Below, piece by piece: positions 1-64,000 of a stretch of 64,000 bases of DNA. Source of the stretch: Candidatus Marinacidobacterales bacterium (GTDB lineage: Bacteria > Acidobacteriota > Vicinamibacteria > Marinacidobacterales > SMYC01); contig CBDFNJ010000001.1 in the NCBI GenBank assembly GCA_965250115.1, positions 1,450,175-1,514,174 on the forward strand. The letters run 5' to 3'. The position numbers were made by a program, and so were the translations under genes. The notes beneath the pieces were generated by a model. That model made no database searches, had not been told where the DNA came from, and was given only the letters and a program-made list of their open reading frames with translations. The first letter of the stretch is position 1, and every line of letters starts with the position of its first letter.

Positions 1-13
1 GATAGATAGCTCC

Positions 14-298
14 ATGCAGGTTTTTCTTCTCGCCACGGCCCTGACCATTTTGTTCTCGGTGCTGCTTTGTCTCTATCGGGTTTTGATGGGGCCGGTCATC
101 ATCGATCGCATCATCGCCGTGAATGTCATCGGTACGAAAACGATCGCCATCATCTTGCTGACCGGATATTCCTTCGAGCGGGTCGATTTCTTCATCGACA
201 TCGCTTTCGTCTATGCGCTCATCAACTTCATAGGCGCCCTCGCTCTGTCGAAGTACTTCGAGAGACGAGGAATCGAGCAGCAAGGATTGTCACGATGA
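14..298 (+). CDS. mnhF: Na+/H+ antiporter subunit F (MrpF/MnhF-like), small 3-TM membrane protein
   Basis: The 94-aa hydrophobic ORF resembles MnhF/PhaF by size and motifs (LLxxYRVLxGP...DRI). It is first in a run of Mrp subunits, and its stop overlaps the next start (ATGA). Confidence 0.6.
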   Translation: MQVFLLATALTILFSVLLCLYRVLMGPVIIDRIIAVNVIGTKTIAIILLTGYSFERVDFFIDIAFVYALINFIGALALSKYFERRGIEQQGLSR

Positions 299-594
299 CG
301 TTGCTGGCGGTAATTTTCTTGTCCTCGGGCACTTTTTTTCTGCTGATGGGCGCCATCGGGTTGCTCCGTTTTCCGGATTTCTATACGCGGATGCACGCCG
401 CCGGTAAATGCGACACGCTCGGCAGCCTTCTCGTGTTGACCGGCCTGGCCTTCTACGCCGGGTTGAGCCTCACGAGCGTGAAGATCCTTGTCATTGCTCT
501 TTTCATCTTCCTAACGAGCCCCACGGCAACCCATGCCATCGCGAGGGCGGCCTTCAGGCACAACGTACCGCTCTGGACGAGAGAGGGGGAATAG
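295..594 (+). CDS. mnhG: Na+/H+ antiporter subunit G (MrpG/MnhG)
   Basis: The ~99-aa ORF has the typical MnhG sequence (GLLRFPDFYTRMHAAGK...). It overlaps the MrpF stop and ends with TAG at 592-594. Confidence 0.65.
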   Translation: MTLLAVIFLSSGTFFLLMGAIGLLRFPDFYTRMHAAGKCDTLGSLLVLTGLAFYAGLSLTSVKILVIALFIFLTSPTATHAIARAAFRHNVPLWTREGE

Positions 595-840
595 ATGAGC
601 TGGCAGCTCGACCTCTTATTGCTTCTGTTCACCGTGATTTGCGCCATCGCCGCGGTGACCGTCAAGGATCTCCTCGCTTCCGTCATTCTCCTCGGCGCGT
701 TCAGCCTGTTCATGTGCCTTCTGTGGGTGGAGATGGGCGCTGTGGACGTCGCCTTCACGGAGGCGTCGGTAGGGGCTGGGGTGACGACGGTCCTCTTCGT
801 CATCACAGTCTTCAAGACCGAAAGGATAAGCAAGGATTGA
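595..840 (+). CDS. MnhB N-terminal-like (DUF4040/MbhD-like) small membrane subunit
   Basis: An 81-aa ORF with 3 TM helices, abutting MrpG. It resembles the N-terminal third of MrpB that is split out in Mbh-type clusters. Confidence 0.5.
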   Translation: MSWQLDLLLLLFTVICAIAAVTVKDLLASVILLGAFSLFMCLLWVEMGAVDVAFTEASVGAGVTTVLFVITVFKTERISKD

Positions 841-1115
841 AGTTCATTCATCTCATCGCGACCGGAGTGACGGGGCTTCTATTGGCCTTCGGAACCGTGG
901 AAATGCCCGAGTTTGGCGATCCCGAGTCGCCACCGAGCCGGCACGTGTCTCCGCGCTACATCGAAGACGGTTTCGCCGAAACGGAAGTTCCCAATATGGT
1001 GACGGCGGTTCTCGCGGATTACCGCAGCTACGACACCCTCGGAGAAACCACCGTCATCTTCACGGCGGCGATCGCCTGTCTTCTCATCCTGCGGGGGAAA
1101 AGGAAGGAGGATTGA
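837..1115 (+). CDS. MnhB-like membrane subunit (MbhE-like)
   Basis: A hydrophobic ~92-aa ORF. The probable TTG start at 837 overlaps the previous stop, but the start is uncertain. Confidence 0.45.
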   Translation: MKFIHLIATGVTGLLLAFGTVEMPEFGDPESPPSRHVSPRYIEDGFAETEVPNMVTAVLADYRSYDTLGETTVIFTAAIACLLILRGKRKED

Positions 1116-1118
1116 GCC

Positions 1119-1535
1119 GTGCTCGAGGAGCAGCCGAGTGTTATCGTCAAGACCGTCGCCCGCTTGCTCGTCCCCTTCATCCAACTCTTCGGCCTCTACG
1201 TCATCATGCACGGCCACTCCAGCCCGGGAGGCGGCTTTCAAGGCGGCGTTATTCTGGGGTCGAGCTTCATTCTGCTATCCATCGCCTATGGGATCGACGT
1301 GGTGAAGCGAAGGTTCCCCCTGGCGGCCCTAACGGTCTTCACCAGCCTGGGGGTTTTTCTTTACGTCGGGATCGGGATGATTTGCCTAGCCTACGGGGCA
1401 AACCTCTTCGACTACGCCGTCCTCCCGTTCGCGCAGCCGCGCAGCATCGGAATGCTAGGGATCGAGATCGGAGTCGGGATCACCGTGATGGCGGTCATCG
1501 TTTCGATTTTTCACGATCTCATCACTTTCGAATGA
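1119..1535 (+). CDS. mnhB: Na+/H+ antiporter subunit B core domain (MrpB-like)
   Basis: It carries the motif HGHSSPGGGFQGG that is diagnostic of MrpB/MnhB. It has several TM helices and is 138 aa. Confidence 0.6.
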   Translation: MLEEQPSVIVKTVARLLVPFIQLFGLYVIMHGHSSPGGGFQGGVILGSSFILLSIAYGIDVVKRRFPLAALTVFTSLGVFLYVGIGMICLAYGANLFDYAVLPFAQPRSIGMLGIEIGVGITVMAVIVSIFHDLITFE

Positions 1536-1542
1536 GACTGGG

Positions 1543-1950
1543 ATGACCGAATTCGGATTCCTCATTGCGCACATCAACGGCATTATCTACGTGGTCCTCA
1601 TGATGATCGGCTTTTATGCCATGACGGGCAAAGCGAACCTGGTCAAGAAGCTGGTCGGGATGAACATCTTTCAGTGGTCGATCATCCTCTTCGTCGTCTC
1701 GCTCGGAGCGAAGCGCGACGCCACCATACCGATCGTCCAAGGCGGGCATGGGCACGAAGGCGATCTGCTACTCAATGCCGTGGACTACGCGAACCCGCTG
1801 CCTCACGTCCTCATGTTGACCGCTATCGTGGTGGGAGTCGCCACGACTGGGGTCGCCCTCGCCCTTCTCCTGCGAATCTACAAGAGCTACGGCACTTTGG
1901 AAGAAGACGTGCTGTTGGAAAAAGTGAGAGCCTCGCGCCGGGTTCGATGA
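1543..1950 (+). CDS. mnhC: Na+/H+ antiporter subunit C (MrpC/MnhC, NuoK-like)
   Basis: A 135-aa NuoK-like 3-TM protein in the cluster, with the conserved LVKKLVGMNIFQ motif. Confidence 0.6.
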   Translation: MTEFGFLIAHINGIIYVVLMMIGFYAMTGKANLVKKLVGMNIFQWSIILFVVSLGAKRDATIPIVQGGHGHEGDLLLNAVDYANPLPHVLMLTAIVVGVATTGVALALLLRIYKSYGTLEEDVLLEKVRASRRVR

Positions 1951-3461
1951 ACATCCACCAGTCTCCTCTTCCCGTTCTCATCATTGCCGCTCCGCTTCTC
2001 GCGTCGATCGTCCTTCCCGTGCTCGGATTGTGGAAGCGGCAAACGGCCTACCCGTTGACGCTCCTTGTCCTTCTGTTCTCGTTCGGGACGTCTGTTCTCG
2101 TGGCGGCGGAAGTGACGAGCAACGGTCCGATCCAATATTTCATGGGCGGCTGGGAGCCACCCTGGGGAATCGAGTACCGCATCGATCACCTCGGGGCCAT
2201 CATGTTGTTGCTCTTGACTTTCATCACACTCCTCGTGGCGATCTATTCGAAAGAAAGCATCGCTACCGAAGCGCCGGATAAAGAAGTTCCTTTCTACAGC
2301 GTATTTCTCTTGCTGGTCTGTGGATTGACGGGGATCGTCGCCACGGCGGACATGTTCAACCTGTACGTTTTTCTCGAGATCACTTCCTTGTCCGGCTACG
2401 CGCTCATCTCGATTGGAGACCGGGCCGCAGTGGTCTCGGCGTTCCGATACGTCATTCTTGGGACCGTGGGAGCCTGCTTCTATCTGCTTTCCGTCAGCTA
2501 CCTCTATAGCGTCACCGGCTCGCTCAATATGGCAGACTTGGCGCGCATCCTCCCAGACCTCTATCAGTCCAGAGTGGTCCTGGTCGCCTTCGCCTTCTTT
2601 ATCAGCGGAATATCCATCAAGATGGCGCTGTTCCCCATGCACGCCTGGCTGCCCGGCGCTTACTCGGAGGCCCCTTCGGCCGTGAGCGCGCTGCTCGCCG
2701 CCACCACGACCAAAGTCGCCGCCTACGTCATGGTGCGGGTCATGTTCTTCGTCTTCGAGCCGCGCTTCTCCGTGGATCTGATACCGGTCACGACGCTCTT
2801 GAGCTGGATGGGGGCGGTGGCCATGATTGTCGGCTCCGTCGTGGCCATCGCCCAGTCGGACATCAAGCGGATGCTCGCCTATTCTTCCGTGGCGCAGATC
2901 GGCTACATCGTCCTTGGGATTGGGCTCGCGAACCGAATGGGCCTTACCGGCGGGCTCTTGCACATCATCAACCACGCTTTCATGAAGGGCTGTCTGTTCC
3001 TCGTAGCCGGCGCTATCGCCTATCGAACCGGATTCCGACATATCAGTGACTTCCGGAACCTTTCCACCAAGATGCCCTGGACCGCCGCCACCTTCACTGT
3101 TGCTGCGTTCTCCATGATTGGGATCCCGCCGACCTGCGGTTTCTTCAGCAAGCTCTACCTCATTATGGGCGCCGTCGACGCCGGGGAATGGGTCTTTGTG
3201 GGGCTCATTCTCTTCAGCAGCACTTTGGCCCTCGCCTATTTCGGGAACGTCATCAGGTACATGTACTTCCAGAAGGACGAAGCGGGCAGCGAGAGTGTGG
3301 AGGGAACCGGCTCGGCCGAGCCCGTCAGGAACGAGGCTCCTTTGACCATGCTCGCTCCCATGCTGGCCCTCGCGGCCGGGATCGTGCTTCTCGGACTATT
3401 CAACGGCGGTGTCGTATCCCGGTTCGTGGAGCACGCGATCCCGGCGAGCTTCGGGAAGTGA
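1947..3461 (+). CDS. mnhD: Na+/H+ antiporter subunit D (MrpD/MnhD, NuoN/M family)
   Basis: A 505-aa polytopic protein of the NuoM/N antiporter-like family (motifs WLPxAxxxPxxxSALLxA, AYSSVAQIGYI). The ATG at 1947 overlaps the MrpC stop. Confidence 0.75.
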   Translation: MNIHQSPLPVLIIAAPLLASIVLPVLGLWKRQTAYPLTLLVLLFSFGTSVLVAAEVTSNGPIQYFMGGWEPPWGIEYRIDHLGAIMLLLLTFITLLVAIYSKESIATEAPDKEVPFYSVFLLLVCGLTGIVATADMFNLYVFLEITSLSGYALISIGDRAAVVSAFRYVILGTVGACFYLLSVSYLYSVTGSLNMADLARILPDLYQSRVVLVAFAFFISGISIKMALFPMHAWLPGAYSEAPSAVSALLAATTTKVAAYVMVRVMFFVFEPRFSVDLIPVTTLLSWMGAVAMIVGSVVAIAQSDIKRMLAYSSVAQIGYIVLGIGLANRMGLTGGLLHIINHAFMKGCLFLVAGAIAYRTGFRHISDFRNLSTKMPWTAATFTVAAFSMIGIPPTCGFFSKLYLIMGAVDAGEWVFVGLILFSSTLALAYFGNVIRYMYFQKDEAGSESVEGTGSAEPVRNEAPLTMLAPMLALAAGIVLLGLFNGGVVSRFVEHAIPASFGK

Positions 3462-5509
3462 CGGGCGTGTCCATTCTCGCGGCCTGGATCTGCATCGTCT
3501 CTCCTATGGTGGGTGTGGCGCTCGCTCCAGCGCTCGCTCGGATCCACGTCAGGGTGAGAGACCTGGGCGCGGTCTCGTTTTCCCTCGTCTCTGCGGGCGC
3601 AGCGCTCTCCTTGCTTCCCGCGCTTTGGCATCCCGAAGTCCTTCCTCTTGAAAGCAATTTCAACTGGCTCGAATCTCCCTTTCGAATCGGATTCGGCGTT
3701 CTGATCGATCCCTTGAGCATCGTCCTCGTCAACGTCGTCGCCGTGGTGAGCTCCATCATCATGGTGTATTGCCTCGGCTACATGAGGGGCGACCCTGCCC
3801 AGACCCGCTTTTGGATGTGGATGAACGGCTTCATTGGCAGTATGGCGCTGCTGGTACTTTCCAACAATCTCCTCTTCGTCTTCATCGGTTGGAAACTCGT
3901 GGGGATCTGTAGTTACGGTCTCATCGGTTTCTACTACGAGGACCAGCGCAAATACTGGATCGGCGGCCCGCCCCCCACTGAATATGTGATGCCCTCACAG
4001 GCGAGCCTCAAGGCCCTGGTGGTCACAGGGGCCGGAGACATGCTCATGTTGGGGGGCATCCTCATCATGTACTTCTACGCCGGGACGTTGAACTTCATGG
4101 AGCTCTACGAAACCGCCTCCACCTGGGTCCCCCGGATGGCCGCCGCGCCCGGCATGTTCGCGCTCACGAGCGTCCTCCTTCTCGCGGGTCCAGTGGGCAA
4201 GTCGGCGCAGTTTCCTTTCCACGAGTGGCTTCCGGAAGCCATGGCGGGCCCGGGTCCTGTCTCCGCGCTCATCCACGCGGCCACGATGGTCAAGAGTGGG
4301 GTCTATCTCGTGGCGAGGCTCGTGCCACTCTTCTACTACGCGCGCTGGGTGGTCGGAGCCGAAGAGGCGGGGTGGTTCTTCCATCTGGCCGCCTGGATCG
4401 GCGCCTTCACTGCGTTGCTCGCCGCTACCCAGGGCATGGTGGCACTGGAGCTGAAAAAGATCCTCGCCTATTCGACCGTCAGTCAGATCGGCTACATGAT
4501 GCTGGGGCTGGGGATCGTGGGGCTCGCTCCGGCGCTCCTCGTGTCAGGCGTGACAGCAGGAATATTCCACCTAGTGAGCCACGCTCTGTTCAAGGCCTGC
4601 CTGTTTCTCTGCGCCGGCACGATCATTCACGCCGTGCACTCCATTTACATCCAGGACATGGGTGCCCTGAAGAAGTTTTTACCTCTTACCTTCGTCTTCA
4701 CGCTGCTTGCAGCCTTGTCTCTCATGGGCCTGCCCCCGCTTCCCGGATTCTGGAGCAAGGACGCGATCTTGCTCGCCACGTTTGAAGCCAGCCGTCCCCT
4801 GTTCGTGCTCGCGCTGCTCACCGTTGGGATCACGGCCTTCTATACCGTTCGATTACTGGGGATCGTATTCTACGGGCCGAAGAGCGACAACCTGGTGCAC
4901 GTCGAACAAGAGGGCGGGCACTTGAATGACGGCGCGGTATCGATGCGCTTCGCCGTCGGCCTTCTCGCCGCCATGATCGTGGTTGCCGGGCTCGGTGGTC
5001 CGCTGATCGAGAATGCACTACACGTAAGCTTCGAGGCGAGCGTCCCGGGGGAGTTCGCAGGGTTCGCACTGACCACCGAGACGGGTGAAGGAACCTTTTC
5101 TCACTCGCTGGTTCCGATCCTGTCCTTGTGCCTCATTGCGCTGGGCGCTCTACCCGCTTACTACCTCTACTTCGCGCGCAAGGCCTCTCCCCAAACACTG
5201 ATCGAGAAACACGCCACGATACAGGCGTTCTACACCTTCTTTTGGAGGCGGTGGTTCATCGAAGGATTCTACCGCCGCGTCTTCGTCGAGGGAACGTTGC
5301 GGCTGGCCTCATTCGTAGCCGAGGACGTCGAAGACACCATGGACCGCCTCGTACACCGCGAACTTCCGGTTCTGTTCACGAAAAAAGCCCTGAGCGCCGT
5401 GAACCGCCTGCGCACGGAAACGGAGGAGCTTCTCTACAACGTATCCTACGTCCTCGTTATCCTCGTTTTGTTTCTGATCTTCCTCTTCATCGGGACAAGA
5501 GTCGTCTAA
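3458..5509 (+). CDS. mnhA: Na+/H+ antiporter subunit A (MrpA/MnhA, NuoL family; short form without fused MrpB domain)
   Basis: A ~683-aa NuoL-like protein (WLPEAMAGPxPVSALIHAATMV, AYSTVSQIGYMM). The GTG at 3458 overlaps the mrpD stop. The MrpB domain is encoded separately upstream. Confidence 0.7.
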   Translation: MTGVSILAAWICIVSPMVGVALAPALARIHVRVRDLGAVSFSLVSAGAALSLLPALWHPEVLPLESNFNWLESPFRIGFGVLIDPLSIVLVNVVAVVSSIIMVYCLGYMRGDPAQTRFWMWMNGFIGSMALLVLSNNLLFVFIGWKLVGICSYGLIGFYYEDQRKYWIGGPPPTEYVMPSQASLKALVVTGAGDMLMLGGILIMYFYAGTLNFMELYETASTWVPRMAAAPGMFALTSVLLLAGPVGKSAQFPFHEWLPEAMAGPGPVSALIHAATMVKSGVYLVARLVPLFYYARWVVGAEEAGWFFHLAAWIGAFTALLAATQGMVALELKKILAYSTVSQIGYMMLGLGIVGLAPALLVSGVTAGIFHLVSHALFKACLFLCAGTIIHAVHSIYIQDMGALKKFLPLTFVFTLLAALSLMGLPPLPGFWSKDAILLATFEASRPLFVLALLTVGITAFYTVRLLGIVFYGPKSDNLVHVEQEGGHLNDGAVSMRFAVGLLAAMIVVAGLGGPLIENALHVSFEASVPGEFAGFALTTETGEGTFSHSLVPILSLCLIALGALPAYYLYFARKASPQTLIEKHATIQAFYTFFWRRWFIEGFYRRVFVEGTLRLASFVAEDVEDTMDRLVHRELPVLFTKKALSAVNRLRTETEELLYNVSYVLVILVLFLIFLFIGTRVV

Positions 5510-5511
5510 GC

Positions 5512-7008
5512 ATGCCCGGCGTATTGTTGCAGGTCCTTCTGGCGCCTGTCGTCGCTTCGATGGTGATCTTCTCGATGAAGAAGAAGCTCGGGCGTTTGGC
5601 GGGATGGGTCGCGTCGTTCGCCATGCTCTACACGACCGCGCTGACCTTATGGGCGGCCGCCAAGGTTTACGGTGGAAAGACGCTCCCTGAGGAGTACCTC
5701 CTCATCGCCCCCGACATCCGTCTCGGCCTTCTGGCCGACGGGCTCAGCTTGCCGACTTTGGCCGTCGTCGTTCTTCTGTGTACTGCGCTTTCGTTCTACT
5801 CCATCCGCTACGTCGAGCACAGAATCGAGGTGCTCTATTCCACGGCGAGCGAGACTACCGCGCTTCGTTACTACGCGCGGTTCTTCTACCTTTTCCTCTT
5901 TTTCCCCGCCGGCTTCATCGGGGCGATTCTGAGCACCAATCTCATTTCGCTCTATTTCTTCTTGGAGGTCCTGACCATCACCCTGTTCTTCCTCATGGCC
6001 AATTTCGGCTACGTAGAACGGGTACGGGTAGCCTTCATCAGTCTGACCTGGGGAATCATCGGGGCGTTGTTCTTTTTGGCAGCGTCGATTGCCGTCTACA
6101 GCCAGGTGGGAAGTTTCGAGATCGCAGAGCTCCATCGCATGGCAGGAAACGAGTCGATTACCTGGGTCATCACTTTGTTCCTCATCGGCTTGTTGATGAA
6201 GCTGGCTATCGTGCCGTTTCACGTATGGATGCCGTGGGTGCATGCCGAGCACCCCACTTGCATCGCCGGACTGCTGGCGGTTTACGCGAACTTGGGCCTC
6301 TATATCGCCGTCCGGGTTCTCGTGCTTCCCCTCCGAGCTGATCTGCAGCAATTCGGAACGCCGCTCATGGTGCTCGCCCTCGCCACCATGGTCTACGGTT
6401 CCCTGCTCACGCTGGCGCAAACGGATATCAAGCGCCTGGCCGCCTGCTCGACGATCAGCCAAATTGCTTATTCGGTCCTCGGCCTGGGCGCCCTCACTAC
6501 CGTGAGCGTCGAGGGCGGCATGTTTTTCTTTCTGAGCCACATCATGGGCAAAACCCTCTTCTTTTCGGCGGCGGGGATCGTCGTCTATACGACGGGCATC
6601 CGAGACATGCGGGAAATGGGCGGCCTGGCCAAGAGAATGCCATTGACCGCGGGCCTGTGGTTGATGGGCTCCATGATGCTCTCTGGCTTTCCCCCTTTCA
6701 GCAGCTTCACGGCGGAGTGGATCATGTTCACGGGAATTTTTGAGCGGGGGTTGCTCGCCGGCCCGTTTGGAATCGCGATCGCCGTCGGGGGTGTCGTTGC
6801 TATCTTGTTGACGGTGGCCTATACGTTTGGAGCCGCGCGACGCATCTTCTTCGGCCCTTTGAGCCCCGCCCTCGAAGGCAAGAAACTCGCGGACCCGCGA
6901 TGGACGATGAGCGTCCCGCTGCTCGTCGTCGCAGCCGTTTCCATTCTGCTCGGGATGTACCCACGGTTGGTCATGGACTTGTTCCATAGCGTCATCGGCG
7001 CTCCCTGA
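5512..7008 (+). CDS. second NuoM/N-family antiporter-like subunit (MrpD paralog)
   Basis: A 498-aa polytopic protein with the motifs HVWMPxxHAEHPTCIAG and CSTISQIAY. The ATG at 5512 lies 3 bp after the mrpA stop. Confidence 0.65.
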   Translation: MPGVLLQVLLAPVVASMVIFSMKKKLGRLAGWVASFAMLYTTALTLWAAAKVYGGKTLPEEYLLIAPDIRLGLLADGLSLPTLAVVVLLCTALSFYSIRYVEHRIEVLYSTASETTALRYYARFFYLFLFFPAGFIGAILSTNLISLYFFLEVLTITLFFLMANFGYVERVRVAFISLTWGIIGALFFLAASIAVYSQVGSFEIAELHRMAGNESITWVITLFLIGLLMKLAIVPFHVWMPWVHAEHPTCIAGLLAVYANLGLYIAVRVLVLPLRADLQQFGTPLMVLALATMVYGSLLTLAQTDIKRLAACSTISQIAYSVLGLGALTTVSVEGGMFFFLSHIMGKTLFFSAAGIVVYTTGIRDMREMGGLAKRMPLTAGLWLMGSMMLSGFPPFSSFTAEWIMFTGIFERGLLAGPFGIAIAVGGVVAILLTVAYTFGAARRIFFGPLSPALEGKKLADPRWTMSVPLLVVAAVSILLGMYPRLVMDLFHSVIGAP

Positions 7009-7132
7009 GGCGTCATTCGAGGAACAATATGGGGTCGTGAGCCCGGCCCTAGCCCCGTCGCCGGAGCTCCCAAGGAAACTATGCCACGCGATGCGATCCC
7101 ATGTTGTTAGGATACTCGCCGAGGGGGCCCTC

Positions 7133-7996
7133 ATGAGAAACATGACCGAGCAGAATATTACCGGCCTTGCGACCGAACGCTACGGCACCTGTCCCGACCC
7201 GCGGCTGCGCGAGGTCATCGGCTCTTTGGTGGAGCACCTCCACGCCTTCGTACGCGAGATCGAGCCGACGGAAGCCGAGTGGATGGCCGGGATCGATTAC
7301 CTCACCCGCGTCGGGAAGATGTGTGACGACAAGCGCCAGGAATTCATTATCCTGTCCGACGTACTCGGCGTCTCGATCCTCGTCGACGCGATCAATCATC
7401 GCGTGCCCGACGCGGCGACGCCCTCGACGGTCGTCGGACCGTTCCACATCCCGGACTCCCCGGATTTCGACAGCGGCGCGAACATGGCCGCCGGCGCGCC
7501 GGGCACGCCGCTGGTTCTCACCGGGACCGTGAGCTCGCTCGACGGCACGCCGATCCGAAACGCCGTCGTCGACGCCTGGCAGCCCGACGGTGAAGGCATC
7601 TACGAGGCACAGAAGCCGGGCCAGGACAGTCCGTACTTGCGCGGCGTCTATCGAACGGACAAGGACGGCCGGTACCTCATTCGTACCGTAGCACCGCTCG
7701 GCTACTCGATCCCGATGGACGGCCCGGTCGCCGACCTGGTCACGCGGACGGGCGTCAACCGGTACCGGCCGTCGCACGTGCATTTCGATGTGTCGGCCGA
7801 CGGTTTCAAACCGGTCATCACGCATCTCTTTCGCAACGGCGACGTGCACCTGGACGACGACGTCGTCTTCGCGGTCAAGGATCGACTGGTCGTCGATTTC
7901 GTGGAGCACGAGCCGGGCATCGCGCCAAACGGCGAGCGGATGAGTGTCCCGTACTGCACGGCCAGCTTCGATTTCGTCCTCGCGCCAGCGCTGTAG
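7133..7996 (+). CDS. intradiol ring-cleavage dioxygenase (hydroxyquinol/catechol 1,2-dioxygenase family)
   Basis: It has the catechol-dioxygenase N-domain and intradiol C-domain motifs (VVGPFHIPDSP...YRPSHVHF..., the Fe-ligand Tyr/His region). The start is ATG 7133, with 7142 as an alternative. Confidence 0.7.
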   Translation: MRNMTEQNITGLATERYGTCPDPRLREVIGSLVEHLHAFVREIEPTEAEWMAGIDYLTRVGKMCDDKRQEFIILSDVLGVSILVDAINHRVPDAATPSTVVGPFHIPDSPDFDSGANMAAGAPGTPLVLTGTVSSLDGTPIRNAVVDAWQPDGEGIYEAQKPGQDSPYLRGVYRTDKDGRYLIRTVAPLGYSIPMDGPVADLVTRTGVNRYRPSHVHFDVSADGFKPVITHLFRNGDVHLDDDVVFAVKDRLVVDFVEHEPGIAPNGERMSVPYCTASFDFVLAPAL

Positions 7997-8021
7997 GAGA
8001 ACGATCACGTACCCGACTCAT

Positions 8022-9040
8022 GTGATTCCGACGACGTTGGTGGGCAGTTATCCCCAGCCCGAGTGGCTCTTGGATCGCGAGGCGCTGCGGCGCCGCCGCG
8101 TGCCGCGCGTCCACGCGCGGGAGCTCTGGCGGGTCCCATCCGACCTGCTCGAGCAGGCCCAGGACGACGCGACGGTGCTGGCGATCCGGGATATGGAGCG
8201 GGCCGGCATCGACATCCTGACGGACGGCGAAATCCGGCGCGAGAGCTACTCCAACCGTTTCGCGCTGTCGTTGGAGGGGATCGACGCCGAGCGGCCGGCT
8301 GAGGTTCCGGGACGCAACGGCCCGACGCTCGTCCCGCGCGTCGTCGGCAAGATTCGGCGACGCGGGGCGGTGGAGGCGCGAGACGCGGCGTTTCTGCGGC
8401 GCGCGAGCGATCGAGCCACCAAGACCACCCTCCCGGGTCCGTTTACACTGGCGCAGCAGGCCTACGACGAGTTCTACGGCGACGAAGAGGCCATGGCGAT
8501 GGACTATGCTGCAGCCGTCAACCAGGAACTGCGGGACATCACCGCGGCCGGAATCGATGTCGTCCACTCGACGAACCGTGGATGCAGGCCAGGGCCGACT
8601 GTGCCGCGCGCTACGGTGTGCGCGTGCTGAACCATGCGCTGGAAGGCATCGAGGCGCCGACGGTTGTCCACCTCTGCTTCGGCTACGCCGAGATGGTGCG
8701 CGACAAGCCGGCCGGCTATACCTTCCTCTCCGAGCTGGCCGACTCCACCGCGCAGCAGATCTCCATCGAAGCGGCGCAGCCGAACCTCGACGTCGGCATC
8801 CTCGCGAACCGGTCCAATAAACAGGTCGTGCTCGTCGTCCTCGATCTCTCGACGCCGGCCGTGGAGACCGCGGAGCAAATCGCCCAGCGGATTCGCGAAG
8901 GGCTGCGGTTCGTCTCGGCAGAGCGGCTCGTGGCGGCGCCGGATTGTGGGATGAAGTATCTCTCGCGGGAGGTGGCCTCCGCTAAGCTTTCCGCGCTGGC
9001 CGACGGTGCCGCGATCGCGCGCCGCGAGCTGGCCGGATAG
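8022..9040 (+). pseudogene. cobalamin-independent methionine synthase (MetE C-terminal-like, Meth_synt_2) with -1 frameshift near 8566
   Basis: The N-terminal part (8022-8630) and the C-terminal part (8582-9040) are both clearly MetE-like (IPTTLVGSYPQP..., DEPWMQARAD..., CFGYAEM...). They lie in different frames, and restoring one nucleotide at ~8566 (CAC-TCGACGAA) rejoins ...IDVVH/IDEPWMQ. Confidence 0.6.
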
Positions 9041-9049
9041 GCCGACTTT

Positions 9050-9201
9050 CCACGCTTCCCGTCAGAGAGCGACTTGGTAACGATCTCGAAGCATGCCGAT
9101 GTGGTCTTGTGGAACAGGGGAAACCCAGTGAGGCAGCGAAGCTCCTGCGCCACCGTGAGTTTCCCAGACGCAGCAGGCCCGTGGATGAAGACCACTTGCA
9201 T
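9050..9201 (-). pseudogene. N-terminal fragment of a P-loop NTPase (AAA_33/kinase-like)
   Basis: It begins MQVVFIHGPAASGKLTVAQEL...LFH. Only ~50 codons lie in the intergenic space before the antisense reading would enter the conserved metE 3' end, so it is a likely remnant. Confidence 0.3.
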
Positions 9202-9235
9202 GGGAGCGAGATCCGGGACGAGTCGGGCGACCCCG

Positions 9236-10084
9236 TCAAGGAGCGGCCGACGAGCGCGATGAGACCTCGTCCGGAACGGCGTCGCGACGGGATGCCTCCC
9301 GACCCAGGCTGTCGAGTCGATCCAGGATCAACTGGCGACGATCGAGGACAAGCTGGCGATTCCTCCCCCAAATGTATTTCTTGAGTGCGCTCTTGATCTC
9401 TTTGTCCGTCAGTGCGCGCAGCCGCTCGATGAGATGCGGCGGATAGCGAGTCGGGAAACGATCGCGATTCTCGTCGTAGTCGACGTCCCAGAAACGAGCG
9501 TGGGTGCCGGTGCCTGGGCCGTGCAAGTTATTGAGCAGACCCTTCTCGAAACGGAACGTCTTCGAGTTGTCGATGAGCATCAGTCGGAAGTCCGGGGAAA
9601 CCATCGCGTTGTTCAAGTGGCGATCGATATTCGCGATGAGGTCGTCGAAAAGCCACATGACACTGACCTGGTCGCGCCAGTTCTCGACGTCGGGGAAGGT
9701 CTCGTCGAACTTCTTCATCGTCACCCCCGTCACCCACAGTTGAAGGCAGCCCCTCCGTCCACCGATCCGGCGGCCCACGGTCGGCGGAACCATCCCGAGA
9801 TTCAGGAGCTTGTCGAGCTGATAGGCAGCGACTTCGCTACGCCAGCTATCGTGACTCTTGTCGACCTTCTTGAAGACGGCGTGGCGTACGACGCCATCGA
9901 GCTCCATCGTCACTTTCTCCGGATTGGTCACGCCCGTGCCTATCTTCTCCCGGGAGGTGATGTCGGCCTCCCGCAGGAAGTGCTCGATCGCCTCGGCGTC
10001 GGGCCATAGCCGATCGGCCTCCTGGGCAAACGTGGCGCTCGTGCCGAGGACTACCGCGAGCAGTGCCTGAAATCCGTATCGCAT
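9236..10084 (-). CDS. secreted protein with atypical kinase-like motifs (DRHxxN catalytic-loop-like)
   Basis: A 282-aa ORF with an N-terminal signal peptide (MRYGFQALLAVVLGTSATFAQ). It has the motifs AVFKK, DDLIANIDRHLNNAMVSPD and LIDNS, reminiscent of PI3/4-kinase-like, CotH or Fam20-type atypical kinases. Confidence 0.5.
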   Translation of the reverse strand: MRYGFQALLAVVLGTSATFAQEADRLWPDAEAIEHFLREADITSREKIGTGVTNPEKVTMELDGVVRHAVFKKVDKSHDSWRSEVAAYQLDKLLNLGMVPPTVGRRIGGRRGCLQLWVTGVTMKKFDETFPDVENWRDQVSVMWLFDDLIANIDRHLNNAMVSPDFRLMLIDNSKTFRFEKGLLNNLHGPGTGTHARFWDVDYDENRDRFPTRYPPHLIERLRALTDKEIKSALKKYIWGRNRQLVLDRRQLILDRLDSLGREASRRDAVPDEVSSRSSAAP

Positions 10085-10169
10085 GAGAACCTTCGATGAC
10101 TAATTGATACACCGCTTTGGGCTCGTTTTCAAACTCCTTCCCGGAACGCCCCGGAGCTACAATCTCGTC

Positions 10170-10631
10170 ATGAAGCAAGTAGCCTGCTCCCTGCTCCTGG
10201 TTCTCGGAAGTACGTCTGCCAGCCGGGTCTGGGCCCAGAACCTGGAAACGGATCGCGAAGTCGTCCAAGTGGTCGAGCATTTCGTCGAGCTCACGAGCCA
10301 GCTTCGCCTCTACGCACTGGAGCACTACGTGACGACGGATGCGAACGTGATCGTAGCTCGCTCGACGAAGAGCGGTTTCGTAAATCGCGTCCTCGAGGCT
10401 GACGAGTGGCTCTCCGAGATGGAGCGCGGTCTCACCCCGGTACCGTTCCGGGAGGACTTGTCGAACTTCGACGTCTTTGTTGCGAGCGGCGAGCTTGCCG
10501 TCGTCCGAGCGGATTTCAAGATGGCACGGGGTGACCGAGCTGTCTCGTCGGGGATGAATATCTTTACACTAGTGCGTCTCGAAGGGCAATGGCGAATCGC
10601 ATCGATCGCCTATACCTCGATTCCGGAGTGA
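10170..10631 (+). CDS. secreted NTF2/SnoaL-like fold protein
   Basis: A signal peptide followed by a ~130-aa domain with the typical NTF2-like pattern. ATG 10170. Confidence 0.45.
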   Translation: MKQVACSLLLVLGSTSASRVWAQNLETDREVVQVVEHFVELTSQLRLYALEHYVTTDANVIVARSTKSGFVNRVLEADEWLSEMERGLTPVPFREDLSNFDVFVASGELAVVRADFKMARGDRAVSSGMNIFTLVRLEGQWRIASIAYTSIPE

Positions 10632-10635
10632 GTAC

Positions 10636-11250
10636 TCAAGGGGCTCTGAAGAGGAGGGCGTAGTCGTCGCCGCGCCACTCCAGGTCGCTTACGAGCTCGA
10701 AGCCGTCTCGCTCCATCTCGGAGACGACCACCTCTTTCTCGACCCCGTGGCCGCTGCGAGACTCGGGGATGCCGCTCGGACGAGCCCGGTAGCGCTTCGT
10801 ATCGAAGTCGACAATGAGCAGAAGGCCGTCGTCACTCAGGGCCTGCTTCAGGCTCGCGCGCATGGCGCCCGGTTCCTGAAAGTGATGGTAGACCCGTCGC
10901 AACAAGATGGCGTCGCAGCAAGCTGGGGGTAGGCCCGTTTCGTTCTGAGTCCCCTCGACGACGAGGACGTTGTCCAGACCGGCACGTTCAATGCGATCTC
11001 GAATCTTCTTCAGATCGTCGCGATCGACCTCGGTGGCATAGATACGCCCGGAGCCGCCCACCCGCTCTGCGAGCGCGGCGCTCCAGGTACCGTCGCCCGC
11101 ACCGACGTCGGCCACGACCTCGCCCTGCTCGATCTCGAGTACCTCGATGAGCCGATCGACTTCATTGGCGTCGAAGCCCTGTAGTAGCGCGAGCGCCGTG
11201 AATGCGAGAACGACCAAGACCGAGACGGAGATCGTGACGCGCCTGCTCAT
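10636..11250 (-). CDS. class I SAM-dependent methyltransferase with N-terminal TM/signal anchor
   Basis: Motif I DVGAGDGTWS and the post-I/II motifs are present. 204 aa. Confidence 0.7.
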   Translation of the reverse strand: MSRRVTISVSVLVVLAFTALALLQGFDANEVDRLIEVLEIEQGEVVADVGAGDGTWSAALAERVGGSGRIYATEVDRDDLKKIRDRIERAGLDNVLVVEGTQNETGLPPACCDAILLRRVYHHFQEPGAMRASLKQALSDDGLLLIVDFDTKRYRARPSGIPESRSGHGVEKEVVVSEMERDGFELVSDLEWRGDDYALLFRAP

Positions 11251-11261
11251 CGAAGGTCACA

Positions 11262-12128
11262 TCAGGCTATATTGACCCAGCTCGGCGCCCTCTCCAAATA
11301 GGTGCGGGCCACTAGAGAGACCTTTTCCGGAAACGACAACCCGATTCGGCGGCCGAAAACCCGGTAGCCCGACCTTTCGATGCGATCGAGCACACGATAG
11401 TAGACAGAGCCCATCAGACAGGTGCAGCGGCGGGAGTCGGAGTCGATCACGTCGAGTAGGGGCTCCGCGTCGTGATAGTGCGCCCGGACGCGCTGAACTT
11501 GAAATCTCATGAGCTCACGGAAGCCGGGCGTGACCTGCTCCCGTCGCAAGTCCTCTTCCGAGACGCCGAACCGTGCCATCTCGTCGGCGGGAAGGTAGAT
11601 GCGATCCTTGTCGATGTCGTCCCCGACGTCGCGAAGGATGTTGGTGAGCTGAAATGCCGTCGCCAAATCCCTGCCTCGTGCGACTGCCTCATTGGCTCGA
11701 TAGCCGAAGATCGCGAGCGACATGGTTGAGATCGTCGTAGCGACCAAATCGCTATAGACCATCAGCTCGGCGAAATCGTCGTAGCGATTCTTCACTAGAT
11801 CCATGCGGCAGCCCTCGATGAGGCCTGCGAAGGCGGATTTGGGAATGGGATATCGCTCGGCCGTATCCGCGAGCGCGACGGCGATGGGCCGCGTCGGGTC
11901 GCCACGATAGCAGCGCTCGAGCTCCTCCTCCCAGAGGTCGAGGCTCTCGCGGACGTCGCCACCGGGGTTCTCGTCTACGGCGTCATCGACGAAGCGGCAG
12001 AACGCATAGGCCGCATAGACGGCGTCGCGTTTTGCCCTGGGGAGGAAACGGAACCCCACCGAAAAGTTCGGTCCGGAACGATGTGCGACCCGGCGGCAAA
12101 GTGCGTAGGCCCTATCGAGCTCGGTCAT
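11262..12128 (-). CDS. squalene/phytoene synthase family protein (HpnD/CrtB-like)
   Basis: It has the DD-rich motifs (FCRFVDDAVD, ILRDVGDDIDKDRIYLP) of the trans-isoprenyl diphosphate synthase head-to-head family. The true start is MTELD at 12128. The ORF extension up to 12188 is read-through of the IS inverted repeat. Confidence 0.75.
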   Translation of the reverse strand: MTELDRAYALCRRVAHRSGPNFSVGFRFLPRAKRDAVYAAYAFCRFVDDAVDENPGGDVRESLDLWEEELERCYRGDPTRPIAVALADTAERYPIPKSAFAGLIEGCRMDLVKNRYDDFAELMVYSDLVATTISTMSLAIFGYRANEAVARGRDLATAFQLTNILRDVGDDIDKDRIYLPADEMARFGVSEEDLRREQVTPGFRELMRFQVQRVRAHYHDAEPLLDVIDSDSRRCTCLMGSVYYRVLDRIERSGYRVFGRRIGLSFPEKVSLVARTYLERAPSWVNIA

Positions 12129-12152
12129 AGCGAAGGGATGCTTCTTTTTTCT

Positions 12153-12812
12153 GGGTCTACGCGGATTCGTGTGGGTTGAAGACGGCATTTCTGGGTAATG
12201 GCGGAAGGAATGCCGCCACGATCTTCAGCTTGAGATATTCCTCGTCGCGATAGCCGTAGGCGCGTCGTTGCAGCACACGGATTTTGTTGTTGACCCCTTC
12301 AACTGGGAGGCGCAGACGTTCCATCTCGGCCACCGCCTTGTCCGGCACAGCTTGCCCACATGCGTCGCAAAACGCTAGGTGTAGCGCGAGTTGTTCGCCA
12401 GCCAGTCCAGGTGTTCTACATGCACACCGCCGCACCCAGGACAGTTGACGCGCCAACGCTCGTATTCCAGATAGATCCGCCAGCCTGCCAACGACGGGTC
12501 GCGGACCCGGCACACTTGCTTGTCATAGCGCCCCCGGCACCGTTGCCCACAGTAAGAGCACACAGCTGTTTTTTCGCCTCTTGAGCTGGATGACGCGGGC
12601 GTATCGGTCACCGAATAGACCCTTCAATCCGGCACACCACGAAACCTGGCAGCGCAAACAGCGAGCGGATCGACTGGGAATTTTTCACTCGGTTAGCCTA
12701 TCCTAAAAATGGACCACTTCTCAGCACCTGATGAAGTACTCGATACCTTTTCCACACAATGAGTTACACTGTTTTTCCGTCAGGACTTACCCACACGAAT
12801 CCGCGTAGACCC
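12153..12812. mobile_element. internally deleted ISL3-family insertion sequence (MITE-like, ~660 bp) bounded by 24-bp perfect inverted repeats
   Basis: GGGTCTACGCGGATTCGTGTGGGT at 12153-12176 is perfectly inverted at 12789-12812. Between these repeats lie N- and C-terminal fragments of an ISL3 transposase. Confidence 0.6.
12157..12611 (-). pseudogene. ISL3-family transposase remnants (N-terminal zinc-finger fragment and C-terminal fragment, different frames, middle deleted)
   Basis: The N-terminal fragment is CSYCGQRC...VRDPSLAGWRIYLEYERWRVNCPGCGGVHVEHLDW...RYT. The C-terminal fragment is ...GVNNKIRVLQRRAYGYRDEEYLKLKIVAAF, the hallmark ISL3 C-terminus. Confidence 0.6.
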
Positions 12813-14163
12813 ACAAAAGTTATCGATCCCGCACTCTCGACCTCGGAAAGATAGCGCATGGGCGATACGAGGAGCTCGCTCTGGCGAGTGGGTGAGAGCA
12901 CGGTTGCGTTCTCCGGGAGCGCTCCCAGAGCGCCGCTCGCGAAGTCCCTCGCGCTCTGCAGGTCTCTGCGATCCGGATTGAGCTGAAACGCCAAGGGATC
13001 CAGGGGGAGCTCGACGGGAGCGTCGGAGGAGAGCTTCCGCGCGTCGCTCCATCCTCGCCTGACGCACCGCCATGGGCGCGAAGCGGTAGATGACCAGCGG
13101 CGAGGTCGAGAGCACGATCGCGATCGCGAAGCCTTGCCAGCTCCCGCTCGAAAGGAGCTTCCACCAGCCGAAGCCGACGGCTATCGACAATATGACCCAC
13201 ACCGGCAGATAGGCGGGAACGGGCCTTTCCAGATCCAGAGTGATCACGAGAAAGCCATAGAGGAGAAACATTGGAAACACGAGAAAGAACACGTACTTCT
13301 GGCGGCGATAGAGCTCCCACAGCCCGATCAACCCAATCACTGCGGTCCAGGGCGGAAAGTTCAAGAGAAGCATCGCTCCGAAACGGAGCAGGGACTCCTT
13401 CAACGGCTGATCCCAGACGAGCATCATGTGATCCCAGAAGAAGAGCCAGGTCTTTTGCTCCGCCGGAATTTGAAACCCTGTCCTGGTCCACCCCCATGCG
13501 GCGACGGCAAGCGCCAATGACGCACCGACCACGAATACGGCAAGACCTCGGAAGCGCACGGCCCCGGCGTTGCGAATCAACGGAGGTTGCACGACACGAA
13601 CGAAAATGAGAATGATCGGAATCAGAAAGGCGAGGAGCAAGTTGTTTGCGAGCGCGAGGCCCAGAATCCCCATTCCCAAATAGAGATTGAGCGCGCCGCC
13701 GAGGTTCGCGAAGCGGATCAGGAAATAGAGGACCGCCGCGAGGAGCAATGCGTCGAGCGGCTCGGGGCCCGGTGTGACCGCTCGCATCCAAAACGTGTGC
13801 GAGACACCCAGCGAGGATCCCCACCCGTCGGGAAATGAACTGGGGCGCCATCTGGAGAAGGATTTTCAAGAGCAGATAGACGAACAGGCAAGCGCCCGCG
13901 GCGAAGGCCGCCGAAGCCCAGTTCGCGCGCCGAGCCAGCTCGCCCCAGGGAAGAAACAAAAACGGCTGAGAGAGAAAGACGAACAGCGGTCGATCCCAGG
14001 GTCCTTCACCGAACTCCGTTTGTGCGACGCGTCTCTGGTATTCCGCGCCCTCCATCCAACCAACGTCGGACGGCCCGGTAATAAAGTAGAAACCGAAAGC
14101 ACCGACGAAGACCGCGACCGCGACTCCGATGTTCAGCGCGTCCCTTGCAAAGCGACCTTTCAA
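12780..14163 (-). pseudogene. large polytopic membrane protein (DUF2723/PMT-like glycosyltransferase fold), frameshifted and 3'-truncated by the IS
   Basis: The N-terminal 125 aa (14163 to ~13800) are in one frame and the continuation (13787 to 12780) is in another. The last 11 codons (CGSTRIRVGKS) are encoded by the IS inverted repeat, so the original C-terminus is lost. Confidence 0.45.
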
Positions 14164-14358
14164 TGGAATCCCTCTCGACGGCTACAGCCCAAGGAAGGAA
14201 ACTCTACACAGTGTAACAACGGGATGCCAGCAGTTACTTTCACAGGTACCGCTCGAGGTGGTAGTATCCATGGGTTGCGCGGCCATCGCACCGCAATCCT
14301 GTGCGGCACGACGGAGAACGCTCCGTCGTTCTAGCTGCGCGCTCAATTCGGAGGCCAT

Positions 14359-16149
14359 ATGTCGAATGGGTACGATTTCGCCTTTGCCATCGGCGGGGCC
14401 GCAGGGCAGGGCATCGCGACGCCCGGAAATATTTTGGCGCGAATGTTCGTGCGTCGTGGGCTCCACTTATACGCCTATAACGCGTATCAGTCCATTATCC
14501 GCGGGGGGCACATCCTGCTCACGATCCGGGTGAAGAACGAGCCAGTGGAGAGTCACGGTGACATTCTCCACCTTCTGCTATGCCTGAATCAGGACACCAT
14601 GGATCGCCACGCGCGACACGTCGACAAGGGTGGTCACGTTATCTACAACGGCGACGACGTGAAGCCCAGTGAAGTCGCGGATGGCGTCCACCTATGTGGC
14701 CTTCCCATCAAGGAGTTGACGGAGAACCACCGCAACAAACTCGTACAGAATACGGTCACTCTCGGCGCGATGGTCAGCATCATGGGTGCCGATTTCGAGG
14801 TACTCGAAGAGGCGCTGACGCTCCAGTTCGAGCGCAAGGGCCAAGAGGTCGTGGACGACAACGTGAGGATGGCCCGGGCGGGCTACGACTTCGCCAAGGC
14901 CAATTTCGAAGCGGCTCCCAATCCGCTACCGGAAGGCATCAAGCCTTTGGCGGTCTGGACGGGCAACGAGGCCCTCGCCATGGGTGGAGCGGCGGCGGGC
15001 GTCAAGTTCTATACCGCCTACCCCATGAGCCCCGCCACGGGCGTGCTTCACTGGATGGCAAAGAACGCCCGCGAATGCGGCATCATGGTTCGGCAAATCG
15101 AGGACGAGATCGGCGTAGCCAATGTCGCCATCGGCGCGGCGCATGCCGGCTGTCGCACCATGTGCGCGACTGCGGGCGGCGGCTTTGCCCTCATGACCGA
15201 AGCGGTCGGCGCCGCGGCGATGATGGAAGTACCCGTCGTTTTCATCAACGTACAGCGGGCCGGCCCGTCGACGGGTGTTCCAACGAAAACGGAACAAGGG
15301 GATCTCTGGCAAGTCCTCGGCGCCAGCCAGGGTGATTTCGAGAGGATCATCGTCGCGCCGAAGAACGCACTCGATGCCTTCGACACCGTCGCCGAGCTCT
15401 TCAATCTCGTGGACCTCTACCAATGCCCGGGGCTGTTGCTCTCGGACCTCCTCATCTCCGAAGGCACTTTCAGCATCGACCCCGATAACATCCAGATGCA
15501 TCCGGAAATCAATCGTGGTGCGCTCATCACCAAGGCCAACGGAACGAACGACTACAACCGTTACGCGAATACCGACAGCGGCATCTCTCCGCGCGCGATT
15601 CCTGGCATCCAGGGGCACGTCCACGTCGCACCGACGGATGAGCACGACGAAGACGGCGTGCTCATCAGCGACGAGTATACGAACCCGCACAAGCGGCGCA
15701 TGATGGTCGAGAAGCGTGCACGCAAGCTGAGCACGTTCTTCGACAAAGTGAAGGCGCCAGAGCTAGAAGGTCCGAAGGATGCGGAAGTGACCCTGGTCGG
15801 TTGGGGATCGACCGAAGGCGTCATCCGCGAAGCTCGCGCGCTCCTTGCAGAACAAGGTGTGACTGCGAACCAGCTCGCGGTCAAGTGGATCGTGCCGTTC
15901 CACGCGGACCCTATAGCAGGCATCCTTTCGAAGTGCAAAAAGACGCTCATCGTCGAGAACAACTACTCTGGTCAGTTCTATCGCTATCTACGAAGTGAAA
16001 CCGGGCTCAGCGTGGACGGTCACATCCGCAAGTACGACGGCGAGCCCTTCCAGCCACATCACGTGGCGGAGGGCGTCACGGACCACCTGGGCGACAAGAA
16101 GGGCGTGGAAGACGGCGTCTTCGTGCCCTTTCAGGAAATACTGGTTTAA
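14359..16149 (+). CDS. korA: 2-oxoacid:ferredoxin oxidoreductase subunit alpha (fused gamma-alpha type, KorA)
   Basis: A 596-aa protein with N-terminal gamma-like and alpha-domain motifs. RBS GGAGG 14350-14354. Confidence 0.8.
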   Translation: MSNGYDFAFAIGGAAGQGIATPGNILARMFVRRGLHLYAYNAYQSIIRGGHILLTIRVKNEPVESHGDILHLLLCLNQDTMDRHARHVDKGGHVIYNGDDVKPSEVADGVHLCGLPIKELTENHRNKLVQNTVTLGAMVSIMGADFEVLEEALTLQFERKGQEVVDDNVRMARAGYDFAKANFEAAPNPLPEGIKPLAVWTGNEALAMGGAAAGVKFYTAYPMSPATGVLHWMAKNARECGIMVRQIEDEIGVANVAIGAAHAGCRTMCATAGGGFALMTEAVGAAAMMEVPVVFINVQRAGPSTGVPTKTEQGDLWQVLGASQGDFERIIVAPKNALDAFDTVAELFNLVDLYQCPGLLLSDLLISEGTFSIDPDNIQMHPEINRGALITKANGTNDYNRYANTDSGISPRAIPGIQGHVHVAPTDEHDEDGVLISDEYTNPHKRRMMVEKRARKLSTFFDKVKAPELEGPKDAEVTLVGWGSTEGVIREARALLAEQGVTANQLAVKWIVPFHADPIAGILSKCKKTLIVENNYSGQFYRYLRSETGLSVDGHIRKYDGEPFQPHHVAEGVTDHLGDKKGVEDGVFVPFQEILV

Positions 16150-16163
16150 GGGGAGAGAACGCA

Positions 16164-17054
16164 ATGGCAACGACGACTCTCGCAGAGCTCAAGCCCAAGG
16201 ACTACAAAGGCAAGGTCGACCCCGACTGGTGTCCCGGTTGCGGTGACTTCGGTCTTCTCGCGGGCGTGCAGCGCGCCCTGGCCCAGCTCGGTCGCAAACC
16301 CCACGAAGTTCTCTGCGTGTCGGGGATCGGTTGCTCGTCCAACTTTCCCGGGTATCTCAATGCCTACGGCATGCACACCCTGCACGGGCGTTCTCTCGCG
16401 GTGGCGACGGGGGCGAAGTTCAGCAACCACGAGCTCACCGTGCTGGTGACGGGGGGGGACGGGGACGGCTACGGCATCGGCGGAAACCATTTCGCGCACA
16501 CCGCTCGCCGCAATGTGGATTTGACCTACCTCGTCATGAACAATCAGATCTACGGTTTGACGACGGGTCAGGTGAGTCCCAGCAGCGCCATCGGAATGAA
16601 GACGAAGTCGACGCCTTTCGGAAACCTCGAGCGTCCAGTGAATCCGGTTACGACGGCCATCATGAACGGGGCGACCTTCGTTGCCCGAGGGTTCTCAGGC
16701 CACGGGAAACACCTCGTGTCCATCGTCAAACAGGCCATCGAGCACAAAGGGTTCTCACTCGTCGACGTCTTCAGCCCTTGTGTGACCTTCAATCACGATG
16801 ATACCTATGAGTTCTTCCGCGAGCGCATCCAGCAGCTCGAAGAGGAAGGACACGATCCCACCGACTGGAAGTCGGCCTGCGAAAAAGCGATGCATTGGGA
16901 CGACAAGATCTATACGGGAGTTTACTTCAAGAATGACGACGTCGGGACGCTTCACGAGCTCGAACCGGTGCTCCAGGACGGCGTCCCACTGGCCCATCGC
17001 GAACCGGCCCTGATCAAAGAACAGAGCGGGCGGATTATCAGACGGATGATGTAG
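16164..17054 (+). CDS. korB: 2-oxoacid:ferredoxin oxidoreductase subunit beta (TPP-binding, KorB)
   Basis: It has the CPGCGDFG and TPP-binding GGDGDGYGIGGNH motifs. It lies 15 bp after korA. Confidence 0.8.
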   Translation: MATTTLAELKPKDYKGKVDPDWCPGCGDFGLLAGVQRALAQLGRKPHEVLCVSGIGCSSNFPGYLNAYGMHTLHGRSLAVATGAKFSNHELTVLVTGGDGDGYGIGGNHFAHTARRNVDLTYLVMNNQIYGLTTGQVSPSSAIGMKTKSTPFGNLERPVNPVTTAIMNGATFVARGFSGHGKHLVSIVKQAIEHKGFSLVDVFSPCVTFNHDDTYEFFRERIQQLEEEGHDPTDWKSACEKAMHWDDKIYTGVYFKNDDVGTLHELEPVLQDGVPLAHREPALIKEQSGRIIRRMM

Positions 17055-17198
17055 TCCTCGAAACAGCAGGGGACAGGCTTCGGTTCTCGAGGGCATTGTT
17101 TCCCACATGCGAAGCCTTCGCGCGAGAAGCGAAGCCTGTTCCCGAACACCAGCCCACTAGCGTTTCCGAACTCGTCGGCGCCGCAAGCCCGGGCACAC

Positions 17199-19136
17199 TT
17201 GACCCGGGCTCCGAGACTCGCTAGCATGTTTGTCGCTCCCCCCCGACACAGAGAAAACGGAAGACCGAGAAGACCGAAAGGTTTGTCGGGCGAGATGCGT
17301 TCTGTTTTCGTGTGGACGAAGGAGCCTGGGTGGCTTTCGCGTGACGCCTATCCGGAGGTTCATCAGCGTTTCGAGATCGAGCAGATCCACGAGGACTCGA
17401 CACTTCCGTCGCGTGCCGGGGTTCTTCTGGTGGACCAAGCGCTGGTCATCGAGCGACGCGCGGACATCGAAGCCTTCGCACGCGACCCGGGAAAAGTGAG
17501 GCGACCCGTCATCGCCGTGGCGCCTGCACCGGATTCCAGTGACGAGCTCGAGATCGTTTTCGAGGTCGTCGAGCGGCCGCCCCGGCCAAACGATCTTCTG
17601 CGCAAGCTCAACAACGCGACCTACTATCTGGACAACCAGCTTCGCCTCGAGGAGTCGCAAAGAGCGGCCGAGCAAAAGGCCCAGGAGCTCGTCGATCTGC
17701 AGGTTATCGGCATCGCTCTTTCGGCCGAGCACGACCACGAACGGCTTCTGAATCTAATCCTCAGCAAGGCTCGTGAGATCACGAACGCGGACGCGGGAAG
17801 CCTGTTTCTCGTTGCCAAGTTGGATATGCCGATCGAGCTGCCCGACGGTACCTTGCGGCGCGTCGGAGGACGATGGCTGCGCTTTCGTCTGTCGCAAAAC
17901 GACTCTCTCGAGCTCCGTTTCGAGGAGGACATCCTCGAGATCGGTTCGGATAGCATCGCGGGTTACGTCGCTCAAACCAGCGAAACGCTCAACCTCGAGG
18001 ACGCCTATGCGCCGCCGGCGGACAAGCCTTTCGTGATCAACCGAAGCTTCGATCAAGCCACGGGCTACCGAACCCGCTCGATCCTCGTGGTTCCGATGCA
18101 GAATCACGAGGGGGAGAACATCGGGGTTCTCCAGCTCATCAACAAGAAGAAGGCGCGCGACATGGTCCTCGACAGTGCGGAGAGCTTCGAGCAGAACGTG
18201 CTCAGCTTCGACGAGCACGACGAGCGCCTCGTGCGGTCACTGGCGAGCCAGGCGGCGGTCTCCGTCGAGAACAACAGTCTCTACCTTCAGCGAGAAAACC
18301 TCTTCGCCCGCTTCGTCGACGCGGCCGTCCAGGCCATCGAGAGTCGGGACCCCACGACGCAGGGTCACTCGAGGCGCGTCGCCGCCATGACGACAGAGTT
18401 GGCGCGCGTGACGAATCGAGTCGAGCGTGGACCCTATCGAGACTTCCGATTGAGCAGCGAGCAGGTTCGCGAGCTGAAGTACGCGGCACTGTTGCACGAT
18501 TTCGGCAAGGTCGGGGTCAAAGAGCGGGTTCTCGTCAAGGCAACCAAGCTCTACCATGGCCAGCTTTCCGTCGTGCGTCAGAGATTCAAGACCATTCGAC
18601 GAACGCTCGAAGTGCAGTATTTACGCCAGATGCTCGACCGCCTGCTTCGCAACGACGCCACGCCCGAGCAAATCGAGTAGATGAAAGAAGAGCTCGCCCG
18701 GAGCCTGAGCGTCGTCGATGAGGCTCGGGGTGCCGTCGAGGGGGCCAACAAGCCAACGGTGCGCCACCATTCCGACTTCGCGCGACTCGAGGAGCTCGGA
18801 GCCGAGACTTTCGAGGACGTCGATGGGAGCGAGAAGCCTTATCTCGAGCCCGAAGAGATCGTCTCCTTGACGGTTTCGAGAGGTACCTTGACTGATGGCG
18901 AAAGAAAGATGATCCAATCGCACGTCGACCATACCTATGATTTCCTTTCTACGATTCCGTGGACTCGGGACCTGCAGAACATCCCGGTTCTCGCGCAGAG
19001 CCACCACGAGAAGCTCGATGGAACCGGCTACTCGAATGGTCTCGGCGCCGAAGAGATACCGCCTCAAACGCGCATGATGACGATTTCCGATATCTACGAC
19101 GCGCTCACCGCTAGAGACCGACCCTACAAACCCCTC
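17199..19136 (+). pseudogene. GAF + HD-GYP domain c-di-GMP phosphodiesterase, interrupted by an in-frame TAG (18678-18680) and 3'-truncated by an IS3 insertion
   Basis: It has HD motifs (HSRRVAAMT..., LLHDFGK) and HHEKLDGTGYS (the HD-GYP signature with P to S). ORFs 17199-18680 and 18681-19205 share the same frame across a single TAG. Homology stops at 19136 (..DRPYKPL), where the IS left repeat begins. The start is uncertain (TTG 17199, ATG 17226 or 17293). Confidence 0.65.
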
Positions 19137-20842
19137 TGTGCCAACATCCTTGAGACAATCCGCTCCTTGAAATTAGTGTCGAGGGCGGAGGAGGATCATA
19201 GATGAGTACGTTGATTGAGAGAATGACGTCGGCGAGGTCGGAAGGAGCCCGTAGGGCGACTGGAGATCTCGCCGACCGTGGTGCTGCGGCGGGGGTCTGC
19301 GATCTCGAAGTGAGTGAGAAAGCGAAGCGCCGACGTTTCAGCGCTGAATACAAGCTGCGGATCGTTCGCGAGGCGGACGCCTGCAAGGGTGACGGTGATG
19401 TGGCGGCGCTTCTACGTCGCGAGGGACTGTACTCGTCGCATCTATCGAGTTGGCGTCGGCAACGGGACGAGATCGCCAAGGCGGGATTGACGTCGAGAAA
19501 GCGAGGTCGGAAGGCGAAGGCAGAGGCTCCACGGATCAAGGAGCTCGAGCGCGAGAACGCCCGACTCCAGCGCCGGCTGGCTCGGGTGGAAACGATGCTA
19601 GAGATCCAAAAAAAAGCCTCCGAGCTCCTGGGGATCCCCCTGAACCCGATCGACGACGACGAGAACGATTGATCGTGGCGGCCGAGGAGCTGGCGGGTCG
19701 GATTGGACAAACGGCGGAAGCTTGCGAGGCGCTGGGCGTGTCTCGTTCCACGTTGTATCGTCGACGCCGACCGGTGACGTCCAAGCCGAAGCGCCGTCCT
19801 CGGCCGCAGCGAGCCCTCGACACGACCGAGCGCGAGAGAGTCCTCAGTGCATTGCATTGCGAACGGTTCGTCGACAAGGCGCCGGCCCAGGTGTGGGCCA
19901 CGCTTCTGGACGAGGGAATCTACCACTGTTCGATCCGCACGATGTACCGGATTCTGTCGGAGCACGGAGAGGTGCGTGAGCGCCGGAACCAGCTGCGGCA
20001 TCCGAACTATCAGAAGCCGGAGCTCGTGGCGGAAGCGCCGAACCAGGTTTGGTCGTGGGACATAACGAAGCTGCGCGGCCCGGTCAAGTGGACCTACTTC
20101 TACCTCTACGTGATTCTCGACATCTTCTCCCGGTACGTGACCGGGTGGATGTTGGCTCGGCGAGAAAGCGCCGAGCTCGCCCGTCGTCTCATCAGCGAGA
20201 GCTGCCTCAAGCAGAACATCGAAGCCGACCAGCTCACCATCCACGCAGACCGCGGCAGCTCGATGCGAAGCAAGTCCGTCGCCTTGCTCCTGGCCGACCT
20301 CGGCATAACCAAGACGCACTCGCGGCCGTACGTCTCGAACGATAATCCCTACTCCGAGTCCCAGTTCAAGACGATGAAGTATTGCCCTGAATTCCCAAGC
20401 CGCTTTGGCTGTCTGGAAGACGGCCGCCTGTTCTGCGGCGGTTTCTTCGACTACTACAACAACGCGCACCGGCACTCGGGACTGGGGCTCATGACGCCGG
20501 CCGCCGTTCACTACGGTCGCGCCGACGAGCTCAACGCCGCCCGGCGCCAGGTCCTTCTCGAAGCTCATCGGGCTCACCCCGAGCGCTTCGTGCACGGAAC
20601 ACCTCAACCTCCGGTTTTGCCTCGTCAGGTCTGGATCAACCCGCCGCCCGAGAAAACGACGCCACAGGAGGCCCTAGGAGCCACTTTCTCGGGGCGCCCC
20701 GTACCTGAGCTACCCCCGGATTCAAGCTATCCGGACGCGATCGCGTCGGAACCCAATCGCGACCGCACCGCGCTCACGCCCCGTCCTTCACTGATCGAGG
20801 CTCACTAAATGCAGCCTGCGGGTGTCTCAAAGTTGCTGACAC
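19137..20842 (+). mobile_element. IS3-family insertion sequence (~1.7 kb)
   Basis: Imperfect terminal inverted repeats: TGTGCCAACATCCTTGAGACAATCCGC (19137-) against the reverse complement of 20815-20842 (TGTCAGCAACTTTGAGACACCCGCAGGC). orfA and orfB are joined by an A8G slippery run. No clean target-site duplication is seen. Confidence 0.75.
19202..20808 (+). CDS. IS3-family transposase OrfAB (orfA 19202-19672; orfB reached by programmed -1 frameshift at A_AAA_AAG 19608-19616; DDE/rve integrase core)
   Basis: OrfA has the HTH and leucine zipper (LERENARLQRRLARVETMLEIQKK). OrfB has the rve domain (WSWDITKL...ILDIFSRYVTGW...HADRGSSM...YNNAHRHSGLG). Confidence 0.8.
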
Positions 20843-20977
20843 GTTCCGAACCCGCCGTCAAGACCGAGACCGCTCTCGGCTACCTCGAGGAAGAGGCCAA
20901 GCTCGGCCAGCTCGACCTGGAACTGCTGGATCTTTTTATCGAGGCGAAGGTCTACGAGGAGGGCCTGACGAACTAGC
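20843..20977 (+). pseudogene. displaced 3' end of the same HD-GYP gene
   Basis: Immediately after the IS right end, the reading frame gives RSEPAVKTETALGYLEEEAKLGQLDLELLDLFIEAKVYEEGLTN*. This is the typical HD-GYP C-terminal tail, so the IS inserted precisely inside the gene. Confidence 0.55.
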
Positions 20978-21093
20978 GGAGGGCCTCGGCCGATGAGGTA
21001 GGCCAATATTCCATTCACGCCCTCGATTGGACCACCAGGTGGGATTTCATGGCTCCAATTGACGTCTGCCTCACATCCTGATAGAACATTGGC

Positions 21094-22593
21094 ATGGGCC
21101 AATGGGATCTGGAACTGGATCGCTCCTCCACTGTCGCGCTCTACCGACAGCTTCGTGACCGCATCGTCGAGTTGATCGAGGACGGCGTTGTGTCAGCGGG
21201 CGAGAAGCTTCCAGCGAGTCGTGAGTTAGCGACGGAGCTCGGACTGAACCGAAACACCGTCACGAGTGCCTACGACGAGCTCGTCGAGAGCGGATTCGTT
21301 CGCTCCCACGTAGGTCAAGGCACCTTCGTTCTCGAAAGGCCTCCACCGCCGACCCCGATTTCGTGGAGTTTCTCCAGGGCAGGGCAAGCTTCGGGTGAGC
21401 GGGTTCGAGCGGCGGCGGCGCCTTCGTCCCATCCCGACCCGATCGACTTCGCATCACTCGTTCCCGACGAGGAGCTTTTCCCCGTCGAGCCTTTCCGAGA
21501 AGCCCTCGACGAAGTGCTCGCGCGCGACGGCAAAAAACTGCTGCAATACGGGCCGGCGGCAGGTCATCCGCCACTCCGGGACTATATCGCCAAGCGGCTC
21601 GAATCTCGTGGGGTCCGTGCGTCCGCCGAGAACGTCTTGATCGTCAACGGGTCTCAGCAAGGGCTCGATCTGGTTTGTCGGAGTCTGCTCGATCCGGGGG
21701 ACCGGGTCGCGCTCGAGAGCCCGACCTATACCATCATCCTGCCACTGCTCGCGCAGTACCAGGCTCGCATCGACGAGATCCCCATGACCGAACAAGGCAT
21801 GGACCTGGACGCCCTGTCGCGGCTGTTCGAGGCAACGAGGCCGAGGTTGGTGTTCACGATGCCCACATTCCACAACCCAACCGGCATCACCATGGGCGAA
21901 GCGGCTCGCCGGCGGCTGCTCGATATGAGTGCAAGGGTCGGCGTTCCGATCGTCGAGGACGATTTCGACTCCGAGCTCCGTTTCGCTGGGGAGAGCGTGC
22001 CCCCGTTGAAAGCTCTCGATGAGCACGACGGGGTGCTCCACATTGGCACCTTTTCCAAGGGGCTCTTTCCGGGACTGCGCATCGGCTGGATTGTCGCTCC
22101 AAAGCGAGTGGTGGAGGCGATGGGACGTTCGAAGCTCATTGCCGACTACCACTCGAGCCTTCTGCTCCAAGAAGCGGTGCTGCGTTTCTGCCGGCTCGGA
22201 CTCTACGACGAACATCTCGAGCAGCTCGCGAACATCTACGGCCGCAAGAGTCGGGTGCTCACCGCGGCGCTATCCCGGCACTTTCCCGACAGCATGAGCT
22301 GGACCGAGCCCCAGGGTGGTTACGCTTTCTGGATTACCCTGCCGAAGGGACTCTCCGCGGAAGCTCTGTTGTCCGAGAGCTCGCAAGAAGGTGTCGTCTT
22401 CACCCCGGGATCCCACTTTTTCGCACAGACGGAGGGAAAGCGTTTCTTCCGGCTGTCGATCTCGCGGGTTCCCGAGGAGCGCATCGAAGCTGGAATTCGA
22501 AAGCTTGGCGATATCATCGGCCGCCAGTTGACCAAGTCGACGGGCGAGGAGACTCATCGGGCTCGGGGGCAAGAGCCCGCTTTGCACATCTGA
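21094..22593 (+). CDS. pdxR: MocR/PdxR-family transcriptional regulator (GntR HTH + PLP aminotransferase-like domain)
   Basis: An N-terminal GntR winged helix (LPASRELATELGLNRNTVTSAYDEL) plus a fold-type I domain with the SKGLFPGLRIGW motif. It sits directly upstream of pdxST. Confidence 0.7.
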   Translation: MGQWDLELDRSSTVALYRQLRDRIVELIEDGVVSAGEKLPASRELATELGLNRNTVTSAYDELVESGFVRSHVGQGTFVLERPPPPTPISWSFSRAGQASGERVRAAAAPSSHPDPIDFASLVPDEELFPVEPFREALDEVLARDGKKLLQYGPAAGHPPLRDYIAKRLESRGVRASAENVLIVNGSQQGLDLVCRSLLDPGDRVALESPTYTIILPLLAQYQARIDEIPMTEQGMDLDALSRLFEATRPRLVFTMPTFHNPTGITMGEAARRRLLDMSARVGVPIVEDDFDSELRFAGESVPPLKALDEHDGVLHIGTFSKGLFPGLRIGWIVAPKRVVEAMGRSKLIADYHSSLLLQEAVLRFCRLGLYDEHLEQLANIYGRKSRVLTAALSRHFPDSMSWTEPQGGYAFWITLPKGLSAEALLSESSQEGVVFTPGSHFFAQTEGKRFFRLSISRVPEERIEAGIRKLGDIIGRQLTKSTGEETHRARGQEPALHI

Positions 22594-22629
22594 GGAAAAG
22601 GATCCGCCACATCAAATTGGGAGGCTACT

Positions 22630-23511
22630 ATGACCGAGACTACACTCAAGCTGAAAACCGGGCTCGCCGACATGCTCAAGGGCGGTGCCATCATGGACGT
22701 CACGAACGCCGAGCAGGCGAAAATCGCGGAGGACGCCGGGGCGGTCTCCGTCATGGCTCTCGAGCGTGTTCCAGCGGACATCCGAAGGGACGGCGGCATC
22801 GCGCGGATGTCTTCCGTGGACAAGATTCAGGAGATCATGGATTCGGTGAGTATTCCCGTCATGGCGAAGGTGCGCATCGGGCACTTCGTGGAAGCCCAGC
22901 TCCTTCAAGAGATGGGAGTCGACTTCATCGACGAGAGCGAGGTCTTGACTCCGGCCGACGAGCAGAACCACGTCGACAAACATGCTTTCGGAGTCCCCTT
23001 CGTCTGCGGCTGCCGGGACCTCGGCGAAGCACTCAGGAGAATCGGTGAGGGAGCGGCGCTGATCCGCACCAAGGGAGAAGCCGGATCGGGCAATATCGTC
23101 GAAGCAGTGAGGCATCTTCGGCAGATCAACGGTGACATGCGCCGCCTGACCGTGATGGCCCAGGACGAGCTCATGGCCGAGTCCAAACGCCTCGGCGCAC
23201 CCTACGAGCTCGTTCGTCTCGTCGCCAAGGAGGGGAGGCTCCCCGTACCGAATTTCGCGGCCGGCGGCGTCTCCACGCCGGCAGATGCAGCCCTGTGCAT
23301 GCAGCTCGGAGCGGAGACCGTTTTCGTCGGCTCCGGAGTCTTCAAGTCGCAGGATCCCGCCCTGCGTGCGAAGGCGATTGTCAAAGCCGTCACTCACTAT
23401 CAGGACCCCAAAGTACTCGTGGAGGTTTCTCGTGGCCTCGGCGAGCCGATGCCGGGAATCGATGTCGCCGGCCTAGACGAGAAAGAGATGCTCTCGACCC
23501 GAGGGTGGTAG
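22630..23511 (+). CDS. pdxS: pyridoxal 5'-phosphate synthase lyase subunit PdxS
   Basis: Highly conserved PdxS sequence ([44 protein letters not shown]...). 293 aa. Confidence 0.9.
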
Positions 23512-24146
23512 TGACGAATTCCACTCGGCGCGATGCCCTCGGCGTCCTCGCGCTCCAGGGCGACTACGTCGAGCATCAGCGCATGCTCGAGAGGCTTGGC
23601 TGCCCTTCAAGGTCGGTCCGCAAGGCAAGCGAGTTAGATGAGATCGATGCTCTCATCCTCCCGGGAGGAGAGAGCACCACCATGATCAAATTCATCCTGG
23701 AGGAGGACCTCTTGGAGCCGCTCAAACGACTCTTCGATCGCGGCGCAGCCTTCTACGGAACCTGTGCGGGCGCGATCCTCCTCGCCAAGGATGTCACATC
23801 ACCATCACAGCCGTCGCTAGGTCTCCTCGATATCGCCGTCGAGCGCAACGGATACGGTCGGCAGGTCGACAGCCACGAGAGTAGCGAGCCGTGCTCGGAG
23901 CTCGGCAAGGCTCCACTCCCCATGGTCTTCATCCGCGCTCCAGTCATTACCCGAACGGGACCCTCCGTTCGGGTTCTCGCCGAGCATCGAACGAAGCCCG
24001 TGCTCGTCAGAGAGGAACGCGTTCTCGTTAGCACGTTTCATCCGGAGCTCTCGGAAGACACGAGAGTCCACGAATACTTCCTGGACCGCGTCGCGCGGCG
24101 AGAGGCGGATCCGATTGCTTGGTCGCGACGTCTGCAAAAACTGTAG
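23511..24146 (+). CDS. pdxT: pyridoxal 5'-phosphate synthase glutaminase subunit PdxT
   Basis: It has the GVLALQGD, ILPGGESTT and GTCAGAILLAK (catalytic Cys) motifs. GTG 23511 overlaps the pdxS stop. Confidence 0.85.
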   Translation: MTNSTRRDALGVLALQGDYVEHQRMLERLGCPSRSVRKASELDEIDALILPGGESTTMIKFILEEDLLEPLKRLFDRGAAFYGTCAGAILLAKDVTSPSQPSLGLLDIAVERNGYGRQVDSHESSEPCSELGKAPLPMVFIRAPVITRTGPSVRVLAEHRTKPVLVREERVLVSTFHPELSEDTRVHEYFLDRVARREADPIAWSRRLQKL

Positions 24147-24624
24147 TGCTCGTGTAAACTTTTTGAATCGCGCGGAACCCGCGCGATTCGCGGATCTGTT
24201 GCAGATAATAACGGTTGCTGCCACTCCACTATCTGGCATTAAACTTGCGAAACCGCTAGCGAACACCGTTCCATATTGGGCAATGTCTTCGCAGGTCTGG
24301 CTGGGCAGAAGCTTGGATTCAGGAGGAGTCGATTCTGATCGTGGGAGCCCCTCCTGCGGCGGACGAGGCAGCGGCGACTCTGACGGCCGAGTCCTGGCAC
24401 CTCACGCTGTGAGTCACAACGACTGGGTCGGTTGCACCCCCGCCTCCATCGGCACGGCCGCAATCCAGGCTCGACCTTCCTCCCGATTGACCTCTAAAGC
24501 CTGCCTGCGGGAGAGTTGCCGCGGTTGCTCCGAGAGGTCAGGGACGCCGCGGATGGCGGCCGGGGAGCCTAGGTTCACAGCGCGCGCCCCGCGCCTAGTG
24601 CCACCCCGGCGGCCCCTCACCCGG

Positions 24625-24652
24625 ACGGGCCTTTACCGCCCGTATTTTTTTC
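24625..24652 (+). terminator. candidate Rho-independent terminator (stem ACGGGC/GCCCGT, 7-nt loop, T8 tail)
   Basis: ACGGGCctttaccGCCCGTaTTTTTTTT lies at the end of a ~500-bp region with no credible ORF, 480 bp downstream of pdxT. Confidence 0.5.
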
Positions 24653-24825
24653 CATATCATTGACAAGCTGGAGTTGTAACGATTAGACTTGCGCTCCAGT
24701 AGAGGATCCTGCCCCGTTGGCTCAGGTTTGAAAAACAAGCTTCTCGACAGACTTATTGACGAATGCTGCGCGACCGTTGGCGAGGAGCCCGTTCGAAATA
24801 TCCATACCGCGCAGGAGGTGAGTAC

Positions 24826-25392
24826 GTGAAAAGATCTTGGTTGGCCTCCCTCGGATTGCTGATCTTTAGTGTCACGTTGATTTCAGGGTTGGCCGGATGC
24901 GGAAAGGGACCACCACCGCCGCCGCCGCCACCAGTGGAAGAGCCGCCACCGCCACCGCCACCGCCACCGCCACCGCCGCCGCCACCGCCGCCGCCACCGC
25001 CGCCGCCGACGCCCGCCGAGCTGTTTGGCACGGCCAGCGTCAGCGAGCTGCAGCGGAGTCTCAACGACGTGCACTTCGACTACGACAAGTCCGATTTGCG
25101 CGACGATGCCAGGGCGGCTCTGGCAAAGAACGCAGACTGGCTCAAGCTCAGCTACAACACCGCGGTCATCCAGGTGGAAGGCCATTGTGACGAGCGTGGG
25201 ACCATTCAGTACAACCTGGCCCTCGGAGAACGACGGGCCCGGGCAGCCATGGAGTACCTGCAGTCCCTGGATGTGCCAGCCAACCGGCTCAAGATGGTGA
25301 GCTACGGCAAGGAGCAGCCGCAGTGTACCGAAGGCACCGAGAGCTGCTGGCAGCGCAACCGGCGAGCGCACTTCAAGATCGACGCGAAGTAG
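24826..25392 (+). CDS. pal: peptidoglycan-associated lipoprotein Pal (OmpA-family) with a 33-residue polyproline linker
   Basis: A lipobox LAGC follows the signal peptide, and there is an OmpA-like C-domain (NLALGERRARAAMEYL...RRAHFKI). RBS AGGAGGTG 24813-24820, GTG start. Confidence 0.8.
   Translation: MKRSWLASLGLLIFSVTLISGLAGCGKGPPPPPPPPVEEPPPPPPPPPPPPPPPPPPPPPPTPAELFGTASVSELQRSLNDVHFDYDKSDLRDDARAALAKNADWLKLSYNTAVIQVEGHCDERGTIQYNLALGERRARAAMEYLQSLDVPANRLKMVSYGKEQPQCTEGTESCWQRNRRAHFKIDAK
24907..25010 (+). repeat. CCGCCNCCG simple tandem repeat encoding poly-Pro
   Basis: A visible run of ccgccgccaccg units inside pal. Confidence 0.8.
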
Positions 25393-25413
25393 ACGATCGA
25401 GCGAGAACGACAG

Positions 25414-25446
25414 AAGCCCCGGGTCATCCCGGGGCTTCTTTTTTTG
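25414..25446 (+). terminator. Rho-independent terminator after pal
   Basis: GAAGCCCCGGGtcatCCCGGGGCTTC followed by TTTTTTT: an 11-bp perfect stem and a T7 tail. Confidence 0.7.
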
Positions 25447-25460
25447 TCATCGAGGTCTAA

Positions 25461-25727
25461 CTAAGTACTCTCGAGAAGAAGCCGGCGGCGAAGATCCTTT
25501 GCCGTCGCCCGGTGCTTGAAGGCCTTGCTCCCGTTTACGAATAGGACCGGGATATCGTTCTCGAAACGCGACGAAAGCTCGTCGTCGACGGAGATATCCA
25601 CCACGGTGAGCAGGACGCCGAGCCCCTGAGTCGCCTTCTGAAGCGATTCCTTCATCTCGTCACAGAGGTGACAGCCAGGTCGCGACAGGAGTTGGACCTC
25701 GATTCTGGCCCGCGGCGGCTCGATCAT
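25461..25727 (-). CDS. glutaredoxin-like small thioredoxin-fold protein (CxxC = CHLC)
   Basis: An 88-aa ORF with SRPGCHLCDE and VLFVNG, typical of DUF836/glutaredoxin-2-like proteins. Confidence 0.55.
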   Translation of the reverse strand: MIEPPRARIEVQLLSRPGCHLCDEMKESLQKATQGLGVLLTVVDISVDDELSSRFENDIPVLFVNGSKAFKHRATAKDLRRRLLLEST

Positions 25728-26419
25728 GCGCTCGCGATCTCGTCGACAATGCGGCGGGCCGCGTCTTTCGGATCCACGTCCCTGGTGATGGCTCGGCCGA
25801 CAACGACGTAGCGGGCGCCGCGCCGCGCCGCCTCTCCCGGCGTCGCGACCCGTTTCTGATCGTGTGCGGCCTGAGCCCAGACGGGCCTGACGCCCGGTAC
25901 GAGAATCTGGAGTCGGTCCTCCGTAGCCTCCCGAATCGCTTCGACTTCAAAAGCCGAAGCGACCACGCCGTCGAGACCGCTCTCGTCGGCCATTCGGGCC
26001 AGCCGCACGACCTGGGCGAGACTCCCATCTAGAAAACCCAGCTCCCGCAGATCGTCATCGCCGAGATGCGTCAGAACCGTGACGCCGAAGATCAGTGGAG
26101 TTCTCGCCCTACGGGCGGCGACGGCGGCCGCCATCATCGCCCTCCCGCCCGACGCATGGACATCGAGGATATGGACGCCGTGCGCCGCGGAAGAAGCGAC
26201 GCCGCCGGCCACGGTTGCCGGGATGTCGTGAAACTTCAAGTCGAGAAAAATTCGGCTACCCGCGAGGGCGCCGAGAATCGCTGGTCCCTCCGCCGTGAAG
26301 AGCTCCTTGCCCACTTTAAAGAAGTCGACGACCGGCGCGAGAGCGTCGCGCAAACGGAGGGCCTCGTCACGGGTCGAGACGTCGAGAGCAACGATGAGCT
26401 CGGAAGCCTTGCCTACCAC
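25724..26419 (-). CDS. pyrF: orotidine 5'-phosphate decarboxylase
   Basis: It has the LIVALDV, DFFKVGKELF and LDLKFHDIP motifs. The GTG start overlaps the pyrD stop. The long N-terminal extension of ORF 25724-27511 is the wrong frame and overlaps pyrD. Confidence 0.8.
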   Translation of the reverse strand: MVGKASELIVALDVSTRDEALRLRDALAPVVDFFKVGKELFTAEGPAILGALAGSRIFLDLKFHDIPATVAGGVASSAAHGVHILDVHASGGRAMMAAAVAARRARTPLIFGVTVLTHLGDDDLRELGFLDGSLAQVVRLARMADESGLDGVVASAFEVEAIREATEDRLQILVPGVRPVWAQAAHDQKRVATPGEAARRGARYVVVGRAITRDVDPKDAARRIVDEIASA

Positions 26420-27372
26420 CCGGGTGGAACCGCCGTTACATCCACGATGATGCCGCCGGTGAGCTCGCGGAGGGCATGCACCCGATGGCGGCGGCAGTAG
26501 TCCGAGAGCCCATCGAGGGTGCGCCGCCAGACCCCTGGATCCACGAAGCCCATCGTGCCGATCTGGACGGCGGAGGCGCCGGCGAGCACGAACTCGAGCA
26601 CATCTTCGTACGACGATATGCCGCCGATCCCGATAATCGGGATCGAGAGCGCTTGCGAGGCTTGATAGACGAGGCGCACGGCGATGGGACGAATCGCAGG
26701 TCCGGAGAGTCCTCCGACAACGTTGGCTAGACGAGGTTTTCTGGTCTCGACGTCGATCGCCATGGCGGGCATTGTGTTGATCAGAGAGACTGCGTCCGCA
26801 CCCGCGGATTCGACCTTTCGAGCGACGGCCGCGATGTCGGTCACATTCGGGCTCAGCTTGGGAATGACAGGAAGACGGGTCGCTTTGCGCACCGCCTCGG
26901 TTACGTAGGCGGCCATGTCGGGATCGCAGCCGAATAGGATGCCACCCTCGTGCACGTTGGGGCAGGAGATGTTCATCTCGATCCCGGAAATACCCTCCAC
27001 GGTATCGAGCAAGCGCGCGAGCTCCGCGTATTCTTCGACGCTGCTGCCGCATATGTTGACGAGGATGGACGTTTGAAGCTCGCGCAGTCGCGGGAGTTTC
27101 TCGTCGAGAAACCGCTCTATACCGACCTCTTGCAGACCGATGGCGTTGAGCATGCCGGAGGGCGTTTCCCAGATTCGCGGCGGCCGACAGCCGTCGCGCG
27201 GCTCGAGATAGAGCCCCTTGACCGCAATCGCCCCGATCGCCTCGTAGTCGGCAAGCTCGAGATACTCGGTGCCGTATCCGAAAGTGCCGCTCGCTGCGAT
27301 GAGCGGAGCCTTCAAATGGATCCCGGCGATCTCGACACTCAAGTCGGGATGATCCTGGCTCGCACGGCTCGT
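26413..27372 (-). CDS. pyrD: dihydroorotate dehydrogenase catalytic subunit (class 1B PyrD)
   Basis: It has the LIAASGTFGYG, NISCPN, IIGIGGI and FVLAGASAVQIGT motifs. The start MTSRAS at 27372 overlaps the pyrK stop. Confidence 0.85.
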   Translation of the reverse strand, partial: TSRASQDHPDLSVEIAGIHLKAPLIAASGTFGYGTEYLELADYEAIGAIAVKGLYLEPRDGCRPPRIWETPSGMLNAIGLQEVGIERFLDEKLPRLRELQTSILVNICGSSVEEYAELARLLDTVEGISGIEMNISCPNVHEGGILFGCDPDMAAYVTEAVRKATRLPVIPKLSPNVTDIAAVARKVESAGADAVSLINTMPAMAIDVETRKPRLANVVGGLSGPAIRPIAVRLVYQASQALSIPIIGIGGISSYEDVLEFVLAGASAVQIGTMGFVDPGVWRRTLDGLSDYCRRHRVHALRELTGGIIVDVTAVPPGW

Positions 27373-28178
27373 CATAGAGGGTAAGGATCGTGCTCCCAGC
27401 AAACGGCGTCCGCCTCGAAGACGGGTCCCTCCGAGCAAGATCGCAGGTATTCGGAAACCCCGTCTCCGGTGCGCATATAGACGACGCAACCGAGACAGCA
27501 TCCCATCCCACAGCCCATCCTTCGCTCGAGAGAGACCTGGTGCGGAACCGAGAGCGGTCGAGCGATCTCGGCGACTCTTCGAAGCATCGGCGAAGGGCCG
27601 CAGGAATACAGCATGGGCGGCCGAGCGTCGCCGAGTGCCTCCTGCAAGAGATCGGTCACCAAACCCTTTCGCCCATAGCTACCATCTTCCGTCGCGCATC
27701 GGACATCCATGTCGAGCGCTTTGAAGACCTCCAGAAGATAGAGGTCACATCGACTCCTGCCGCCGAGTAGAACGACCCCACGGCGCCCGTAGCGATGGAG
27801 CGCTCTCGAAAAAGCGACGAAGGGCGCGATACCGACTCCCCCCGCGACGATGACCGGCGTGCGCTCGGGCGGCGGTAGAGTGAAGGCAGAGCCCAGGGGG
27901 CCGAGGCACGAAACATTGGTTCCCAGGGGCAGTCGGGCTAGCGCACGAGTCCCACGTCCCGCCTCCTTGACGAGTAGACTGAACCGACCTTCGCCGTCGG
28001 CGTCACAGAAGGAATACGGCCTTCGCAATAAGACGTCGGACACCTCGGGGAGACGTACCATCGTGAACTGGCCTGGCTCGAAGCTCTCGAAGAGGCTCTC
28101 CGAACGGAAGTGGAGCAAGTGCGCGTCGGAAGAGAGAGCTTGCTTTTCTACCAATTCGGCACTCTCGTCCCTTCTCAC
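27372..28178 (-). CDS. pyrK: dihydroorotate dehydrogenase electron-transfer subunit PyrK (FAD/NAD + 2Fe-2S)
   Basis: It has RPYS (FAD), GGVGIAP, and the C-terminal Cys cluster CGMGCCLGC. Confidence 0.8.
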   Translation of the reverse strand: MRRDESAELVEKQALSSDAHLLHFRSESLFESFEPGQFTMVRLPEVSDVLLRRPYSFCDADGEGRFSLLVKEAGRGTRALARLPLGTNVSCLGPLGSAFTLPPPERTPVIVAGGVGIAPFVAFSRALHRYGRRGVVLLGGRSRCDLYLLEVFKALDMDVRCATEDGSYGRKGLVTDLLQEALGDARPPMLYSCGPSPMLRRVAEIARPLSVPHQVSLERRMGCGMGCCLGCVVYMRTGDGVSEYLRSCSEGPVFEADAVCWEHDPYPL

Positions 28179-28205
28179 GGGATGGAGTATACCGCGATTC
28201 GAAAA

Positions 28206-28856
28206 TTACGCCGTGTAGACGAGGTGGTGGATGCGGCCGATCTTTCCGCGTTGCGAGAGTCGGTAGAATCTCCTCAGCTCGGGCAGCAACCTCGCGAAGC
28301 GACCTCTCGATAGCGCGGCTTGCACAAAGTGGGAACAATATCGCGAGGCGAGCGAGCTGGCCACCTCGTAGCGCTCGCGTCGGCCGCCCTCGATGTCCGC
28401 GCGGACCTCGAAGTCGCCGAAGAGGCGGTCGAGGAGATCCTTGGGGACCCGGCCTCGGTTCCTCGACGCCAGAAGCAGCGTTGCCGTCACGAACTTGTCA
28501 ACTTCCGCCTGTAGCTCCAGCTCCAGTTCCGTTACGACGCGCTCCCTTGACGCACTGAAGAGAAGGTAGGCAAAGTGGCTGACCTCCTCGATGGCCGTGA
28601 CCAGGGTCTCGAAGCTCTCGGACGTCATTTGCACCGAAAGGTCGATCTCCCGCAGCCGGCCGAGCTTCTCATCGTCGATATAGACTCCGAGCTCGAGCTC
28701 CTCGCCCCGCTCGTTTTGACGAACGAGCACTTTGCTGTGCCTCGGGTCGGCGCCGAAGTGGGCACAGAGGTCTCCCGTGATCAAGAAATCGCGGATATCG
28801 ACCTCGAGCTCCAAACTATAGACCTGATCGATATGCCTGAGAATGGACTCGAGCAT
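28206..28856 (-). CDS. hypothetical protein (216 aa), no recognisable domain
   Basis: A clean ORF with good codon-position GC pattern. It is co-directional with and downstream of the PilB/GspE-like ATPase. Confidence 0.4.
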   Translation of the reverse strand: MLESILRHIDQVYSLELEVDIRDFLITGDLCAHFGADPRHSKVLVRQNERGEELELGVYIDDEKLGRLREIDLSVQMTSESFETLVTAIEEVSHFAYLLFSASRERVVTELELELQAEVDKFVTATLLLASRNRGRVPKDLLDRLFGDFEVRADIEGGRRERYEVASSLASRYCSHFVQAALSRGRFARLLPELRRFYRLSQRGKIGRIHHLVYTA

Positions 28857-28859
28857 GGT

Positions 28860-29447
28860 TCAGTGTATTACGCGCGGCGTCGTGCCCAGCTGAATGCCTT
28901 CGCGTCGAAGTAACGCCTCGCTGCGCCTGCTGCCCGTTTGAAGCCACTTCTCGTAGAGACGCAGAATGCCTCCCACCTCGGAGAGCGCGCTCTCCTCGCT
29001 CACCTCGTTGAGCACGTCGACGAACCGTCCGAACTTCGCGGAAAGCTCGTAATAGACTTCCGCCGCCTCACCAGGGCTGAGACGAGCGGCACGTCCGTAG
29101 GCATAGCATCCCATGCGCACATAGTAGTCGAGATCGACGCGCCGTCGAGCGATGCTATCGGAAAAGAAGCCGGAAACGAACAGCGCCAGATCGCCCGTGA
29201 ACTTCAAGAGCGTGAATCGTCGTCGTCCCTCGCTCTGAAGCGCGTCGCCGAGAATCTCGGCAAGAGTCTGATCTTTGTCGAGCTCCGCTCCCCTATAAAG
29301 ATCGTCGAAGCTCACGAAATTATCGAGAAGCTGTACCAGATAAAAGGAAGAAAGCTCACTCGATGCGAAGCCCTGCCGTGCCATCGCGTTTTCCACGAGC
29401 TCCTTGAAGAGCATCACCGGCGTCTCAGAGTGAACCAGCTTGTCCAT
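28860..29447 (-). CDS. hypothetical protein (195 aa), no recognisable domain
   Basis: A clean ORF 3 bp upstream of the previous one, between the ATPase and hyp-216. Confidence 0.4.
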   Translation of the reverse strand: MDKLVHSETPVMLFKELVENAMARQGFASSELSSFYLVQLLDNFVSFDDLYRGAELDKDQTLAEILGDALQSEGRRRFTLLKFTGDLALFVSGFFSDSIARRRVDLDYYVRMGCYAYGRAARLSPGEAAEVYYELSAKFGRFVDVLNEVSEESALSEVGGILRLYEKWLQTGSRRSEALLRREGIQLGTTPRVIH

Positions 29448-29665
29448 CGCATCACCTCCTCCGCATCTACAGACAGAGAGGCTGCAAATTGCGTGCTACG
29501 AGGTGCCGGGAGAGGCAAAAAGACCGTAAACGTATATTGTTCAGCGTTTTAGTGCGAAGTCCCAGGTCGTCTGGAGGCTTGGGAGAGTGACAAAATGTGT
29601 CCGTTTTGGGAGGCGGTGCCTCAAAGTTTGCGATTAGCAGCCTGGCGAGGCGAGTGCTGAGCGGG

Positions 29666-31258
29666 TCACTCGACGAACGTGACCTTGTTGATATCGGAAA
29701 GCGTCGTCACCCCTGCAAGGACTTTCTCGATGGCCTGTTCTCTCAACGGACGCATCCCTTCCTCGCGCGCGACACGCTTCAGTTCGGCCGTGCTCTCGCG
29801 TTCGAGAACCAGCTCGCGCAATCGATCGGTCAGTCCCAGGAGCTCGCAGAGCGCAGTGCGGCCGCGAAAGCCCGACCCGTGACATTCGTAACAGCCGGCG
29901 CCTTCGAAGAAACGTCCATCGAAGGTAGGATCGAGCAGACCGGAGAGCTCGAGCTCGTCGTTGTCGACTTCGACCTGGCGGCGGCAACGCTCGCAGATGC
30001 GACGCACGAGTCGTTGAGCCATGACGCAGTTCAGGGCGGACACGAAGTTGTAGGGCTCGACTCCCATGTGAAGAAAGCGGCCAATCACATCGAAGGCGTT
30101 GTTGGCATGGACCGTCGTGAACACGAGGTGTCCGGTCAGCGCAGCCTGAACCGCGATGGTCGCGGTCTCGGGATCGCGCACCTCACCGACCATGATCGTA
30201 TCCGGATCGTGTCGAAGGATGGATCGCAGCCCCCGGGCGAAGGTCAAGCCCTTCTTCTCGTTCACTGGAACCTGGGTGATGTGTTGAATCCGATATTCCA
30301 CCGGATCCTCGATTGTGACGATCTTCTGCTCGGCGGACGCGATTTCGGAAAGAGCGGCGTAGAGCGTGGTGGTCTTGCCGCTACCCGTCGGTCCAGTCAC
30401 GAGAACCATCCCATAGGGTTCGCGAATGAACTTTCGCAAGCGTTTGAGCTCGAGATTGGGAAAGCCGAGTAGATCGAGTCTGAGCTCGGAGAACTGCTCG
30501 CTAATGGACTCTTTGTCGAGGATTCGAACGACGACATCCTCACCATAGATGCTCGGCATGATCGAGACGCGGAAATCGATGGGTCGGCCCCTTATCCTGA
30601 GCTTGAATCTCCCATCCTGCGGAATCCGCCTTTCCGCCACGTCCAGCTCCGCCATGACCTTGAGCCTCGAAACGATGGTGGAGTGGTGAATGCGATCGAC
30701 GGGTTCCATAGCGGGATAGAGGACGCCGTCGATACGATACTTCAGAAGGACTTTCTCTTCTTTCGTCTCGACGTGGATGTCGCTCGCCCGACGCTCGAGC
30801 CCATTGAGCAGAAGCGAGTGCACGAGCTTGATGATCGGGGAAGCCGTCTCGGCTTCAGCGTCGAGGTCTCGTTCGTCATCCTCGTCGTCGGCTCTTGCCT
30901 GGAGCTTGAGCTCCTCAGAAGCCTTGTCCAGGAGGAAGGAAGAGCTTCGGTTGCGAGCCAGAATCTCCTCGATCGCGGAAGCGCTCGCGACCTCGATGGT
31001 CAGAGGACGCCCGAGGGTCAGCTCGAGCGCGTCGAGCTCGCCATATACGCTCGGGTCGGAGACGGCGACGACCAGCCTCAGACCCTCCGCTCGCAACGGG
31101 ACAAAGCGGTAGCGAAGAAGGAGGTTCATCGGAACCTCCTGCCAGACCTCAACGTCCTCGCGAAACCCTGTCAAATCGACGAAAGGATACCCGTAGCGCT
31201 CCGCGAGCTCCCGGGCTTGCTCCCCGTCCGTAACGCTTTTCTCGTTTTGGGTCGACAC
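29666..31258 (-). CDS. PilB/GspE/MshE-family secretion ATPase (N-terminal T2SSE_N/MshEN-like domain, Walker A GPTGSGKTTT, C-terminal tetracysteine)
   Basis: It has LVTGPTGSGKTTTLYA, Asp/His boxes, CERCRRQ...CYECHGSG, and an N-terminal GYPFVDL. No GspF/PilC, pilin or secretin genes are nearby. Confidence 0.8.
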   Translation of the reverse strand: MSTQNEKSVTDGEQARELAERYGYPFVDLTGFREDVEVWQEVPMNLLLRYRFVPLRAEGLRLVVAVSDPSVYGELDALELTLGRPLTIEVASASAIEEILARNRSSSFLLDKASEELKLQARADDEDDERDLDAEAETASPIIKLVHSLLLNGLERRASDIHVETKEEKVLLKYRIDGVLYPAMEPVDRIHHSTIVSRLKVMAELDVAERRIPQDGRFKLRIRGRPIDFRVSIMPSIYGEDVVVRILDKESISEQFSELRLDLLGFPNLELKRLRKFIREPYGMVLVTGPTGSGKTTTLYAALSEIASAEQKIVTIEDPVEYRIQHITQVPVNEKKGLTFARGLRSILRHDPDTIMVGEVRDPETATIAVQAALTGHLVFTTVHANNAFDVIGRFLHMGVEPYNFVSALNCVMAQRLVRRICERCRRQVEVDNDELELSGLLDPTFDGRFFEGAGCYECHGSGFRGRTALCELLGLTDRLRELVLERESTAELKRVAREEGMRPLREQAIEKVLAGVTTLSDINKVTFVE

Positions 31259-31452
31259 GATCTAAAACTTCCAGAAACCCTATCGAGCCATGCTAGAGGC
31301 GCGCTCCAAACATTGTCAACTTCAACACTGCTTTGACTTTCCGCGAGAACGCGTGCGACAATGGCTGAAACTCGCTTCCTCCGCGGACGCAAAGTCCGAT
31401 TCGGCACATTTGGGTTTTTATCGCTTCGAAACACCTCGGGGCTGAGCGGAGG

Positions 31453-33883
31453 ATGGATTTTCTCAAGAGCTATCTGCCGGCGCCGGTCGTCGATATCTTC
31501 CTGCCCGTTTTCATCGTCGTCGTGATCGTCGTGATCGTCGCTCTCGTCTATCCGCGGCTCGCCGCGAAGATCAAGGAGACCGGTGCCTGGGACCGCGTCG
31601 TCGACAAGGTAGGCGGCGAGAAGCTCCGGCTCATGCAGTTCGAGCGCGAGATAAGCCGCTTGCAGAAGTCGGGGAATCTCGTCGGCGCCGCGCGCCTCTA
31701 CGAGGAAGCCGAATGGTATCCGGAAGCGATCAATCTATACATAGAAGCCGAAGAGTTCATCACCGCAGGGACGCTCTACGAGCAGCTCGAGCAGTGGGAC
31801 CGTGCCTCCGACATGTACCAGAAAGCCGACGACTGGAAGCGTGCCTCGCGCATGCTCGTCAAAGTCGGAAAGCACGGCGAAGCGGCTAAACACTTCGAGC
31901 AGCACGGCCAGAAGATCGACGCCGCGAAACTGTATCTCGACGCGGGACAATACGATCGCGCTGCCGCGCTCTACGAGGACGTCTCCTAATTTCCCCCAGG
32001 CGGCGAAGTGCTACGAAAAGCTCGGCCAGTACATCAAGGCGGCCGAGAACTACGAACAGCACTGGTCTGCCACGACGTCGGTAGGTGGCAGCGGCCTCAT
32101 CTCCTCGCCCTCCGATCGCGAGGCCAAGGTCGCGTTGCACGCCGGCCAGCTCTACGAAAAGGGCGGTGCTCCCGAACGTGCGGCTGAGCTCTACAAGCGC
32201 GCTGGTCTTTCGAACCAGGCGGCGACGCTCGCCGCCAAAGAAGGGCGTTTCAAAGACGCAGCGGAAATGCTCCTCAAAGAGGAGAAGCTCGAGGAAGCAG
32301 CCGGCATGTTCGAACAGGCCGGCGAGGCCAAGCGAGCCGCGCTTCTGCGTGGCGAGGTGGCCTTTCACCGAGGCGACGCGGCCTTCGCGGCCGACAAGTT
32401 TCTCGAAGGCGGCGACAACCTGCGAGCTGCGGAAATCTACGAATCGATCGGGAACCTGAGCGCCGCTGCGCGCTGCTACGAGGAGAGCGAGGCGCCCATC
32501 CAGGCCGCGAATGTCTACCTGAGAGCCAACGACAAGGACCAAGCGGCGGCCATGTTCGAGCGAGGCCGAGATTTCGAGCAAGCGGCTCGACTCTACGAGG
32601 ATATCGGCACCCTCCCCAAGGCCTCCTCTCTCTACGAACAGAGCGGGCGGCTTTACGAAGCGGGCAAGCTGGCCCACCAGCTCGACGACAACGAACGTGC
32701 GATCGAGCTTCTGCAGCAGATCGACGCAAGCCACGAGCACCACGATTCCGCGACACTCATTCTTTCGCGTCTGTTCATCAAGAAGGACATGCCGGCCCTC
32801 GCGGTGGACAAGCTGCGTCGGCTGCTCGGAGAACAGCAAATCAGCTCGCAGACGCTCAAGCTCTTCTATTGCCTCGGACTGGCTCAGGAGAAGCTTGGCA
32901 AGACGAGTGAAGCGATCGATACGTTCCGCAAGATCATGACGGAGCGCTATGGATACGAAGATGTGGAGCAGCGCATCGCCCGTTTGGGTTCACCGGGGGC
33001 GCCAGATCCCGCACCTCAAGCGCCGACCGCGGCGGAGCTTGCGCAGCCGGCCGTGGCTCCTGCTCCTGCAAGTGCTCCGGCATCCGCTCCAGCCGGGGCG
33101 GCGCCCCGAGCGGCCTCGGCGACCGCCGCTTCTCCGATAGAGCTTGCTGAGGAGCTCGGAAAGGGACTGCTCGGCGTCTCCTACAAGGGGGTCGACACGC
33201 GCAGCGGGCGCCCGGTGGTCGTCAAGCTCCTCCGAGACGACCTGCTCGCGGATCGCGACGTGTTCCAGCAGTTCCTGGCAGAGGCGAAGCTCGCGCGCGG
33301 GCTCGAGCATCCGAGCCTGGTTCGTCTTCTCGGTCTCATCGAGATTCAGGGAAAGAAGGCGGCCGTCAGCGAGTACGTAGAGGGATTCAATTTGACGGCC
33401 TTTCTCGCCAAGAACCAGCGCATCTCTCTCAAACAAGCCGTCGATCTTCTGACCAACCTCTCGGCAGCTCTCGGCTACGCGCACGAGCGCCGTTTGCTCC
33501 ACCGGCACCTCAAGCCGGCGAACATCCTCGTCGCGGGAGGAGGCAAGCTCAGGCTTACCGGTTTCGGGCTCGGAGCCCTTCGGCTCCCCAATTTGGGCCG
33601 CGCCGATGGCTATCCGTCCCCCGAGCTCTTAAGCGGGTCGCCCGTCGACCCGAGGTCGGACATCTACTCCTTGGGCGCCGTGATCTTTCACGCGTTGACT
33701 GGATTCCATCCAGATAGCGAGCAACTGTCTCAGAACGGAGCTTCGGCGCGCCTGAAACAAGTCTTGCCAGAGGCACCGGAAGCGCTCGACCAGATTCTCG
33801 CTCGCTGCCTCATGAAGAATCCTGCCGAGCGTTTCGGCTCTACGAACGAGATCGCCGACGCCGTACGGACCGTGCAAATCTGA
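31453..33883 (+). CDS. membrane-anchored repeat protein with C-terminal Ser/Thr pseudokinase domain (apparent +1 frameshift at ~31987)
   Basis: It has an N-terminal TM helix. Its ~27 tandem 13-aa repeats (AAxxYExxGxxxx) span the ORF1/ORF2 junction, with the repeat register preserved if one T at ~31987 is skipped. A Pro/Ala linker follows. The kinase fold has Gly-loop LGKGLLGVSYKG and Lys VVVK, but HRHLKPAN (HRD to HRH) and GFG (DFG to GFG). Confidence 0.6.
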
Positions 33884-33955
33884 ACATCTCCCGAGCAGCT
33901 TGACGCCGCAACCGCTCCGCTCGAAACAGCATGATAGGATCCCGTCCCGGTTGGA

Positions 33956-34627
33956 ATGACGGTCATGTCGAACACGTGCTGGTCCTGCCAGAAGGTCAAA
34001 GGCAAAAGGGCTTGTCCCGCGCGCGGGGACGAGCTCATCTGCTCGCGATGCTGTGGGACGAAGCGCGGCGTCGAGATCCGATGTCCGAGCGGTTGCCCCT
34101 ATCTCCGCGGAGGCCACGACGCGAAGTGGGAATCCGCCGCCCAGCAGAAAGAGGAAACACGTTTCTTGAGTCACTTCCTGGGCCTTCAGGACCGGGAGGC
34201 GGCCTTCCTGTTCTTCGTGCACCATCTGATCCTCCAGGCAGGCGGACGGCTCGGAACCCTGTCGGACGGCGGGCTCTCGGACGTTCTGGAGTCCACGCTC
34301 AAGACCCTCGAGACCCGCTCCAAGGGCGTCGTCTATCAGCATACCTGCAGCGCATCGGAGCTTCAGCCACTAGCGAACTGGCTCGTGCAGGTCTTTTCGG
34401 CACGCGGCGAGCTCGCGAACGCGCCAGAGGTGTCGGACGATGACGCGATTCGGGTTCTCGGAACGATGCGCCTCGCGGTGGTGGCCCACGAGCAGCACGC
34501 CTCAGCCCGGAGGACCTATCTGGAGACGGCGGTCCGTGTCATGGGCCCGAGTCTTTCGGATGCACCTGCCATCGAGCTGCCGGAGACAATGAGCTTGCCG
34601 AGCGGCGATCGGATCGTGTCAAGGTGA
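33956..34627 (+). CDS. Cys-rich zinc-ribbon protein (hypothetical)
   Basis: An N-terminal CWSCQK...CP...CSRCCG...CPSGCPY followed by a ~170-aa unknown domain. Confidence 0.45.
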   Translation: MTVMSNTCWSCQKVKGKRACPARGDELICSRCCGTKRGVEIRCPSGCPYLRGGHDAKWESAAQQKEETRFLSHFLGLQDREAAFLFFVHHLILQAGGRLGTLSDGGLSDVLESTLKTLETRSKGVVYQHTCSASELQPLANWLVQVFSARGELANAPEVSDDDAIRVLGTMRLAVVAHEQHASARRTYLETAVRVMGPSLSDAPAIELPETMSLPSGDRIVSR

Positions 34628-34696
34628 GCGCCATCCCGATCGGGTCCAGCAGCTCGACCTACGGTATAATGAAAGAAGTTCCACCTAAATTTCCCT

Positions 34697-36844
34697 GTGA
34701 GCGAGGCGGCCTTGGTCGAGATTAGTCACCGCGAGAGGGTCGTCCGGGCCAAGATTATCTATTACGGCCCGGCGGCTGGCGGGAAGACGACGAATCTAGT
34801 CGTGCTTCATCGCTGTGCCGATCCCAAACGCAGAGGCGAGATGGTATCGGTGAACTCGACGCAGGATCGGACGATCCTTCTCGACCTCTTGCCGATGAAA
34901 ACCCCAGCGTTTCGTGGTTACGACCTCCGCTTTCAGGTCATTGCGGTGCCGGGCCAGCGGATGTATGCGGCGAGCCGCAAACTGCTGCTCAACGGCGCTG
35001 ACGCAGTCGTTTTCGTAGCAAACTCCGCCGCGGACCGGTGGGAAGAAACCATTCAGAGTCTCCGCGAGATGAACCAGAACCTGCTCACGCATGGCCTGGA
35101 CCCTGCGACCATCCCGGTCACGCTGCAGTACAACAAGCGCGATCTTCCGGAGGTCACGCCCATGGAAGTGATGGAGCGCACGCTGAACGCGCGGCGCACC
35201 GCCAGTTTTTCCGCGGTCGCCATCCGCGAAGAAGGCGTTTTGGAAACTTTCGCGGCGGCACTCAAACAGACCATGGAGGACATCACCACGCGATTCAAGC
35301 TCGGCGCCAATACGCGCAACGCTCGCTCCATCGAAGAGTGGACGGCCGAGTCCATGCGCGCGATGTTCGAGTGGTCTCCCGTCGCCGACAACGACCTGAT
35401 GTCCGCGGCCAGCGGAGCCACGGCGCCGTCCACGAGTCGCGAAGCCAAAAACCCATCGACAGCGTCGCCCCCCGCAACGCCGCAACAACATACGCGGGTT
35501 GCCGTCAAAGTGCCGGTGGCACGATCCATCGAAGGCGGCTCTTCGCCGTCGGCAGCTACTCCCGCGAGCGATCCCCAGGCAGCCGAAGCCCTCGTCGACA
35601 GCTACGCCCAGGCGGCCGCCGATCTCACGACCGCGCTCGAGGACATGCGGGACCGACGCGAACTGTCGGAGCAGCGTGCGAAGGATCTCGTCGCTCCCTT
35701 CGACGCGGCACAATCGCTTCTTCGCGGCTCTCCGTCGGACGACGTTCTGCGAACCTTGTTGATGCGCATCGCGGAGAGCCTGGGCGCAGTGAGTAGCTCG
35801 CTGTCTCTCGTGAAAGAGAACGAGCTTCGGCCCGTGATCTTGCTCGGTCTTCAGCGAGAGCCACCGTTCTCAACGGTCGATGGCTCCGGTCGTCCTCTCG
35901 CGATGGGATTGCTCGAAAGCGCGAAGCCTCTGGTTTTCGCCCTCGGGGATCCAGGACCCCTGGGCGACGTTCTGGAGAAGAGCGGCGGCAAGCTCACGTC
36001 GATCGTGGCGATCCCAATCCGAACGCCCGAGGCGACGGTCGGGCTCGCGTGCTTCTACCTCGCGCCCGAGTCCGCATCGCCGCACCCCGAGGCCATCGAT
36101 CATCTAGACCGACTCGGCAACGGGATCGCACTCGTCATCGAGCTCGCCGCCGGGCGCATCGCTCGCGAGCGGCTCGGGCTGAGTGAACGCATGGCGCTAA
36201 CGGGCCGCGTCTCCGAGCAGGCCATTTTGGAGATCGGACCGCCCCTCGACAGACTCTTCGCGACTCTAGGCCGCGTTCGCGCGCAGCAGAATGTGCCCGA
36301 TAGTTTTCTCAACGAATTGAAGGGCATGGGTATGGAGCTGTCCTGCGCCAAGAGGTACCGGGACGCGGTGCTCGGGCTCATGGTGGGACAGCCGCCCGCT
36401 ATGGAGCTCGTGCCGCTCGCGAACGTATTCCACGGGGTTCGGGTTTGGACGGCGGATAGTCTCGAGCGCCACGCGGTGCGCCTCGAAACAACACAGCCCT
36501 CCCCGGGAGACCGCGTGAGGACGGACGCGTTCCTCCTTCGGTCGGCGCTCGCCGCCCTCGTCGAGCGTTCCGAGAACGACTTTGCCGGCCACTCGGGAGG
36601 CTTGATTCGACTTTCGTCGAGAATCGATAACGGGCGCGCCTACATACAAATCGCCGACAACGTTGCCGCGATCCGAAACTCCCGTAACGGAGCGGAAGAC
36701 TACGTCGCCTGGACGCTGAACCGCAACTCGAGAGGCTGGCCTTTGTCTTTCGTCGCGAACGTCGTCGCTTACTCACATGGTCAGTGGACGAACTCGGCGA
36801 CCGAGCACGGAAACGAGCTCACCATGATCCTCTCCGCGCAATAA
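34697..36844 (+). CDS. MglA-like Ras-superfamily small GTPase fused to a ~520-aa C-terminal region (GAF-like + GHKL/HATPase-like)
   Basis: The first ~195 aa align motif-by-motif with MglA: YYGPAAGGKTTN (P-loop), DRT (switch I), AVPGQ (switch II), ADAVVFVANS, QYNKRDLP (G4). The C-terminal region has GAF-like segments and GHSGGLIRLSS / NGRAYIQIADNV, resembling GHKL ATPase boxes. Confidence 0.7.
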   Translation: MSEAALVEISHRERVVRAKIIYYGPAAGGKTTNLVVLHRCADPKRRGEMVSVNSTQDRTILLDLLPMKTPAFRGYDLRFQVIAVPGQRMYAASRKLLLNGADAVVFVANSAADRWEETIQSLREMNQNLLTHGLDPATIPVTLQYNKRDLPEVTPMEVMERTLNARRTASFSAVAIREEGVLETFAAALKQTMEDITTRFKLGANTRNARSIEEWTAESMRAMFEWSPVADNDLMSAASGATAPSTSREAKNPSTASPPATPQQHTRVAVKVPVARSIEGGSSPSAATPASDPQAAEALVDSYAQAAADLTTALEDMRDRRELSEQRAKDLVAPFDAAQSLLRGSPSDDVLRTLLMRIAESLGAVSSSLSLVKENELRPVILLGLQREPPFSTVDGSGRPLAMGLLESAKPLVFALGDPGPLGDVLEKSGGKLTSIVAIPIRTPEATVGLACFYLAPESASPHPEAIDHLDRLGNGIALVIELAAGRIARERLGLSERMALTGRVSEQAILEIGPPLDRLFATLGRVRAQQNVPDSFLNELKGMGMELSCAKRYRDAVLGLMVGQPPAMELVPLANVFHGVRVWTADSLERHAVRLETTQPSPGDRVRTDAFLLRSALAALVERSENDFAGHSGGLIRLSSRIDNGRAYIQIADNVAAIRNSRNGAEDYVAWTLNRNSRGWPLSFVANVVAYSHGQWTNSATEHGNELTMILSAQ

Positions 36845-36856
36845 CGAGCGGTCTCG

Positions 36857-37864
36857 ATGCGAGCCCAGGTCATGGTCCTAGGGCCGGTCGAGCGTGAACT
36901 CCGGCTTCACCTCATCGACGACTTGCTGCCCAGTGGGTCGAAGCGCGCTGACGAGATCTCGTGGAGCATCAGCGGTTATTCTCTCGAGCTGGCGGAGCGG
37001 CTTTTCAAGCTCGAGCTCTCGTCCGGACTCATAGCCACTCTGGGCGATACGCCAGAGGATCTACAGATGATCGCGGAGATCCGCAAGCGTGGTGTCCAGA
37101 CCCGCGCCATCCAACAGGGCGGAGCGGGCCGCATGACGGTTCGCCTACGAACACCGAGCCAATCCATCCAAATCGAGCCCGTAGCGCCCGTTGTGCCCCC
37201 CAAGATGCCGGACGTCGTCTCGGCGCTCAGGCAGGCACGCCATCTCCACGTGTGTCCCGAAAGCTCGCTCTCAGGTCCGGTCCGGCAGCGAAACCTCCAA
37301 GCGCTCACCTACGCTCGGCAATCCGGTCTCTCGACCTCCTTGAGCCTTCCAGATCGGCTGGACGCGCCCCGGCAAATCGACGCGGTGGAACGTGTATCCC
37401 TCCTCTCGGAGGTGGACGTCCTCTTCGCACGGGGCAATGTCCTACGGTCCCTGGCCGGAGAGCGCCGGCTGGCTCGCGCCGTAGACGTCCTCTTCGATTG
37501 GGGGGTTTCCGTCGTGGCGGCCTCGCTGGACGCGGGGGGTGTTCGTATCTACGGACACACCGAGGCGGAAAGGATCCCGAGCTTCGGCAACGAGGTGGCT
37601 TCGCCCGGAGCCGCGTTCGCGAGCGGTTTTTTGCTCGGATGGCTCCTCGGATCGCCCTTGACTTGCTGCGGATTAATGGGCGCGGCCGCCGCGCTCCGGG
37701 GCGAGCGTCACAGGCTCCCCGACCGTCGTAGGGTTTCCGGGCGCCTGGGACGCGCTCGCAGCGCTCCGAGCCTGCGGAGGCTGGTGCCAGATCTGATGGA
37801 GGCCCAGAGGGTTTTGTCGCGGAGGAAGCGATTGCCCCCGCGGTCTCGAGCCCGAGGTGTCTAG
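36857..37864 (+). CDS. PfkB/ribokinase-fold protein with degenerate active site (possible pseudoenzyme); 3' end uncertain
   Basis: The N-terminal beta-clasp pattern (MVLGPVERELRLHLIDDLLPSGSK...) and C-terminal VASPGAAFASGFLLGWLLG resemble the DTTGAGDAF anion hole, but with GAGD replaced. Confidence 0.4.
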   Translation: MRAQVMVLGPVERELRLHLIDDLLPSGSKRADEISWSISGYSLELAERLFKLELSSGLIATLGDTPEDLQMIAEIRKRGVQTRAIQQGGAGRMTVRLRTPSQSIQIEPVAPVVPPKMPDVVSALRQARHLHVCPESSLSGPVRQRNLQALTYARQSGLSTSLSLPDRLDAPRQIDAVERVSLLSEVDVLFARGNVLRSLAGERRLARAVDVLFDWGVSVVAASLDAGGVRIYGHTEAERIPSFGNEVASPGAAFASGFLLGWLLGSPLTCCGLMGAAAALRGERHRLPDRRRVSGRLGRARSAPSLRRLVPDLMEAQRVLSRRKRLPPRSRARGV

Positions 37865-38169
37865 TAGCCTGACGTTGCTCGGTGCCTGAAGCTTCGGCGT
37901 TTGCCGGATTCGTTGCGGCTGGCATAACATGAGCGAGTTAGAGATGGTCCCGTTGGCATCTTTGGCAGGGTGCTGAATAGCGTGTGCACCCTGTGCGACC
38001 GCCTCGCGCAGCGAGCCTGTCGAGCGGAGCGCTAGCCTGGCGAAGCCAGGCGCGTTGCAAAGAAGCAGCGAGCATGGCCCGAATGGGCCGGCCGTCCCCC
38101 CAAAGCGAAGAGCGAGGGGAGCCAACGAGCCGAAGAGGCTCCGTTGGCACTAGAGAGGATTAAGCGTAC

Positions 38170-40989
38170 ATGGGTGAGTCATTTCTCAGACGGGTCTTGT
38201 CTCCCGTCGTGACGTTCCGGGAGGGAGAAGCGGTTACCTGCGTCCTCATGTTCGTCTACTCCTTCCTCGTGATGACCGCTTACAACAACATCAAACCTTC
38301 CGCGGCCTCGAAGTTCATCGCCGATCTCGGCGCCGACAATGTGCCCTATGTGATGCTCATCGCGGGTCTCACGATGGGCTTCATCCTGAACTACTACAGC
38401 CGGGGCCTCACGAAAGTACCCAAGCTCTGGGTGCTTCCCGGAACGCAATTGCTCTTGATCGCCATGCTGGTCGGCTTCTGGTTTCTCTTCCAGACGGGCG
38501 AGGCCTGGCAGGCCTGGATCTCGGCGGCGTTTTTTTTCTTCGGCCGGCTTCTGCTGGGCATCTTTCTCATCAGCCAGTTTTGGACCTTGGCCAACGATAT
38601 CTACGACCCGCGGCAAGCGAAACGGGTCTTCGGATTCATCGGCGGAGGCGCGACCCTGGGAGGCATGACGGGATCGGGCCTCACGGCGCTTCTCGTCAAG
38701 CGGGTCGGCACCGAAAATCTCATCCTGTTCAGCGCGGCGGTGCTCGCCTTATGTTTCTTCCTCATCCTGGAAATTCAGAAAAGAACGAAGCGGGAGGGAG
38801 ATACTGAAGGCTCCTTCGAAGCCAAAGGCAGCACCGTCGGAGGCGGAGAAGCGCTCGCCATGCTGCGAAGCTCCCGGCACCTCAAGCTCATCGCTCTGAT
38901 CATCGGGTTCGGAGCCCTCGGCGCCGCGACGCTCGAGCAACAGCTCTACATGGCTTCCGAGGGCGTCCTCGAGGGACAGGACAGCATCACGAGCTTCCTG
39001 GCCGGCATCACGTTCTACATTTCCCTCATCGGCTTCGTGATTCAGGTTTACTTCACTTCCCGCATCTACAGTCTGCTCGGTATCGGGTTCGCACTTGCCG
39101 TACTCCCGGTGACCCTCGGCGCTACGGCGGTGATGATTCTCACTTACCGCGTGCTCTGGGCGTCCAGCGCGGCTCGAGTAGCGGACAGCGCGCTTCGCTA
39201 CAGCCTCGACAAGACCACGCGCGAAACGCTCTTCCTGCCTTTGCCGACGGAGCTGAAGCTGAAAGCAAAAGGCTTCGTCGACGTCGTCGCGGATCGCTTC
39301 ATTGGCAAGGGCATCGGCTCGGCCATCCTGCTGGTGGCCCTCAAGGTCTTCGACGTCTCCTGGTACCACTTGAGCTTGCTCAGCCTCGTATATTGTGTGC
39401 TGTGGCTCGCTCTGACGCGTCTCGCGAAGAAGGAGTACATGGCCGGGTTCCGGCGCAGCATCGAGACCCTCTCGCTCGAACCGGAGAGGCTCTCACCGGC
39501 GGCGGGCGACGCGGCCACTGTCGAGACGCTCGTCGAGGAGTTGGGGAGCTCGGACGAACGACGGGTTCTGCGCTCGATCGAGCTCCTCGAAGCCCTGGAG
39601 AAGCGAAATCTGATAACGCCTCTGCTTCTGCACCACGCTTCGGCCTCGGTGCGTGCGCGAGCGCTGAGAGCCATCCAGGCAGGCCGGCCCGAGATCGTCT
39701 CTCGGTGGCTCCCGGCCGTGGAGCTCGCGCTAAAGGACGAGGACGGCGACGTTCGCGCCGCGGCAGTGGAGGTCATCGCATCGGCTCGTGCCAGTGGCGT
39801 CCTGGACCTGATGCGAGGCTACCTGCACGACCGCGACCACCGCATCGTGGCAACCGCCGCGATTGCGCTAGCGGAGAGCGACGATGAAGCCGATCGAGTC
39901 GCCGCCTACGACACGCTTGAGCGACTGGCCTCGGATACACGAGGCGCTGCTGCAGCGGCACGCCGTGAAGCGGCGCGCTCCATCGTCCGCACGTCCGACC
40001 CGCGCTTCCGCCACCTCCTCATGCCTCTGATGCAGGACGCGGACCTGAGTGTGGCACGCGAGGCCATTCGAAGCGCTCGTCAGTTGGGCGATGACGATGC
40101 CCTCTTCGTGCCCGCGCTCGTTTCCCTGCTGAGACACCGCAGGCTCAAGAACACTGCCCGGGAAGCCCTCGTCAGCTACGGCGAGACCATCATTCCGACG
40201 CTTACCTACTTCCTCGCGGACGACAACGAGGAACCCTGGGTACGTCGACACATTCCCGAAGTGCTCGCCTTGATTCCAGATCGAGCCTCGGTCGAAGCGC
40301 TTCTCGTCTGCCTGGAGAGCGGCGATGGGTTGCTTCGCTACAAGGCGGTTCAGGCGCTCGAACGAATTCGGCGCATGGACCCGGACCGCGAAATCGACCC
40401 GGAACCGGTCCAGCGACAGCTCTTGAAGGAGGTCGCACGCTACTACCGCTACCTCGGCGCGGGCTATGACCTTTTTGACAAAGGCGGGCTCGCGCGCGAC
40501 TCGCTCGCCGGCCAGGCTTTGCGTGAGAAACTCGAGCGCGGGATGGACCGCATCTGCAGGCTCCTTGGTCTCATCCACTCGTTCCAGGACATCCGTGCGT
40601 CCCGATGGGCAATCGAAAGAGGGGACCCTCGCTCCCGAGCAAGCGCTGTCGAGTTTCTCGACAACACGCTTTCGGGGCAGTTCCGCAAGCTTTTTCTTCC
40701 CCTGGTGGACGACGTACCGCAAGGGGAACGGATTCGGAAGGGTAACGTGTTCCTCAAGACGCGTGTTCGCAGCATCGAGGATACGCTTGCGCGGCTCATC
40801 TACGACGACGACGTCGTTGTGGCCGCCACCGCGATCGACGTGATACGAGAGCAAAAGCTATGGTCGCTCGCGCCGGACCTCGAACAGGTGCTTCAGTTTC
40901 GCGATGCGAAGGACTTCGCGGTCTTCGAGTCCGCCTCCTTCGCGCTCGCGGCCTATCGATTGAGAATGGACGAGCCCCGTGCGATTTGA
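38170..40989 (+). CDS. ATP/ADP-translocase-like (NTT/TLC family) 12-TM transporter fused to C-terminal HEAT/PBS-lyase-type repeats
   Basis: The first ~430 aa are polytopic with NTT-like motifs (FWTLANDIYDPRQAKRVFGFIGGGATLGG). The C-terminal ~500 aa are alpha-helical repeats with recurring E/DxxVRxxAxxAL signatures. Confidence 0.65.
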   Translation: MGESFLRRVLSPVVTFREGEAVTCVLMFVYSFLVMTAYNNIKPSAASKFIADLGADNVPYVMLIAGLTMGFILNYYSRGLTKVPKLWVLPGTQLLLIAMLVGFWFLFQTGEAWQAWISAAFFFFGRLLLGIFLISQFWTLANDIYDPRQAKRVFGFIGGGATLGGMTGSGLTALLVKRVGTENLILFSAAVLALCFFLILEIQKRTKREGDTEGSFEAKGSTVGGGEALAMLRSSRHLKLIALIIGFGALGAATLEQQLYMASEGVLEGQDSITSFLAGITFYISLIGFVIQVYFTSRIYSLLGIGFALAVLPVTLGATAVMILTYRVLWASSAARVADSALRYSLDKTTRETLFLPLPTELKLKAKGFVDVVADRFIGKGIGSAILLVALKVFDVSWYHLSLLSLVYCVLWLALTRLAKKEYMAGFRRSIETLSLEPERLSPAAGDAATVETLVEELGSSDERRVLRSIELLEALEKRNLITPLLLHHASASVRARALRAIQAGRPEIVSRWLPAVELALKDEDGDVRAAAVEVIASARASGVLDLMRGYLHDRDHRIVATAAIALAESDDEADRVAAYDTLERLASDTRGAAAAARREAARSIVRTSDPRFRHLLMPLMQDADLSVAREAIRSARQLGDDDALFVPALVSLLRHRRLKNTAREALVSYGETIIPTLTYFLADDNEEPWVRRHIPEVLALIPDRASVEALLVCLESGDGLLRYKAVQALERIRRMDPDREIDPEPVQRQLLKEVARYYRYLGAGYDLFDKGGLARDSLAGQALREKLERGMDRICRLLGLIHSFQDIRASRWAIERGDPRSRASAVEFLDNTLSGQFRKLFLPLVDDVPQGERIRKGNVFLKTRVRSIEDTLARLIYDDDVVVAATAIDVIREQKLWSLAPDLEQVLQFRDAKDFAVFESASFALAAYRLRMDEPRAI

Positions 40990-41878
40990 ACTGCTTGCTC
41001 CCGTTCCTGCGGTCGCTCTCGCGCAAAAGCTGAGACGCATACCTCTATTCCGATTCGCGTCGGTCGACGAGCTCTTTCGCATCGCCACCATCGCTCGCCA
41101 GGTGCGATACCCCGCTCGAGCCATCGTGCAGGAACGCGGAGCACCGGCGGAGCACCTCCAGGTCCTGCTGGAAGGAAGCTTCGAGCTTGAAGAGCAAGAG
41201 GGCAATAGTCTCCTCGAACCGCCAGCGCTCGTGGGCTTTCAGGAGGTTCTGGAAGGCACGACGATTCGGGCAAGTGCACGGGCCAAGGTCGATTCGATCG
41301 CGCTCGTCATGGCGGCCGAGGAGTTTCGTACGCTGCTCTCGGCGAATATCGAGATCGCGCAGGGATTGTTCCGCTTGCTTCTCGAATCGAGCCGCAATGG
41401 GGCGCGACCAAGTGTCGTCGACGTATCGCGCCTCGAAGACTCGAGCGGCGGAGCTACCCTCAAGACCGTGGACAAGGTCCTCTATCTGCAAGCCATCCCG
41501 ATCTTTGCCCGCGCGGATAGTGACGAGCTCTTCGAGCTAGCCGCGATCACCAAAGATCACGAGCTTCAGCCCAACGCCATCTTGTTCTCCGAGGGCGATC
41601 CTGCTTCGATTCTCGCGCTCCTTTCTGGGGAGATCGAGCTCATGCCAGCTTCAGGAGGCGAATCCTTCCAAGTGGCCGCGGGACAGTGCATCGGCGTCAA
41701 CGAGACCCTCGCGGGAGCCTCGTGGCCGTTCAGGGGACGTGTCACCGAGGCGGGTAGGGCCCTCGATATTCATCGCGAGCTGTTTTTCGAGCTCCTGTCG
41801 GACCGGCTCGACCTGCTGCAAACCATCTTCGGTGCCGTCTTCCAGGGGAAGAAGGCGGAAGAGACCAGCGAAACATGA
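40979..41878 (+). CDS. tandem cyclic-nucleotide-binding (cNMP) domain protein
   Basis: Two CAP-like effector domains (IPLFRFASVDEL...; IPIFARADSDEL...) with a GTG start overlapping the upstream stop. No DNA-binding HTH is evident. Confidence 0.6.
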   Translation: MRFELLAPVPAVALAQKLRRIPLFRFASVDELFRIATIARQVRYPARAIVQERGAPAEHLQVLLEGSFELEEQEGNSLLEPPALVGFQEVLEGTTIRASARAKVDSIALVMAAEEFRTLLSANIEIAQGLFRLLLESSRNGARPSVVDVSRLEDSSGGATLKTVDKVLYLQAIPIFARADSDELFELAAITKDHELQPNAILFSEGDPASILALLSGEIELMPASGGESFQVAAGQCIGVNETLAGASWPFRGRVTEAGRALDIHRELFFELLSDRLDLLQTIFGAVFQGKKAEETSET

Positions 41879-43584
41879 AAAGCCGTATCACGCTGCGACT
41901 TCACCATGCGATCATGCTGTTGCTCGCACTACTGATCTTCGCGACGGCAGACGCGGCTTTCGCAGACGATCCCCAGTGCGAGTGGACCGGGGTCGAGCGG
42001 ATCGTCGCCATCGGAGACATTCATGGCGCTTACGACAACTTCGTCGCGGTATTGAAGAACGCGAAGCTGCTCGACAACAAGCTGAGATGGACCGGTGGGA
42101 AGACCCACCTGGTACAAAACGGCGACATCGTCGATCGCGGCCCTCACTCGCGCAAAGCAATGGAATTGTTGATGAAGCTCCAGGACAAAGCCGAGGAGGA
42201 CGGCGGTCGAGTCCACGTTCTCATCGGCAATCACGAGGCGATGAACGTCGTCGGCATTGTAAATCTCGTTTCAGCCAAAGAGTTCGAGTCCTATACCAAC
42301 GCCGACTCGGCCCAACGACGAGAGTCCACCTTCGATCGCTACTACGAGAACCTTCGTAAGGAGGCCAAGGCAAGAGGCGAAGGGGTTCCCATAAGGAGGA
42401 TTGCCGAGAAGGATTTCAAAAAAAAGTACCCGCTTGGCTACGTCGAGCACCGCCACGCCTTCGGAGAAAGAGGCAAGTATGGAAAGTGGATCCGTCGGCT
42501 GAATGCCGCCGTCAAGATCAACGGGATCGTCTTCTCTCACGGAGACTTCGGTGAGAAATTCTCCGAGATTGGCATCGAAGCCTTGAACCAGCGCGTCCGG
42601 CAGGAGCTCTCTGGTGAAATCCCGCTCGAGGGTGGCTATACCTTCGATGCGGAAGCGCCGCTGCAGTACCGCGGCCTCGCGGAGGTGAACTTGAATCGCG
42701 TCGCTCAAGAGGCAGAGCTCGCGCGAGTGGATCGAATCCTCGCCAAATTGGGTGCGACCCGGATGGTCGTCGGCCACACGTCGACGTCGGGTGTGATCGA
42801 GTCACGTTTCGGGGGAAAACACATCAGTATCGATACGGGTATGCTCGAGCTCTACCGCGGCGGGCATCGCGCCGCCCTCTCGATCGAAGGGGACAGGCTC
42901 GAAGCGATCCACGATCGTGGAGCCGTCGAAATCCCTGAGTGGATGGACGATTCCAACTTCGTGGCCTATGTGAGGGCCGTTTCCGCAGTCGATCCAGAGA
43001 ACGCGGACGCGCAGCTGATCCTCGTCGATTCCTTGCGAGACGATGGAAGCAACGCCGAGGCGGCCACGATTCTCGAAAGCTTGTTGCAAAGGCGGAATTT
43101 GGTACCGTTCCGCTACCGCGAATTTCTCGGCGCTCACTACGAGGCGCGAGGCGAGCTCAAGCGGGCACGTTCCGAGTACCTCGCCTATATCGACGGGCTC
43201 ATCGCACTCGTCAATGCGAACCCCGACAACCTCAACCTCGCCAACCTCCTGGCGCGCTTCTGTATCGAGAAGACGCTGAAGCTGGACCTCGCTGCGGAAG
43301 TCGTCGGGCGCGTCATTGCCGGGTCTCCGGAAAACGAAGGGTTCCAGCTGACTCAGGCCAAGCTTCACCTGGCTCGAAGCGAGTACCAAGAGGCGCGTTT
43401 AGTCCTCGAAAGGATCGCGAAAGGAGAAGGGCTGGACTATGACGTTTACGTCATGACCGGTCGCGCCTACGCGGGGCGGAACGACATCGAAAAGGCACGA
43501 GAGGCGTTCGAATCGGCGCTCCGAATCGAACCGGAGCGGGATGAAGCCAAGACGGAGTTGGAGAAGTTGGGCGGATTACCGTAG
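41875..43584 (+). CDS. secreted calcineurin-like metallophosphoesterase with C-terminal TPR region
   Basis: A signal peptide, then MPE motifs GDIHG, GDIVDRG, GNHE and GHT, then a C-terminal helical TPR-like ~200 aa. Confidence 0.7.
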   Translation: MKSRITLRLHHAIMLLLALLIFATADAAFADDPQCEWTGVERIVAIGDIHGAYDNFVAVLKNAKLLDNKLRWTGGKTHLVQNGDIVDRGPHSRKAMELLMKLQDKAEEDGGRVHVLIGNHEAMNVVGIVNLVSAKEFESYTNADSAQRRESTFDRYYENLRKEAKARGEGVPIRRIAEKDFKKKYPLGYVEHRHAFGERGKYGKWIRRLNAAVKINGIVFSHGDFGEKFSEIGIEALNQRVRQELSGEIPLEGGYTFDAEAPLQYRGLAEVNLNRVAQEAELARVDRILAKLGATRMVVGHTSTSGVIESRFGGKHISIDTGMLELYRGGHRAALSIEGDRLEAIHDRGAVEIPEWMDDSNFVAYVRAVSAVDPENADAQLILVDSLRDDGSNAEAATILESLLQRRNLVPFRYREFLGAHYEARGELKRARSEYLAYIDGLIALVNANPDNLNLANLLARFCIEKTLKLDLAAEVVGRVIAGSPENEGFQLTQAKLHLARSEYQEARLVLERIAKGEGLDYDVYVMTGRAYAGRNDIEKAREAFESALRIEPERDEAKTELEKLGGLP

Positions 43585-43616
43585 CCGGCACCCGCCCACT
43601 TCGATCGCCTCTAAGC

Positions 43617-44703
43617 TGCCTTGGTGCACAACTCCGATAGAGGCCGATAGCTCGCTTGGCCCCGACTCCCATCATCCGATCATCTCGCTATCAGGCATCC
43701 CGAGGGCCGTCATCGTGTTGAGAATCTTGCACCCGATCCTTGCCTCGACTCTCTGTGCCGCCAACCCTCTCGCTCGCATCGCTGAGCCCACGATAGCCTT
43801 GTAGCGATGGAACGTTGTCTCGACTTTGCTCCGTTTGCTGTAGCCCGATTCTGTGTGCCACTTTCGTTTGCCGAGCCGAGCTTGTGCTGCAATGTTGCGA
43901 TTGCGCTGTCGGCTGCTCGCCGGCCCCGATGCGAGCTGGGCGCCCTTGCGCGGCGGTATCAGCACCCTCGGCGAGCGATGAGCGCTGTGATTCTCGATCG
44001 CCTCATAGACGCCGCTGGCGTCGTATGCGGTGTCAGCTCTGGCCGATGAGATGGGACTGTCGATCTGTCCGACAAGCGATGCAACCCGCGATGAATCGCG
44101 GGCTCTTTTGCTCGTCAGCTCGCCGGCGACGACTTCGCCAGTCTGCTCGTCGACACACAGATGGAGCTTGCGATAGTCCCTGCTCTTTGGTGCTCTGCGC
44201 AGCTGGCCGGCGTGGACAGCGAGACCGCTGCTGTCGATCAAGATGTGCAACGGCGTCTTCTGCTTGTCTTGGTAGAAGGGGACCTTACCCAGCTTCGCCT
44301 TGCGCCTCGAAATCGTGGTGTGATCGGGCACATCATTGTCTAGCTTCATCAGAGCGAACAACGATCGCAGCAATCCCTCGCTCTGCCTAGATGACAGATG
44401 AAACACCCTGCCCAGGGTGACAGCCGTCTCGATGGCGTGGTTCGAGTACTTGCGTTGACGGCCCGGTTTCCTCCTCCTCGGCCGGGGCGCGTCCCAGTTC
44501 ACAAGCTTGCCGGCGGTGAGCGAGATCCAGACGGTCAGGCTCCCACGGTTGCGTAGACCCGCCTCATATTCACGCCAACTCCTCACGCGATAGGCCTTCT
44601 TCACATACTTCCGCTGAGTGCGTTTGAAAATGCTCATGGGGAACCTCGAATCCGTGAGTACAGGACAATTGTGGACCGAGATCGCGAGTTGTGCACCAAG
44701 GCA
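43617..44703 (-). mobile_element. IS5-family insertion sequence (~1.09 kb)
   Basis: An 18-bp perfect inverted repeat: TGCCTTGGTGCACAACTC at 43617-43634 and its complement at 44686-44703. It contains a DDE_Tnp_1 transposase. Confidence 0.65.
43672..44637 (-). CDS. IS5-family DDE transposase
   Basis: It begins MSIFKRTQRKYVKKAYRVRSWREYEAGLRNRGSLTVW. The DDE region has LHILIDSSGL... and the C-terminal HTESGYSKRSKVETTFHRYK is typical. Confidence 0.75.
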   Translation of the reverse strand: MSIFKRTQRKYVKKAYRVRSWREYEAGLRNRGSLTVWISLTAGKLVNWDAPRPRRRKPGRQRKYSNHAIETAVTLGRVFHLSSRQSEGLLRSLFALMKLDNDVPDHTTISRRKAKLGKVPFYQDKQKTPLHILIDSSGLAVHAGQLRRAPKSRDYRKLHLCVDEQTGEVVAGELTSKRARDSSRVASLVGQIDSPISSARADTAYDASGVYEAIENHSAHRSPRVLIPPRKGAQLASGPASSRQRNRNIAAQARLGKRKWHTESGYSKRSKVETTFHRYKAIVGSAMRARGLAAQRVEARIGCKILNTMTALGMPDSEMIG

Positions 44704-45218
44704 GTTCTCCAGCAGCAGGTGGCCGAGCTCGACCGCGGCCAACGCTCGGTGACACGGACCGCGCCCCCGACTAATGACCCGACCCACCAGATATTGGCCG
44801 CTTGAACGAGCTGGGCTCGAGACGGTGTTCGCAGAATTACGGGAGCGCGTCGCCAGCGCCCACCGAGGAGGAGCTTGGCCTCTACGAAGGTCTCCCTCTT
44901 TGTTGCTGCCCCAATCGTCTCCAAACCGTCTCCAAAACTGGGGAGGACTCCAGAGGACTCGGGGAGATAGCCCGCCGAAAAAAAAGCCTCAACGGAGTTT
45001 CGATTGCCGCTACTCTGTCAACGCCCCCGTCTTCGCGAGGGCTCTTTAAAGGAGCATGTCCTGCGTTCGACGCGGAGGCTATTTGGACTGATGTCGGCGA
45101 TGCTGGGCCGAGCGTTCTCGTTTAATGGAGTCTCATTAAGTAATGTTGCGGCGTTCCCCGGGTGTTCCCCCAGCGGCAAAACAGACTTCGGCGAGTACCA
45201 GTAAGTGCCTGATTCGAT

Positions 45219-45294
45219 TGGTGAGCCGCGAAGGAATCGAACCTTCAACCTACGGATTAAGAGTCCGTTGCTCTGCCAGTTGAGCTAGCGGCCC
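45219..45294 (-). tRNA. tRNA-Lys (anticodon CTT), CCA encoded
   Basis: The reverse complement GGGCCGCTAGCTCAACTGGCAGAGCAACGGACTCTTAATCCGTAGGTTGAAGGTTCGATTCCTTCGCGGCTCACCA folds as a cloverleaf. The anticodon loop is CTCTTAA. Confidence 0.8.
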
Positions 45295-45313
45295 ACTTTC
45301 AAGGTTTCGTGGC

Positions 45314-45390
45314 TGGTACGCCTGAGAGGATTCGAACCTCCGACCTTCTGCTCCGGAGGCAGACGCTCTATCCAGCTGAGCTACAGGCGC
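45314..45390 (-). tRNA. tRNA-Arg (anticodon CCG), CCA encoded
   Basis: The reverse complement GCGCCTGTAGCTCAGCTGGATAGAGCGTCTGCCTCCGGAGCAGAAGGTCGGAGGTTCGAATCCTCTCAGGCGTACCA has the anticodon loop CTCCGGA. Confidence 0.8.
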
Positions 45391-45455
45391 ATCGCCCGGA
45401 AACGTCGCTCCGGAAGAACGGTAAGAATAGCGGAAGTGGGCTCGTCCCCGCAAGC

Positions 45456-47405
45456 CTAACGTGACACTTGGTGGAGCTCGGGGACGGCCTCCGCCGCTTC
45501 GACACGGGCGATCTCCTCGAGGCTCCCTTCCACCATCCCGTCGAAGAGCCATTCCGACGCGCCGCCGAGGACGCTTTGCGCCAGACGGTAGCCCTCGCGG
45601 TCGACGTTTCTGCCGATCGCGCGGAAGGCTTCGTCGATGCGAAGCCGGGACGTCGCGCAGAAGTGCTCGACGAGCGCCAGGACCTCTTTGCGGTCGACGC
45701 GTTCGTCGATGAGAGCCTGGGCACGAGACGCCGACGCGCACTGGGCGTAGAGCTCGGTTCCGATGTCGACGAAGCGCGCGAGGAGCATTTGCTCGCGCTC
45801 GAGCTTTGACCGGTGCTTCAACATCTGGTGGAACAACTTGCGTGCGAGCTTCTTGCTCGTCTTGCGCACGTAGGCGATGTGCTTCCCGAGCGCTGGATCC
45901 ATCTTCGCCGTGGAGGAGAGAGAGGGAAGCCACTGCTTCGGGTACCAGCGAGCGTAGAAAAGCGCCGCGCGCGCGGCGGCCTTCAATCGTCGCCCGAATG
46001 GGAGCCGCGAGGTCATGACCTCCCCGGCCACGCTCAAGTGCGGGTCCATCGCCTCGCGGGCGATGAAGAGACGCATGATCTCCGTCGATCCCTCGAAAAT
46101 ACGATTGATCCGGGCGTCCCGGAGCGCTCGCTCGATCACGTAGGGCGTCTCGCCGCGAGCTTTCAACGAGGCCGCGGTCTCGTATCCACGGCCACCTAGA
46201 ATCTGCATCGCTTCGTCCGCGATGTGCCACGCGGCTTCGCTGGCGAACATCTTCGTCATGGCCGCCTCGACGCGGATGTCGGTCTTCTTTCGATCGACGA
46301 GAGCGGAGGTGAGGTAGGTCATCGACTCGATCGCGAAGATGGTCGAAGCCATCCTCGCGATTTTGTCGGCGATGGCCGCGTGCTTTCCAATCGGGGCGCC
46401 CCACTGCTCCCTCTCGTTGGCCCAGCGCTTCGCCATTTCGAACGCACGTTTCGAAAGGCCGACGCACATGGCGGGAAGGGTGATCCGCCCCGTGTTGAGC
46501 GTCGTGAGGGCGACTCGAAGCCCCTTGCCTTCCTCGGCGATGATGTTCTCCCGGGGAACTTTGACGTCCGTGAAACGAATGACCGCATTGAAAAGGGCGC
46601 GCAGCCCCATGAAGCGGCATCGGTGGGTAACCTCGACTCCTGGCGTTTTGGTTTCCACGACGAAAGCACTCACCTGACTTCGCTCGCGGCCATTGACGAT
46701 CTTCGACGGGGTCTTCGCCATCACGACGATCAGGCCAGCCACGGTGCCGTTCGTACACCAGAGCTTTTCTCCATTAATAATGAAGTGCTTCCCGTCTTTG
46801 GTCAGCTCGGCTCGAGTCTCGATGCGGGCGGGGTCCGAGCCAACGCCTTTTTCGGTGAGCGCGAAAGCGGAAATCTCGCCTCCGGCGACGCGGGGGAGAA
46901 ACGCACTCTTCTGATCCTCGCTTCCGAAAAGGAGGAGCGGTTGCGGCACGCCGATGGACTGGTGCGCGGACAGCAGCGCGGAGAGGTTCCCGCAATAGCT
47001 TCCGAGCAGGACCGCGGCGCGGGTATAGACCTGCTGGGTCAGGCCGAGGCCTCCGTATTCCCGCGGGATTTTGATGCCGAAAGCGCCGAGAGCGGCGAGC
47101 CCCTGAATGACGTCGTTGGGGATCTCACCGTCCTGATCGATCTGGTTCGGGTCGACGTGCTCACGCAGGAAGGCCTCCATCTGAGCCAGAAACTCACGTC
47201 CGCGGGCGCCTCTGTCCGACGGTCTCTCCGGATAGGGATGGATGAGATCGATCGGCACCTCGCCCATGAAGGGTGCGCCGGCGAACGTCGGGTACTCCCA
47301 GAGACCTTCACGAGAGGCCTCGGTGAGCTCGAGCGCGGCGCGCTTTCCATCGGACATGCCGGTGGTGTCGATAACGGGCTCGTTGTCTCGGTCATGGTTA
47401 CTCAT
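45456..47405 (-). CDS. long-type acyl-CoA dehydrogenase (~650 aa with C-terminal extension)
   Basis: It has the ACAD N/M/C domains (ALTEKGVGSD, the GGRGYETA region, and catalytic-base region IFEGSTEIM). The start MSNHDRDN at 47405 overlaps the tetR stop. Confidence 0.8.
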   Translation of the reverse strand: MSNHDRDNEPVIDTTGMSDGKRAALELTEASREGLWEYPTFAGAPFMGEVPIDLIHPYPERPSDRGARGREFLAQMEAFLREHVDPNQIDQDGEIPNDVIQGLAALGAFGIKIPREYGGLGLTQQVYTRAAVLLGSYCGNLSALLSAHQSIGVPQPLLLFGSEDQKSAFLPRVAGGEISAFALTEKGVGSDPARIETRAELTKDGKHFIINGEKLWCTNGTVAGLIVVMAKTPSKIVNGRERSQVSAFVVETKTPGVEVTHRCRFMGLRALFNAVIRFTDVKVPRENIIAEEGKGLRVALTTLNTGRITLPAMCVGLSKRAFEMAKRWANEREQWGAPIGKHAAIADKIARMASTIFAIESMTYLTSALVDRKKTDIRVEAAMTKMFASEAAWHIADEAMQILGGRGYETAASLKARGETPYVIERALRDARINRIFEGSTEIMRLFIAREAMDPHLSVAGEVMTSRLPFGRRLKAAARAALFYARWYPKQWLPSLSSTAKMDPALGKHIAYVRKTSKKLARKLFHQMLKHRSKLEREQMLLARFVDIGTELYAQCASASRAQALIDERVDRKEVLALVEHFCATSRLRIDEAFRAIGRNVDREGYRLAQSVLGGASEWLFDGMVEGSLEEIARVEAAEAVPELHQVSR

Positions 47406-48040
47406 GACATCTCTCCTGTAACGTGGCGGGCAATCATGGCGACTAGCTCGGCGCGGCACACGTCGAGGTCGACGGCGTTCTCGTCGAAGACCCACTGCAG
47501 CATGACGCCGTCTATGGCCGCCTGGATCAAAGAGGCCGTCGTCTGGACGGGAAGGGGCCGGAGCTCGCCGCGCTCGCGCCCCTCCTCCAGAATGCGAGCG
47601 AGGTAGTGGCGCGAGGGCTCGTAGGCTTCGGCGTTGAGAGGGGTGTGGTCCATGCTGTCGGAACGTCGGCCCCATAGATCGACGAGCGCGACGTAGTTGT
47701 TCCGGTGCGCCTCCATGAAGTCGAAGTTCGACTCGATATAGGCACGGAGCTTTTCGAGCGCCGCCGTATGGCCACCCACGCGCTCCTTGATGAACTCTGC
47801 GGGGCGGCGGCGGAGGCTCCTCAGAATTTCTTCGATCAGCTCTTCCTTGCCGGCGAAGTGATACGAGATCACGCCCTTGCTGATGCCAGCTCCGCGAGCG
47901 ATCTCGGCGAGAGAGGTCTGTGACAAACCCTGCGTGGCGATGGTCTCGATAGCGGTGTCGATGATCTGTCGCCGGCGGGCTTCCTCTATGAATGTTGGCT
48001 TCTTTTGACCAACTGTCTCAGCATTTGACCGCATAGTCAT
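47402..48040 (-). CDS. TetR-family transcriptional regulator
   Basis: An N-terminal HTH (GLSQTSLAEIARGAGISKGVISYHF) plus a C-terminal ligand domain. Confidence 0.8.
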   Translation of the reverse strand: MTMRSNAETVGQKKPTFIEEARRRQIIDTAIETIATQGLSQTSLAEIARGAGISKGVISYHFAGKEELIEEILRSLRRRPAEFIKERVGGHTAALEKLRAYIESNFDFMEAHRNNYVALVDLWGRRSDSMDHTPLNAEAYEPSRHYLARILEEGRERGELRPLPVQTTASLIQAAIDGVMLQWVFDENAVDLDVCRAELVAMIARHVTGEMS

Positions 48041-48113
48041 ATTTTAGCCCACTAAGATAAAAATGTCAACAATACAGGTATTTATCGGTAAAATAACGCT
48101 ATTTGACGAATAT

Positions 48114-48896
48114 TTATCGTCTACCTACGAATTTATCCATAGCAACATTGATTCCCATGAAACCCGCGATGGCGTCGAACCAGGACGCGGGTAGCAGTCG
48201 AAGGAGCGGAATCGTATAGACCATCGGCGGAAGGTAGAGGCGGGCTCGGTTTCGCTCGATAGCCCGAAGGGTCTTCTCGGCCACGTTCGCCTCGTCGAGG
48301 ATGGGAAGCAGGAACGAGAAACGGGTCCTGACGCCCTCGAACATGCCCGTATCGGTGAAATAGGGGCAGACGAGCGTCGTGCGCACTCCAGTTGCCGCTT
48401 TCTCGAGCTCGACTCGCAACGACTCGTCGAGCCCCACCGCCGCGAATTTGCTCGCCGAATAGTCCGTGAGCTTCGAGACGCCGATGAGTCCGGCGGCGGA
48501 AGCGATCGTGACGAGGTGGCCGCGGCCTCTCTCGATCATGCTGGGAAGAAAGGCTTTAATCGTCCAAAAGAGGGCGAGGGTATTGACCGCGAGACTCCTC
48601 TCGATCTTCTCGTCGGGAATGTCCAGAAACCGCTCGCCGCTGACCACACCGGCGTTATTGATGAGGATGTCGACGGGACCGACTTCCTCGGCCACGCGAT
48701 AGACCGCCTCGCGATCCGATACGTCGCATACGAAGCTCTCACCTCCGATCTCACGCCGAAGCGTCTCGAGTCCGTCCCGGTTGAGGTCCCACAGAATCGG
48801 ATGCCCGCCCCGCTCGGCGACACCACGAGCCATCCTTCGCCCGAGACCACTGGCGGCGCCCGTGATAAGGACACGACTTTTCTCGATCTCGGTCAT
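48114..48896 (-). CDS. short-chain dehydrogenase/reductase (SDR)
   Basis: TGAASGLG (Rossmann), NNAG, and catalytic YSASK. Confidence 0.8.
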   Translation of the reverse strand: MTEIEKSRVLITGAASGLGRRMARGVAERGGHPILWDLNRDGLETLRREIGGESFVCDVSDREAVYRVAEEVGPVDILINNAGVVSGERFLDIPDEKIERSLAVNTLALFWTIKAFLPSMIERGRGHLVTIASAAGLIGVSKLTDYSASKFAAVGLDESLRVELEKAATGVRTTLVCPYFTDTGMFEGVRTRFSFLLPILDEANVAEKTLRAIERNRARLYLPPMVYTIPLLRLLPASWFDAIAGFMGINVAMDKFVGRR

Positions 48897-48993
48897 CGCG
48901 GGATTCTACCGTCGGTGTAGGGTGCAGATGCATTATTCAGCACCCTGCTCGATTTTTTTGAAACATTTTCCCCTCCCGCTGGTAAGAGGGGGC

Positions 48994-49605
48994 ATGAGAG
49001 GCTTGGTCGTCATGGAATCAGACGGAGGGCACGCGGAGATGCCCGCTTCGCGGCAGGATGCCGGCCCTCTTCTCGTGGCACACCGCCAAGGCAACGACAC
49101 CGCCTTCGCGAAGCTCGTCGAGCACTACCGCCGGCCCGTTTTCGGCTACCTCGTCCATACCGGCGTTCCCGAATCGGATCGAGACGATCTCTTCCAGGAC
49201 GTTTTCGTGAAGATCCACCGCCAGTCGCACCGATACGACCCCGCGCTGCCTCTCCATCCGTGGCTGTTCACGGTCCTCGCCAATACCGTAAGGAGCTATT
49301 TTCGGAAACAGAAGCTGCGCCGAGTTTTCTTCACGCCGCTCTCGAGCACGGAGCACAAAGACCCGGATCCCGACAGCGAGGCGAAAGCCACCGCAAACGA
49401 GATGGTTGTCTGGCTCGAGAGAACGATTCCAGAACTGCCCGCGAAGGAACGTTAGGTCTTGCTACTCGCGAGGCTCGAGGGCATGAGCCTGAAAGACATC
49501 GCTTCCGTGCTCGCAATCCCGATCGGTACGGTGAAGACCCGACTACGGCGAGCGCGGCTCCAGCTCGTAGAACGCTATGAACGCCAGAGAGTGAGTGCAT
49601 CATGA
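48994..49605 (+). pseudogene. ECF (group IV) sigma-70 factor with in-frame TAG at 49453-49455 between region 2 and region 4
   Basis: Region 2 is present (DLFQDVFVKIHR...), and after the TAG, in the same frame, region 4 follows (LLARLEGMSLKDIASVLAIPIGTVKTRLRRARLQL). Confidence 0.6.
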
Positions 49606-50291
49606 TGGATTTGTGCAAGTCATTGCGTGAAGAGCTAGCTCTCGAAGAAGAGCGCATGCTCACGAACGTGCAACAGGAACATCTCGAGAAGTGCACGGAC
49701 TGCCAGCGCTTTCTCGCTTCGCTTCACGCGATCGATCGCGGACTCGAAAGCTTGCCCGAGCACGACGCATCCGACTTCCAGGTTCGATCCGTTCTACGGC
49801 GCCTCCGCGCACCGAGGATTTCCCGGTTTCGCATTTTCGTCCCCGCCGCCGCGGCGGCGTTCCTCGCCGTCTTCGTTTTCCTCTGGATGCCACTTTACCG
49901 CGGCCAGAAGAGCTTCGATCGAGAGGCCGAGGTCGCGGATCGGCGGATCTCTCGTTTTCAGGGCGAGCTGGTCTCGACCGAGGAAAGTAGGCAAGAAGAA
50001 CCGGGGACAAACTTAGCGACTTGGACACCTTCAGTTATGTCTCGCGTCGACCGTCTTCGGCCTCTCCGCCGCCACCGGCCCAGGGTTTTGCGGATGGTTC
50101 CGGCCGCACGAACGGTGGTATCGCTGGAGTCGTCGGAGGCGACGTCGGAGGCGAACGAGGTCAGTCGCTCGACAACAAGGACGATGTGGTGGCTCGGGGC
50201 AAGAAAGGCGAGGGGAGGTTCGTGGAGAACGAGGGTGAAGAGAAGAACTTGCCCGCTGCGGCTGGACTTGCTGATGAAGCGCCCGAGATAG
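49602..50291 (+). CDS. anti-sigma factor N-terminal part (zinc-finger HLEKCTDCQ, single TM); C-terminal ~90 aa of this ORF probably out of frame
   Basis: ATG 49602 overlaps the sigma stop. ZAS-like HxxxCxxC is present, then a TM helix (FRIFVPAAAAAFLAVFVFLWMPLY). After ~49990 the translation turns Arg-rich, while the -1 frame becomes Pro/Gly-rich like a TonB linker. Confidence 0.5.
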   Translation: MMDLCKSLREELALEEERMLTNVQQEHLEKCTDCQRFLASLHAIDRGLESLPEHDASDFQVRSVLRRLRAPRISRFRIFVPAAAAAFLAVFVFLWMPLYRGQKSFDREAEVADRRISRFQGELVSTEESRQEEPGTNLATWTPSVMSRVDRLRPLRRHRPRVLRMVPAARTVVSLESSEATSEANEVSRSTTRTMWWLGARKARGGSWRTRVKRRTCPLRLDLLMKRPR

Positions 50292-51040
50292 CTGCAGCGG
50301 AGCGCAGCCTGTCGTCGAGCCGCCATTACATGCGCGCACGGTCCAGACCTAGCAAGCGCGTCGATCAATTGGCCGCCTATCCGGAGAAAGCGAAAGCGTC
50401 CCGGGTGGAAGGCACCGTCGTTCTCGAGCTCACGGTGGACGAAGAGGGCAATGTCACCGCGGTCAAAGTACTTCGCTCCGTGCCCGGTCTCGACGAAGCG
50501 GCCGTCGAAGCGGCGAAAGGATGGAAGTACGAGCCAAGCGACTCCGATAGCTCTCGAACGTTCCGCGAGCCCGTCACCTTCGAGCTGGAGAAGACGCCTG
50601 AGCCGAAGGATGAACGCTCGCTAGAGAACCTCAGTTTTCAAGAGGCCCGCGGCTACTGGCGAAACACCTACGTTCCAGGCGATCCCATGATTCGCTTGCT
50701 CGAGGCGCTCGAGAGGACGCGCGAGCTCGGCGATCGATTCCGGCTCGTCGTGGCTGGTCGAGGTGCGGCGGAGCTACTCGGGCCGGAAGCATTCCGACGC
50801 GGCCCTCTCAGTGTCGCGCTCGACGATCTCCTCGCGAAGGAGGAGAACTCGGGTCTTCCTCTTCAGCAGGCCGTCGCTCTTGCCATGGAACGCGTGCACG
50901 CCGGCGACGACCCGACGATGCCCCTCGGGACCAGCCTCTTGCTGCTGGTGACGTCGCGGTCGCTCTCGGACGACGTCGAGCCCGTCGCCGCGCTAGCCCA
51001 TCGGAGCGCGGCGAGGACGAGGACGGAATCCAGATCGTGA
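50021..51040 (+). CDS. periplasmic TonB C-terminal domain + VWA-like domain segment (probably the continuation of the anti-sigma gene via frameshift)
   Basis: It has SPPPPA and a Gly-rich linker, then TonB_C (AAYPEKAKASRVEGTVVLELTVDEEGNVTAVKVLRSVPGLDEAAVEAAKGWKYEP), then a VWA-like pattern (GDRFRLVVAG...LLLLVTSRSLSDD). There is no own TM or signal. Confidence 0.5.
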   Translation: MDTFSYVSRRPSSASPPPPAQGFADGSGRTNGGIAGVVGGDVGGERGQSLDNKDDVVARGKKGEGRFVENEGEEKNLPAAAGLADEAPEIAAAERSLSSSRHYMRARSRPSKRVDQLAAYPEKAKASRVEGTVVLELTVDEEGNVTAVKVLRSVPGLDEAAVEAAKGWKYEPSDSDSSRTFREPVTFELEKTPEPKDERSLENLSFQEARGYWRNTYVPGDPMIRLLEALERTRELGDRFRLVVAGRGAAELLGPEAFRRGPLSVALDDLLAKEENSGLPLQQAVALAMERVHAGDDPTMPLGTSLLLLVTSRSLSDDVEPVAALAHRSAARTRTESRS

Positions 51041-51507
51041 TTCCGAGCTTCTACGCAGGCGATGCCCATACGTTCTTGCTCGATGTGGTCGTTCCCGGAC
51101 CCGGAGCCGTTGCCGAGGTCACCGCGCGATACAAGGATCTCGGCGAACTCGAGAACACCGTCGGTCGGGCGAGCCTCTCTCTTGCGGACTCCCGCAAGGC
51201 TCCTGGTCCGCTCGAGACGAGCGTCGTGGAAGATTACTTTTCGTTCAAGGTCTCGAGGGCGCTGGCCAAAGCTGCCGGCGCGCTTGAAAACGGGCAGTGG
51301 GCGGCGGCGCTGAGCGAGCTCCGCTCGGTGCGTGACGCCTTGCAGGCGGCGCGGTCCGAAATGCCCCGGCTCTCGAGCGACATCGCCATGCTCGACGAGT
51401 ACCTTTCCTACCTGTCTTCACCCAACCCGCGTCTCCACGCGTACCTCTTGGACTCTTTGCGCTTTGCTTCCGCTCTCAAGCGTCTCCCTCCGCCGGCGCT
51501 TTCCTGA
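51037..51507 (+). CDS. C-terminal continuation of the VWA-like protein (reached by a further -1 shift near 50990-51010)
   Basis: The upstream in-frame translation ...ERGEDEDGIQIVIPSFYAGDAHTFLLDVV continues the VWA fold (GIxIxxIGxG-like). There is no independent RBS or start. Confidence 0.3.
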   Translation: MIPSFYAGDAHTFLLDVVVPGPGAVAEVTARYKDLGELENTVGRASLSLADSRKAPGPLETSVVEDYFSFKVSRALAKAAGALENGQWAAALSELRSVRDALQAARSEMPRLSSDIAMLDEYLSYLSSPNPRLHAYLLDSLRFASALKRLPPPALS

Positions 51508-51527
51508 GCAACTTCGAGGAAACGACG

Positions 51528-54185
51528 ATGAAACAGAAACTTCTCAGCTTCGCTCTAGCGTTCTTGGCTTCGGCCGCGATCGCCCAGGACGACAAGCCCC
51601 GCCAGGTTCAAATCCCGCTCGAGCTCTACAATCAGCTCATCGAGCAGACTCGGACGCCGATCGAAACGACCCGACCCGCGCCCGTGAACTACGCGCTCGG
51701 CAATGCCCAGGTGACGGTCCGAGTCAGCTCGACGGATCCGCGGCCGAGCGCCGACGTCCACGTCACACTCTCGATTCAGATCTTCGAGGATCAGTGGTCT
51801 CTGGTTCCAATCCTCCCCGCTGGAACGCCGGTGACCGAGGCCTCGATACAGGGAACCCCCGTTCAACTCGTGACGACGCCCGCGGGACTCGCCTGGGCCA
51901 ACAACCAGAAGGGCGCCTATCAGATGACGCTCTCGTATCGCGTGGACGCAGCTTCGGCGGAAGGGGGCTATGTTCTCAGCCTTCCGCTGCCGCAGGCCGC
52001 TTCGATCAACCTCACGGCGAGCCTGCCGGGGCGGGGTCTCGACGTTGCCGTGATACCTGCCGCCGGCCTGCGCACCTCGTCTTCGGGGAATCAGACCCAG
52101 GTTCAGGCGACGATCCCAACGACGAGCGGGGTCCAACTCTCCTGGCGCACTCCGAGAAAGGGTGAGCCTGCCTTCAGTCGTGCGCACTACCGCGGCGAGC
52201 TCTCAGGAGAGGCCATTCGGTGGAGAGGCGAGCTCGTCGTCGAGCTCTTCGAGGACGAGACCGCAACCCTTCAGCTATTGCCCCGAGAGGTCACCCTCAC
52301 GAATCTGGAAGTCGATGGTAAACAAGCCACGATCTTCGTGGAAGGCAAGCGTTTCGCGACCTTGGTTCGGGGCCAGGGAATCCACCGCATTGCCGTTTCC
52401 TTCGAAACGCCCGTCGTTCGAAGCGACGGCCCTCCGCACGTCGCGCTTCAAATTCCAAAAGTACCCGTTTCCCGCATCGACTTGAAGCTTCCGGGAAGAA
52501 AAGAAGTTTCCGCAAGTCCCGCCTCGAGCGTTACGAGTCGAAGACGCGGCGGCGCGACGGAAACGACGGTGAACGTCCCTCTCACGCAGAGGGTGACGTT
52601 GTCGTGGTCGGAAGCGATTCCCGAAGTCGCCCGCGAGGAGCTTCGCGCCAACGCTTCCATCTTTCACGTGATCCACGCTGAAGAGGGCGTTCTCGTCGTG
52701 CGGGCCCGAGTCCAGTACGAAGTGCGGCGCGGTGGGACTCATCGCTTCACGCTCGAGCTCCCTCCCGAAGTTCAGGTCAACGACGTGAGCTCGGAGTCGG
52801 GCGCCATCGCAGACTGGCGCGTGACCGCCGAGGGAAGCCGCCGCATCCTTCAGATCTTTCTCAACCGTGAGCTCCAGGGCGAACTCGTCTTCGACGTCGA
52901 CTACGACCGTTCGCTCTCCGCCACCGAGGCCCAGGAGTTGCCGCTCTTCCGCGCCCCCGACGTCGGTAGGCAGCGCGGAATGATTGCGCTCTTGTCGAGC
53001 CGCGAGCTGACGCTCAACCCTTCGGACGACGCGGGGGCGACCCGGGTCGGCGAGAACCAGCTTCCTGGCTTCGTTCGCGACGGCATCGAAATGACTATCG
53101 CGCACACCTTCAAATATACCGACACACCTCCCTCGATGAGCGTAACCGCTTCCGTTCCCGAGCGCGTCGCGGGACGTTTCGACGCCCAAGTCGATACGCT
53201 CTTGTCCCTGGGCGAGGTGACCTTGACGGGAAGCGTTACTGCCGAGCTCCACGTGAAGTCCGGCGGTGTCGACACGCTGGAGCTCGTCCTTCCCGCAGGT
53301 GCGAGCCTTCTGAACCTGAACGCGCCCTCGCTCCGAACCCACCGAGTCAGTGACGACGAAAGCCCGGTGGTCACACTGGAATTCACCCAGGAGATGGAGG
53401 GCGACTTTCGCATCGAGCTGACCTACGAGCGGATCCTCGAAGAGGGTGAGTCCGTGGTCGCCGCCTCGACGCCCAGAGTTCTCGGAGCGGACGTGGAGCA
53501 GGGCCGGATTGCCGTCGAAGCATCGAGCGCGGCCGAAGTGGAACCGGCCCAGACCGCCGAGCTATCTCCGATCGATGTCTCCGAGCTGCCGCGCCAGCTC
53601 GTCCTCCGCACGACGAATCCGATTCTCCTCGCGTTCAAGTACGTGCGGGCCGAGCCCGCGCCTCGGCTCGCGCTTCAAGTGAGACGTCACCCCACGATGG
53701 ACGTTCAGGAGGCGGCGATCGATGTCGCCGAGTACCGCACGCTCTTCACGAGGGATGGGCTCTCGGTGACGTCGGCAAGCTTCACCGTTCGAAACGCCCG
53801 GAAGCAGTTTCTTCGAGTGCGCCTCCCGGAAAACTCCGAGCTCTGGTCCGTTTTCGTCGCGGGACGCGCGGAAAAACCCGCTCTCGTCGAGGAAGATGGC
53901 GCGCGCTTTCTTCTCACTCAGATCGTGAACCGAACCGAAGGATTCCCCGTCGAGGTCGTCTATGCCACGCGCGGAGGTACTATCGGGGGCCTCGGCACGG
54001 TTCGAGCCCGGCTTCCGCGCCCCGATATCCTCGTCACGAGCTCGCACTGGGATCTCTTTCTGCCCGAAGGCCTGGACTACCAACGGCCATCGAGCAACAT
54101 GGACGTCGTCGAATCAGGGCGCGCCGTATCGGAACAGGAGATGCGAAACGAGCTCTCCGCTATTTCCGAAACGCGAGCGGCCTAG
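51528..54185 (+). CDS. large secreted protein of unknown function (885 aa, signal peptide, beta-rich)
   Basis: The signal peptide is MKQKLLSFALAFLASAAIAQ. It is a long, non-repetitive, Thr/Val/Ser-rich beta-type sequence with no recognisable catalytic motifs. Confidence 0.5.
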   Translation: MKQKLLSFALAFLASAAIAQDDKPRQVQIPLELYNQLIEQTRTPIETTRPAPVNYALGNAQVTVRVSSTDPRPSADVHVTLSIQIFEDQWSLVPILPAGTPVTEASIQGTPVQLVTTPAGLAWANNQKGAYQMTLSYRVDAASAEGGYVLSLPLPQAASINLTASLPGRGLDVAVIPAAGLRTSSSGNQTQVQATIPTTSGVQLSWRTPRKGEPAFSRAHYRGELSGEAIRWRGELVVELFEDETATLQLLPREVTLTNLEVDGKQATIFVEGKRFATLVRGQGIHRIAVSFETPVVRSDGPPHVALQIPKVPVSRIDLKLPGRKEVSASPASSVTSRRRGGATETTVNVPLTQRVTLSWSEAIPEVAREELRANASIFHVIHAEEGVLVVRARVQYEVRRGGTHRFTLELPPEVQVNDVSSESGAIADWRVTAEGSRRILQIFLNRELQGELVFDVDYDRSLSATEAQELPLFRAPDVGRQRGMIALLSSRELTLNPSDDAGATRVGENQLPGFVRDGIEMTIAHTFKYTDTPPSMSVTASVPERVAGRFDAQVDTLLSLGEVTLTGSVTAELHVKSGGVDTLELVLPAGASLLNLNAPSLRTHRVSDDESPVVTLEFTQEMEGDFRIELTYERILEEGESVVAASTPRVLGADVEQGRIAVEASSAAEVEPAQTAELSPIDVSELPRQLVLRTTNPILLAFKYVRAEPAPRLALQVRRHPTMDVQEAAIDVAEYRTLFTRDGLSVTSASFTVRNARKQFLRVRLPENSELWSVFVAGRAEKPALVEEDGARFLLTQIVNRTEGFPVEVVYATRGGTIGGLGTVRARLPRPDILVTSSHWDLFLPEGLDYQRPSSNMDVVESGRAVSEQEMRNELSAISETRAA

Positions 54186-54205
54186 CCGAGCCGCTTCTGA
54201 TCCAC

Positions 54206-54583
54206 GTGCCAACGACGGGAATACGCTACCGCTTCGAGAAGCTCTACGCGAATCAAGCGGACGTCGAGGCTTACGTTGCGATCCCCTACGCGTCCTCTTC
54301 CGGAGTTTTCATGGGGCAGCTCGTCTGCATTCTGGGTGCGGGCCTCTTGTGGATGGCGGGATGGCTTTCGTGGACGCGGGATGAGAGATTCTCCAAACGC
54401 GCTCGAATTCTGCTCCCGCTGGCGAGGGCGGTGATCGTAGTGGTCGCGACGGGGGTCTATCACGTGAGCTTCGTGCCGTCGCTCTTACTGTCTATCGCCG
54501 GCGCCGCCTTCCTCGGCCGATCGCAGTTCAGACGGCTCGCCGGATCGCTTCGTCCGGAAAGACCGGTGGAACAAAACAGCTAG
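54206..54583 (+). CDS. small integral membrane protein (3 TM)
   Basis: A 125-aa hydrophobic ORF immediately downstream of the 885-aa gene. Confidence 0.4.
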   Translation: MPTTGIRYRFEKLYANQADVEAYVAIPYASSSGVFMGQLVCILGAGLLWMAGWLSWTRDERFSKRARILLPLARAVIVVVATGVYHVSFVPSLLLSIAGAAFLGRSQFRRLAGSLRPERPVEQNS

Positions 54584-55896
54584 CCCTCGGCGAGCCAAGC
54601 CGTGATACGGTCCATGGCGGTGAGGACGCGGCCGCAGTTCTCACGGAGAAATCCTTCGTCGAAGATTTTTCCCTCCGAGACTGCGGCCAGCGCCTTGGCG
54701 CCGTCGAAATCGACGTAGGCCATCCGAAGGCATAAATCGTTATCCGGAAGCCCGAAGCTCGTTCGCGGCAAGGTCGCAACGCCGGTCTCCTCCAGCAGGC
54801 GCTCGCAGAGTGCCACGCTCGTCCGGATGCCTTTTCGCTGAAGCTTCCTTCGATGCGGCTTGAAGTCGGGAAAGAGGTAGAAGGCTCCTTCAGGATTGAC
54901 AACCTCGACGCCGGCCGACTTCAGGGACTGAACGCAGTGTCGGCCGAGAGCCTTGAGTACCCTGCGACATTTCGTGAGATAGAGCTCTATCTCTTCCCCG
55001 CCGTCGAAGGCACGGACGGCGGCGTATTGGATCGGCGCGCTCGTCGCCGTGAAGGTTTCGCTCGCGACGACCGCCATCGAGTCCAGGAGCCAACTCAAGC
55101 TATCGGGAAAGGTGAAGGTGCCGAGCCTCCAGCCACCTGCCCCGCACCACTTGCTCAAACCGGAGCTGATAATCGTTCCCTCGGGGTAGAACTCGGCGAT
55201 CGAAGCGTGGTTACCTCGATGGTGGATCTCGCCGTAGATCTCGTCCGAGAGCATGACGACACGATACCGGCGCGTGACCTCGGCGAGGGCTCGAAGCTTG
55301 TTGGTGTCGTAGGTGTGACCGGTTGGGTTATTGGGGTAGTTCAAAATGACGAGCCGAGGCCGCTCCGGGTCGTCGCGACAAAGCGCCTCGAACTCTTCGG
55401 GCTGGACTGCCCAGTTGTTCTTCTTCTTGGTCTCGAGCCAACGGACCTGTCTTCCGATGATGGCAGCCTGAGGGGCGTAGGAGACCCAGGAGGGGCTGGG
55501 GATGGCGAGATCACCATAGTAGACGAGCTGAGTGAGGAACATCAGCTCTTTGGAGCCCTGTCCCACGAGGACGTTTTCCGCGCTGCGCTCGATCCCTTGA
55601 CGTCGCCGGTGATAGCTCGCCACGGCTTCGCGCAAGGCGTAGAGGCCCTTCACGGGCAGATAGTCTTTCTGATACGCATTGTCTTGGAGCGCCCTCACGA
55701 CGACATCGGGAACCGGGAAGGGCGACTGCCCCAGTCCCAGCTTGATGATGTCCTTGCCGGCCTTCAGGAGCTCTGCACTCCGCTCGTTGATGGTGAGCGT
55801 CGCGGAGGCTCCGAGGCCCCGAACGTTCAGGTTGAGATTGACCGAGGGAACGTGTGCCGCGGCGTGCATGTCGCGATTCATCGCGGGAGAGCTCAT
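54580..55896 (-). CDS. PLP-dependent aminotransferase class I/II (aromatic/aspartate aminotransferase-like)
   Basis: It has NYPNNPTG and the SGLSKWCGAGGWRLG (PLP-Lys) region. The start is uncertain (55896, 55878 or 55866). Confidence 0.8.
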   Translation of the reverse strand: MSSPAMNRDMHAAAHVPSVNLNLNVRGLGASATLTINERSAELLKAGKDIIKLGLGQSPFPVPDVVVRALQDNAYQKDYLPVKGLYALREAVASYHRRRQGIERSAENVLVGQGSKELMFLTQLVYYGDLAIPSPSWVSYAPQAAIIGRQVRWLETKKKNNWAVQPEEFEALCRDDPERPRLVILNYPNNPTGHTYDTNKLRALAEVTRRYRVVMLSDEIYGEIHHRGNHASIAEFYPEGTIISSGLSKWCGAGGWRLGTFTFPDSLSWLLDSMAVVASETFTATSAPIQYAAVRAFDGGEEIELYLTKCRRVLKALGRHCVQSLKSAGVEVVNPEGAFYLFPDFKPHRRKLQRKGIRTSVALCERLLEETGVATLPRTSFGLPDNDLCLRMAYVDFDGAKALAAVSEGKIFDEGFLRENCGRVLTAMDRITAWLAEG

Positions 55897-56011
55897 CAGG
55901 CTACCTCGATGCGGTTTGAGGGGTAACTCGTGGATTTCAAAGTGGCTTAACAACATTGTAGGCAGGGATCGCCTGACTCACAAGCCTGTTACGCCTTAGA
56001 ATAGACCCACC

Positions 56012-56731
56012 GTGAAGACCATCGAAGCATTCGACCTCGCCCCTGGGCGTACGCTCGCTCGCAAGTACGAAATCGTCTCCAAGCTGGGTGGTGGCTGGGA
56101 GGGCGAGGTTTATCGAATTCGAGAGAAAAACACGGGTATCGAGCGTGCCGCGAAACTCTTCTATCCCGAGCGGAACGTTCGGAACAAGGCGGCGATGGCC
56201 TACGCCCGCAAGCTCCACTCGCTTCGAGACTGCCCCCTCGTCATCCACTACCACACGGAGGAGACGGTCCTGATAAAGCGCACTCCGATCACCGTGCTCG
56301 TCTCCGAGTACGTGGAGGGCGAGATCCTGACGGATTTTCTCGAGCGGCAGCGGGGCGGTCGGCTCCACCCTTTTCAGGCGCTTCATTTGCTCTACGCTCT
56401 CGCCAAGGGGATCTCGGATATCCACCGCCGCCGCGAGTACCACGGAGACCTTCACTCCGACAACATCATCGTGGAGCACTACGGGCTCGAGTTCGACCTC
56501 AAGATTCTCGATCTCATTCAATGGGCGGCACCCAAACGCGAAGGGTTGCACGACGATATTTGCGACGTCATTCGCATCTTCTACGACGCCCTCGGTGGCG
56601 TCCGCTTTTACGCCACGCAATCGAAGCGAATCAAAGGAATCATTCGCGGCAACAAGCGATCCCTGATCCTGAAGCGTTTCCCGACCGCCACGCACTTGAG
56701 GCTGCATTTGGAGTCTCTCGGATGGGACTGA
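56012..56731 (+). CDS. RIO/Bud32/Kdo-kinase-like small atypical protein kinase
   Basis: The Gly-loop LGGGWEGEVY, Lys AAKLF, catalytic YHGDLHSDNIIV, and metal-binding ILDLIQW match the RIO-type HGDLSEYN / IDxxQ pattern. GTG start. Confidence 0.55.
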   Translation: MKTIEAFDLAPGRTLARKYEIVSKLGGGWEGEVYRIREKNTGIERAAKLFYPERNVRNKAAMAYARKLHSLRDCPLVIHYHTEETVLIKRTPITVLVSEYVEGEILTDFLERQRGGRLHPFQALHLLYALAKGISDIHRRREYHGDLHSDNIIVEHYGLEFDLKILDLIQWAAPKREGLHDDICDVIRIFYDALGGVRFYATQSKRIKGIIRGNKRSLILKRFPTATHLRLHLESLGWD

Positions 56732-57558
56732 GCCATCGACTGCACCCCGACGAAGCTCGGCTCTTTTTCGAGCAGGATCGGCTCGAGGGCGAGTTCTTCA
56801 TCGTCGCCGGAGGCGAGGTTTCCGTCTACTCGAGCCGGAGCCCCGCCAAGGACACCGCGAACGAGGATGCAGCCGCCGTCATCGGCACCGGGAAGGAAGG
56901 CGCGATTCTGGTGGTGGCGGATGGTCTCGGGGGAATGCCGGCCGGCCAGCAAGCTTCTTCGGTCGCGGTCGAATGTATCGCCCAGGCAGTGCACCTTGCC
57001 ATGGTGGAAGGACACGACGCACGGTCGGGCATCTTGAATGGATTCGAAGCGGCGAACGAGGGGGTGCTCGCGCTCGGTGTCGGAGCGGGAACGACTTTGG
57101 CCGTCGTCGAGGTGAACGATCGGACCGCCCGTGCTTACCACGTTGGCGATTCCCTCGTCCTCGTGACGGGCCAGCGCGGAAAACTCAAGTTGCAGACCAT
57201 CTCACACTCGCCCGTGGGCTACGGCGTCGAGTCGGGACTTTTGGACGAGAAAGACGCGATGTACCACGAGGAGCGACACGTCATCAGCAACATGATTGGC
57301 AGCGCCGACATGCGTATCGACGTCGGTCTCCCCATCGAGCTCGCGCGGCGAGATACTTTGCTACTCGCTAGCGACGGGCTCTCCGATAACCTTCATACCG
57401 ACGAGATCGTCTCCTTGATGCGAAAGGGTCCACTCCGGAAGGTGACGCGGCAGCTCGCCTCCTCGACCCTGGCTCGAATGACGGACGCCGGCGACGATGA
57501 GCCCTCGAAACCCGACGATCTTACGTTTCTCCTTTTCCTGCTTCGATCGAAGGGATAG
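56722..57558 (+). CDS. PP2C-family Ser/Thr protein phosphatase
   Basis: It has the DGLGG, GTT, and LLASDGL motifs. The ATG overlaps the kinase stop. Confidence 0.75.
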   Translation: MGLSHRLHPDEARLFFEQDRLEGEFFIVAGGEVSVYSSRSPAKDTANEDAAAVIGTGKEGAILVVADGLGGMPAGQQASSVAVECIAQAVHLAMVEGHDARSGILNGFEAANEGVLALGVGAGTTLAVVEVNDRTARAYHVGDSLVLVTGQRGKLKLQTISHSPVGYGVESGLLDEKDAMYHEERHVISNMIGSADMRIDVGLPIELARRDTLLLASDGLSDNLHTDEIVSLMRKGPLRKVTRQLASSTLARMTDAGDDEPSKPDDLTFLLFLLRSKG

Positions 57559-57564
57559 AGCTTC

Positions 57565-58464
57565 TTACTCCCCGCTGATTTTCGTTGCCGCCATTTCCTC
57601 GATGAAGTTCACGATTCCGGAATGGTCCTGGTCACCTTTACCGTTGTTCACGAGCGCGCCTATCATCTGCTGCACGAGCGACGTCACGGGAAGCGGCACA
57701 CCGAGCTCTTTCCCGGTGAGGAGCGCGTTGTTCAGATCCTTCTGGTGCAGCCGAATGCGGAACCCCGGCGCGAAATTGCCCTCGATCATCATCGGAGCCT
57801 TGGCGTTCAGCACGTTGCTTCCCGCGAGCCCACCTCGAATCGCCTCGAAGACGACGCTCGGATCGAGTCCAGCCTTTCGGGCGAGCACCAGGGCTTCGCC
57901 AACCGCCTCGATGTTCGCGGCCACGATGATCTGATTCGCGAGCTTCGTCGTATTCCCCGCGCCATAGCCACCGCAGAGCACGTGGCTTTTTCCGACAACG
58001 CGAAAAATGGGCTCCGCACGCGCGAAAACGTCCGCCTTGCCCCCGACCATGATGGCGAGCTGCCCCGCGATCGCTCCGGGCTCACCGCCGCTCACGGGCG
58101 CATCGAGAAAGTCGACTCCCTTTTCTTCGCAAGCCTGCGCGATCTTCTGGGACATAGCAGGTGCGATCGAGCTCATGTCGATGACAACGGCTCCCCGTCC
58201 AGCGCCCTCGAGCACGCCTTGCTCGCCCAGGATGACCTCCTCGGAGTCGAGCGAGTCGGGAAGCATCGTGACGATGGCATCGACCCCTTCGGAGCAGCCT
58301 CGGGCGGAGTCCGCTGCCGTAGCTCCATCGGAGACGAGCTCGTCGACGGGTGGCCTGAAGCGATCGCGGACCGTCACCGCGAAACCCGCCTTGAGGAGGT
58401 TCTTCGCCATCGGCTTGCCCATGATCCCGAGCCCCACAAATCCGACGTTCTTGATTGCAACCAC
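57565..58464 (-). CDS. NAD(P)-dependent 3-hydroxyisobutyrate/2-hydroxy-3-oxopropionate reductase family dehydrogenase
   Basis: A GFVGLGIMGKPMAKNL Rossmann motif, then the catalytic region typical of GarR/MmsB. Confidence 0.8.
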   Translation of the reverse strand: MVAIKNVGFVGLGIMGKPMAKNLLKAGFAVTVRDRFRPPVDELVSDGATAADSARGCSEGVDAIVTMLPDSLDSEEVILGEQGVLEGAGRGAVVIDMSSIAPAMSQKIAQACEEKGVDFLDAPVSGGEPGAIAGQLAIMVGGKADVFARAEPIFRVVGKSHVLCGGYGAGNTTKLANQIIVAANIEAVGEALVLARKAGLDPSVVFEAIRGGLAGSNVLNAKAPMMIEGNFAPGFRIRLHQKDLNNALLTGKELGVPLPVTSLVQQMIGALVNNGKGDQDHSGIVNFIEEMAATKISGE

Positions 58465-58656
58465 GCTTCACTCTCCTTTCGGTTGACGAAAACCCCGTTG
58501 ATTATAGTTCCGCCGCCCAAGAACGCCACCTCGCCACACGCGGACGTTGCGCTCGACGTGGCCGGCCGTGCCGCCAAGTGCAATCGTCAGGAGTTTCTAG
58601 CGTTGTGTTGGCGTCGGCAATTTCGTATGCTCCATCAACCCAACAGGAGAGGAACT

Positions 58657-60595
58657 GTGAGGAAAAACGTATTCGGAATCGCGACCAGTCTTGCCATTGT
58701 GGCCCTGGCGAACGCTGTCGTGGCGGCGCAGGACGTCCGCCCTCGGAAAGAAGATCAGCGCGAGGCGCAGAAGATCTACTCACCTTATGTCGTGCGGACC
58801 GCGACTGACGCGAACTTCGCCGAGGGTGTCTACTGGGGCGATACACACCTTTTATTCCACCGATTCCGGCATGCTCGGCAACACCCTCGGCCCCGAGGAG
58901 GCCTACCGCTTCGCTAGGGGCGAGGAAGTCCTGTCGGCCGCGGGACTCCGAGCCCGTCTGATCCGCCCCCTAGACTTCCTCGTAGTGTCAGACCATGCCG
59001 AGAACCTGGGCCTCGCTCCGATGATCGCAGAGTCCAACTCCGAGCTGCTCAAGAACGAGTGGGGCCGGATGATCCACGACATGGTGAAGGCCGGCGACGG
59101 GCGCGGTGCGTTCCAGAAGTGGCTCGTGGATGCGGTTATCCCAGGTGAAGACCCGATCGACAATCCGAGGATGACACGCACGGTTTGGGAGCGCGAGATC
59201 GCCTTCGCGGAGCAGTACAACGAGCCCGGACGATTCACTGCTCTGATCGGGTTCGAATGGACATCGATTGCCACGACACAAACTCCGGGCAATCTGCACC
59301 GTGTCGTCATCTTCAAAGACGGCGGCGACAAGGCGGGGCAGGTCCTTCCCTTCAGCGCGGCGGACTCGGCCGATCCGGAAGATCTGTGGGACTACCTGGA
59401 CGCCTACGAGGAGAACACCGGCGGAAGCGTTCTCGCCATCGCCCACAACGGCAATGTCTCCAACGGGCAGATGTTCCCACTCGAGCGGCTGAATGGCCAA
59501 CCGATCGACCGTGCCTACGCCGAGACCCGCATGCGTTGGGAACCGCGGTACGAGGTCACCCAGATGAAAGGCGACGGCGAGGCGCATCCCTTCCTGTCTC
59601 CCAACGACGAGTTCGCCGATTACGGCACATGGGACAAGGGCGACATCGCTGGTCTCAAGCCCAAAGAGGACTGGATGCTTCAGTATGAATACGCGCGCAC
59701 CGCCTTGCAGGTGGGTCTCCAACAGGAGCAGCTCCTCGGCTTCAACCCGTACAAATTCGGCATGATCGGGAGCACCGACGCGCACACCTCGCTGGCCACC
59801 ACCCGGGACGAGAACACCTGGAGCAAGACCCCGACCATGGAGCCGTCTCCCGATCGCTGGGAGCACGTCGTGATCGCGTCCAGCTCCGGCGACGAGTCGC
59901 TGACGACCTATTCGTACGAGACGCTCGCTTCAGGGCTCGCAGGGGTCTGGGCCCGCGAGAACACGCGTGAAGCGCTCTTCGAAGCGATGCAGAAGAAGGA
60001 AACCTACGCTACTACCGGTACGCGCATCACGGTGCGTTTCTTCGGCGGTTGGAACTATGGGGACGACGACGTCTACCGGCCGGACGCGGTCGCCATCGGC
60101 TACAGCAAAGGCGTGCCGATGGGCGGTGACCTGCCCAAGCGTACAAGAGAGACAGACGGCCCCACCTTTCTGGTAGGCGCGTTGAAGGACCCGTGGTCCG
60201 GCAATCTCGACCGCATTCAGATCATCAAGGGCTGGATGGATGAAAAGGGGGAACGCCACGAGAAGGTCTATGACGTGGCTGTTTTCGATGGACGCAGCAT
60301 CGGTCCTGACGGCCGCTGCAAAACGCCGGTTGGCAACACGGTTGATGAGGCTAATGCGACGTACTTGAACAGTATCGGAGATGCTGAGTTGCGTGCGGTT
60401 TGGACGGATCCGGATTTCGATCCGAATCGCCGCGCCGTGTATTACGCTCGTGTGCTCGAGATCCCGACGCCGACTTGGCAGGCCTATGACGCCAAGTTTT
60501 TCGGGATAACGATGCCCGAAGCTGTGCTGCTGAGCCATCAGGAACGCGCCTATACCTCGCCAATTTGGTTTACGCCGCAGCAATCTAGCCAATAA
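58657..60595 (+). CDS. DUF3604-family secreted protein, with apparent 1-nt insertion in a T4 run near 58850
   Basis: The signal peptide (RKNVFGIATSLAIVALANAVVAAQ) and YWGDTHL are in frame 1, and the rest (TDSGMLGN... to ...QERAYTSPIWFTPQQ) is in frame 2. RBS AGGAGAGG 58646-58653. Confidence 0.6.
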
Positions 60596-60614
60596 AGAAG
60601 GAGATTCCCGCAAT

Positions 60615-62060
60615 ATGAGCAAACTAGCCCAACCATTCCCCGCGCTCCTGATTGCTGCAATTCTGGCGTGTCTGATGGGGTCGGCAACGGCCCAGGAAAA
60701 GCCCAACATCGTCCTGGTCTTCATGGACAACTTCGGTTGGGGGGAGCCCGGTTTCAATGGTGGTGGAATCGTCCGGGGCGCGGCCACGCCGCGGCTCGAC
60801 GAGTTGGCTTCCGAGGGTCTTCGTCTCACGAACTTCAACGTCGAAGCGCAATGCACGCCCTCTCGCTCAGCAATGTTGACCGGCCGCTATGCGATCCGCA
60901 GTGGTAATGGGACTGCCCCCCTTGGCGGCGGTGTGTATGGCCTCGTTCAGTGGGAAGTCACCATGGCCGAGATGCTTTCGGATGCCGGCTACAGCACCGG
61001 GATGTTCGGGAAGTGGCACCTGGGCCGCACGGACGGCAGGTTCCCGACCGACCAGGACTTCGAAGAATGGTACGGAATCCAGAACTCCACGGACGAATCG
61101 GCCTATTCCCAACTACAAGGCTTCTCGGAAAGCGGAGTGGAAGAAACGTTCGTCTTGGAGGCACGGAAAGGTGAACAGCCGAGGAAGGTGCGGCCGTGGA
61201 ACTTGGAGTACCGGCCGCTCATCGATGGCGATCTGACGGAGAAGGCGATCGAATTCATGCAGCGTCAGTCGAAGAGCGAAAAGCCGTTCTTCCTTTATCT
61301 TCCCTACACGGCGACACACTACCCGACGCGCCCGCATCCGGATTTTGTAGGCGCCACGGGTAACGGGACCTGGGCGGACCTCCTGCATCAGATCGACACC
61401 TACAACGGGAGGCTGCTGGATGCGATTGATGAGCTCGGTATCCGCGACAACACCATCTTTATCTTTACTGCCGATAACGGACCCGAGGCGGTGCCCCACG
61501 GAAACGACACTCTCGCAGTCGATACTCCCAGTCCAGGAACTGCCGGTCCCTGGCGCGGCACCCTGTTCACCGGATTCGAAGGCAGCCTGAGGGTTCCCTT
61601 CGTCATCCGGTGGCCGGGCAAGATCCCGACTAGCGCCAGCAACGAAATCGTCCACGAAATGGATCTATTCCCCACCCTCGCTCGAATCGCGGGTGGTAAG
61701 GTGCCCGAGGACCGCGCCATCGACGGGGTAGACCAGAGCGAGTTCTTCTTCGGCAAACAGAAGAAGTCCAACCGTGAGGGCGTTATTGTTTACATGGGGG
61801 ATGAGATTTATGGAGTCAAGTGGCGCAACTGGAAAGTGAACTTCAAGGAGCTGGACACGGTCTTCAGCGAGACGCGGGAGTACGGAATGCCGCGGGTTCA
61901 TAACCTTCTTACCGATCCGCAGGAAAGCATAAACGTTCTCTTCCCCCATACCTGGGTCCCGAAGGCGGCTTTGGGGCAATTGGGAGCGCATGTGGCCTCG
62001 CTGAAGGCACATCCCCCAATCAAGCCCGGAACGCTAGATCCCTACCTGCCGCCCAAGTGA
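60615..62060 (+). CDS. arylsulfatase-family enzyme (formylglycine motif CTPSR), secreted
   Basis: It has the signal peptide, the sulfatase signature CTPSRSAMLTGR, and GKWHLG. Confidence 0.85.
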   Translation: MSKLAQPFPALLIAAILACLMGSATAQEKPNIVLVFMDNFGWGEPGFNGGGIVRGAATPRLDELASEGLRLTNFNVEAQCTPSRSAMLTGRYAIRSGNGTAPLGGGVYGLVQWEVTMAEMLSDAGYSTGMFGKWHLGRTDGRFPTDQDFEEWYGIQNSTDESAYSQLQGFSESGVEETFVLEARKGEQPRKVRPWNLEYRPLIDGDLTEKAIEFMQRQSKSEKPFFLYLPYTATHYPTRPHPDFVGATGNGTWADLLHQIDTYNGRLLDAIDELGIRDNTIFIFTADNGPEAVPHGNDTLAVDTPSPGTAGPWRGTLFTGFEGSLRVPFVIRWPGKIPTSASNEIVHEMDLFPTLARIAGGKVPEDRAIDGVDQSEFFFGKQKKSNREGVIVYMGDEIYGVKWRNWKVNFKELDTVFSETREYGMPRVHNLLTDPQESINVLFPHTWVPKAALGQLGAHVASLKAHPPIKPGTLDPYLPPK

Positions 62061-62068
62061 TGACGGCT

Positions 62069-62121
62069 CAGGAACGCCTCTATACCTCGCCGCCATCGGC
62101 TTGCCCATGATCCCGAGCCCG
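62069..62121 (+). repeat. 53-bp composite repeat: 24 bp resembling the DUF3604 3' end (60538-60561, 2 mismatches) directly joined to 29 bp identical to the garR-like 5' coding region (58405-58433)
   Basis: TCAGGAACGCCTCTATACCTCGCC | GCCATCGGCTTGCCCATGATCCCGAGCCC; both halves were found by eye as direct repeats of upstream sequences. Confidence 0.6.
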
Positions 62122-62128
62122 ACTCCGC

Positions 62129-62611
62129 CTAAGGACGCCACATCGTCTCGATGACGAGCGGCAAGTCGATCGGCTCGTAGCCCCACTTCGGCTTGCCTTT
62201 CCATCCTTCGAGCTCGAGCTCAGCAAGGGGTTTGTCGGGCGGTTTCGCGGGAGAGGGAACTTCGGGTATCACCCAACCGCGTGGGTTTTTGAAGCGGAAC
62301 TTGCCTGTTGCGAGTAGCTCGACTCGATAATCGCCATCGTGAACCAAATGGTGGTGGTAACTACAGAGATTACATAGGTTCGAGAGCTTGGTCACACCTC
62401 CCGCGGCCCAGAACTCGAGGTGGTGCCCCTGCACGAATGTGGACTCGCAGCCGGGCCACACACACGTGGGGTCGCGAGCGTCGAGAGCGCGGCGGATCGC
62501 GGGCGGAATCGTCCGCGTTTTGCGTCCGACGTCCAAGACGTTGCCCTTCTCGTCCTGTTGCATCTCGACGATCGAGGCGTCGCATGCAATCCGTCTCGAC
62601 GTTTCCGCGGA
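62129..62611 (-). pseudogene. HNH endonuclease (DUF222-HNH family) C-terminal part; 5' portion separated by group II intron insertion
   Basis: It has RRIACDASIV...LDVGRKTRTIPPAIRRALDARDPTCVWPGCE...HH...H. Recognisable homology stops exactly at ~62611, and the ORF upstream of that is antisense to intron domain I. Confidence 0.55.
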
Positions 62612-62613
62612 AA

Positions 62614-64000
62614 TTGCGCCAGGCAAAGCTTGGAGAAAGGGGAAGCCATGTAACAGGGCATGTCGGAAACTTTCTAGTGGAACCCAGCAGGTGAGAGTCC
62701 TGCGCCGGGAAAGGCTAGCCACCGCCCGGAACCGAGTGTTGCGTAGCTGGTCGCGAGGCCAGCGACGAAGCGTACACAGGGAGGGTGCAGGCCGCGCGAT
62801 TGAGCCTCGAAAGGAAACAAGGGTTGCGGAGCCGACGTCGTTTTCTGAGCGGAAGGCAGCATCACCCGCGCCGTACTGGCAAGGAGCGAGTGGTCCGCCG
62901 GGGTCGAAGAGCGTGGCATGTACGCAAGGGTTCCCCAGGAACCTGGGAGGTCTCGTACTCTCCATCCGAAGAATGCGGGTTGTGGGCACCGCAGAACAAA
63001 TAGCCCAGGCCCAGCGAGCGTGGCGCCCATGCCCGTTGGGAGCGAACTAAAGAGGCGTCGGGTGGAACCGCCAAAGCGAAGGCAACGAAGCGAGTGGGGG
63101 AGGCGAGAAGTCGGAGCCTGTGCATAGTACCGGAGAAGTGGGGGAACTCACTCCAGAGGACCCCATGGAGGGAAGGCGGCAGGCCAATCTACGGAACTTC
63201 AGGAGGGACAGATGGCGCGGAGTTTGAGCCGCGAGGTCATCTCAACGAAACGAGAGAAGATAGCGAAACTGGCGAGGGAAAAACCGAAACTGGTGCTTAC
63301 CACACTGGCCCACAACATCGACGTGGGCTGGTTACGTGAGGCCTACCGTCGCACCCGCAAAGACGGGGCCGTGGGAGTGGATGGTGTAACGTCGGCGCAA
63401 TACGAAACCAACCTGGAAGAGAACCTGACGAGCTTGCTCGAGAGGTTCAAAACGGGAAAGTATCGAGCGCCGGCGGTACGCCGCGTCCACATTCCCAAAG
63501 AAGGTGCAGGCAATAAGACCCGGCCCATTGGCATACCGACACTGGAGGATAAGGTACTTCAGCGAGCGGTGGTCATGGTCCTGGAATCCGTATACGAGGA
63601 GGACTTCTTGGACTGCTCGTATGGGTTCCGTCCAGGTCGCAGCCAGCACCAGGCAATCGATGCGTTGTGGCGGGGGCTGATGGACAACGGAGGGGGCTGG
63701 GTCATCGACCTAGATATCCAGAGCTTCTTCGACAGTGTCGACCGAGCCCAGCTGAGGAGCTTTCTGGACCAGCGGGTGCGCGACGGTGTGATACGCCGCG
63801 CGATCGGGAAGTGGTTGAAAGCCGGAGTAATGGAAGAAGATGTGGTCTGGTATCCGGAACAAGGAACTCCCCAAGGCGGAGTGGTCAGCCCCCTGCTCTC
63901 TAACATCTTCCTACACGATGTTCTGGACATCTGGTTTCATCAGATGGTCCAACCGCGCATGAAGGGACGCTCGTTTATGGTGCGTTACGCCGATGATGCG
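62614..64000 (+). mobile_element. group II intron (5' part: domains I-III and start of the intron-encoded protein); runs off window
   Basis: The 5' end TTGCGCCAGGCAAAG resembles the GUGCGCCCAGAUAGGGUG consensus. There is ~600 nt of structured GC-rich RNA, then an RT/maturase ORF. The 5' boundary is +/-3 nt. Confidence 0.6.
63212..64000 (+). CDS. group II intron reverse transcriptase/maturase (partial, continues beyond window)
   Basis: The RT domains 0-5 motifs are [30 protein letters not shown] and YADD at the very end. RBS AGGAGGG 63201-63207. Confidence 0.8.

Follow-up and report, generated by a model that had tools for sequence, protein, structure and literature searches.

In Pseudomonas aeruginosa, pathoadaptive loss of anti-sigma/ECF sigma pairs affects mucA and then algU. 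In recently specialized Shigella lineages, IS expansion occurs together with convergent pseudogenization, as described in the available text of PMC7373316. Truncated proteins in long-read metagenome assemblies are by default viewed mostly as errors (PMC13087279). The DNA analyzed here is a 64-kb stretch (hereafter, the window) from a marine-type acidobacterium of the Vicinamibacteria, Candidatus Marinacidobacterales, whose assembly is of the long-read type. The examination covered the window and ≈150 kb of sister loci, which were fetched by means of the lesioned genes, and lesions were polarized against close relatives at 95-99.8% nucleotide identity (loci of relatives bear L numbers below). 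The contigs of the relatives are large (5.9-10 Mb), and the coverage of the sister contigs, read from the contig names, is 8-19×. Literature on the order name Marinacidobacterales, or on sponge or Acidobacteriota pseudogenes, was sought and none was found.

At least 13 independent events have disrupted eight of the ≈50 genes in the window, and a full-length, intact orthologue spans the lesion in close relatives for each of the eight. The eight lesions counted in an earlier note on this DNA are all present, and each is derived compared to the intact state in close relatives. To these are added a 7-bp deletion in the gene starting at 51528, 294- and 328-bp deletions in an anti-sigma gene, an IS3 insertion in an HD-GYP gene, and an ISL3-derived element in a DUF2723-like gene. 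The parallels with Shigella, as far as the available text of PMC7373316 describes it, include many IS copies of several families, insertions and IS-mediated rearrangements that vary among very closely related strains, pseudogenes that arose through nonsense mutations, small indels, and IS, and independent loss of the same genes across lineages. Unlike Shigella, the organism here is uncultured and is represented by a Vicinamibacteria MAG whose contigs, like those of relatives (5.9-7.3 Mb), are large, and it was viewed over the window and sister loci rather than genome-wide.

The metE-like pseudogene, of the short cobalamin-independent methionine synthase family (8022-9040, plus strand), lacks one G at 8567 (CCAGCTC to CCACTC), and its Meth_synt_2 Pfam match falls into two pieces (2-171 and 225-322). 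The G is kept in L085, L086, and L087 (99.7-99.8% identity), where the orthologue is unbroken at 339 aa. Two further window-derived substitutions, I to T and G to V, lie at otherwise invariant residues, and pseudogene status is thus assigned from one single-base indel and two derived missense changes. The DUF2723/TMEM260-like pseudogene (12812-14163, minus strand) has an 11-bp deletion at 13811 and an additional G at 13025, both polarized against L001, where the ORF is unbroken (643 aa). Its 3′ end is gone, with the final ≈184 codons missing at the junction with an ISL3-derived, non-autonomous miniature element (12153-12811) that truncates the gene. Membership of this element in the ISL3 family is indicated by its 23-bp terminal inverted repeats, by a transposase remnant matching positions 212-240 of the 240 in DDE_Tnp_ISL3, and by the 8-bp duplication ACTTTTCG at the copy in L081. 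The window copy is without a target-site duplication, and synteny with L085/L086/L087 stops at 12152, while synteny with L001 begins at 12812; this copy is a recombination junction.

The GAF-HD-GYP gene (17199-19133, plus strand), an uninterrupted single gene in L002-L012, contains a CAG to TAG change at 18678-18680 that divides the HD domain and that is CAG in L001 and L088. Insertion of an IS3-family element (19134-20848, plus strand) severs the 3′ end of the gene and takes off ≈41 codons. This element was assigned to its family by an HTH_Tnp_1 match in orfA (19202-19672), an rve domain in the overlapping orfB (19450-20808; both Pfam), and an A8G slippery site in the overlap, and its 5-bp target duplication, AACCC, was read against the empty site in L001. 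The copy is common to the window and L088 and is not in L001; other copies occur in L081. An IS5-like element (43611-45116, minus strand, outer boundaries approximate; transposase 43675-44787) adjoins tRNA-Lys and tRNA-Arg at a synteny breakpoint. Altogether, mobile elements number ≈1 per 12-15 kb over the window and sister loci, and the window is pieced together from three syntenic blocks that meet at mobile elements.

The TPR-Ser/Thr kinase gene (31453-33883, plus strand) has an additional A at 31988 (TCCTATTTC to TCCTAATTTC), polarized against L084 and L088, and homologues of ≈800 aa span 100% of the repaired protein. As a single-base indel and the sole lesion of its gene, this is the least secure lesion of the set. 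In the DUF3604 gene (58657-60595, plus strand), an 8-bp deletion (CATACTTC) at 58852 cuts the signal peptide and GDTHLH motif, in the frame of GTG 58657, from the remaining domain. A full Pfam match in ORF 58691-60595 would suggest an intact gene, but this interpretation was rejected, because alignment with L083 placed the true N-terminus in the other frame, that of the overlapping ORF 57622-58917 (which runs antisense to a 3-hydroxyisobutyrate dehydrogenase gene), and showed 8 bp to be absent.

Further lesions occur in an operon of three genes on the plus strand. The ECF sigma factor gene (48994-49605) carries TAG in place of GAG at 49453-49455, in the stretch separating regions 2 and 4; region 4 goes on in frame past the TAG, and L081, L082, and L083 have GAG. 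The next gene (49602-51507), an anti-sigma/TonB_C/VWA-like gene with a zf-HC2-like N-terminus, shows G5 reduced to G4 at 50003 and has lost 294 bp in frame at 50698 and 328 bp at 51010, both between short direct repeats; it is unbroken in L083 (772 aa). The last gene (51528-54582), for a large secreted protein, has a 7-bp deletion near 54163 that leads to a premature TAG at 54183-54185, compared to an ancestral stop near 54582 in the sisters and a length of 1020 aa in L083. A different inactivating lesion is found in this operon in each of the four genomes compared, with at least 11 events in ≈5.6 kb. In L081 and L082, sigma is intact and the sensor part of the anti-sigma is gone, whereas the window and L083 carry lesions in sigma itself. 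This distribution may be analogous to that of mucA and algU, where clones of a single population have independently lost the function of either the anti-sigma or its ECF sigma. Unlike that pair, the anti-sigma here has a TonB_C and VWA-like extracytoplasmic part, the operon adds a secreted protein of ≈1000 aa, and the system is known from sequence alone.

The lesions break conserved domains (Meth_synt_2 and HD split, sigma region 4 cut off, the DUF3604 HxH motif lost), and most are not in a sister strain at 99.1-99.8% identity. What is unusual is that lesions recur, as independent events, in the same small set of genes among sister strains. HD-GYP is broken independently in L001; L083 lacks 137 bp of the ECF sigma gene and has an additional G in the DUF3604 gene; the anti-sigma gene is truncated in L082; and L081 has a GAG to TAG change and an element insertion in the anti-sigma gene, a TAC to TAG change in the large downstream gene, and an ISAZ013-type transposase adjoining a break in the DUF3604 gene. 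Overall, 7 of 10 sister gene-lesions fall in genes lesioned in the window (P = 0.05). A sister strain also has a nonsense change (TGC to TGA) in an aminotransferase gene.

By the earlier note, the mrp, kor, pdx, pyr, acdh, aminotransferase, and sulfatase genes of the window are free of lesions, and this was borne out: inspection turned up neither indels that break the frame nor internal stops in them, with the sulfatase gene and everything beyond 59388, where the sister sequence ends, judged by Pfam coverage only. Apart from the metE-like enzyme, no frame-breaking change was found in any metabolic or bioenergetic gene of the window. Intact genes differ from those of relatives by ≈9 indels, each of which has a length divisible by three or is offset a few bases away, which implies that these differences are selected variation and not noise. 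Three other candidate lesions were rejected. A supposed break between the kinase-like ORF 56012-56731 and a PP2C ORF reflects two intact adjacent genes with the same calls in L081 and L083, the long ORFs that overlap around mrp and pyr merely extend open frames upstream, and a shorter T2SSE gene in L088 reflects start-codon choice.

Statistical backing for a non-random distribution is modest (P about 0.015-0.05). Clustering of 13 events in 8 of 50 genes gave P = 0.015, and the finding that at most one of the eight disrupted genes is metabolic or bioenergetic gave P = 0.03, with gene classes assigned after the data had been seen. The split between accessory and housekeeping genes that had been proposed stands in part: lesions are confined to dispensable-looking genes, but the contrast is post hoc, ≈15 kb of regulatory or unknown genes in the window are unbroken, and two broken genes, the metE-like gene and the TPR-kinase gene, are among the most conserved of the window (70-83% identity across orders).

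A companion proposal, relaxed selection on these functions in the lineage, likewise needs to be narrowed. The mutations look genuine, but relaxation is not long-standing, given that dN/dS against the 95% relatives is 0.10-0.27 in broken genes, in the same range as intact genes, which implies that the lesions are recent, and given the absence of most of them from a sister at 99.1-99.8% identity. Relative to the 99% sister, the ratio of nonsynonymous to synonymous changes is 8:2 for HD-GYP, 9:3 for the TPR kinase, and 10:19 for intact neighbors. When polarized on the window lineage, the ratio did not differ between lesioned (9:8) and intact (16:14) genes, in counts too small to show relaxed constraint.

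We conclude from these comparisons of near-identical sequences that the broken genes are real and that the lesions mostly look like genuine recent mutations rather than sequencing errors. The window probably belongs to a lineage with many active insertion sequences that is accumulating young pseudogenes. Ordinary mutation, in the form of base substitution, direct-repeat slippage, transposition, and recombination between IS copies, would supply the lesions, and purifying selection would purge them from needed genes. Lesions would then stay only in genes that are now dispensable in the habitat, a set that may comprise c-di-GMP signaling, the ECF sigma/anti-sigma/secreted-protein module, the TPR kinase, a membrane glycosyltransferase-like protein, a secreted DUF3604 hydrolase, and the metE-like enzyme. 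Once a gene is dead, later hits are neutral, which leads to multiple hits per gene. The lesion pattern matches the outcome that purifying selection would have in any genome, and the process is a known, ordinary kind of genome decay in a new lineage, with no new mechanism. For comparison with the reductive evolution of host-restricted bacteria, local IS and pseudogene density is high (8 of 50 genes broken and ≈1 element per 12-15 kb), and the relatives have contigs of the megabase sizes given above.

The alternative that survives best accepts the lesions as real and ascribes the repeated independent hits to positive selection that favors losing or rewiring particular modules (the sigma operon, HD-GYP, and DUF3604). 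Under this view, selection would have led strains of a single Marinacidobacterales species that live side by side to inactivate these modules convergently. The different inactivation of the sigma operon in all four genomes compared, by at least 11 events, and the loss of the anti-sigma sensor part in L081/L082 set beside the loss of sigma in the window/L083 are consistent with this idea, as are dN/dS values (0.10-0.27) of genes that were functional until recently and a number of lesions per substitution in these genes that appears to exceed the neutral expectation, by a rough estimate. However, the parallel-hit P value is only 0.05, neutrality also expects multiple hits in one dead operon, and the sister loci were retrieved by way of the lesioned genes. 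We therefore regard convergent selected inactivation as a tentative and rather doubtful reading. If it is true, the lesions trace adaptation still under way, for instance to a host or to pressure from phages or predators, rather than passive decay.

The lesions could instead be minority or polymorphic alleles of mixed strains stitched together by the assembler, such that no single cell has all of them. The sample set does contain several co-existing strains at 99.1-99.8% identity that differ in lesions and IS positions, and the joints between the three syntenic blocks of the window lie at mobile elements. Yet elements of 0.7-1.7 kb are normally spanned by long reads, and all three blocks carry lesions, and we consider such stitching improbable.

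Even less probable is that errors in sequencing or in the consensus of a long-read metagenome assembly account for most of the lesions; a context-specific form of sequencing error had been offered as an alternative by the earlier note. As in the frameshift artefacts treated in the available text of PMC13087279 and PMC9262707, ORFs are split and a small number of indels affect one base, including one within a G5 tract, and the default view of PMC13087279 fits split ORFs in assemblies of this kind. The low coverage of the sister contigs (only 8-19×), the four lesions that are single-base indels (8567, 13025, 31988, and 50003), and three inter-strain differences in G-run length (window at 50003, L001 at 18110, and L083 at 58745) point the same way. 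Moreover, 4 of 6 single-base indels between the window and the 99% sister are in coding sequence, a lack of coding depletion that errors would also give. Against this, among ≈11 small lesions only that at 50003 (G5 to G4) lies in a homopolymer of at least 4 bases, and the remainder are substitutions, indels outside runs, and deletions of 7-328 bp. Sequencing does not produce nonsense substitutions, deletions at short direct repeats (here of 7, 8, 11, 294, and 328 bp), or an IS together with its target duplication. The window and its 99.8% relatives are separated by a single indel over 12 kb, indels in intact genes are all in frame, and lesions concentrate in genes that are broken differently in other assemblies. 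Thus, compared to the artefacts in the available text of PMC13087279 and PMC9262707, the events here are mostly substitutions, multi-base direct-repeat deletions, and mobile elements in few genes, and context-specific error leaves the set unexplained. The longest tract at any lesion is G5, in contrast to the long tracts, typically of at least 7 units, of phase-variable contingency loci.

Programmed recoding (amber read-through, pyrrolysine, or ribosomal frameshifting) is scarcely credible: both in-frame stops in the window and 2 of 3 in the sister strain are TAG, and the window IS3 element does have a programmed −1 site (A8G), but relatives at 95-99.4% identity have Gln or Glu at both codons and keep one open frame across each frameshift site, 13 of 41 intact genes stop at TAG, a TAG is expected from 56% of one-step nonsense changes by window codon usage, the third sister nonsense change is TGA, and no suppressor tRNA was found within the window. 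The lesion types, the CAG and GAG codons of relatives, and the TAG terminators imply that sequencing error and codon reassignment both fail as explanations of the set, and the judgment that TAG reassignment is unlikely can be strengthened to exclusion as far as possible.

Recent, genuine pseudogenization therefore remains our preferred reading. Split genes in long-read MAGs should not be automatically repaired or discarded as errors, and comparison of near-identical strains tells true young pseudogenes from possible artefacts here. The results flag a lineage of uncultured Vicinamibacteria whose insertion sequences are unusually active, with IS-mediated rearrangements between strains at 99% identity. 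If the parallel hits hold genome-wide, the repeatedly broken signaling and envelope modules would mark functions that are shed or selected against in the habitat.

Relatives of the window were found by scanning species-representative genomes with the window KorA protein, which yielded locus L001. Its 5.87-Mb contig belongs to a MAG with the label Candidatus Marinacidobacterales (Acidobacteriota, Vicinamibacteria). L001 shows 96-98% nucleotide identity to the window at 12812-19133, 20849-24139, and 24587-28062. Searching with the repaired protein products of three broken genes and then looking up the contigs of the hits yielded more relatives. Loci L081 (44064-58787), L085 (1-12152), and L088 (17274-33495) come from one assembly (ERZ25067256; the 99% sister) and are 99.1-99.8% identical to the window; L086 (1-12152) and L087 (6705-12152) are 99.7-99.8% identical, and L082, L083, and L084 ≈95% identical. 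Pfam scans and sister gene calls mapped ≈50 chromosomal protein genes. Besides these, the window contains two tRNA genes, one IS3-family, one IS5-like, and one ISL3-derived element (the last of 659 bp), and the 5' part of a group II intron. The window is made up of three syntenic blocks (1-12152, 12812-43610, and ≈45117 onward) with mobile elements at the joins; in the 99% sister, the blocks are separated by hundreds of kb or fall on separate contigs. The gene order DUF2723-like, korA, korB, HD-GYP, GntR/aminotransferase regulator, pdxS, pdxT, ompA, pyrF, pyrD, pyrK (12812-28062) is kept in order-level relatives (L002-L012; ≈80% KorA identity), and korAB and HD-GYP are split by an IS256-type transposase in the 99% sister.

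The lesions listed in the earlier note, which had counted at least eight, were confirmed and further ones added; comparison with close relatives showed sense codons and continuous frames at every lesion site. The Meth_synt_2 match of the metE-like gene (8022-9040) is broken in two in a Pfam scan, and one G is missing at 8567 in a non-repetitive context (CCAGCTC), where three independent assemblies contain it. The repaired protein is 99% identical to intact 339-aa proteins, and two residues invariant among all aligned homologues are altered in the window copy (I to T and G to V). Throughout the species clade (window and 99% sisters; P0241, P0242), P to R, R to C, and DL to NR changes occur at otherwise invariant positions, with an additional Y to C within the GSYPQP motif in the sisters; the clade-wide substitutions hint that constraint on this gene was already weakening before the frameshift in the window. 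Compared to the intact 643-aa ORF of L001, the DUF2723/TMEM260-like gene (12812-14163) has an 11-bp deletion at 13811 with GCGAG repeats on both sides and an additional G at 13025, and homology ends at 12812, ≈184 codons short of the stop. The HD domain of the HD-GYP gene (17199-19133) is interrupted by TAG at 18678 (CAG in L001 and L088); in eleven more distant relatives, both halves belong to a single contiguous gene. This gene also loses ≈41 codons to the IS3 element (19134-20848), which is bordered by a 5-bp target duplication (AACCC) relative to L001, where the site is empty; the insertion is older than the amber codon, because it is common to the 99% sister. The shared IS3 copies differ by a 5-bp indel in orfB (window 19845 versus L088 7221), and the L088 transposase is itself frameshifted. 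The TPR-Ser/Thr kinase gene (31453-33883) has one additional A at 31988 compared to L084 and L088, and its repaired product is covered end to end by ≈800-aa homologues at 70% identity.

In the sigma operon, the ECF sigma gene (48994-49605) has GAG changed to TAG at 49453 (GAG in three relatives), with region 4 remaining in frame beyond the TAG. The anti-sigma/TonB_C gene (49602-51507), 772 aa in its intact form in L083, shows a G5 to G4 change at 50003, a 294-bp deletion exactly between two copies of CTCGAGGCGC, and a 328-bp deletion with short CGCG repeats at its ends. In the large downstream gene (51528-54582; 1020 aa in L083), a 7-bp deletion near 54163 puts TAG 54183 in frame, where the frame of the sisters reaches ≈54582. 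The DUF3604 gene (58657-60595) truly starts at GTG 58657 and encodes a signal peptide and then a GDTHLH motif, after which an 8-bp deletion at 58852 shifts the frame; a call of this gene as unbroken, made from Pfam coverage alone, was wrong.

The ISL3-derived segment (12153-12811) has perfect 23-bp terminal inverted repeats and an ISL3 transposase remnant. A copy in L081 is flanked by an 8-bp duplication and the window copy by unrelated sequences, as expected if two copies recombined. A 98%-identical copy of the IS5-like element (43611-45116) is present at 6164-7071 of L052. This locus belongs to another Marinacidobacterales genome, with KorA identity of only ≈70%, pointing to recent horizontal transfer of the element between species. 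The tRNA-Lys(CTT) and tRNA-Arg(CCG) genes (45219-45390, minus strand) lie exactly on a synteny breakpoint, occupied in relatives by two IS3 and an IS5 (L081), IS1595 and a restriction-modification pair (L082), or an rve fragment (L083). The group II intron part (62694-62913, plus strand; domains D1-D4; Rfam RF02005, 163 bits) adjoins an ORF (62129-62989, minus strand) that is DUF222/HNH endonuclease-like in its C-terminal half only, and no reverse-transcriptase ORF for it was detected up to the window end.

By the default view in the field, most truncated proteins in long-read metagenome assemblies result from error and some are genuine pseudogenes (PMC13087279). Consistent with error, single-base indels make up four of the lesions, the TPR-kinase call hangs on a single one of these, the metE-like call depends on another together with two derived missense changes, and 4 of the 6 single-base indels between the window and the 99% sister fall in coding sequence, which is no depletion. 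Against this, homopolymers of at least 4 bases contain just one of the small lesions (50003), a single indel separates the window from 99.8% relatives across 12 kb, and nonsense substitutions, direct-repeat deletions, and an insertion with target-site duplication are signatures of mutation, not error. Thus, between the alternatives left by the earlier note, the evidence disfavours context-specific sequencing error and favours genuine pseudogenes. Nor are the stops and frameshifts recoding: besides the sense codons and uninterrupted frames of relatives, 13/41 intact genes terminate with TAG, bearing out the earlier doubt about TAG reassignment, TAG makes up 56% of one-step nonsense mutations under this codon usage, a TGA nonsense change is also present in a sister strain, and programmed frameshifting occurs in the window only at the A8G site of the IS3 transposase.

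Thirteen events fall in 8 of 50 genes, those eight making up 26% of coding length (P = 0.015 by simulation; P = 0.13 without IS and rearrangement events). The proposed contrast between accessory and housekeeping genes is supported in that metabolic or bioenergetic functions account for no more than one of the eight hit genes (P = 0.03; classes set after the fact), but it is weaker than stated, since ≈15 kb of regulatory or unknown genes lack lesions and the metE-like and TPR-kinase genes rank among the most conserved in the window. In the other genes, every indel relative to all relatives either keeps the frame as a multiple of three or is compensated only a few bases away (≈nine events; ompA, pdxT, the Metallophos-TPR gene, acdh, and the aminotransferase), and all remaining indels are intergenic; the sulfatase and the region beyond 59388, where there is no sister sequence, were judged on Pfam coverage only. 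An extra lesion at 56-57.5 kb was rejected, as the kinase-like and PP2C genes there are two normal genes. In the 99.4% sister, the class I/II aminotransferase loses 75 codons to a TGC to TGA change (L081 16414-16416; window equivalent 54805-54807); therefore, the lineage does not confine its lesions strictly to genes of regulatory or unknown function.

Relaxed selection, as the earlier note proposed, fits these data in part. Values of dN/dS against 95% relatives are 0.10-0.27 for lesioned and 0.05-0.46 for intact genes, and the former imply purifying selection until recently. Nonsynonymous:synonymous changes against the 99% sister number 8:2 in HD-GYP, 9:3 in the TPR-kinase, 3-4:1 in the metE-like gene, and 10:19 in intact neighbours; this excess was not found in the sigma operon, and the polarised counts are too small for significance. 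The lesions are best explained by recent formation of strain-private pseudogenes together with IS-mediated rearrangement. Surviving lesions would be confined by purifying selection to genes dispensable at present, and further hits would pile up in genes already dead.

Sister strains carry lesions of their own, with 7/10 gene lesions in genes broken in the window (P = 0.05). L001 has an HD-GYP frameshift (G5 to G4), L085 a frameshifted methyltransferase, and L084 a short ompA. L083 lacks 137 bp of the ECF sigma gene and has an additional G between the DUF3604 signal peptide and domain. In L081, the anti-sigma gene has a GAG to TAG change and an inserted ISL3-derived element, the large downstream gene a TAC to TAG change, and DUF3604 a transposase adjoining the break; in L082, the anti-sigma gene is cut short by a rearrangement. 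The sigma operon bears a different inactivating lesion in each of the four genomes compared. The phenomenon is already well known, one example being IS-driven convergent gene loss in Shigella (PMC7373316), and here it occurs in a Vicinamibacteria lineage that is uncultured. Repeated inactivation of a single ECF sigma operon, arising independently in different strains, is the sole part that might merit more study.

Follow-up and report, generated by a model that had tools for sequence, protein, structure and literature searches.

The locus considered here raises a question of membership: which of its eight genes belong together, and what might they do? It occupies positions 28206–37864 of a 64,000-nucleotide stretch of DNA (the window) from Candidatus Marinacidobacterales, an uncultured soil/sediment acidobacterium of the class Vicinamibacteria, and was originally predicted to lie between the pyr and NTT loci and to encode one undescribed signalling module. 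The placement is correct: the flanks are pyrD/pyrK and a TLC/MFS-HEAT transporter. All eight genes named in that prediction are found within these coordinates and nearly every domain call stands; in particular, HMM/profile searches returned the pseudokinase, the pseudo-PfkB and the MglA fusion as called. Neighbourhood searches further recovered the cluster from many MAGs and metagenome contigs of Vicinamibacteria, so it is not confined to one genome. The view of the region as a home of unusual and apparently undescribed signalling proteins is supported. The nine-kilobase module survives in part: some of the region is a conserved gene set, but the PfkB-like gene and two small ORFs vary independently, and of the eight genes no more than three or four form a set.

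Several general scans bear on the region as a whole. An Rfam search of 26–40 kb gave zero matches. Predicted terminators from a scan all fell inside coding regions, with no excess over shuffled controls, and are useless for setting operon boundaries. An anti-phage defence system was considered and rejected, as the PADLOC matches were to generic kinase-domain and P-loop proteins only.

The pseudokinase and its cysteine-rich partner

The first plus-strand gene (31453..33883) encodes a TM-anchored solenoid of 13-residue and TPR-like repeats that ends in a Hanks-type pseudokinase, as indicated by matches to Pfam Pkinase and to TPR/SNAP-like profiles. In the raw sequence, the gene appears as two ORFs (31453–31989 and 31802–33883), because of a single surplus A at about 31988. 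The site reads TCCTAATTT in the window and TCCTATTTC in three relatives (L008, L007 and L001). This 1-nt insertion produces a stop codon, and removing it (at about 31988/31989) gives a protein of about 809 aa. It is most likely an assembly error, because single-base frameshifts strike different genes in related assemblies (L008, L007 and L092 have one in the MglA fusion, L092 also has one in the kinase, and L001 has one in TLC), a pattern typical of such errors. The frameshift had gone unnoticed in the original prediction.

The architecture proposed for this protein, a membrane anchor with tandem 13-residue repeats and a dead kinase domain, is borne out. Residues 11–33, read directly from the sequence, are hydrophobic, and autocorrelation peaks at lags of 13, 26, 39 and 52 reveal the 13-residue periodicity. 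The kinase domain has the Hanks fold (Pfam Pkinase, 3e-34, 119 bits) but lacks the catalytic residues of a Hanks-type Ser/Thr kinase: the VAIK lysine is present, while HRD reads HRH and DFG reads GFG. Among 86 orthologues, the lysine is kept in 85 and the HRD aspartate in 84, and glycine stands at the DFG aspartate position in 84. That is, GFG is general, whereas HRH is found in the window genome only (P0149, 96% identical, has HRD). Two clades differ in how catalysis was lost, one through DFG to GFG and the other through VAIK K to R together with HRD to HGS, and more distant relatives are canonical. The two clades thus lost their catalytic residues independently, which points to a scaffold role for the pseudokinase.

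These losses could also be read as decay, with the whole cluster reduced to non-functional remnants in this genome. The inserted base with its stop codon, the unique HRH and a degenerate PfkB-like gene (dN/dS 0.27) all lean that way. However, scattered single-base frameshifts are typical of assembly error, and the dN/dS values of the core genes (0.10–0.23; for the pseudokinase, 0.11 in the N-terminal and 0.23 in the C-terminal part) match those of the housekeeping neighbours pyrD/pyrK. We consider decay highly improbable.

The next gene (33956..34627, plus strand) is the Cys-rich protein that had been noted downstream of the kinase. Its 223-aa product, which we call Cys8, carries the pattern CxxC-x8-C-x8-CxxCC-x9-C-x3-C followed by a helical bundle; all eight cysteines are invariant, and the protein probably binds metal. 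A kinase gene lies directly upstream of the Cys8 gene in 48 of the 59 loci with enough upstream sequence, and the adjacency extends to a distant tier (31–41% identity) with unrelated flanks, e.g. L087. In addition, the pair is kept in three loci that have neither PilB nor the MglA fusion (L103, L119 and L120). The two genes thus form the firm core of the locus, with Cys8 as an obligate downstream partner of the pseudokinase. An arrangement of another kind occurs in L101, where PilB is divergent from Cys8 with no kinase in between. A zinc-ribbon–PfkB adjacency in two very distant loci (L144 and L145) was dismissed as coincidence: that PfkB, which we take to resemble an RfaE-type heptose kinase, is 27% identical to the island PfkB and adjoins a family-9 (heptosyl) glycosyltransferase gene.

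The MglA fusion, the divergent ATPase and their neighbours

The third plus-strand gene (34697..36844) starts 69 nt past Cys8. Its database protein, P0001 (710 aa), begins at 34712, giving a length of 710–715 aa. Profile and fold matches resolve it into a Group-1-like MglA-type GTPase, a disordered linker, a coiled coil, a GAF domain, a DHp domain and a degenerate CA domain, and so confirm the predicted fusion of an MglA-type GTPase to a large GAF/GHKL-like region. Residues 4–192 match MglA structures in profile searches (E 1e-57), to which the predicted model also aligns with TM scores of 0.84–0.88 at 38–40% identity. Residues 470–700 match the DHp and CA domains of histidine kinases (ThkA 8e-15, ZraS 5e-14), and the Foldseek matches of this part (YF1, bacteriophytochromes, ZraS, DivL and CpxA) are those of a DHp-CA fold. 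The GTPase motifs GPAAGGKTT, QDRT (R58), AVPGQ (Q87) and NKRD are invariant or nearly so in sets of 17 and 60 sequences. A catalytic Arg, together with the Gln of an xVPGQ G3 motif, is a hallmark of Group-1 MglA (PMC4316618); the fusion has both, with the Thr of TVPGQ replaced by Ala.

The histidine kinase half is another matter. None of 17 members has a His in the phospho-acceptor column, and the window protein has Leu opposite the His of ThkA 'vaHEirNP'. At the N-box, Arg replaces Asn in the window clade (LVERSE), and Asn is seen in distant paralogues only. Of the ATP-lid boxes, read directly from the alignment, 'DN' is kept, the G1 GxG is lost in all members and the G2 box is unrecognisable. 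Judged by these residues, the DHp-CA part is a putative pseudo-histidine kinase that would be unable to autophosphorylate.

MglA-family GTPases are, as the original prediction held, normally small and stand-alone, but the fusion is itself a large family. Its paralogues (36–45% identity) are solitary and sit in unrelated contexts; some have GGDEF/EAL and PilZ genes close by. A scan of a genome collection with back-translated patterns from the fusion alignment, which amount to the GTPase motifs, gave 80 loci, mostly plain mglA, with eight fusions. A Group-1 MglA is a single-domain protein with a Roadblock/LC7 GAP encoded nearby, and the fusion departs from this on both counts: Robl_LC7 (Roadblock/MglB) had zero matches among the window proteins scanned and among the genes called in L001, an orthologous locus.

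On the minus strand, the gene at 29666..31258 encodes a hexameric ATPase of the PilB/GspE family, as predicted (T2SSE 1e-129; Pfam 'MshEN' 4e-16). Its superfamily motifs are complete: Walker A GPTGSGKT, Asp box IVTIEDPVE, Walker B IMVGEVRD, His box GHLVFTTVH and the tetracysteine CERC...CYEC. It scores below the curated equivalog cut-offs for both PilB (TIGR02538, 539 against 675.65 bits) and GspE (TIGR02533, 535 against 630.25 bits), and scanned ORFs across the window contain zero PilC/GspF platform, PilT, pilin or secretin genes. A PilB-like gene is present in all MglA-fusion loci that reach far enough upstream, and the fusion was never seen without one in our sample. L104 keeps PilB and has an M20 peptidase gene in place of the fusion.

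The original prediction had the ATPase influenced by c-di-GMP through an MshEN-like N-domain, and saw in the eight genes together a GTPase-controlled secretion or localisation switch. The MshEN receptor consists of two tandem 24-residue motifs, RLGxx(L/V/I)(L/V/I)xxG(L/V/I)(L/V/I)xxxxLxxxLxxQ (PMC5013675). Judged by this published pattern only, in its strict and relaxed forms, the motif is absent from the ATPases of the window, L007 and L001. The protein has only about 21 residues ahead of the Pfam MshEN match, and upstream stop codons rule out an extension. The c-di-GMP idea came from the Pfam domain name and not from the motif; on sequence grounds, such an input is largely refuted. The PilB of L049 likewise lacks the motif. 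What favours the eight-gene switch is the domain name, a weak match of the ATPase to the MshEN region of NfrB and the c-di-GMP-type genes near some fusion paralogues; the missing motif, and a PfkB-like gene and small ORFs that vary independently of the rest, make it very unlikely.

The PfkB-like gene (36857..37864, plus strand) encodes a ribokinase-fold protein with a basic C-terminal tail, accepted at 41.7 bits against a Pfam cut-off of 25.8 (1e-10). Its active site is degenerate, as had been noted: GG reads SG and GAGD reads PGAA, with SG and 'ASPGAAF' and a 3-residue deletion in both the window and L008, such that the catalytic motif is lost. Membership in the module does not hold up. The gene is absent from seven related loci (L007, L092, L093, L097, L110, L115 and L116) and canonical (GGSA.N, NTCGAGDAF) in another seven (L001, L103–L105 and L117–L119), most of which lack the MglA fusion. 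It is probably a syntenic neighbour and not a component.

Much the same applies to the two minus-strand ORFs at 28860–29447 (195 aa) and 28206–28856 (216 aa). They belong to no assigned family, with zero matches in Pfam, NCBIfam, PADLOC and PDB sequence searches. They are real, conserved genes, as predicted, because their dN/dS values, computed against a 95%-identical relative, are 0.10 and 0.16, respectively. A minus-strand operon with the ATPase is doubtful: a 218-nt gap separates them from it, whereas they are 3 nt apart and abut pyrK (27 nt upstream of it). Nor do they behave as partners of the ATPase, being absent in L001 and persisting without it in L103, L119 and L120. They too are probably neighbours.

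A tentative reading of the operon and its output

Two observations bear on how the remaining genes are tied together. The first is the 194-nt divergent intergenic region between the ATPase and the pseudokinase, which contains predicted back-to-back sigma-70-like promoters (31290..31362, both strands): TTGACA-18-TAGCAT on the minus strand (31319–31290) and TTGACT-18-GACAAT with an upstream TG on the plus strand (31333–31362). The plus-strand element TTTGAC...TGCGAnAAT is invariant across nine loci in which the remaining spacer is not alignable. The second is the identity of the gene that comes third after the pseudokinase–Cys8 pair: the MglA fusion in 19 loci and, in a sister clade, a PATAN-domain protein in 12. 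These PATAN proteins carry a TPR-like tail, and Pfam finds no receiver domain in them.

Synteny by itself is weak evidence for a module, because all orthologous clusters retain the pyrD/pyrK and TLC-HEAT/cNMP/Metallophos flanks. A possible, though rather unlikely, reading is thus that accessory genes were simply kept by descent within one order (Ca. Marinacidobacterales and relatives), with only the pseudokinase and Cys8 cooperating. Besides the shared flanks, it would account for the individual gain and loss of PfkB, the small ORFs, PilB, the MglA fusion and an MreB-like plus 89-aa gene pair, and for fusion paralogues that stand alone. It sits less well with a fusion that starts so soon after Cys8 on the same strand and is replaced there by PATAN in the sister clade, with promoter elements invariant inside an unalignable spacer, and with the constant company of PilB wherever the fusion occurs in the sample.

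We favour, tentatively and at somewhat less than an even chance, a three-gene plus-strand operon that steers a PilB-type motor, as a variant of MglA/PATAN-type motor regulation. What the sequences show is which domains are present, which motifs are lost, which genes are linked and that the promoters are conserved; the physical interactions and the PilB output are inferences. The pseudokinase, Cys8 and MglA fusion would be read as one operon from the conserved plus-strand promoter. The pseudokinase would be a single-pass membrane protein whose cytoplasmic alpha-solenoid ends in a kinase with nucleotide-binding residues but without the Mg-binding DFG aspartate, and would form, with its Cys8 partner, a membrane-bound scaffold. 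A flexible linker would tether the GTPase to a dimeric coiled-coil–GAF–DHp–CA module; this GAF/pseudo-histidine kinase dimer may set the state of the GTPase in response to a small ligand or partner protein, and in its GTP state the GTPase may dock on the scaffold or an effector. As its output, the switch would position or activate the PilB-like ATPase encoded on the opposite strand, and with it a type IV pilus-like motor whose genes lie elsewhere in the genome. Parallels would be MglA-SgmX(TPR)-PilB of Myxococcus and PATAN-PilB of cyanobacteria.

The swap of MglA fusion and PATAN at the third position, together with the ties of both families to PilB, was counted in favour of this output. MglA and the TPR protein SgmX stimulate type IV pili (PMC7519303, PMC7668184), and PATAN regulators bind the pilus motor PilB (bioRxiv 10.1101/2021.06.11.447907). 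Among the fetched loci, PATAN genes lie near plain mglA in 10, and plain mglA has a PilB-like gene within about 2 kb in L049, L076 and L086, and one at about 7 kb in L058. The order in L049 is PATAN, TPR-Roadblock, MglA, MglB, PilB, PilT, PilC, an example from other phyla of mglA, mglB and pilB/T/C side by side. Against this output count the PATAN-type module of L087, around which no PilB occurs within 10 kb, the gene arrangements of L101, L103, L104, L119 and L120 described above, and the lack of MglB/Roadblock, PilC, PilT and pilin genes in the window.

Pseudo-histidine kinases such as DivL work by binding other signalling proteins, and DivL is among the fold matches of the fusion. The operon may be real but act as a membrane-proximal polarity or cytoskeleton/envelope switch, for example on an actin-like protein or, via the pseudo-histidine kinase DHp, on other two-component proteins, with the PilB-like gene incidental. 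The pseudokinase–Cys8 pair indeed occurs without PilB in the PATAN clade, as well as in the three loci named above, and an MreB-like gene shares the island in L001, L103, L104, L119 and L120; in Myxococcus, MglA binds MreB (PMC4508894). However, the window's own clade lacks the MreB-like gene, the divergent promoters between PilB and the operon are conserved, and both MglA and PATAN have documented links to PilB. We regard such an output as unlikely. A broader form of the preferred, PilB-directed reading, that of a new platform in Vicinamibacteria in which the pseudokinase and a metal-binding Cys8 adaptor accept interchangeable polarity outputs, either MglA joined to a ligand-sensing GAF/pseudo-histidine kinase dimer or PATAN, and direct a PilB-type motor, is more doubtful than that reading.

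Comparison with known systems

Among bacteria, MglA serves as the model of a Ras-like polarity switch and, to our knowledge, every studied example stands alone and relies on Roadblock-type GAPs and RomR/RomX. If the broader reading is correct, the fusion would be the first MglA GTPase controlled in cis by a module of two-component origin rather than by MglB/RomRX. Vicinamibacteria are abundant in soil and few are cultured, which would make even a first lead on their signalling or surface motility useful.

With the MglA-SgmX-PilB system of Myxococcus xanthus, where the MglA paralogue SofG positions PilB/PilT, the locus shares a Group-1-type MglA with Arg finger and Gln, a large TPR-type solenoid and a PilB-family ATPase, all encoded together. 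Here, however, the GTPase is fused to GAF-DHp-CA, and there are no nearby MglB/Roadblock, PilT, PilC or pilin genes. The solenoid is membrane-anchored, built of 13-residue repeats and ends in a pseudokinase, Cys8 is an extra obligate member, and the sole sequence link to SgmX is a match at E 0.0099. As for the cyanobacterial PATAN regulators (PixG/PixE/PilG type), it is the sister clade that carries PATAN (PF14332) in the same operon slot, whereas the window has no PATAN gene.

CASK is a GFG kinase reported to work without Mg. The bacterial pseudokinases ActPs1-3, GLW, CP1, DYD and DLHK (PMC12599244) share with ours the Hanks fold and selective catalytic losses, with some motifs kept as in DYD/DLHK, whereas the specific clade-wide loss here is the DFG aspartate only. 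The text of that review does not mention TPR/tetratricopeptide, zinc or Acidobacteria. If the broader reading holds, the protein would found a new family of bacterial pseudokinases that has a defined partner; a constant partner in the genome, combined with catalysis lost along two separate routes, is the kind of pattern by which the function of a pseudokinase becomes testable.

The fusion can be set beside two systems. DivL-type pseudo-histidine kinases share a DHp-CA fold without the phosphorylatable His, to which the present protein adds an N-terminal MglA and GAF, and in which the ATP-lid glycines are lost as well. The actinobacterial conservons (CvnA, histidine kinase-like; CvnB, Roadblock; CvnC, DUF742; CvnD, GTPase) likewise combine a histidine kinase-type module with an MglA-family GTPase, without a response regulator and with the GTPase as the presumed output (PMC4316618, PMC13343842). 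In our case, these parts make up one polypeptide rather than a four-gene set, with zero Roadblock or DUF742 matches among the scanned proteins. The histidine kinase part lacks the phospho-His and ATP-lid motifs and is soluble with a GAF domain instead of TM-HAMP, and the GTPase is Group-1-like (xVPGQ, Arg finger) instead of Group 2 (GTPGQ). The arrangement resembles a fused, simplified conservon, and this large, conserved MglA-GAF-DHp-CA family suggests that small GTPases can be controlled in a further way.

Setting and sequence quality of the island

Bounded on one side by pyrK/pyrD (26413-28178, minus strand) and on the other by the gene for a TLC/MFS-HEAT transporter (38170-40989), the island sits in DNA of about 60% G+C whose nearest relatives are MAGs of the Vicinamibacteria, order Ca. 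Marinacidobacterales, phylum Acidobacteriota. The original prediction's eight ORFs are present at the coordinates it gave, and domain searches upheld almost all of its domain calls.

The kinase gene (31453-33883, plus strand) is split in the window, where one extra A (TCCTAATTT versus TCCTATTTC) introduces a TAA stop and shifts the frame by +1 at ~31988. Relatives with 95%, 67% and 50% identity carry a single ORF of ~796-822 aa. Single-base shifts in related assemblies hit other genes, namely the MglA fusion in L008 (~11545-11590) and L007 (~10183-10204), the fusion and the kinase in L092 (8119-8191, ~8976-9161 and ~12474-12480) and the transporter in L001 (~13918-13954). This scatter suggests that indel errors are systematic in these assemblies and argues against a biological reading of the split. 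Given such shifts, and dN/dS values of 0.11 and 0.23 for the two halves against L008, an assembly error is the likeliest explanation.

Beyond the island, 38170-43584 encodes a nucleotide-transporter-like TLC/MFS protein with HEAT repeats (939 aa), a cNMP-binding protein and a Metallophos-TPR protein, with overlapping stop/start codons. The trio is kept in every related locus reaching that far and appears to form a separate operon. The wider region is flanked by an rve-type integrase (19450-20808, plus) and a DDE transposase (43672-44787, minus), the latter immediately following the Metallophos-TPR gene, a position held in L001 by a PI3_PI4-kinase-like gene. An ORF of 282 aa (9236-10084, minus), which has no Pfam match, is 32% identical to that L001 protein, itself a weak PI3_PI4_kinase match; its gene seems to have relocated by ~33 kb in the window genome. 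Elsewhere lie an 885-aa ORF with no Pfam match (51528-54185, plus) and a 493-aa GAF-domain protein without a recognised output domain (17199-18680, plus).

The pseudokinase-Cys8 pair and its neighbours

The kinase gene encodes an N-terminal hydrophobic helix, a region of strong 13-residue periodicity (read by Pfam as TPR/SNAP/IFT-type repeats) and a Hanks kinase domain. Across 86 orthologues the Gly loop, the alpha-C Glu and the catalytic-loop Asn/Asp are kept, as are the VAIK Lys (85/86) and the HRD Asp (84/86), and the DFG Asp is replaced by Gly in 84. HRH occurs in the window only; the 96% identical database orthologue P0149 still has HRD. Twenty proteins at 37-47% identity form a second tier, showing VAIK K->R and HRD->HGS with the DFG Asp retained, and a third tier of eight (26-33% identity) has fully canonical kinase motifs. 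That the active site was crippled twice independently, while fold and solenoid were preserved, indicates selection for a role that is non-catalytic or atypical. Seven bacterial pseudokinase families are covered by a 2025 review, which mentions neither TPR/tetratricopeptide domains, nor zinc, nor Acidobacteria (PMC12599244).

The Cys8 protein (33956-34627, plus; 223 aa, eight invariant cysteines) is encoded directly after the kinase in 48 of the 59 loci with enough upstream sequence. Because this adjacency extends to a distant tier with unrelated flanks (in L087, an amino-acid permease upstream and DUF1501/DUF1800 downstream), the pair is a genuine unit. Separately, a very distant Cys8 homologue (31% identity) precedes a PfkB-family kinase and a family-9 (heptosyl) glycosyltransferase in L144 and L145 (in L145, Cys8 at 351-1037 and PfkB at 1090-2106). 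Because this PfkB, at 27% identity to the island's, represents another subfamily, Cys8 and PfkB are probably adjacent there by coincidence.

All eight genes had been proposed to form one signalling module. Part of the region is a conserved gene set, but PfkB and the small ORFs come and go separately. Clusters orthologous to the island are found in numerous MAGs and metagenome contigs, and all that are long enough also keep pyrD/pyrK on one side and the TLC-HEAT, cNMP-binding and Metallophos-TPR genes on the other, so conservation alone is indistinguishable from inherited synteny. It is possible, though rather unlikely, that only the pair or the trio (pair plus MglA fusion) is functional and the remainder is synteny. 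The conserved flanks fit such a reading, as do the solitary paralogues of the fusion and the variation of PfkB, small ORFs, ATPase and fusion among loci (L001, L101, L103, L104, L119, L120). Three observations go further than conservation alone: the adjacency of the pair, the genes in third position and the conserved promoters. Third place, after the pair, is taken by the MglA fusion in 19 loci and by a PATAN-domain protein (PF14332) in 12, with PfkB there in seven and another gene in 11; both PATAN and MglA have links to the type IV pilus motor. In addition, the 194-nt spacer between ATPase and pseudokinase holds back-to-back sigma-70-like promoters, and nine loci share the plus-strand element TTTGAC-N17-TGCGAnAAT without change, although the rest of their spacers cannot be aligned. 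On the ATPase side, TTGACA and TAGCAT recur by eye in L007, L097, L001 and L104.

PfkB (36857-37864, plus) is probably not a module member; seven loci lack it. Its GG lid and NTxGAGD motifs are destroyed in the window/L008/L096 clade and canonical in L001, L103-L105 and L117-L119; it is catalytically intact in most loci without the fusion. The two small ORFs (28206-29447, minus; 195 and 216 aa) gave no match in domain or sequence searches. They lie 3 nt apart, end 27 nt before pyrK and are separated from the ATPase by 218 nt, which makes the proposed minus-strand operon doubtful. Nor do they behave as partners of the ATPase: L001 lacks them, and L103, L119 and L120 have them without ATPase or fusion. 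A CoA-binding protein gene takes the ATPase's place in L119, an M20 peptidase gene takes the fusion's place in L104, where the ATPase is present, and in L101 the ATPase is divergent from Cys8 with no kinase between.

In L007, a 478-aa ORF (2549-3985), transposase-like by sequence, sits between the small ORFs and cuts the alignment of the 195-aa ORF. In L001 (2842-4448), L104, L103, L119 and L120, a 390-aa actin-like protein (weak MreB_Mbl match, 6e-06) and an 89-aa ORF lie next to pyrK; the window clade lacks this pair. Myxococcus MglA binds MreB (PMC4508894).

The MglA fusion and the PilB-like ATPase

The fusion (34697-36844, plus; 715 aa) is MglA at its N-terminus and GAF-DHp-CA over its C-terminal two thirds. 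The GTPase part retains the P-loop, intrinsic Arg finger (QDRT), catalytic Gln (AVPGQ) and NKRD that mark Group-1 MglA (PMC4316618). A structural model (pLDDT 79) gives GTPase (1-195), disordered linker (~225-285), 50-residue helix, GAF, DHp hairpin and CA. None of the aligned members has His at the phospho-acceptor position, which is occupied by Leu or another residue; Arg replaces the N-box Asn in the window clade, and the glycines of G1 and G2 are absent. With these residues lost, the fusion reads as MglA tethered to a predicted pseudo-histidine kinase.

The family is large, with more than 100 full-length representatives of 90%-identity clusters, down to 36% identity, and where source names are given all are Vicinamibacteria. 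A genome can carry several copies (L007 and L010 are on the same chromosome), and the paralogues stand alone. One in L005 (12297-14153, minus) is followed by a Pkinase-TPR protein on the opposite strand and one in L006 (5886-8075, minus) by a PAS-GGDEF-EAL protein, likewise opposite; such kinase or c-di-GMP neighbours may be recurrent or chance. We found no description of the fusion in the literature searched. The Wuichet and Sogaard-Andersen survey, in the passages searched, centres on single-domain GTPases of 160-180 aa and does not discuss MglA-GAF-DHp-CA-type fusions (PMC4316618).

The divergent 530-aa protein (29666-31258, minus) is a PilB/GspE-family ATPase (T2SSE 1e-129, Pfam 'MshEN' 4e-16) with the full set of ATPase and Zn-Cys motifs; its scores fall short of the curated PilB and GspE cut-offs alike. 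A c-di-GMP input had been read from its N-domain, and this does not follow from the 'MshEN' label. The published receptor element is a pair of 24-residue RLGxx... motifs located at the very N-terminus (PMC5013675). The window ATPase and its orthologues in L007 and L001 match neither the strict pattern nor the relaxed one given by the authors. In the window protein the Pfam match begins after only ~21 residues, with stop codons upstream.

A tentative mechanism and comparison with known systems

As a tentative working model, to which we give somewhat less than even credence, the pseudokinase solenoid and the Cys8 protein would form a membrane-bound platform. The MglA domain is presumably competent for GTP hydrolysis and has no MglB nearby; its control would come from the GAF/pseudo-histidine kinase module, acting in cis or inside a dimer, and the GTP-form would engage the platform or an effector, for which the PilB-like ATPase is the best candidate. 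A trio that is real and has an output other than the neighbouring ATPase is improbable. Against a larger module, the ORFs scanned across the 64-kb window include no pilus, secretion or Roadblock gene.

Among loci with plain mglA, ten have PATAN genes nearby, and PilB-like genes lie within ~2 kb of mglA in L049, L076 and L086, and ~7 kb away in L058. A compact example of a polarity and pilus-motor gene set is found on the Zixibacteria chromosome L049 (6118-15877), with co-directional PATAN, TPR-Roadblock, MglA, MglB, PilB, PilT and PilC; its MglA has 380 aa with a C-terminal extension, and TPR and Roadblock are fused. MglA and the TPR protein SgmX activate type IV pili (PMC7519303, PMC7668184), and PATAN regulators bind the pilus motor (bioRxiv 10.1101/2021.06.11.447907).

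The nearest systems are MglA-SgmX-PilB, the actinobacterial conservon (a histidine kinase-like protein with an MglA-like GTPase) and PATAN-PilB regulation. The cluster lacks MglB, CvnB/CvnC, the phospho-His and the c-di-GMP motif. Since defining features fail in each case, it is not a member of any of the three. Neither the fusion family nor the pseudokinase-Cys8 pair appears to have been described in the literature searched, but their biological logic is familiar.

What the first reader, a model, noticed from the sequence alone, without database searches (positions are those of the whole stretch)
29666..31258. Orphan PilB/GspE-type ATPase without cognate platform, pilin or secretin genes
The T2SS/T4P motor ATPase family (Walker A, Asp/His boxes, C-terminal tetra-Cys Zn site, N-terminal GspE_N/MshEN-like domain) is present with only two unknown ORFs downstream and the signalling operon upstream. 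No GspF/PilC, prepilin or secretin genes occur in the 64 kb. Orphan PilB-like ATPases exist (for example in Myxococcus) but are poorly understood.
Basis: partly seen in the sequence, partly recalled or inferred. Interest (0 to 1): 0.5.

Follow-up and report, generated by a model that had tools for sequence, protein, structure and literature searches.

The report
Pilus-motor ATPase detached from pilus genes
An intact pilus/secretion-type motor ATPase belongs to a lineage of such enzymes in Vicinamibacteria (Acidobacteriota) that always lies apart from pilus genes and usually next to two uncharacterised proteins, so it may have been re-used for another job, although a pilus machine encoded elsewhere in the genome is not excluded.

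Summary
Window 29666-31258(-) encodes an intact 530-aa PilB/GspE-family ATPase with Walker A/B, Asp and His boxes and a tetra-Cys site. No platform, pilin, secretin or PilMNOP gene lies in the 64 kb.

The N-terminus has only the alpha/beta half of the MshEN domain. The c-di-GMP-binding four-helix module is absent.

I compared 168 related ATPases by their gene neighbours. This one belongs to a monophyletic 'O' clade (NJ bootstrap 86-98%; Ca. Marinacidobacterales plus a second Vicinamibacteria group). None of 76 O loci has a pilus gene nearby. All 92 loci of the neighbouring clades show PilC-ATPase-PilMNOPQ-pilin.

Best reading (about 0.45): a diverged PilB paralogue that no longer serves as the pilus-cluster motor and may work with the pair. 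Main rival (about 0.35): a genuine motor for machinery encoded elsewhere. I could not scan whole genomes, so this stays open. It is a new variant of a known kind, of moderate interest.

The parts
29666..31258 (-). PilB/GspE-family hexameric ATPase gene, 530 aa, member of the 'O' clade (never linked to pilus genes)
   Evidence: Clade assignment.
30944..31195 (-). N1 / MshEN_C-like alpha/beta domain (residues 22-105). Only 21 residues precede it, so there is no MshEN_N c-di-GMP module.
   Evidence: Pfam PF05157. Alignment to PilB structures starts at their residues 51-73. Motif regex negative. The domain definition comes from PMC5013675. This is the most diverged part relative to cluster-type relatives.
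29687..30853 (-). T2SSE ATPase core (N2 + C-terminal domain, residues 136-524). It carries Walker A (30368-30394), Asp box (30293-30322), Walker B (30173-30205), His box (30107-30133) and the tetra-Cys site (29882-29995).
31290..31319 (-). Sigma-70-like promoter match TTGACA-18-TAGCAT, about 32 nt upstream of the ATPase start codon
   Evidence: This is a consensus match only.
29448..29665 (-). 218-bp spacer between the ATPase and the 195-aa ORF. It carries lineage-conserved elements: the palindrome GACACATTTTGTC (29589-29601) and a -24/-12-like element AGCACGCAATTTGCA (29483-29497).
   Evidence: Alignment of 13 O1 spacers. Counts: palindrome in 14/20 and -24/-12-like element in 12/20 O1 loci, against a 0.8% background. 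Coordinates. No Rfam match. No terminator-like site on this strand.
28860..29447 (-). 'w195': conserved all-helical 195-aa protein with no known family. Conserved motifs are GDxALFVSGFFxDS, EVSE and LYE(R/K)WxxTGSRR.
   Evidence: The AF2 model has low confidence (pLDDT 54). No PDB or PilC relationship was found.
28206..28856 (-). 'w216': conserved 216-aa protein with no known family and a zincin-like predicted fold. Conserved residues are E90-E91-V-S93-H94-F95 (28572-28589) and E112-L-E114-L-Q116-A-E118-V-D120-K121 (28494-28523).
31453..33883 (+). Divergently transcribed TPR + Ser/Thr protein kinase gene. It is split into two overlapping frames in this window (31453-31989 and 31802-33883) but continuous in the near-identical L008.
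   Evidence: Divergent kinase present in 12/16 O1 loci, 4/21 O2 loci (different architecture) and 0/75 cluster-type loci.

Best explanation
The gene encodes a catalytically intact member of a distinct, monophyletic subfamily (the 'O clade') of PilB/GspE-type hexameric ATPases. The clade has so far been seen only in Vicinamibacteria: Ca. Marinacidobacterales (O1) and a second soil group (O2).

It descends from the resident motors of the acidobacterial PilC-PilB-PilMNOPQ-pilin cluster. It has lost all linkage to pilus genes. It has no c-di-GMP module, and its N1 docking domain and linker have been remodelled while the ATPase core is kept.

Most likely it is a paralogue that no longer serves as the motor of that pilus cluster. 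Instead it would use the same ATP-driven ring cycling on a different partner docked through N1. The best candidates are the two proteins encoded just downstream: a helical 195-aa protein and a 216-aa protein with a zincin-like fold.

That pair has its own upstream control region. In O1 this includes a conserved palindrome and a -24/-12-like element. In O1 the ATPase also faces a TPR-Ser/Thr kinase.

Shown here: family, motifs, purifying selection, clade structure, gene-neighbourhood statistics and the fold prediction for w216. Inferred: paralogy, the partner switch, and any physical or functional coupling to the pair or the kinase.
For: 1. Context tracks phylogeny perfectly. Of 168 ATPases, 0/76 O-type loci have PilC/PilM/PilQ nearby and 92/92 of the other clades do.

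2. O1+O2 is monophyletic in 86-98% of NJ bootstraps. It never groups with the Vicinamibacterales cluster type (0/100). Its sister is the large cluster-type clade spanning Vicinamibacterales-like and Thermoanaerobaculia-like sequences, and deeper cluster-type lineages lie outside. This fits an old split rather than a recent relocation.

3. Divergence is concentrated in N1 and the linker. Identity there is 0.29-0.37 between O and C, against 0.48 between the two C subclades. N2 and the C-terminal domain are 0.68-0.75 for all pairs.

4. The w195+w216 pair lies downstream on the same strand in 33/41 O loci with at least 2 kb of downstream sequence (15/17 O1, 18/24 O2). It is found in 0/74 cluster-type loci. 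All other neighbours differ between O1 and O2.

5. All three genes are under purifying selection, and the pair has strongly conserved motifs.

6. The ATPase scores below the curated cut-offs of both the PilB and the GspE equivalog models: 539 versus 676 and 535 versus 630.
Against: 1. No whole genome of an O-clade organism could be scanned, so an unlinked PilC/PilM/secretin/pilin set is not excluded.

2. The pair is autonomous elsewhere. In 3/3 distant members examined it has no PilB-like ATPase within +-10 kb, and the family is large (1684 clusters at 50% identity).

3. The ATPase and the pair are always separated by at least 180 bp. In O1 the spacer carries what looks like the pair's own promoter. 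Four O2 loci have 2.3-5.9 kb inserted between them. Two O1 loci (L001, with a 95%-identical ATPase, and L007) lack the pair altogether.

4. The tree is NJ on corrected distances and the O branches are long. Long-branch attraction could mimic an old split.

5. The N2 and C-terminal domains are as conserved against the cluster type as the cluster-type subclades are against each other. This would also be expected if the protein still turns a PilC-like platform.

6. No interaction was tested.
Confidence: 0.45

Rival explanations
1. It is a bona fide filament-assembly motor whose machinery is unlinked. The O-clade ATPase would still power a type IVa-pilus-like or T2SS-like machine, with platform, alignment complex, secretin and pilins encoded elsewhere in the genome. 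The downstream pair and the kinase would be unrelated neighbours or, at most, regulators.
For: The closest relatives are all resident motors of a complete PilC-ATPase-PilMNOPQ-pilin cluster. All catalytic motifs, the Zn site and the N1-N2-CTD architecture are kept, under strong purifying selection. N2/CTD identity to cluster-type enzymes (0.68-0.75) equals that among cluster-type subclades. The pair has its own upstream elements and exists without an ATPase elsewhere. No O1 genome contig yielded a second, cluster-type ATPase among the best 80 GTDB hits, which fits one motor per genome. From general knowledge, separately encoded PilB-type motors are known in other bacteria.
Against: No pilus gene was found within +-10 to 30 kb in any of 76 O loci. 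The N1 docking domain has diverged more than between classes of cluster-type enzymes. O never groups with the Vicinamibacterales cluster type, as a relocated orthologue should (0/100). Adjacency to the pair is retained across a deep split while everything else was reshuffled.
Confidence: 0.35
2. It is a diverged ATPase with a non-pilus role unrelated to the pair. One possibility is a signalling or regulatory ATPase coupled to the divergent TPR-Ser/Thr kinase operon. Adjacency to w195/w216 would then be synteny inherited from the O-clade ancestor without functional meaning.
For: A divergent TPR-kinase is present in 12/16 O1 loci and the upstream operon is conserved in O1. The pair is autonomous elsewhere and separately promoted. 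A signalling role of a PilB is reported for M. xanthus (abstract of PMC5544727).
Against: The kinase link is weak outside O1: 4/21 O2 loci, with a different domain order. Ser/Thr kinases are abundant in these genomes. The M. xanthus case involves the resident pilus motor, not an unlinked paralogue.
Confidence: 0.15
3. It is a decaying remnant of a lost pilus system.
For: The window carries several disrupted genes and IS elements.
Against: The ORF is intact with all motifs. There are 31 synonymous versus 13 non-synonymous differences to L008. Identity within O1 is 75-77% and within O2 83% across many genomes.
Confidence: 0.02

Closest known systems
Cluster-embedded PilB-like ATPases of Acidobacteriota (Vicinamibacterales, Thermoanaerobaculia; e.g. 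P0095/L006)
   Same: They share 57-66% identity and the same N1-N2-CTD architecture without MshEN_N. They have the same motifs and Zn site and a similar length of 540-560 aa.
   Different: Those genes always sit between PilC and PilM in a PilC-ATPase-PilM-N-O-P-PilQ-p155-pilin cluster (92/92), whereas this clade never does (0/76). The N1 domain and linker are only about 30-37% identical. The pair w195/w216 is absent from their loci.
Type IVa pilus assembly ATPase PilB (Geobacter 5tsg/5zfr, M. xanthus 3jc8; NCBIfam TIGR02538)
   Same: These are the best solved-structure matches (E about 1e-125) over residues 9-528. The ATPase core and tetra-Cys site are the same.
   Different: The protein scores below the equivalog cut-off (539 versus 676). 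It lacks the first 50-70 residues of these PilBs, the part corresponding to the c-di-GMP-binding MshEN_N. It is not linked to pilC, pilT or pilM-Q.
Type II secretion ATPase GspE/EpsE/XpsE (4pht, 1p9r, 2d28; TIGR02533)
   Same: It has a similar size and the N1E-N2E-CTE layout without a c-di-GMP module. Its score is nearly equal to that for PilB (535 bits).
   Different: The score is below the cut-off (630). No GspF/L/M/C/D or pseudopilin genes are nearby.
MshE-type c-di-GMP receptor ATPases (V. cholerae MshE, PMC5013675)
   Same: They share the Pfam MshEN (PF05157) match and the ATPase core.
   Different: The 53-residue MshEN_N module with two RLGxx...LxxxLxxQ motifs is absent. Only the MshEN_C half is present.
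Zincin/gluzincin metallopeptidase catalytic domains (M1 aminopeptidase N, LTA4 hydrolase, M3, thermolysin), compared with the neighbour w216
   Different: There is no HExxH. The motif is E-E-V-S-H here and E-G-V-S-H in 122/142 family representatives, so the general-base Glu is not conserved. Foldseek and sequence profiles find nothing. The protein is a stand-alone 216 residues. Residue-level superposition could not be inspected.

Membership tests
Type IVa pilus assembly ATPase PilB (TIGR02538 equivalog) | T2SSE ATPase core with Walker A, Asp box, Walker B and His box | tested here: met
   Pfam T2SSE 1.2e-129. Motifs located.
Type IVa pilus assembly ATPase PilB (TIGR02538 equivalog) | C-terminal tetracysteine (Zn) motif | tested here: met
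   C422, C425, C456, C459. These are invariant in alignment A1.
Type IVa pilus assembly ATPase PilB (TIGR02538 equivalog) | Score at or above the curated equivalog cut-off | tested here: not met
   539.2 bits versus a cut-off of 675.65.
Type IVa pilus assembly ATPase PilB (TIGR02538 equivalog) | Encoded with, and acting on, PilC platform, PilM-Q and pilins | tested here: inconclusive
   None in the 64-kb window or in 76 related loci. Genome-wide presence could not be tested.
Type II secretion ATPase GspE (TIGR02533 equivalog) | Score at or above the curated equivalog cut-off | tested here: not met
   534.6 bits versus a cut-off of 630.25.
Type II secretion ATPase GspE (TIGR02533 equivalog) | N1E-N2E-CTE architecture without a c-di-GMP module | tested here: met
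   One PF05157 domain, a linker and T2SSE in 530 aa. Weak match to the XpsE N-domain 2d28.
Type II secretion ATPase GspE (TIGR02533 equivalog) | Operon with GspF, GspL/M, GspC/D and pseudopilins | tested here: inconclusive
   Absent locally. The whole genome could not be tested.
MshE-type c-di-GMP receptor ATPases | Tandem 24-residue motifs RLGxx(L/V/I)(L/V/I)xxG(L/V/I)(L/V/I)xxxxLxxxLxxQ in a four-helix MshEN_N subdomain (PMC5013675) | tested here: not met
   Only 21 residues precede the MshEN_C-like domain, and a stop codon lies upstream. The regex was negative in all 121 sequences. Alignments start at residue 51-73 of canonical PilBs.
PilT/PilU retraction ATPases (TIGR01420) | Score above the cut-off, with no N1 domain and no tetra-Cys | tested here: not met
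   161.8 bits versus a cut-off of 319.1. The N1 domain and tetra-Cys are present.
Acidobacterial cluster-embedded PilB-like motors (C type) | Gene lies between PilC and PilM in the PilC-ATPase-PilMNOPQ-pilin cluster | tested here: not met
   0/76 O-type loci versus 92/92 C-type loci.
Acidobacterial cluster-embedded PilB-like motors (C type) | Falls inside the C-type sequence clades | tested here: not met
   O1+O2 form their own clade (86-98% bootstrap). O+Cvic was found in 0/100 replicates.
Zincin (gluzincin) metallopeptidases (for neighbour w216) | HExxH zinc-binding/catalytic motif | tested here: not met
   EEVSH here. The wider family has E-G-V-S-H in 122/142 representatives.
Zincin (gluzincin) metallopeptidases (for neighbour w216) | Thermolysin-like catalytic-domain fold | tested here: inconclusive
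   [not shown]

The most novel reading that the evidence does not exclude
The O-clade enzyme may be a pilus-independent, cytoplasmic PilB-type ring ATPase. It would have been captured by a widespread, undescribed two-protein unit: a helical w195 and a zincin-like w216 with an E-x-x-S-H / ExExQxExDK signature. The ATPase would drive or gate that unit's activity, for example through ATP-dependent remodelling or substrate delivery to a metallohydrolase-like enzyme. Control would come from a dedicated upstream promoter and, in Marinacidobacterales, from a TPR-Ser/Thr kinase. That would be a new use of the secretion-ATPase motor outside any filament machine.
Probability: 0.25. Interest if true: 0.75.

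Novelty: new variant of a known kind. Interest (0 to 1): 0.5.

Why it matters
PilB/GspE ATPases are understood almost only as motors that turn a membrane platform to assemble pili or pseudopili. A whole clade that has stayed intact under purifying selection while permanently separated from every pilus gene would be an unusual case. That clade has also remodelled only its docking domain and is tied to a conserved pair of unknown proteins. It would be a natural example of this motor being redeployed, and a handle on what the docking domain specifies.

The analysis also exposes a large family pair with no Pfam model (at least 1684 clusters at 50% identity). One member has a confident fold prediction and an invariant acidic/His constellation, which makes the pair a candidate for functional study in its own right.

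If the rival holds instead, the result is ordinary. It would add one more lineage with a separately encoded pilus motor.

Tried and rejected
- **Exact-sequence lookup.** Looking up the window ATPase found nothing.
- **Matching contig lengths across search lists.** I tried to find PilC or cluster-type ATPases on the same contigs as O-type genes this way. No lengths were shared, so co-existence is neither shown nor excluded.
- **GTDB scan.** It returned only 5 O1 genomes. It is therefore not a valid absence test.
- **Concatenated w195+w216 query.** It ran into an apparent length filter of at least 55% of query length. It recovered mostly over-long gene calls and frameshift-merged 'fusions' from noisy assemblies. 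I do not count these as natural fusions.
- **w195 structure.** The alignment was too shallow (pLDDT 54), so no fold search was run.
- **w216 against the AlphaFold database.** The afdb50 library was unavailable.
- **Other w216 searches.** Foldseek against PDB found nothing significant. PDB profile searches for both proteins found nothing. Pfam found nothing, even for distant members.
- **Soluble PilC hypothesis.** hhalign of w195 and of w216 against PilC gave probability below 1%, so this idea is rejected.
- **Anti-phage defence.** PADLOC gave only generic kinase hits, so this is rejected.
- **RNA element in the spacer.** Rfam found none.
- **Plasmid collection.** It holds no w216 homologue.
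- **Literature.** Searches for Marinacidobacter, Vicinamibacteria pili and orphan PilB gave nothing specific.
- **pyrK-pyrD-pyrF as a functional partner.** Rejected. This linkage is specific to O1 and absent in O2.
Full report
**1. The observation**

The ORF at 29666-31258(-) is 530 aa. It starts at a GTG, and a TAG lies in frame two codons upstream, so no longer N-terminus is possible. Pfam gives T2SSE (1.2e-129, residues 136-524) and PF05157 'MshEN' (3.8e-16, residues 22-105). Walker A, the Asp box, Walker B, the His box and the four cysteines are all present.

NCBIfam scores the protein almost equally as PilB (539 bits) and as GspE (535 bits). Both scores are below the curated equivalog cut-offs of 676 and 630. 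The best solved relatives are Geobacter and Myxococcus PilB, Thermus PilF and Vibrio GspE.

I scanned about 60 ORFs across the 64 kb with Pfam or NCBIfam. I ran tblastn with PilC, PilM, PilN, PilO, PilP, PilQ and a pilin from a related cluster. I also looked for prepilin leader motifs. No platform, alignment-complex, secretin or pilin gene is present.

**2. The N-terminal domain**

According to PMC5013675, c-di-GMP is bound by the four-helix MshEN_N subdomain (MshE residues 1-64). That subdomain carries two 24-residue RLGxx...LxxxLxxQ motifs. MshEN_C is a separate alpha/beta subdomain.

Here only 21 variable residues precede the MshEN_C-like part. Alignments to canonical PilBs begin at their residues 51-73. 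A regular expression for the motif finds nothing in this protein or in 120 homologues (alignment). The c-di-GMP idea is therefore negative. The layout (N1, acidic linker, N2, CTD) resembles GspE as much as PilB.

**3. Who it is and where its relatives sit**

Homologues are Acidobacteriota proteins. A scan of GTDB species genomes found a 97%-identical copy in a MAG named Candidatus Marinacidobacterales (L008). Its +-10 kb is colinear with the window at 96% nucleotide identity. The order belongs to class Vicinamibacteria.

A 65%-identical homologue (P0095) lies inside a complete cluster: SLT - PilC(T2SSF) - ATPase - PilM - N - O - P - secretin - 155-aa protein - prepilin. I then combined 80 GTDB loci, 80 metagenome loci and the earlier look-ups. 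The ATPases fall into the following groups.

| Group | Loci | Source | Identity to window ATPase | Pilus genes nearby |
|---|---|---|---|---|
| O1 | 26 | the window and Marinacidobacterales-like sequences | 67-97% | none |
| O2 | 50 | soil metagenomes; one member labelled 'Vicinamibacteria bacterium', GCA_035514635.1 | 61-66% | none |
| Cluster-type clades | 92 | Vicinamibacterales-like, Thermoanaerobaculia-like and others | 57-66% | PilC/PilM/PilQ in every case |

Context follows sequence type without exception: 0/76 O-type loci have PilC/PilM/PilQ nearby, against 92/92 of the others. A Paraburkholderia megaplasmid gene with the same cluster layout and a Ralstonia T2SS-like gene served as outgroups.

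**4. Phylogeny**

NJ trees on Kimura-corrected distances give O1+O2 as a clade in 86-98% of bootstraps. O never groups with the Vicinamibacterales cluster type (0/100). In most replicates its sister is the large clade containing the Vicinamibacterales-like, Thermoanaerobaculia-like and most other cluster-type sequences. Two deeper cluster-type lineages branch outside.

The cluster-embedded state is therefore ancestral and the O state is derived, with a single origin. The split looks older than the divergence of the cluster-type enzymes of two classes. This favours an old paralogue over a recently relocated orthologue. The O branches are long and the method is simple, so long-branch attraction is not excluded.

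Per-domain identities show where O diverged.

| Comparison | N1 | Linker | N2 / CTD |
|---|---|---|---|
| O versus C | 0.29-0.37 | 0.30-0.32 | 0.68-0.75 |
| Between the two C subclades | 0.48 | 0.52 | 0.73-0.75 |

In GspE the N1 domain docks on GspL. This is established knowledge and was not tested here. A remodelled N1 with an unchanged motor is what a change of docking partner would produce.

**5. The two downstream ORFs**

Both are real. They are conserved from O1 to O2 at about 40% identity and carry sharp motifs. They differ from the L008 copies mostly by synonymous changes.

Among O loci with at least 2 kb of downstream sequence, the pair is present on the same strand in 33/41 (15/17 O1, 18/24 O2). 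It is present in 0/74 cluster-type loci. Family clustering of all neighbours shows that the ATPase, w195, w216 and (partly) a kinase are the only families shared by O1 and O2 loci. The pyrK-pyrD-pyrF genes that follow in the window are specific to O1.

The two ORFs are tightly coupled to each other, with a 3-nt gap in the window and a 4-nt overlap in O2.

Three facts weaken a strict functional link to the ATPase.

- The gap between the ATPase and w195 is always at least 180 bp. Four O2 loci carry 2.3-5.9 kb insertions there.
- In O1 the spacer holds a conserved palindrome GACA-N5-TGTC and a -24/-12-like element ([GT]GCACG-N4-TTGCA), 45-95 nt before w195. This suggests the pair has its own regulated promoter.
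- A profile of w216 finds 1684 clusters (at 50% identity) among 1.84 billion representatives. In the three distant members whose contigs I could read, a w195-like and a w216-like gene are adjacent with no PilB-like ATPase within 10 kb.

In addition, a 95%-identical ATPase (L001) and a 67%-identical one (L007) lack the pair. The pair is thus an autonomous, widespread two-gene unit. Its linkage to an ATPase is specific to the O clade.

**6. What the pair might be**

Neither protein matches Pfam, NCBIfam, PADLOC or PDB sequences. Neither is related to PilC by profile comparison.

The invariant residues fit that fold's layout. E90, S93 and H94 lie on the long central helix. E112/E114/Q116/E118/D120/K121 lie at the start of the next helix, and E114 is 20 residues after H94, as in thermolysin. 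However, the motif is not HExxH. It reads EEVSH here and EGVSH in 122/142 representatives. Foldseek finds nothing. I could not inspect the superposition.

I therefore call w216 'zincin-like fold, non-canonical site, activity unknown'. The w195 model is unreliable (pLDDT 54) and only indicates an all-helical protein.

**7. The kinase**

A divergent TPR-Ser/Thr kinase faces the ATPase in 12/16 O1 loci. It does so in only 4/21 O2 loci, where the kinase domain comes first, and in 0/75 cluster-type loci. In the window the gene is split between two frames, whereas L008 has one continuous ORF. I treat the kinase link as a feature of the O1 lineage.

**8. Weighing the explanations**

The data show a distinct, conserved subfamily that left the pilus cluster once and has stayed apart. 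It changed its docking domain and is habitually followed by the same two genes. I favour a diverged paralogue that no longer acts as the cluster motor and may act on or with the pair (about 0.45).

The main rival is a genuine motor whose machine is encoded elsewhere (about 0.35). It is supported by the ancestry, the intact motor and the autonomy of the pair. It could not be tested because no tool allowed a whole-genome scan. Indirect attempts through shared contig lengths failed. The GTDB scan was truncated and blind to O2.

A kinase-linked signalling role with meaningless synteny to the pair gets about 0.15. Decay is excluded.

**9. Novelty**

No paper in the library describes this clade or the pair. 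It is a new variant of a known kind, namely the PilB/GspE family. It would become considerably more interesting if genome scans show no platform protein, or if the ATPase binds the pair.

Noticed in passing
[not shown]
   Followed up: partly
window 29448-29665 (palindrome 29589-29601; -24/-12-like element 29483-29497): The spacer upstream of w195 carries elements conserved across Marinacidobacterales-like loci. GACA-N5-TGTC lies about 155-170 nt upstream of the start codon, and [GT]GCACG-N4-TTGCA lies 45-95 nt upstream. The second resembles a sigma-54 promoter with one mismatch in the GG. Sigma54_activat genes occur near the module in L004/L005. These elements are largely absent in O2 and in distant pairs.
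   Followed up: partly
L006:8123-19469 and 74 further loci (L013-L087); L088 (Paraburkholderia megaplasmid): A very conserved compact cluster is present across Vicinamibacterales-like and Thermoanaerobaculia-like genomes: SLT - PilC - ATPase - PilM - PilN - PilO - PilP - TPR/secretin - 155-aa protein - prepilin, followed in L006 by a Big_1/PKD protein. No PilT lies nearby. A similarly ordered cluster sits on a Paraburkholderia megaplasmid.
   Followed up: partly
window 19134-20848: A 1715-bp insertion relative to the near-identical L008 carries an rve-family integrase/transposase ORF (19450-20808). It is an IS element specific to this genome.
   Followed up: partly
window 7944-9040; 17199-19205; 31453-33883: Several genes appear disrupted. 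Meth_synt_2 is split over two ORFs. The GAF and HD_5 parts, a single 653-aa gene in L001, are separated by an in-frame stop. The TPR-kinase is split by a frameshift but continuous in L008. The cause is either sequencing indels or recent pseudogenisation.
   Followed up: partly
window 33956-41878 (+): An operon is conserved upstream in O1 loci. It encodes a 223-aa unknown, a 715-aa unknown (weak GAF and EF-G-like N-terminal hits), a PfkB kinase, a 939-aa MFS/TLC-like transporter fused to HEAT repeats, and a cNMP-binding protein. It is followed by a Metallophos+TPR protein.
   Followed up: no
window 43672-44787 (-); 62129-64000: Further mobile elements are present. One is a DDE_Tnp_1 transposase. 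Another is a group II intron reverse transcriptase/maturase running off the window end (63212-64000), next to a DUF222/HNH-like ORF with a weak IscB match (62129-62989).
   Followed up: no
window 51528-54185 (+) and 12780-13787 (-): An 885-aa ORF and a 335-aa ORF have high third-position GC content but no Pfam or NCBIfam match.
   Followed up: no
one search hits P0241-P0245, P0285, P0293, P0315: Apparent w195-w216 'fusion' proteins occur in long-read metagenome assemblies. Most show an unalignable middle segment, consistent with frameshift-merged gene calls. P0241 may be a true in-frame fusion.
   Followed up: partly
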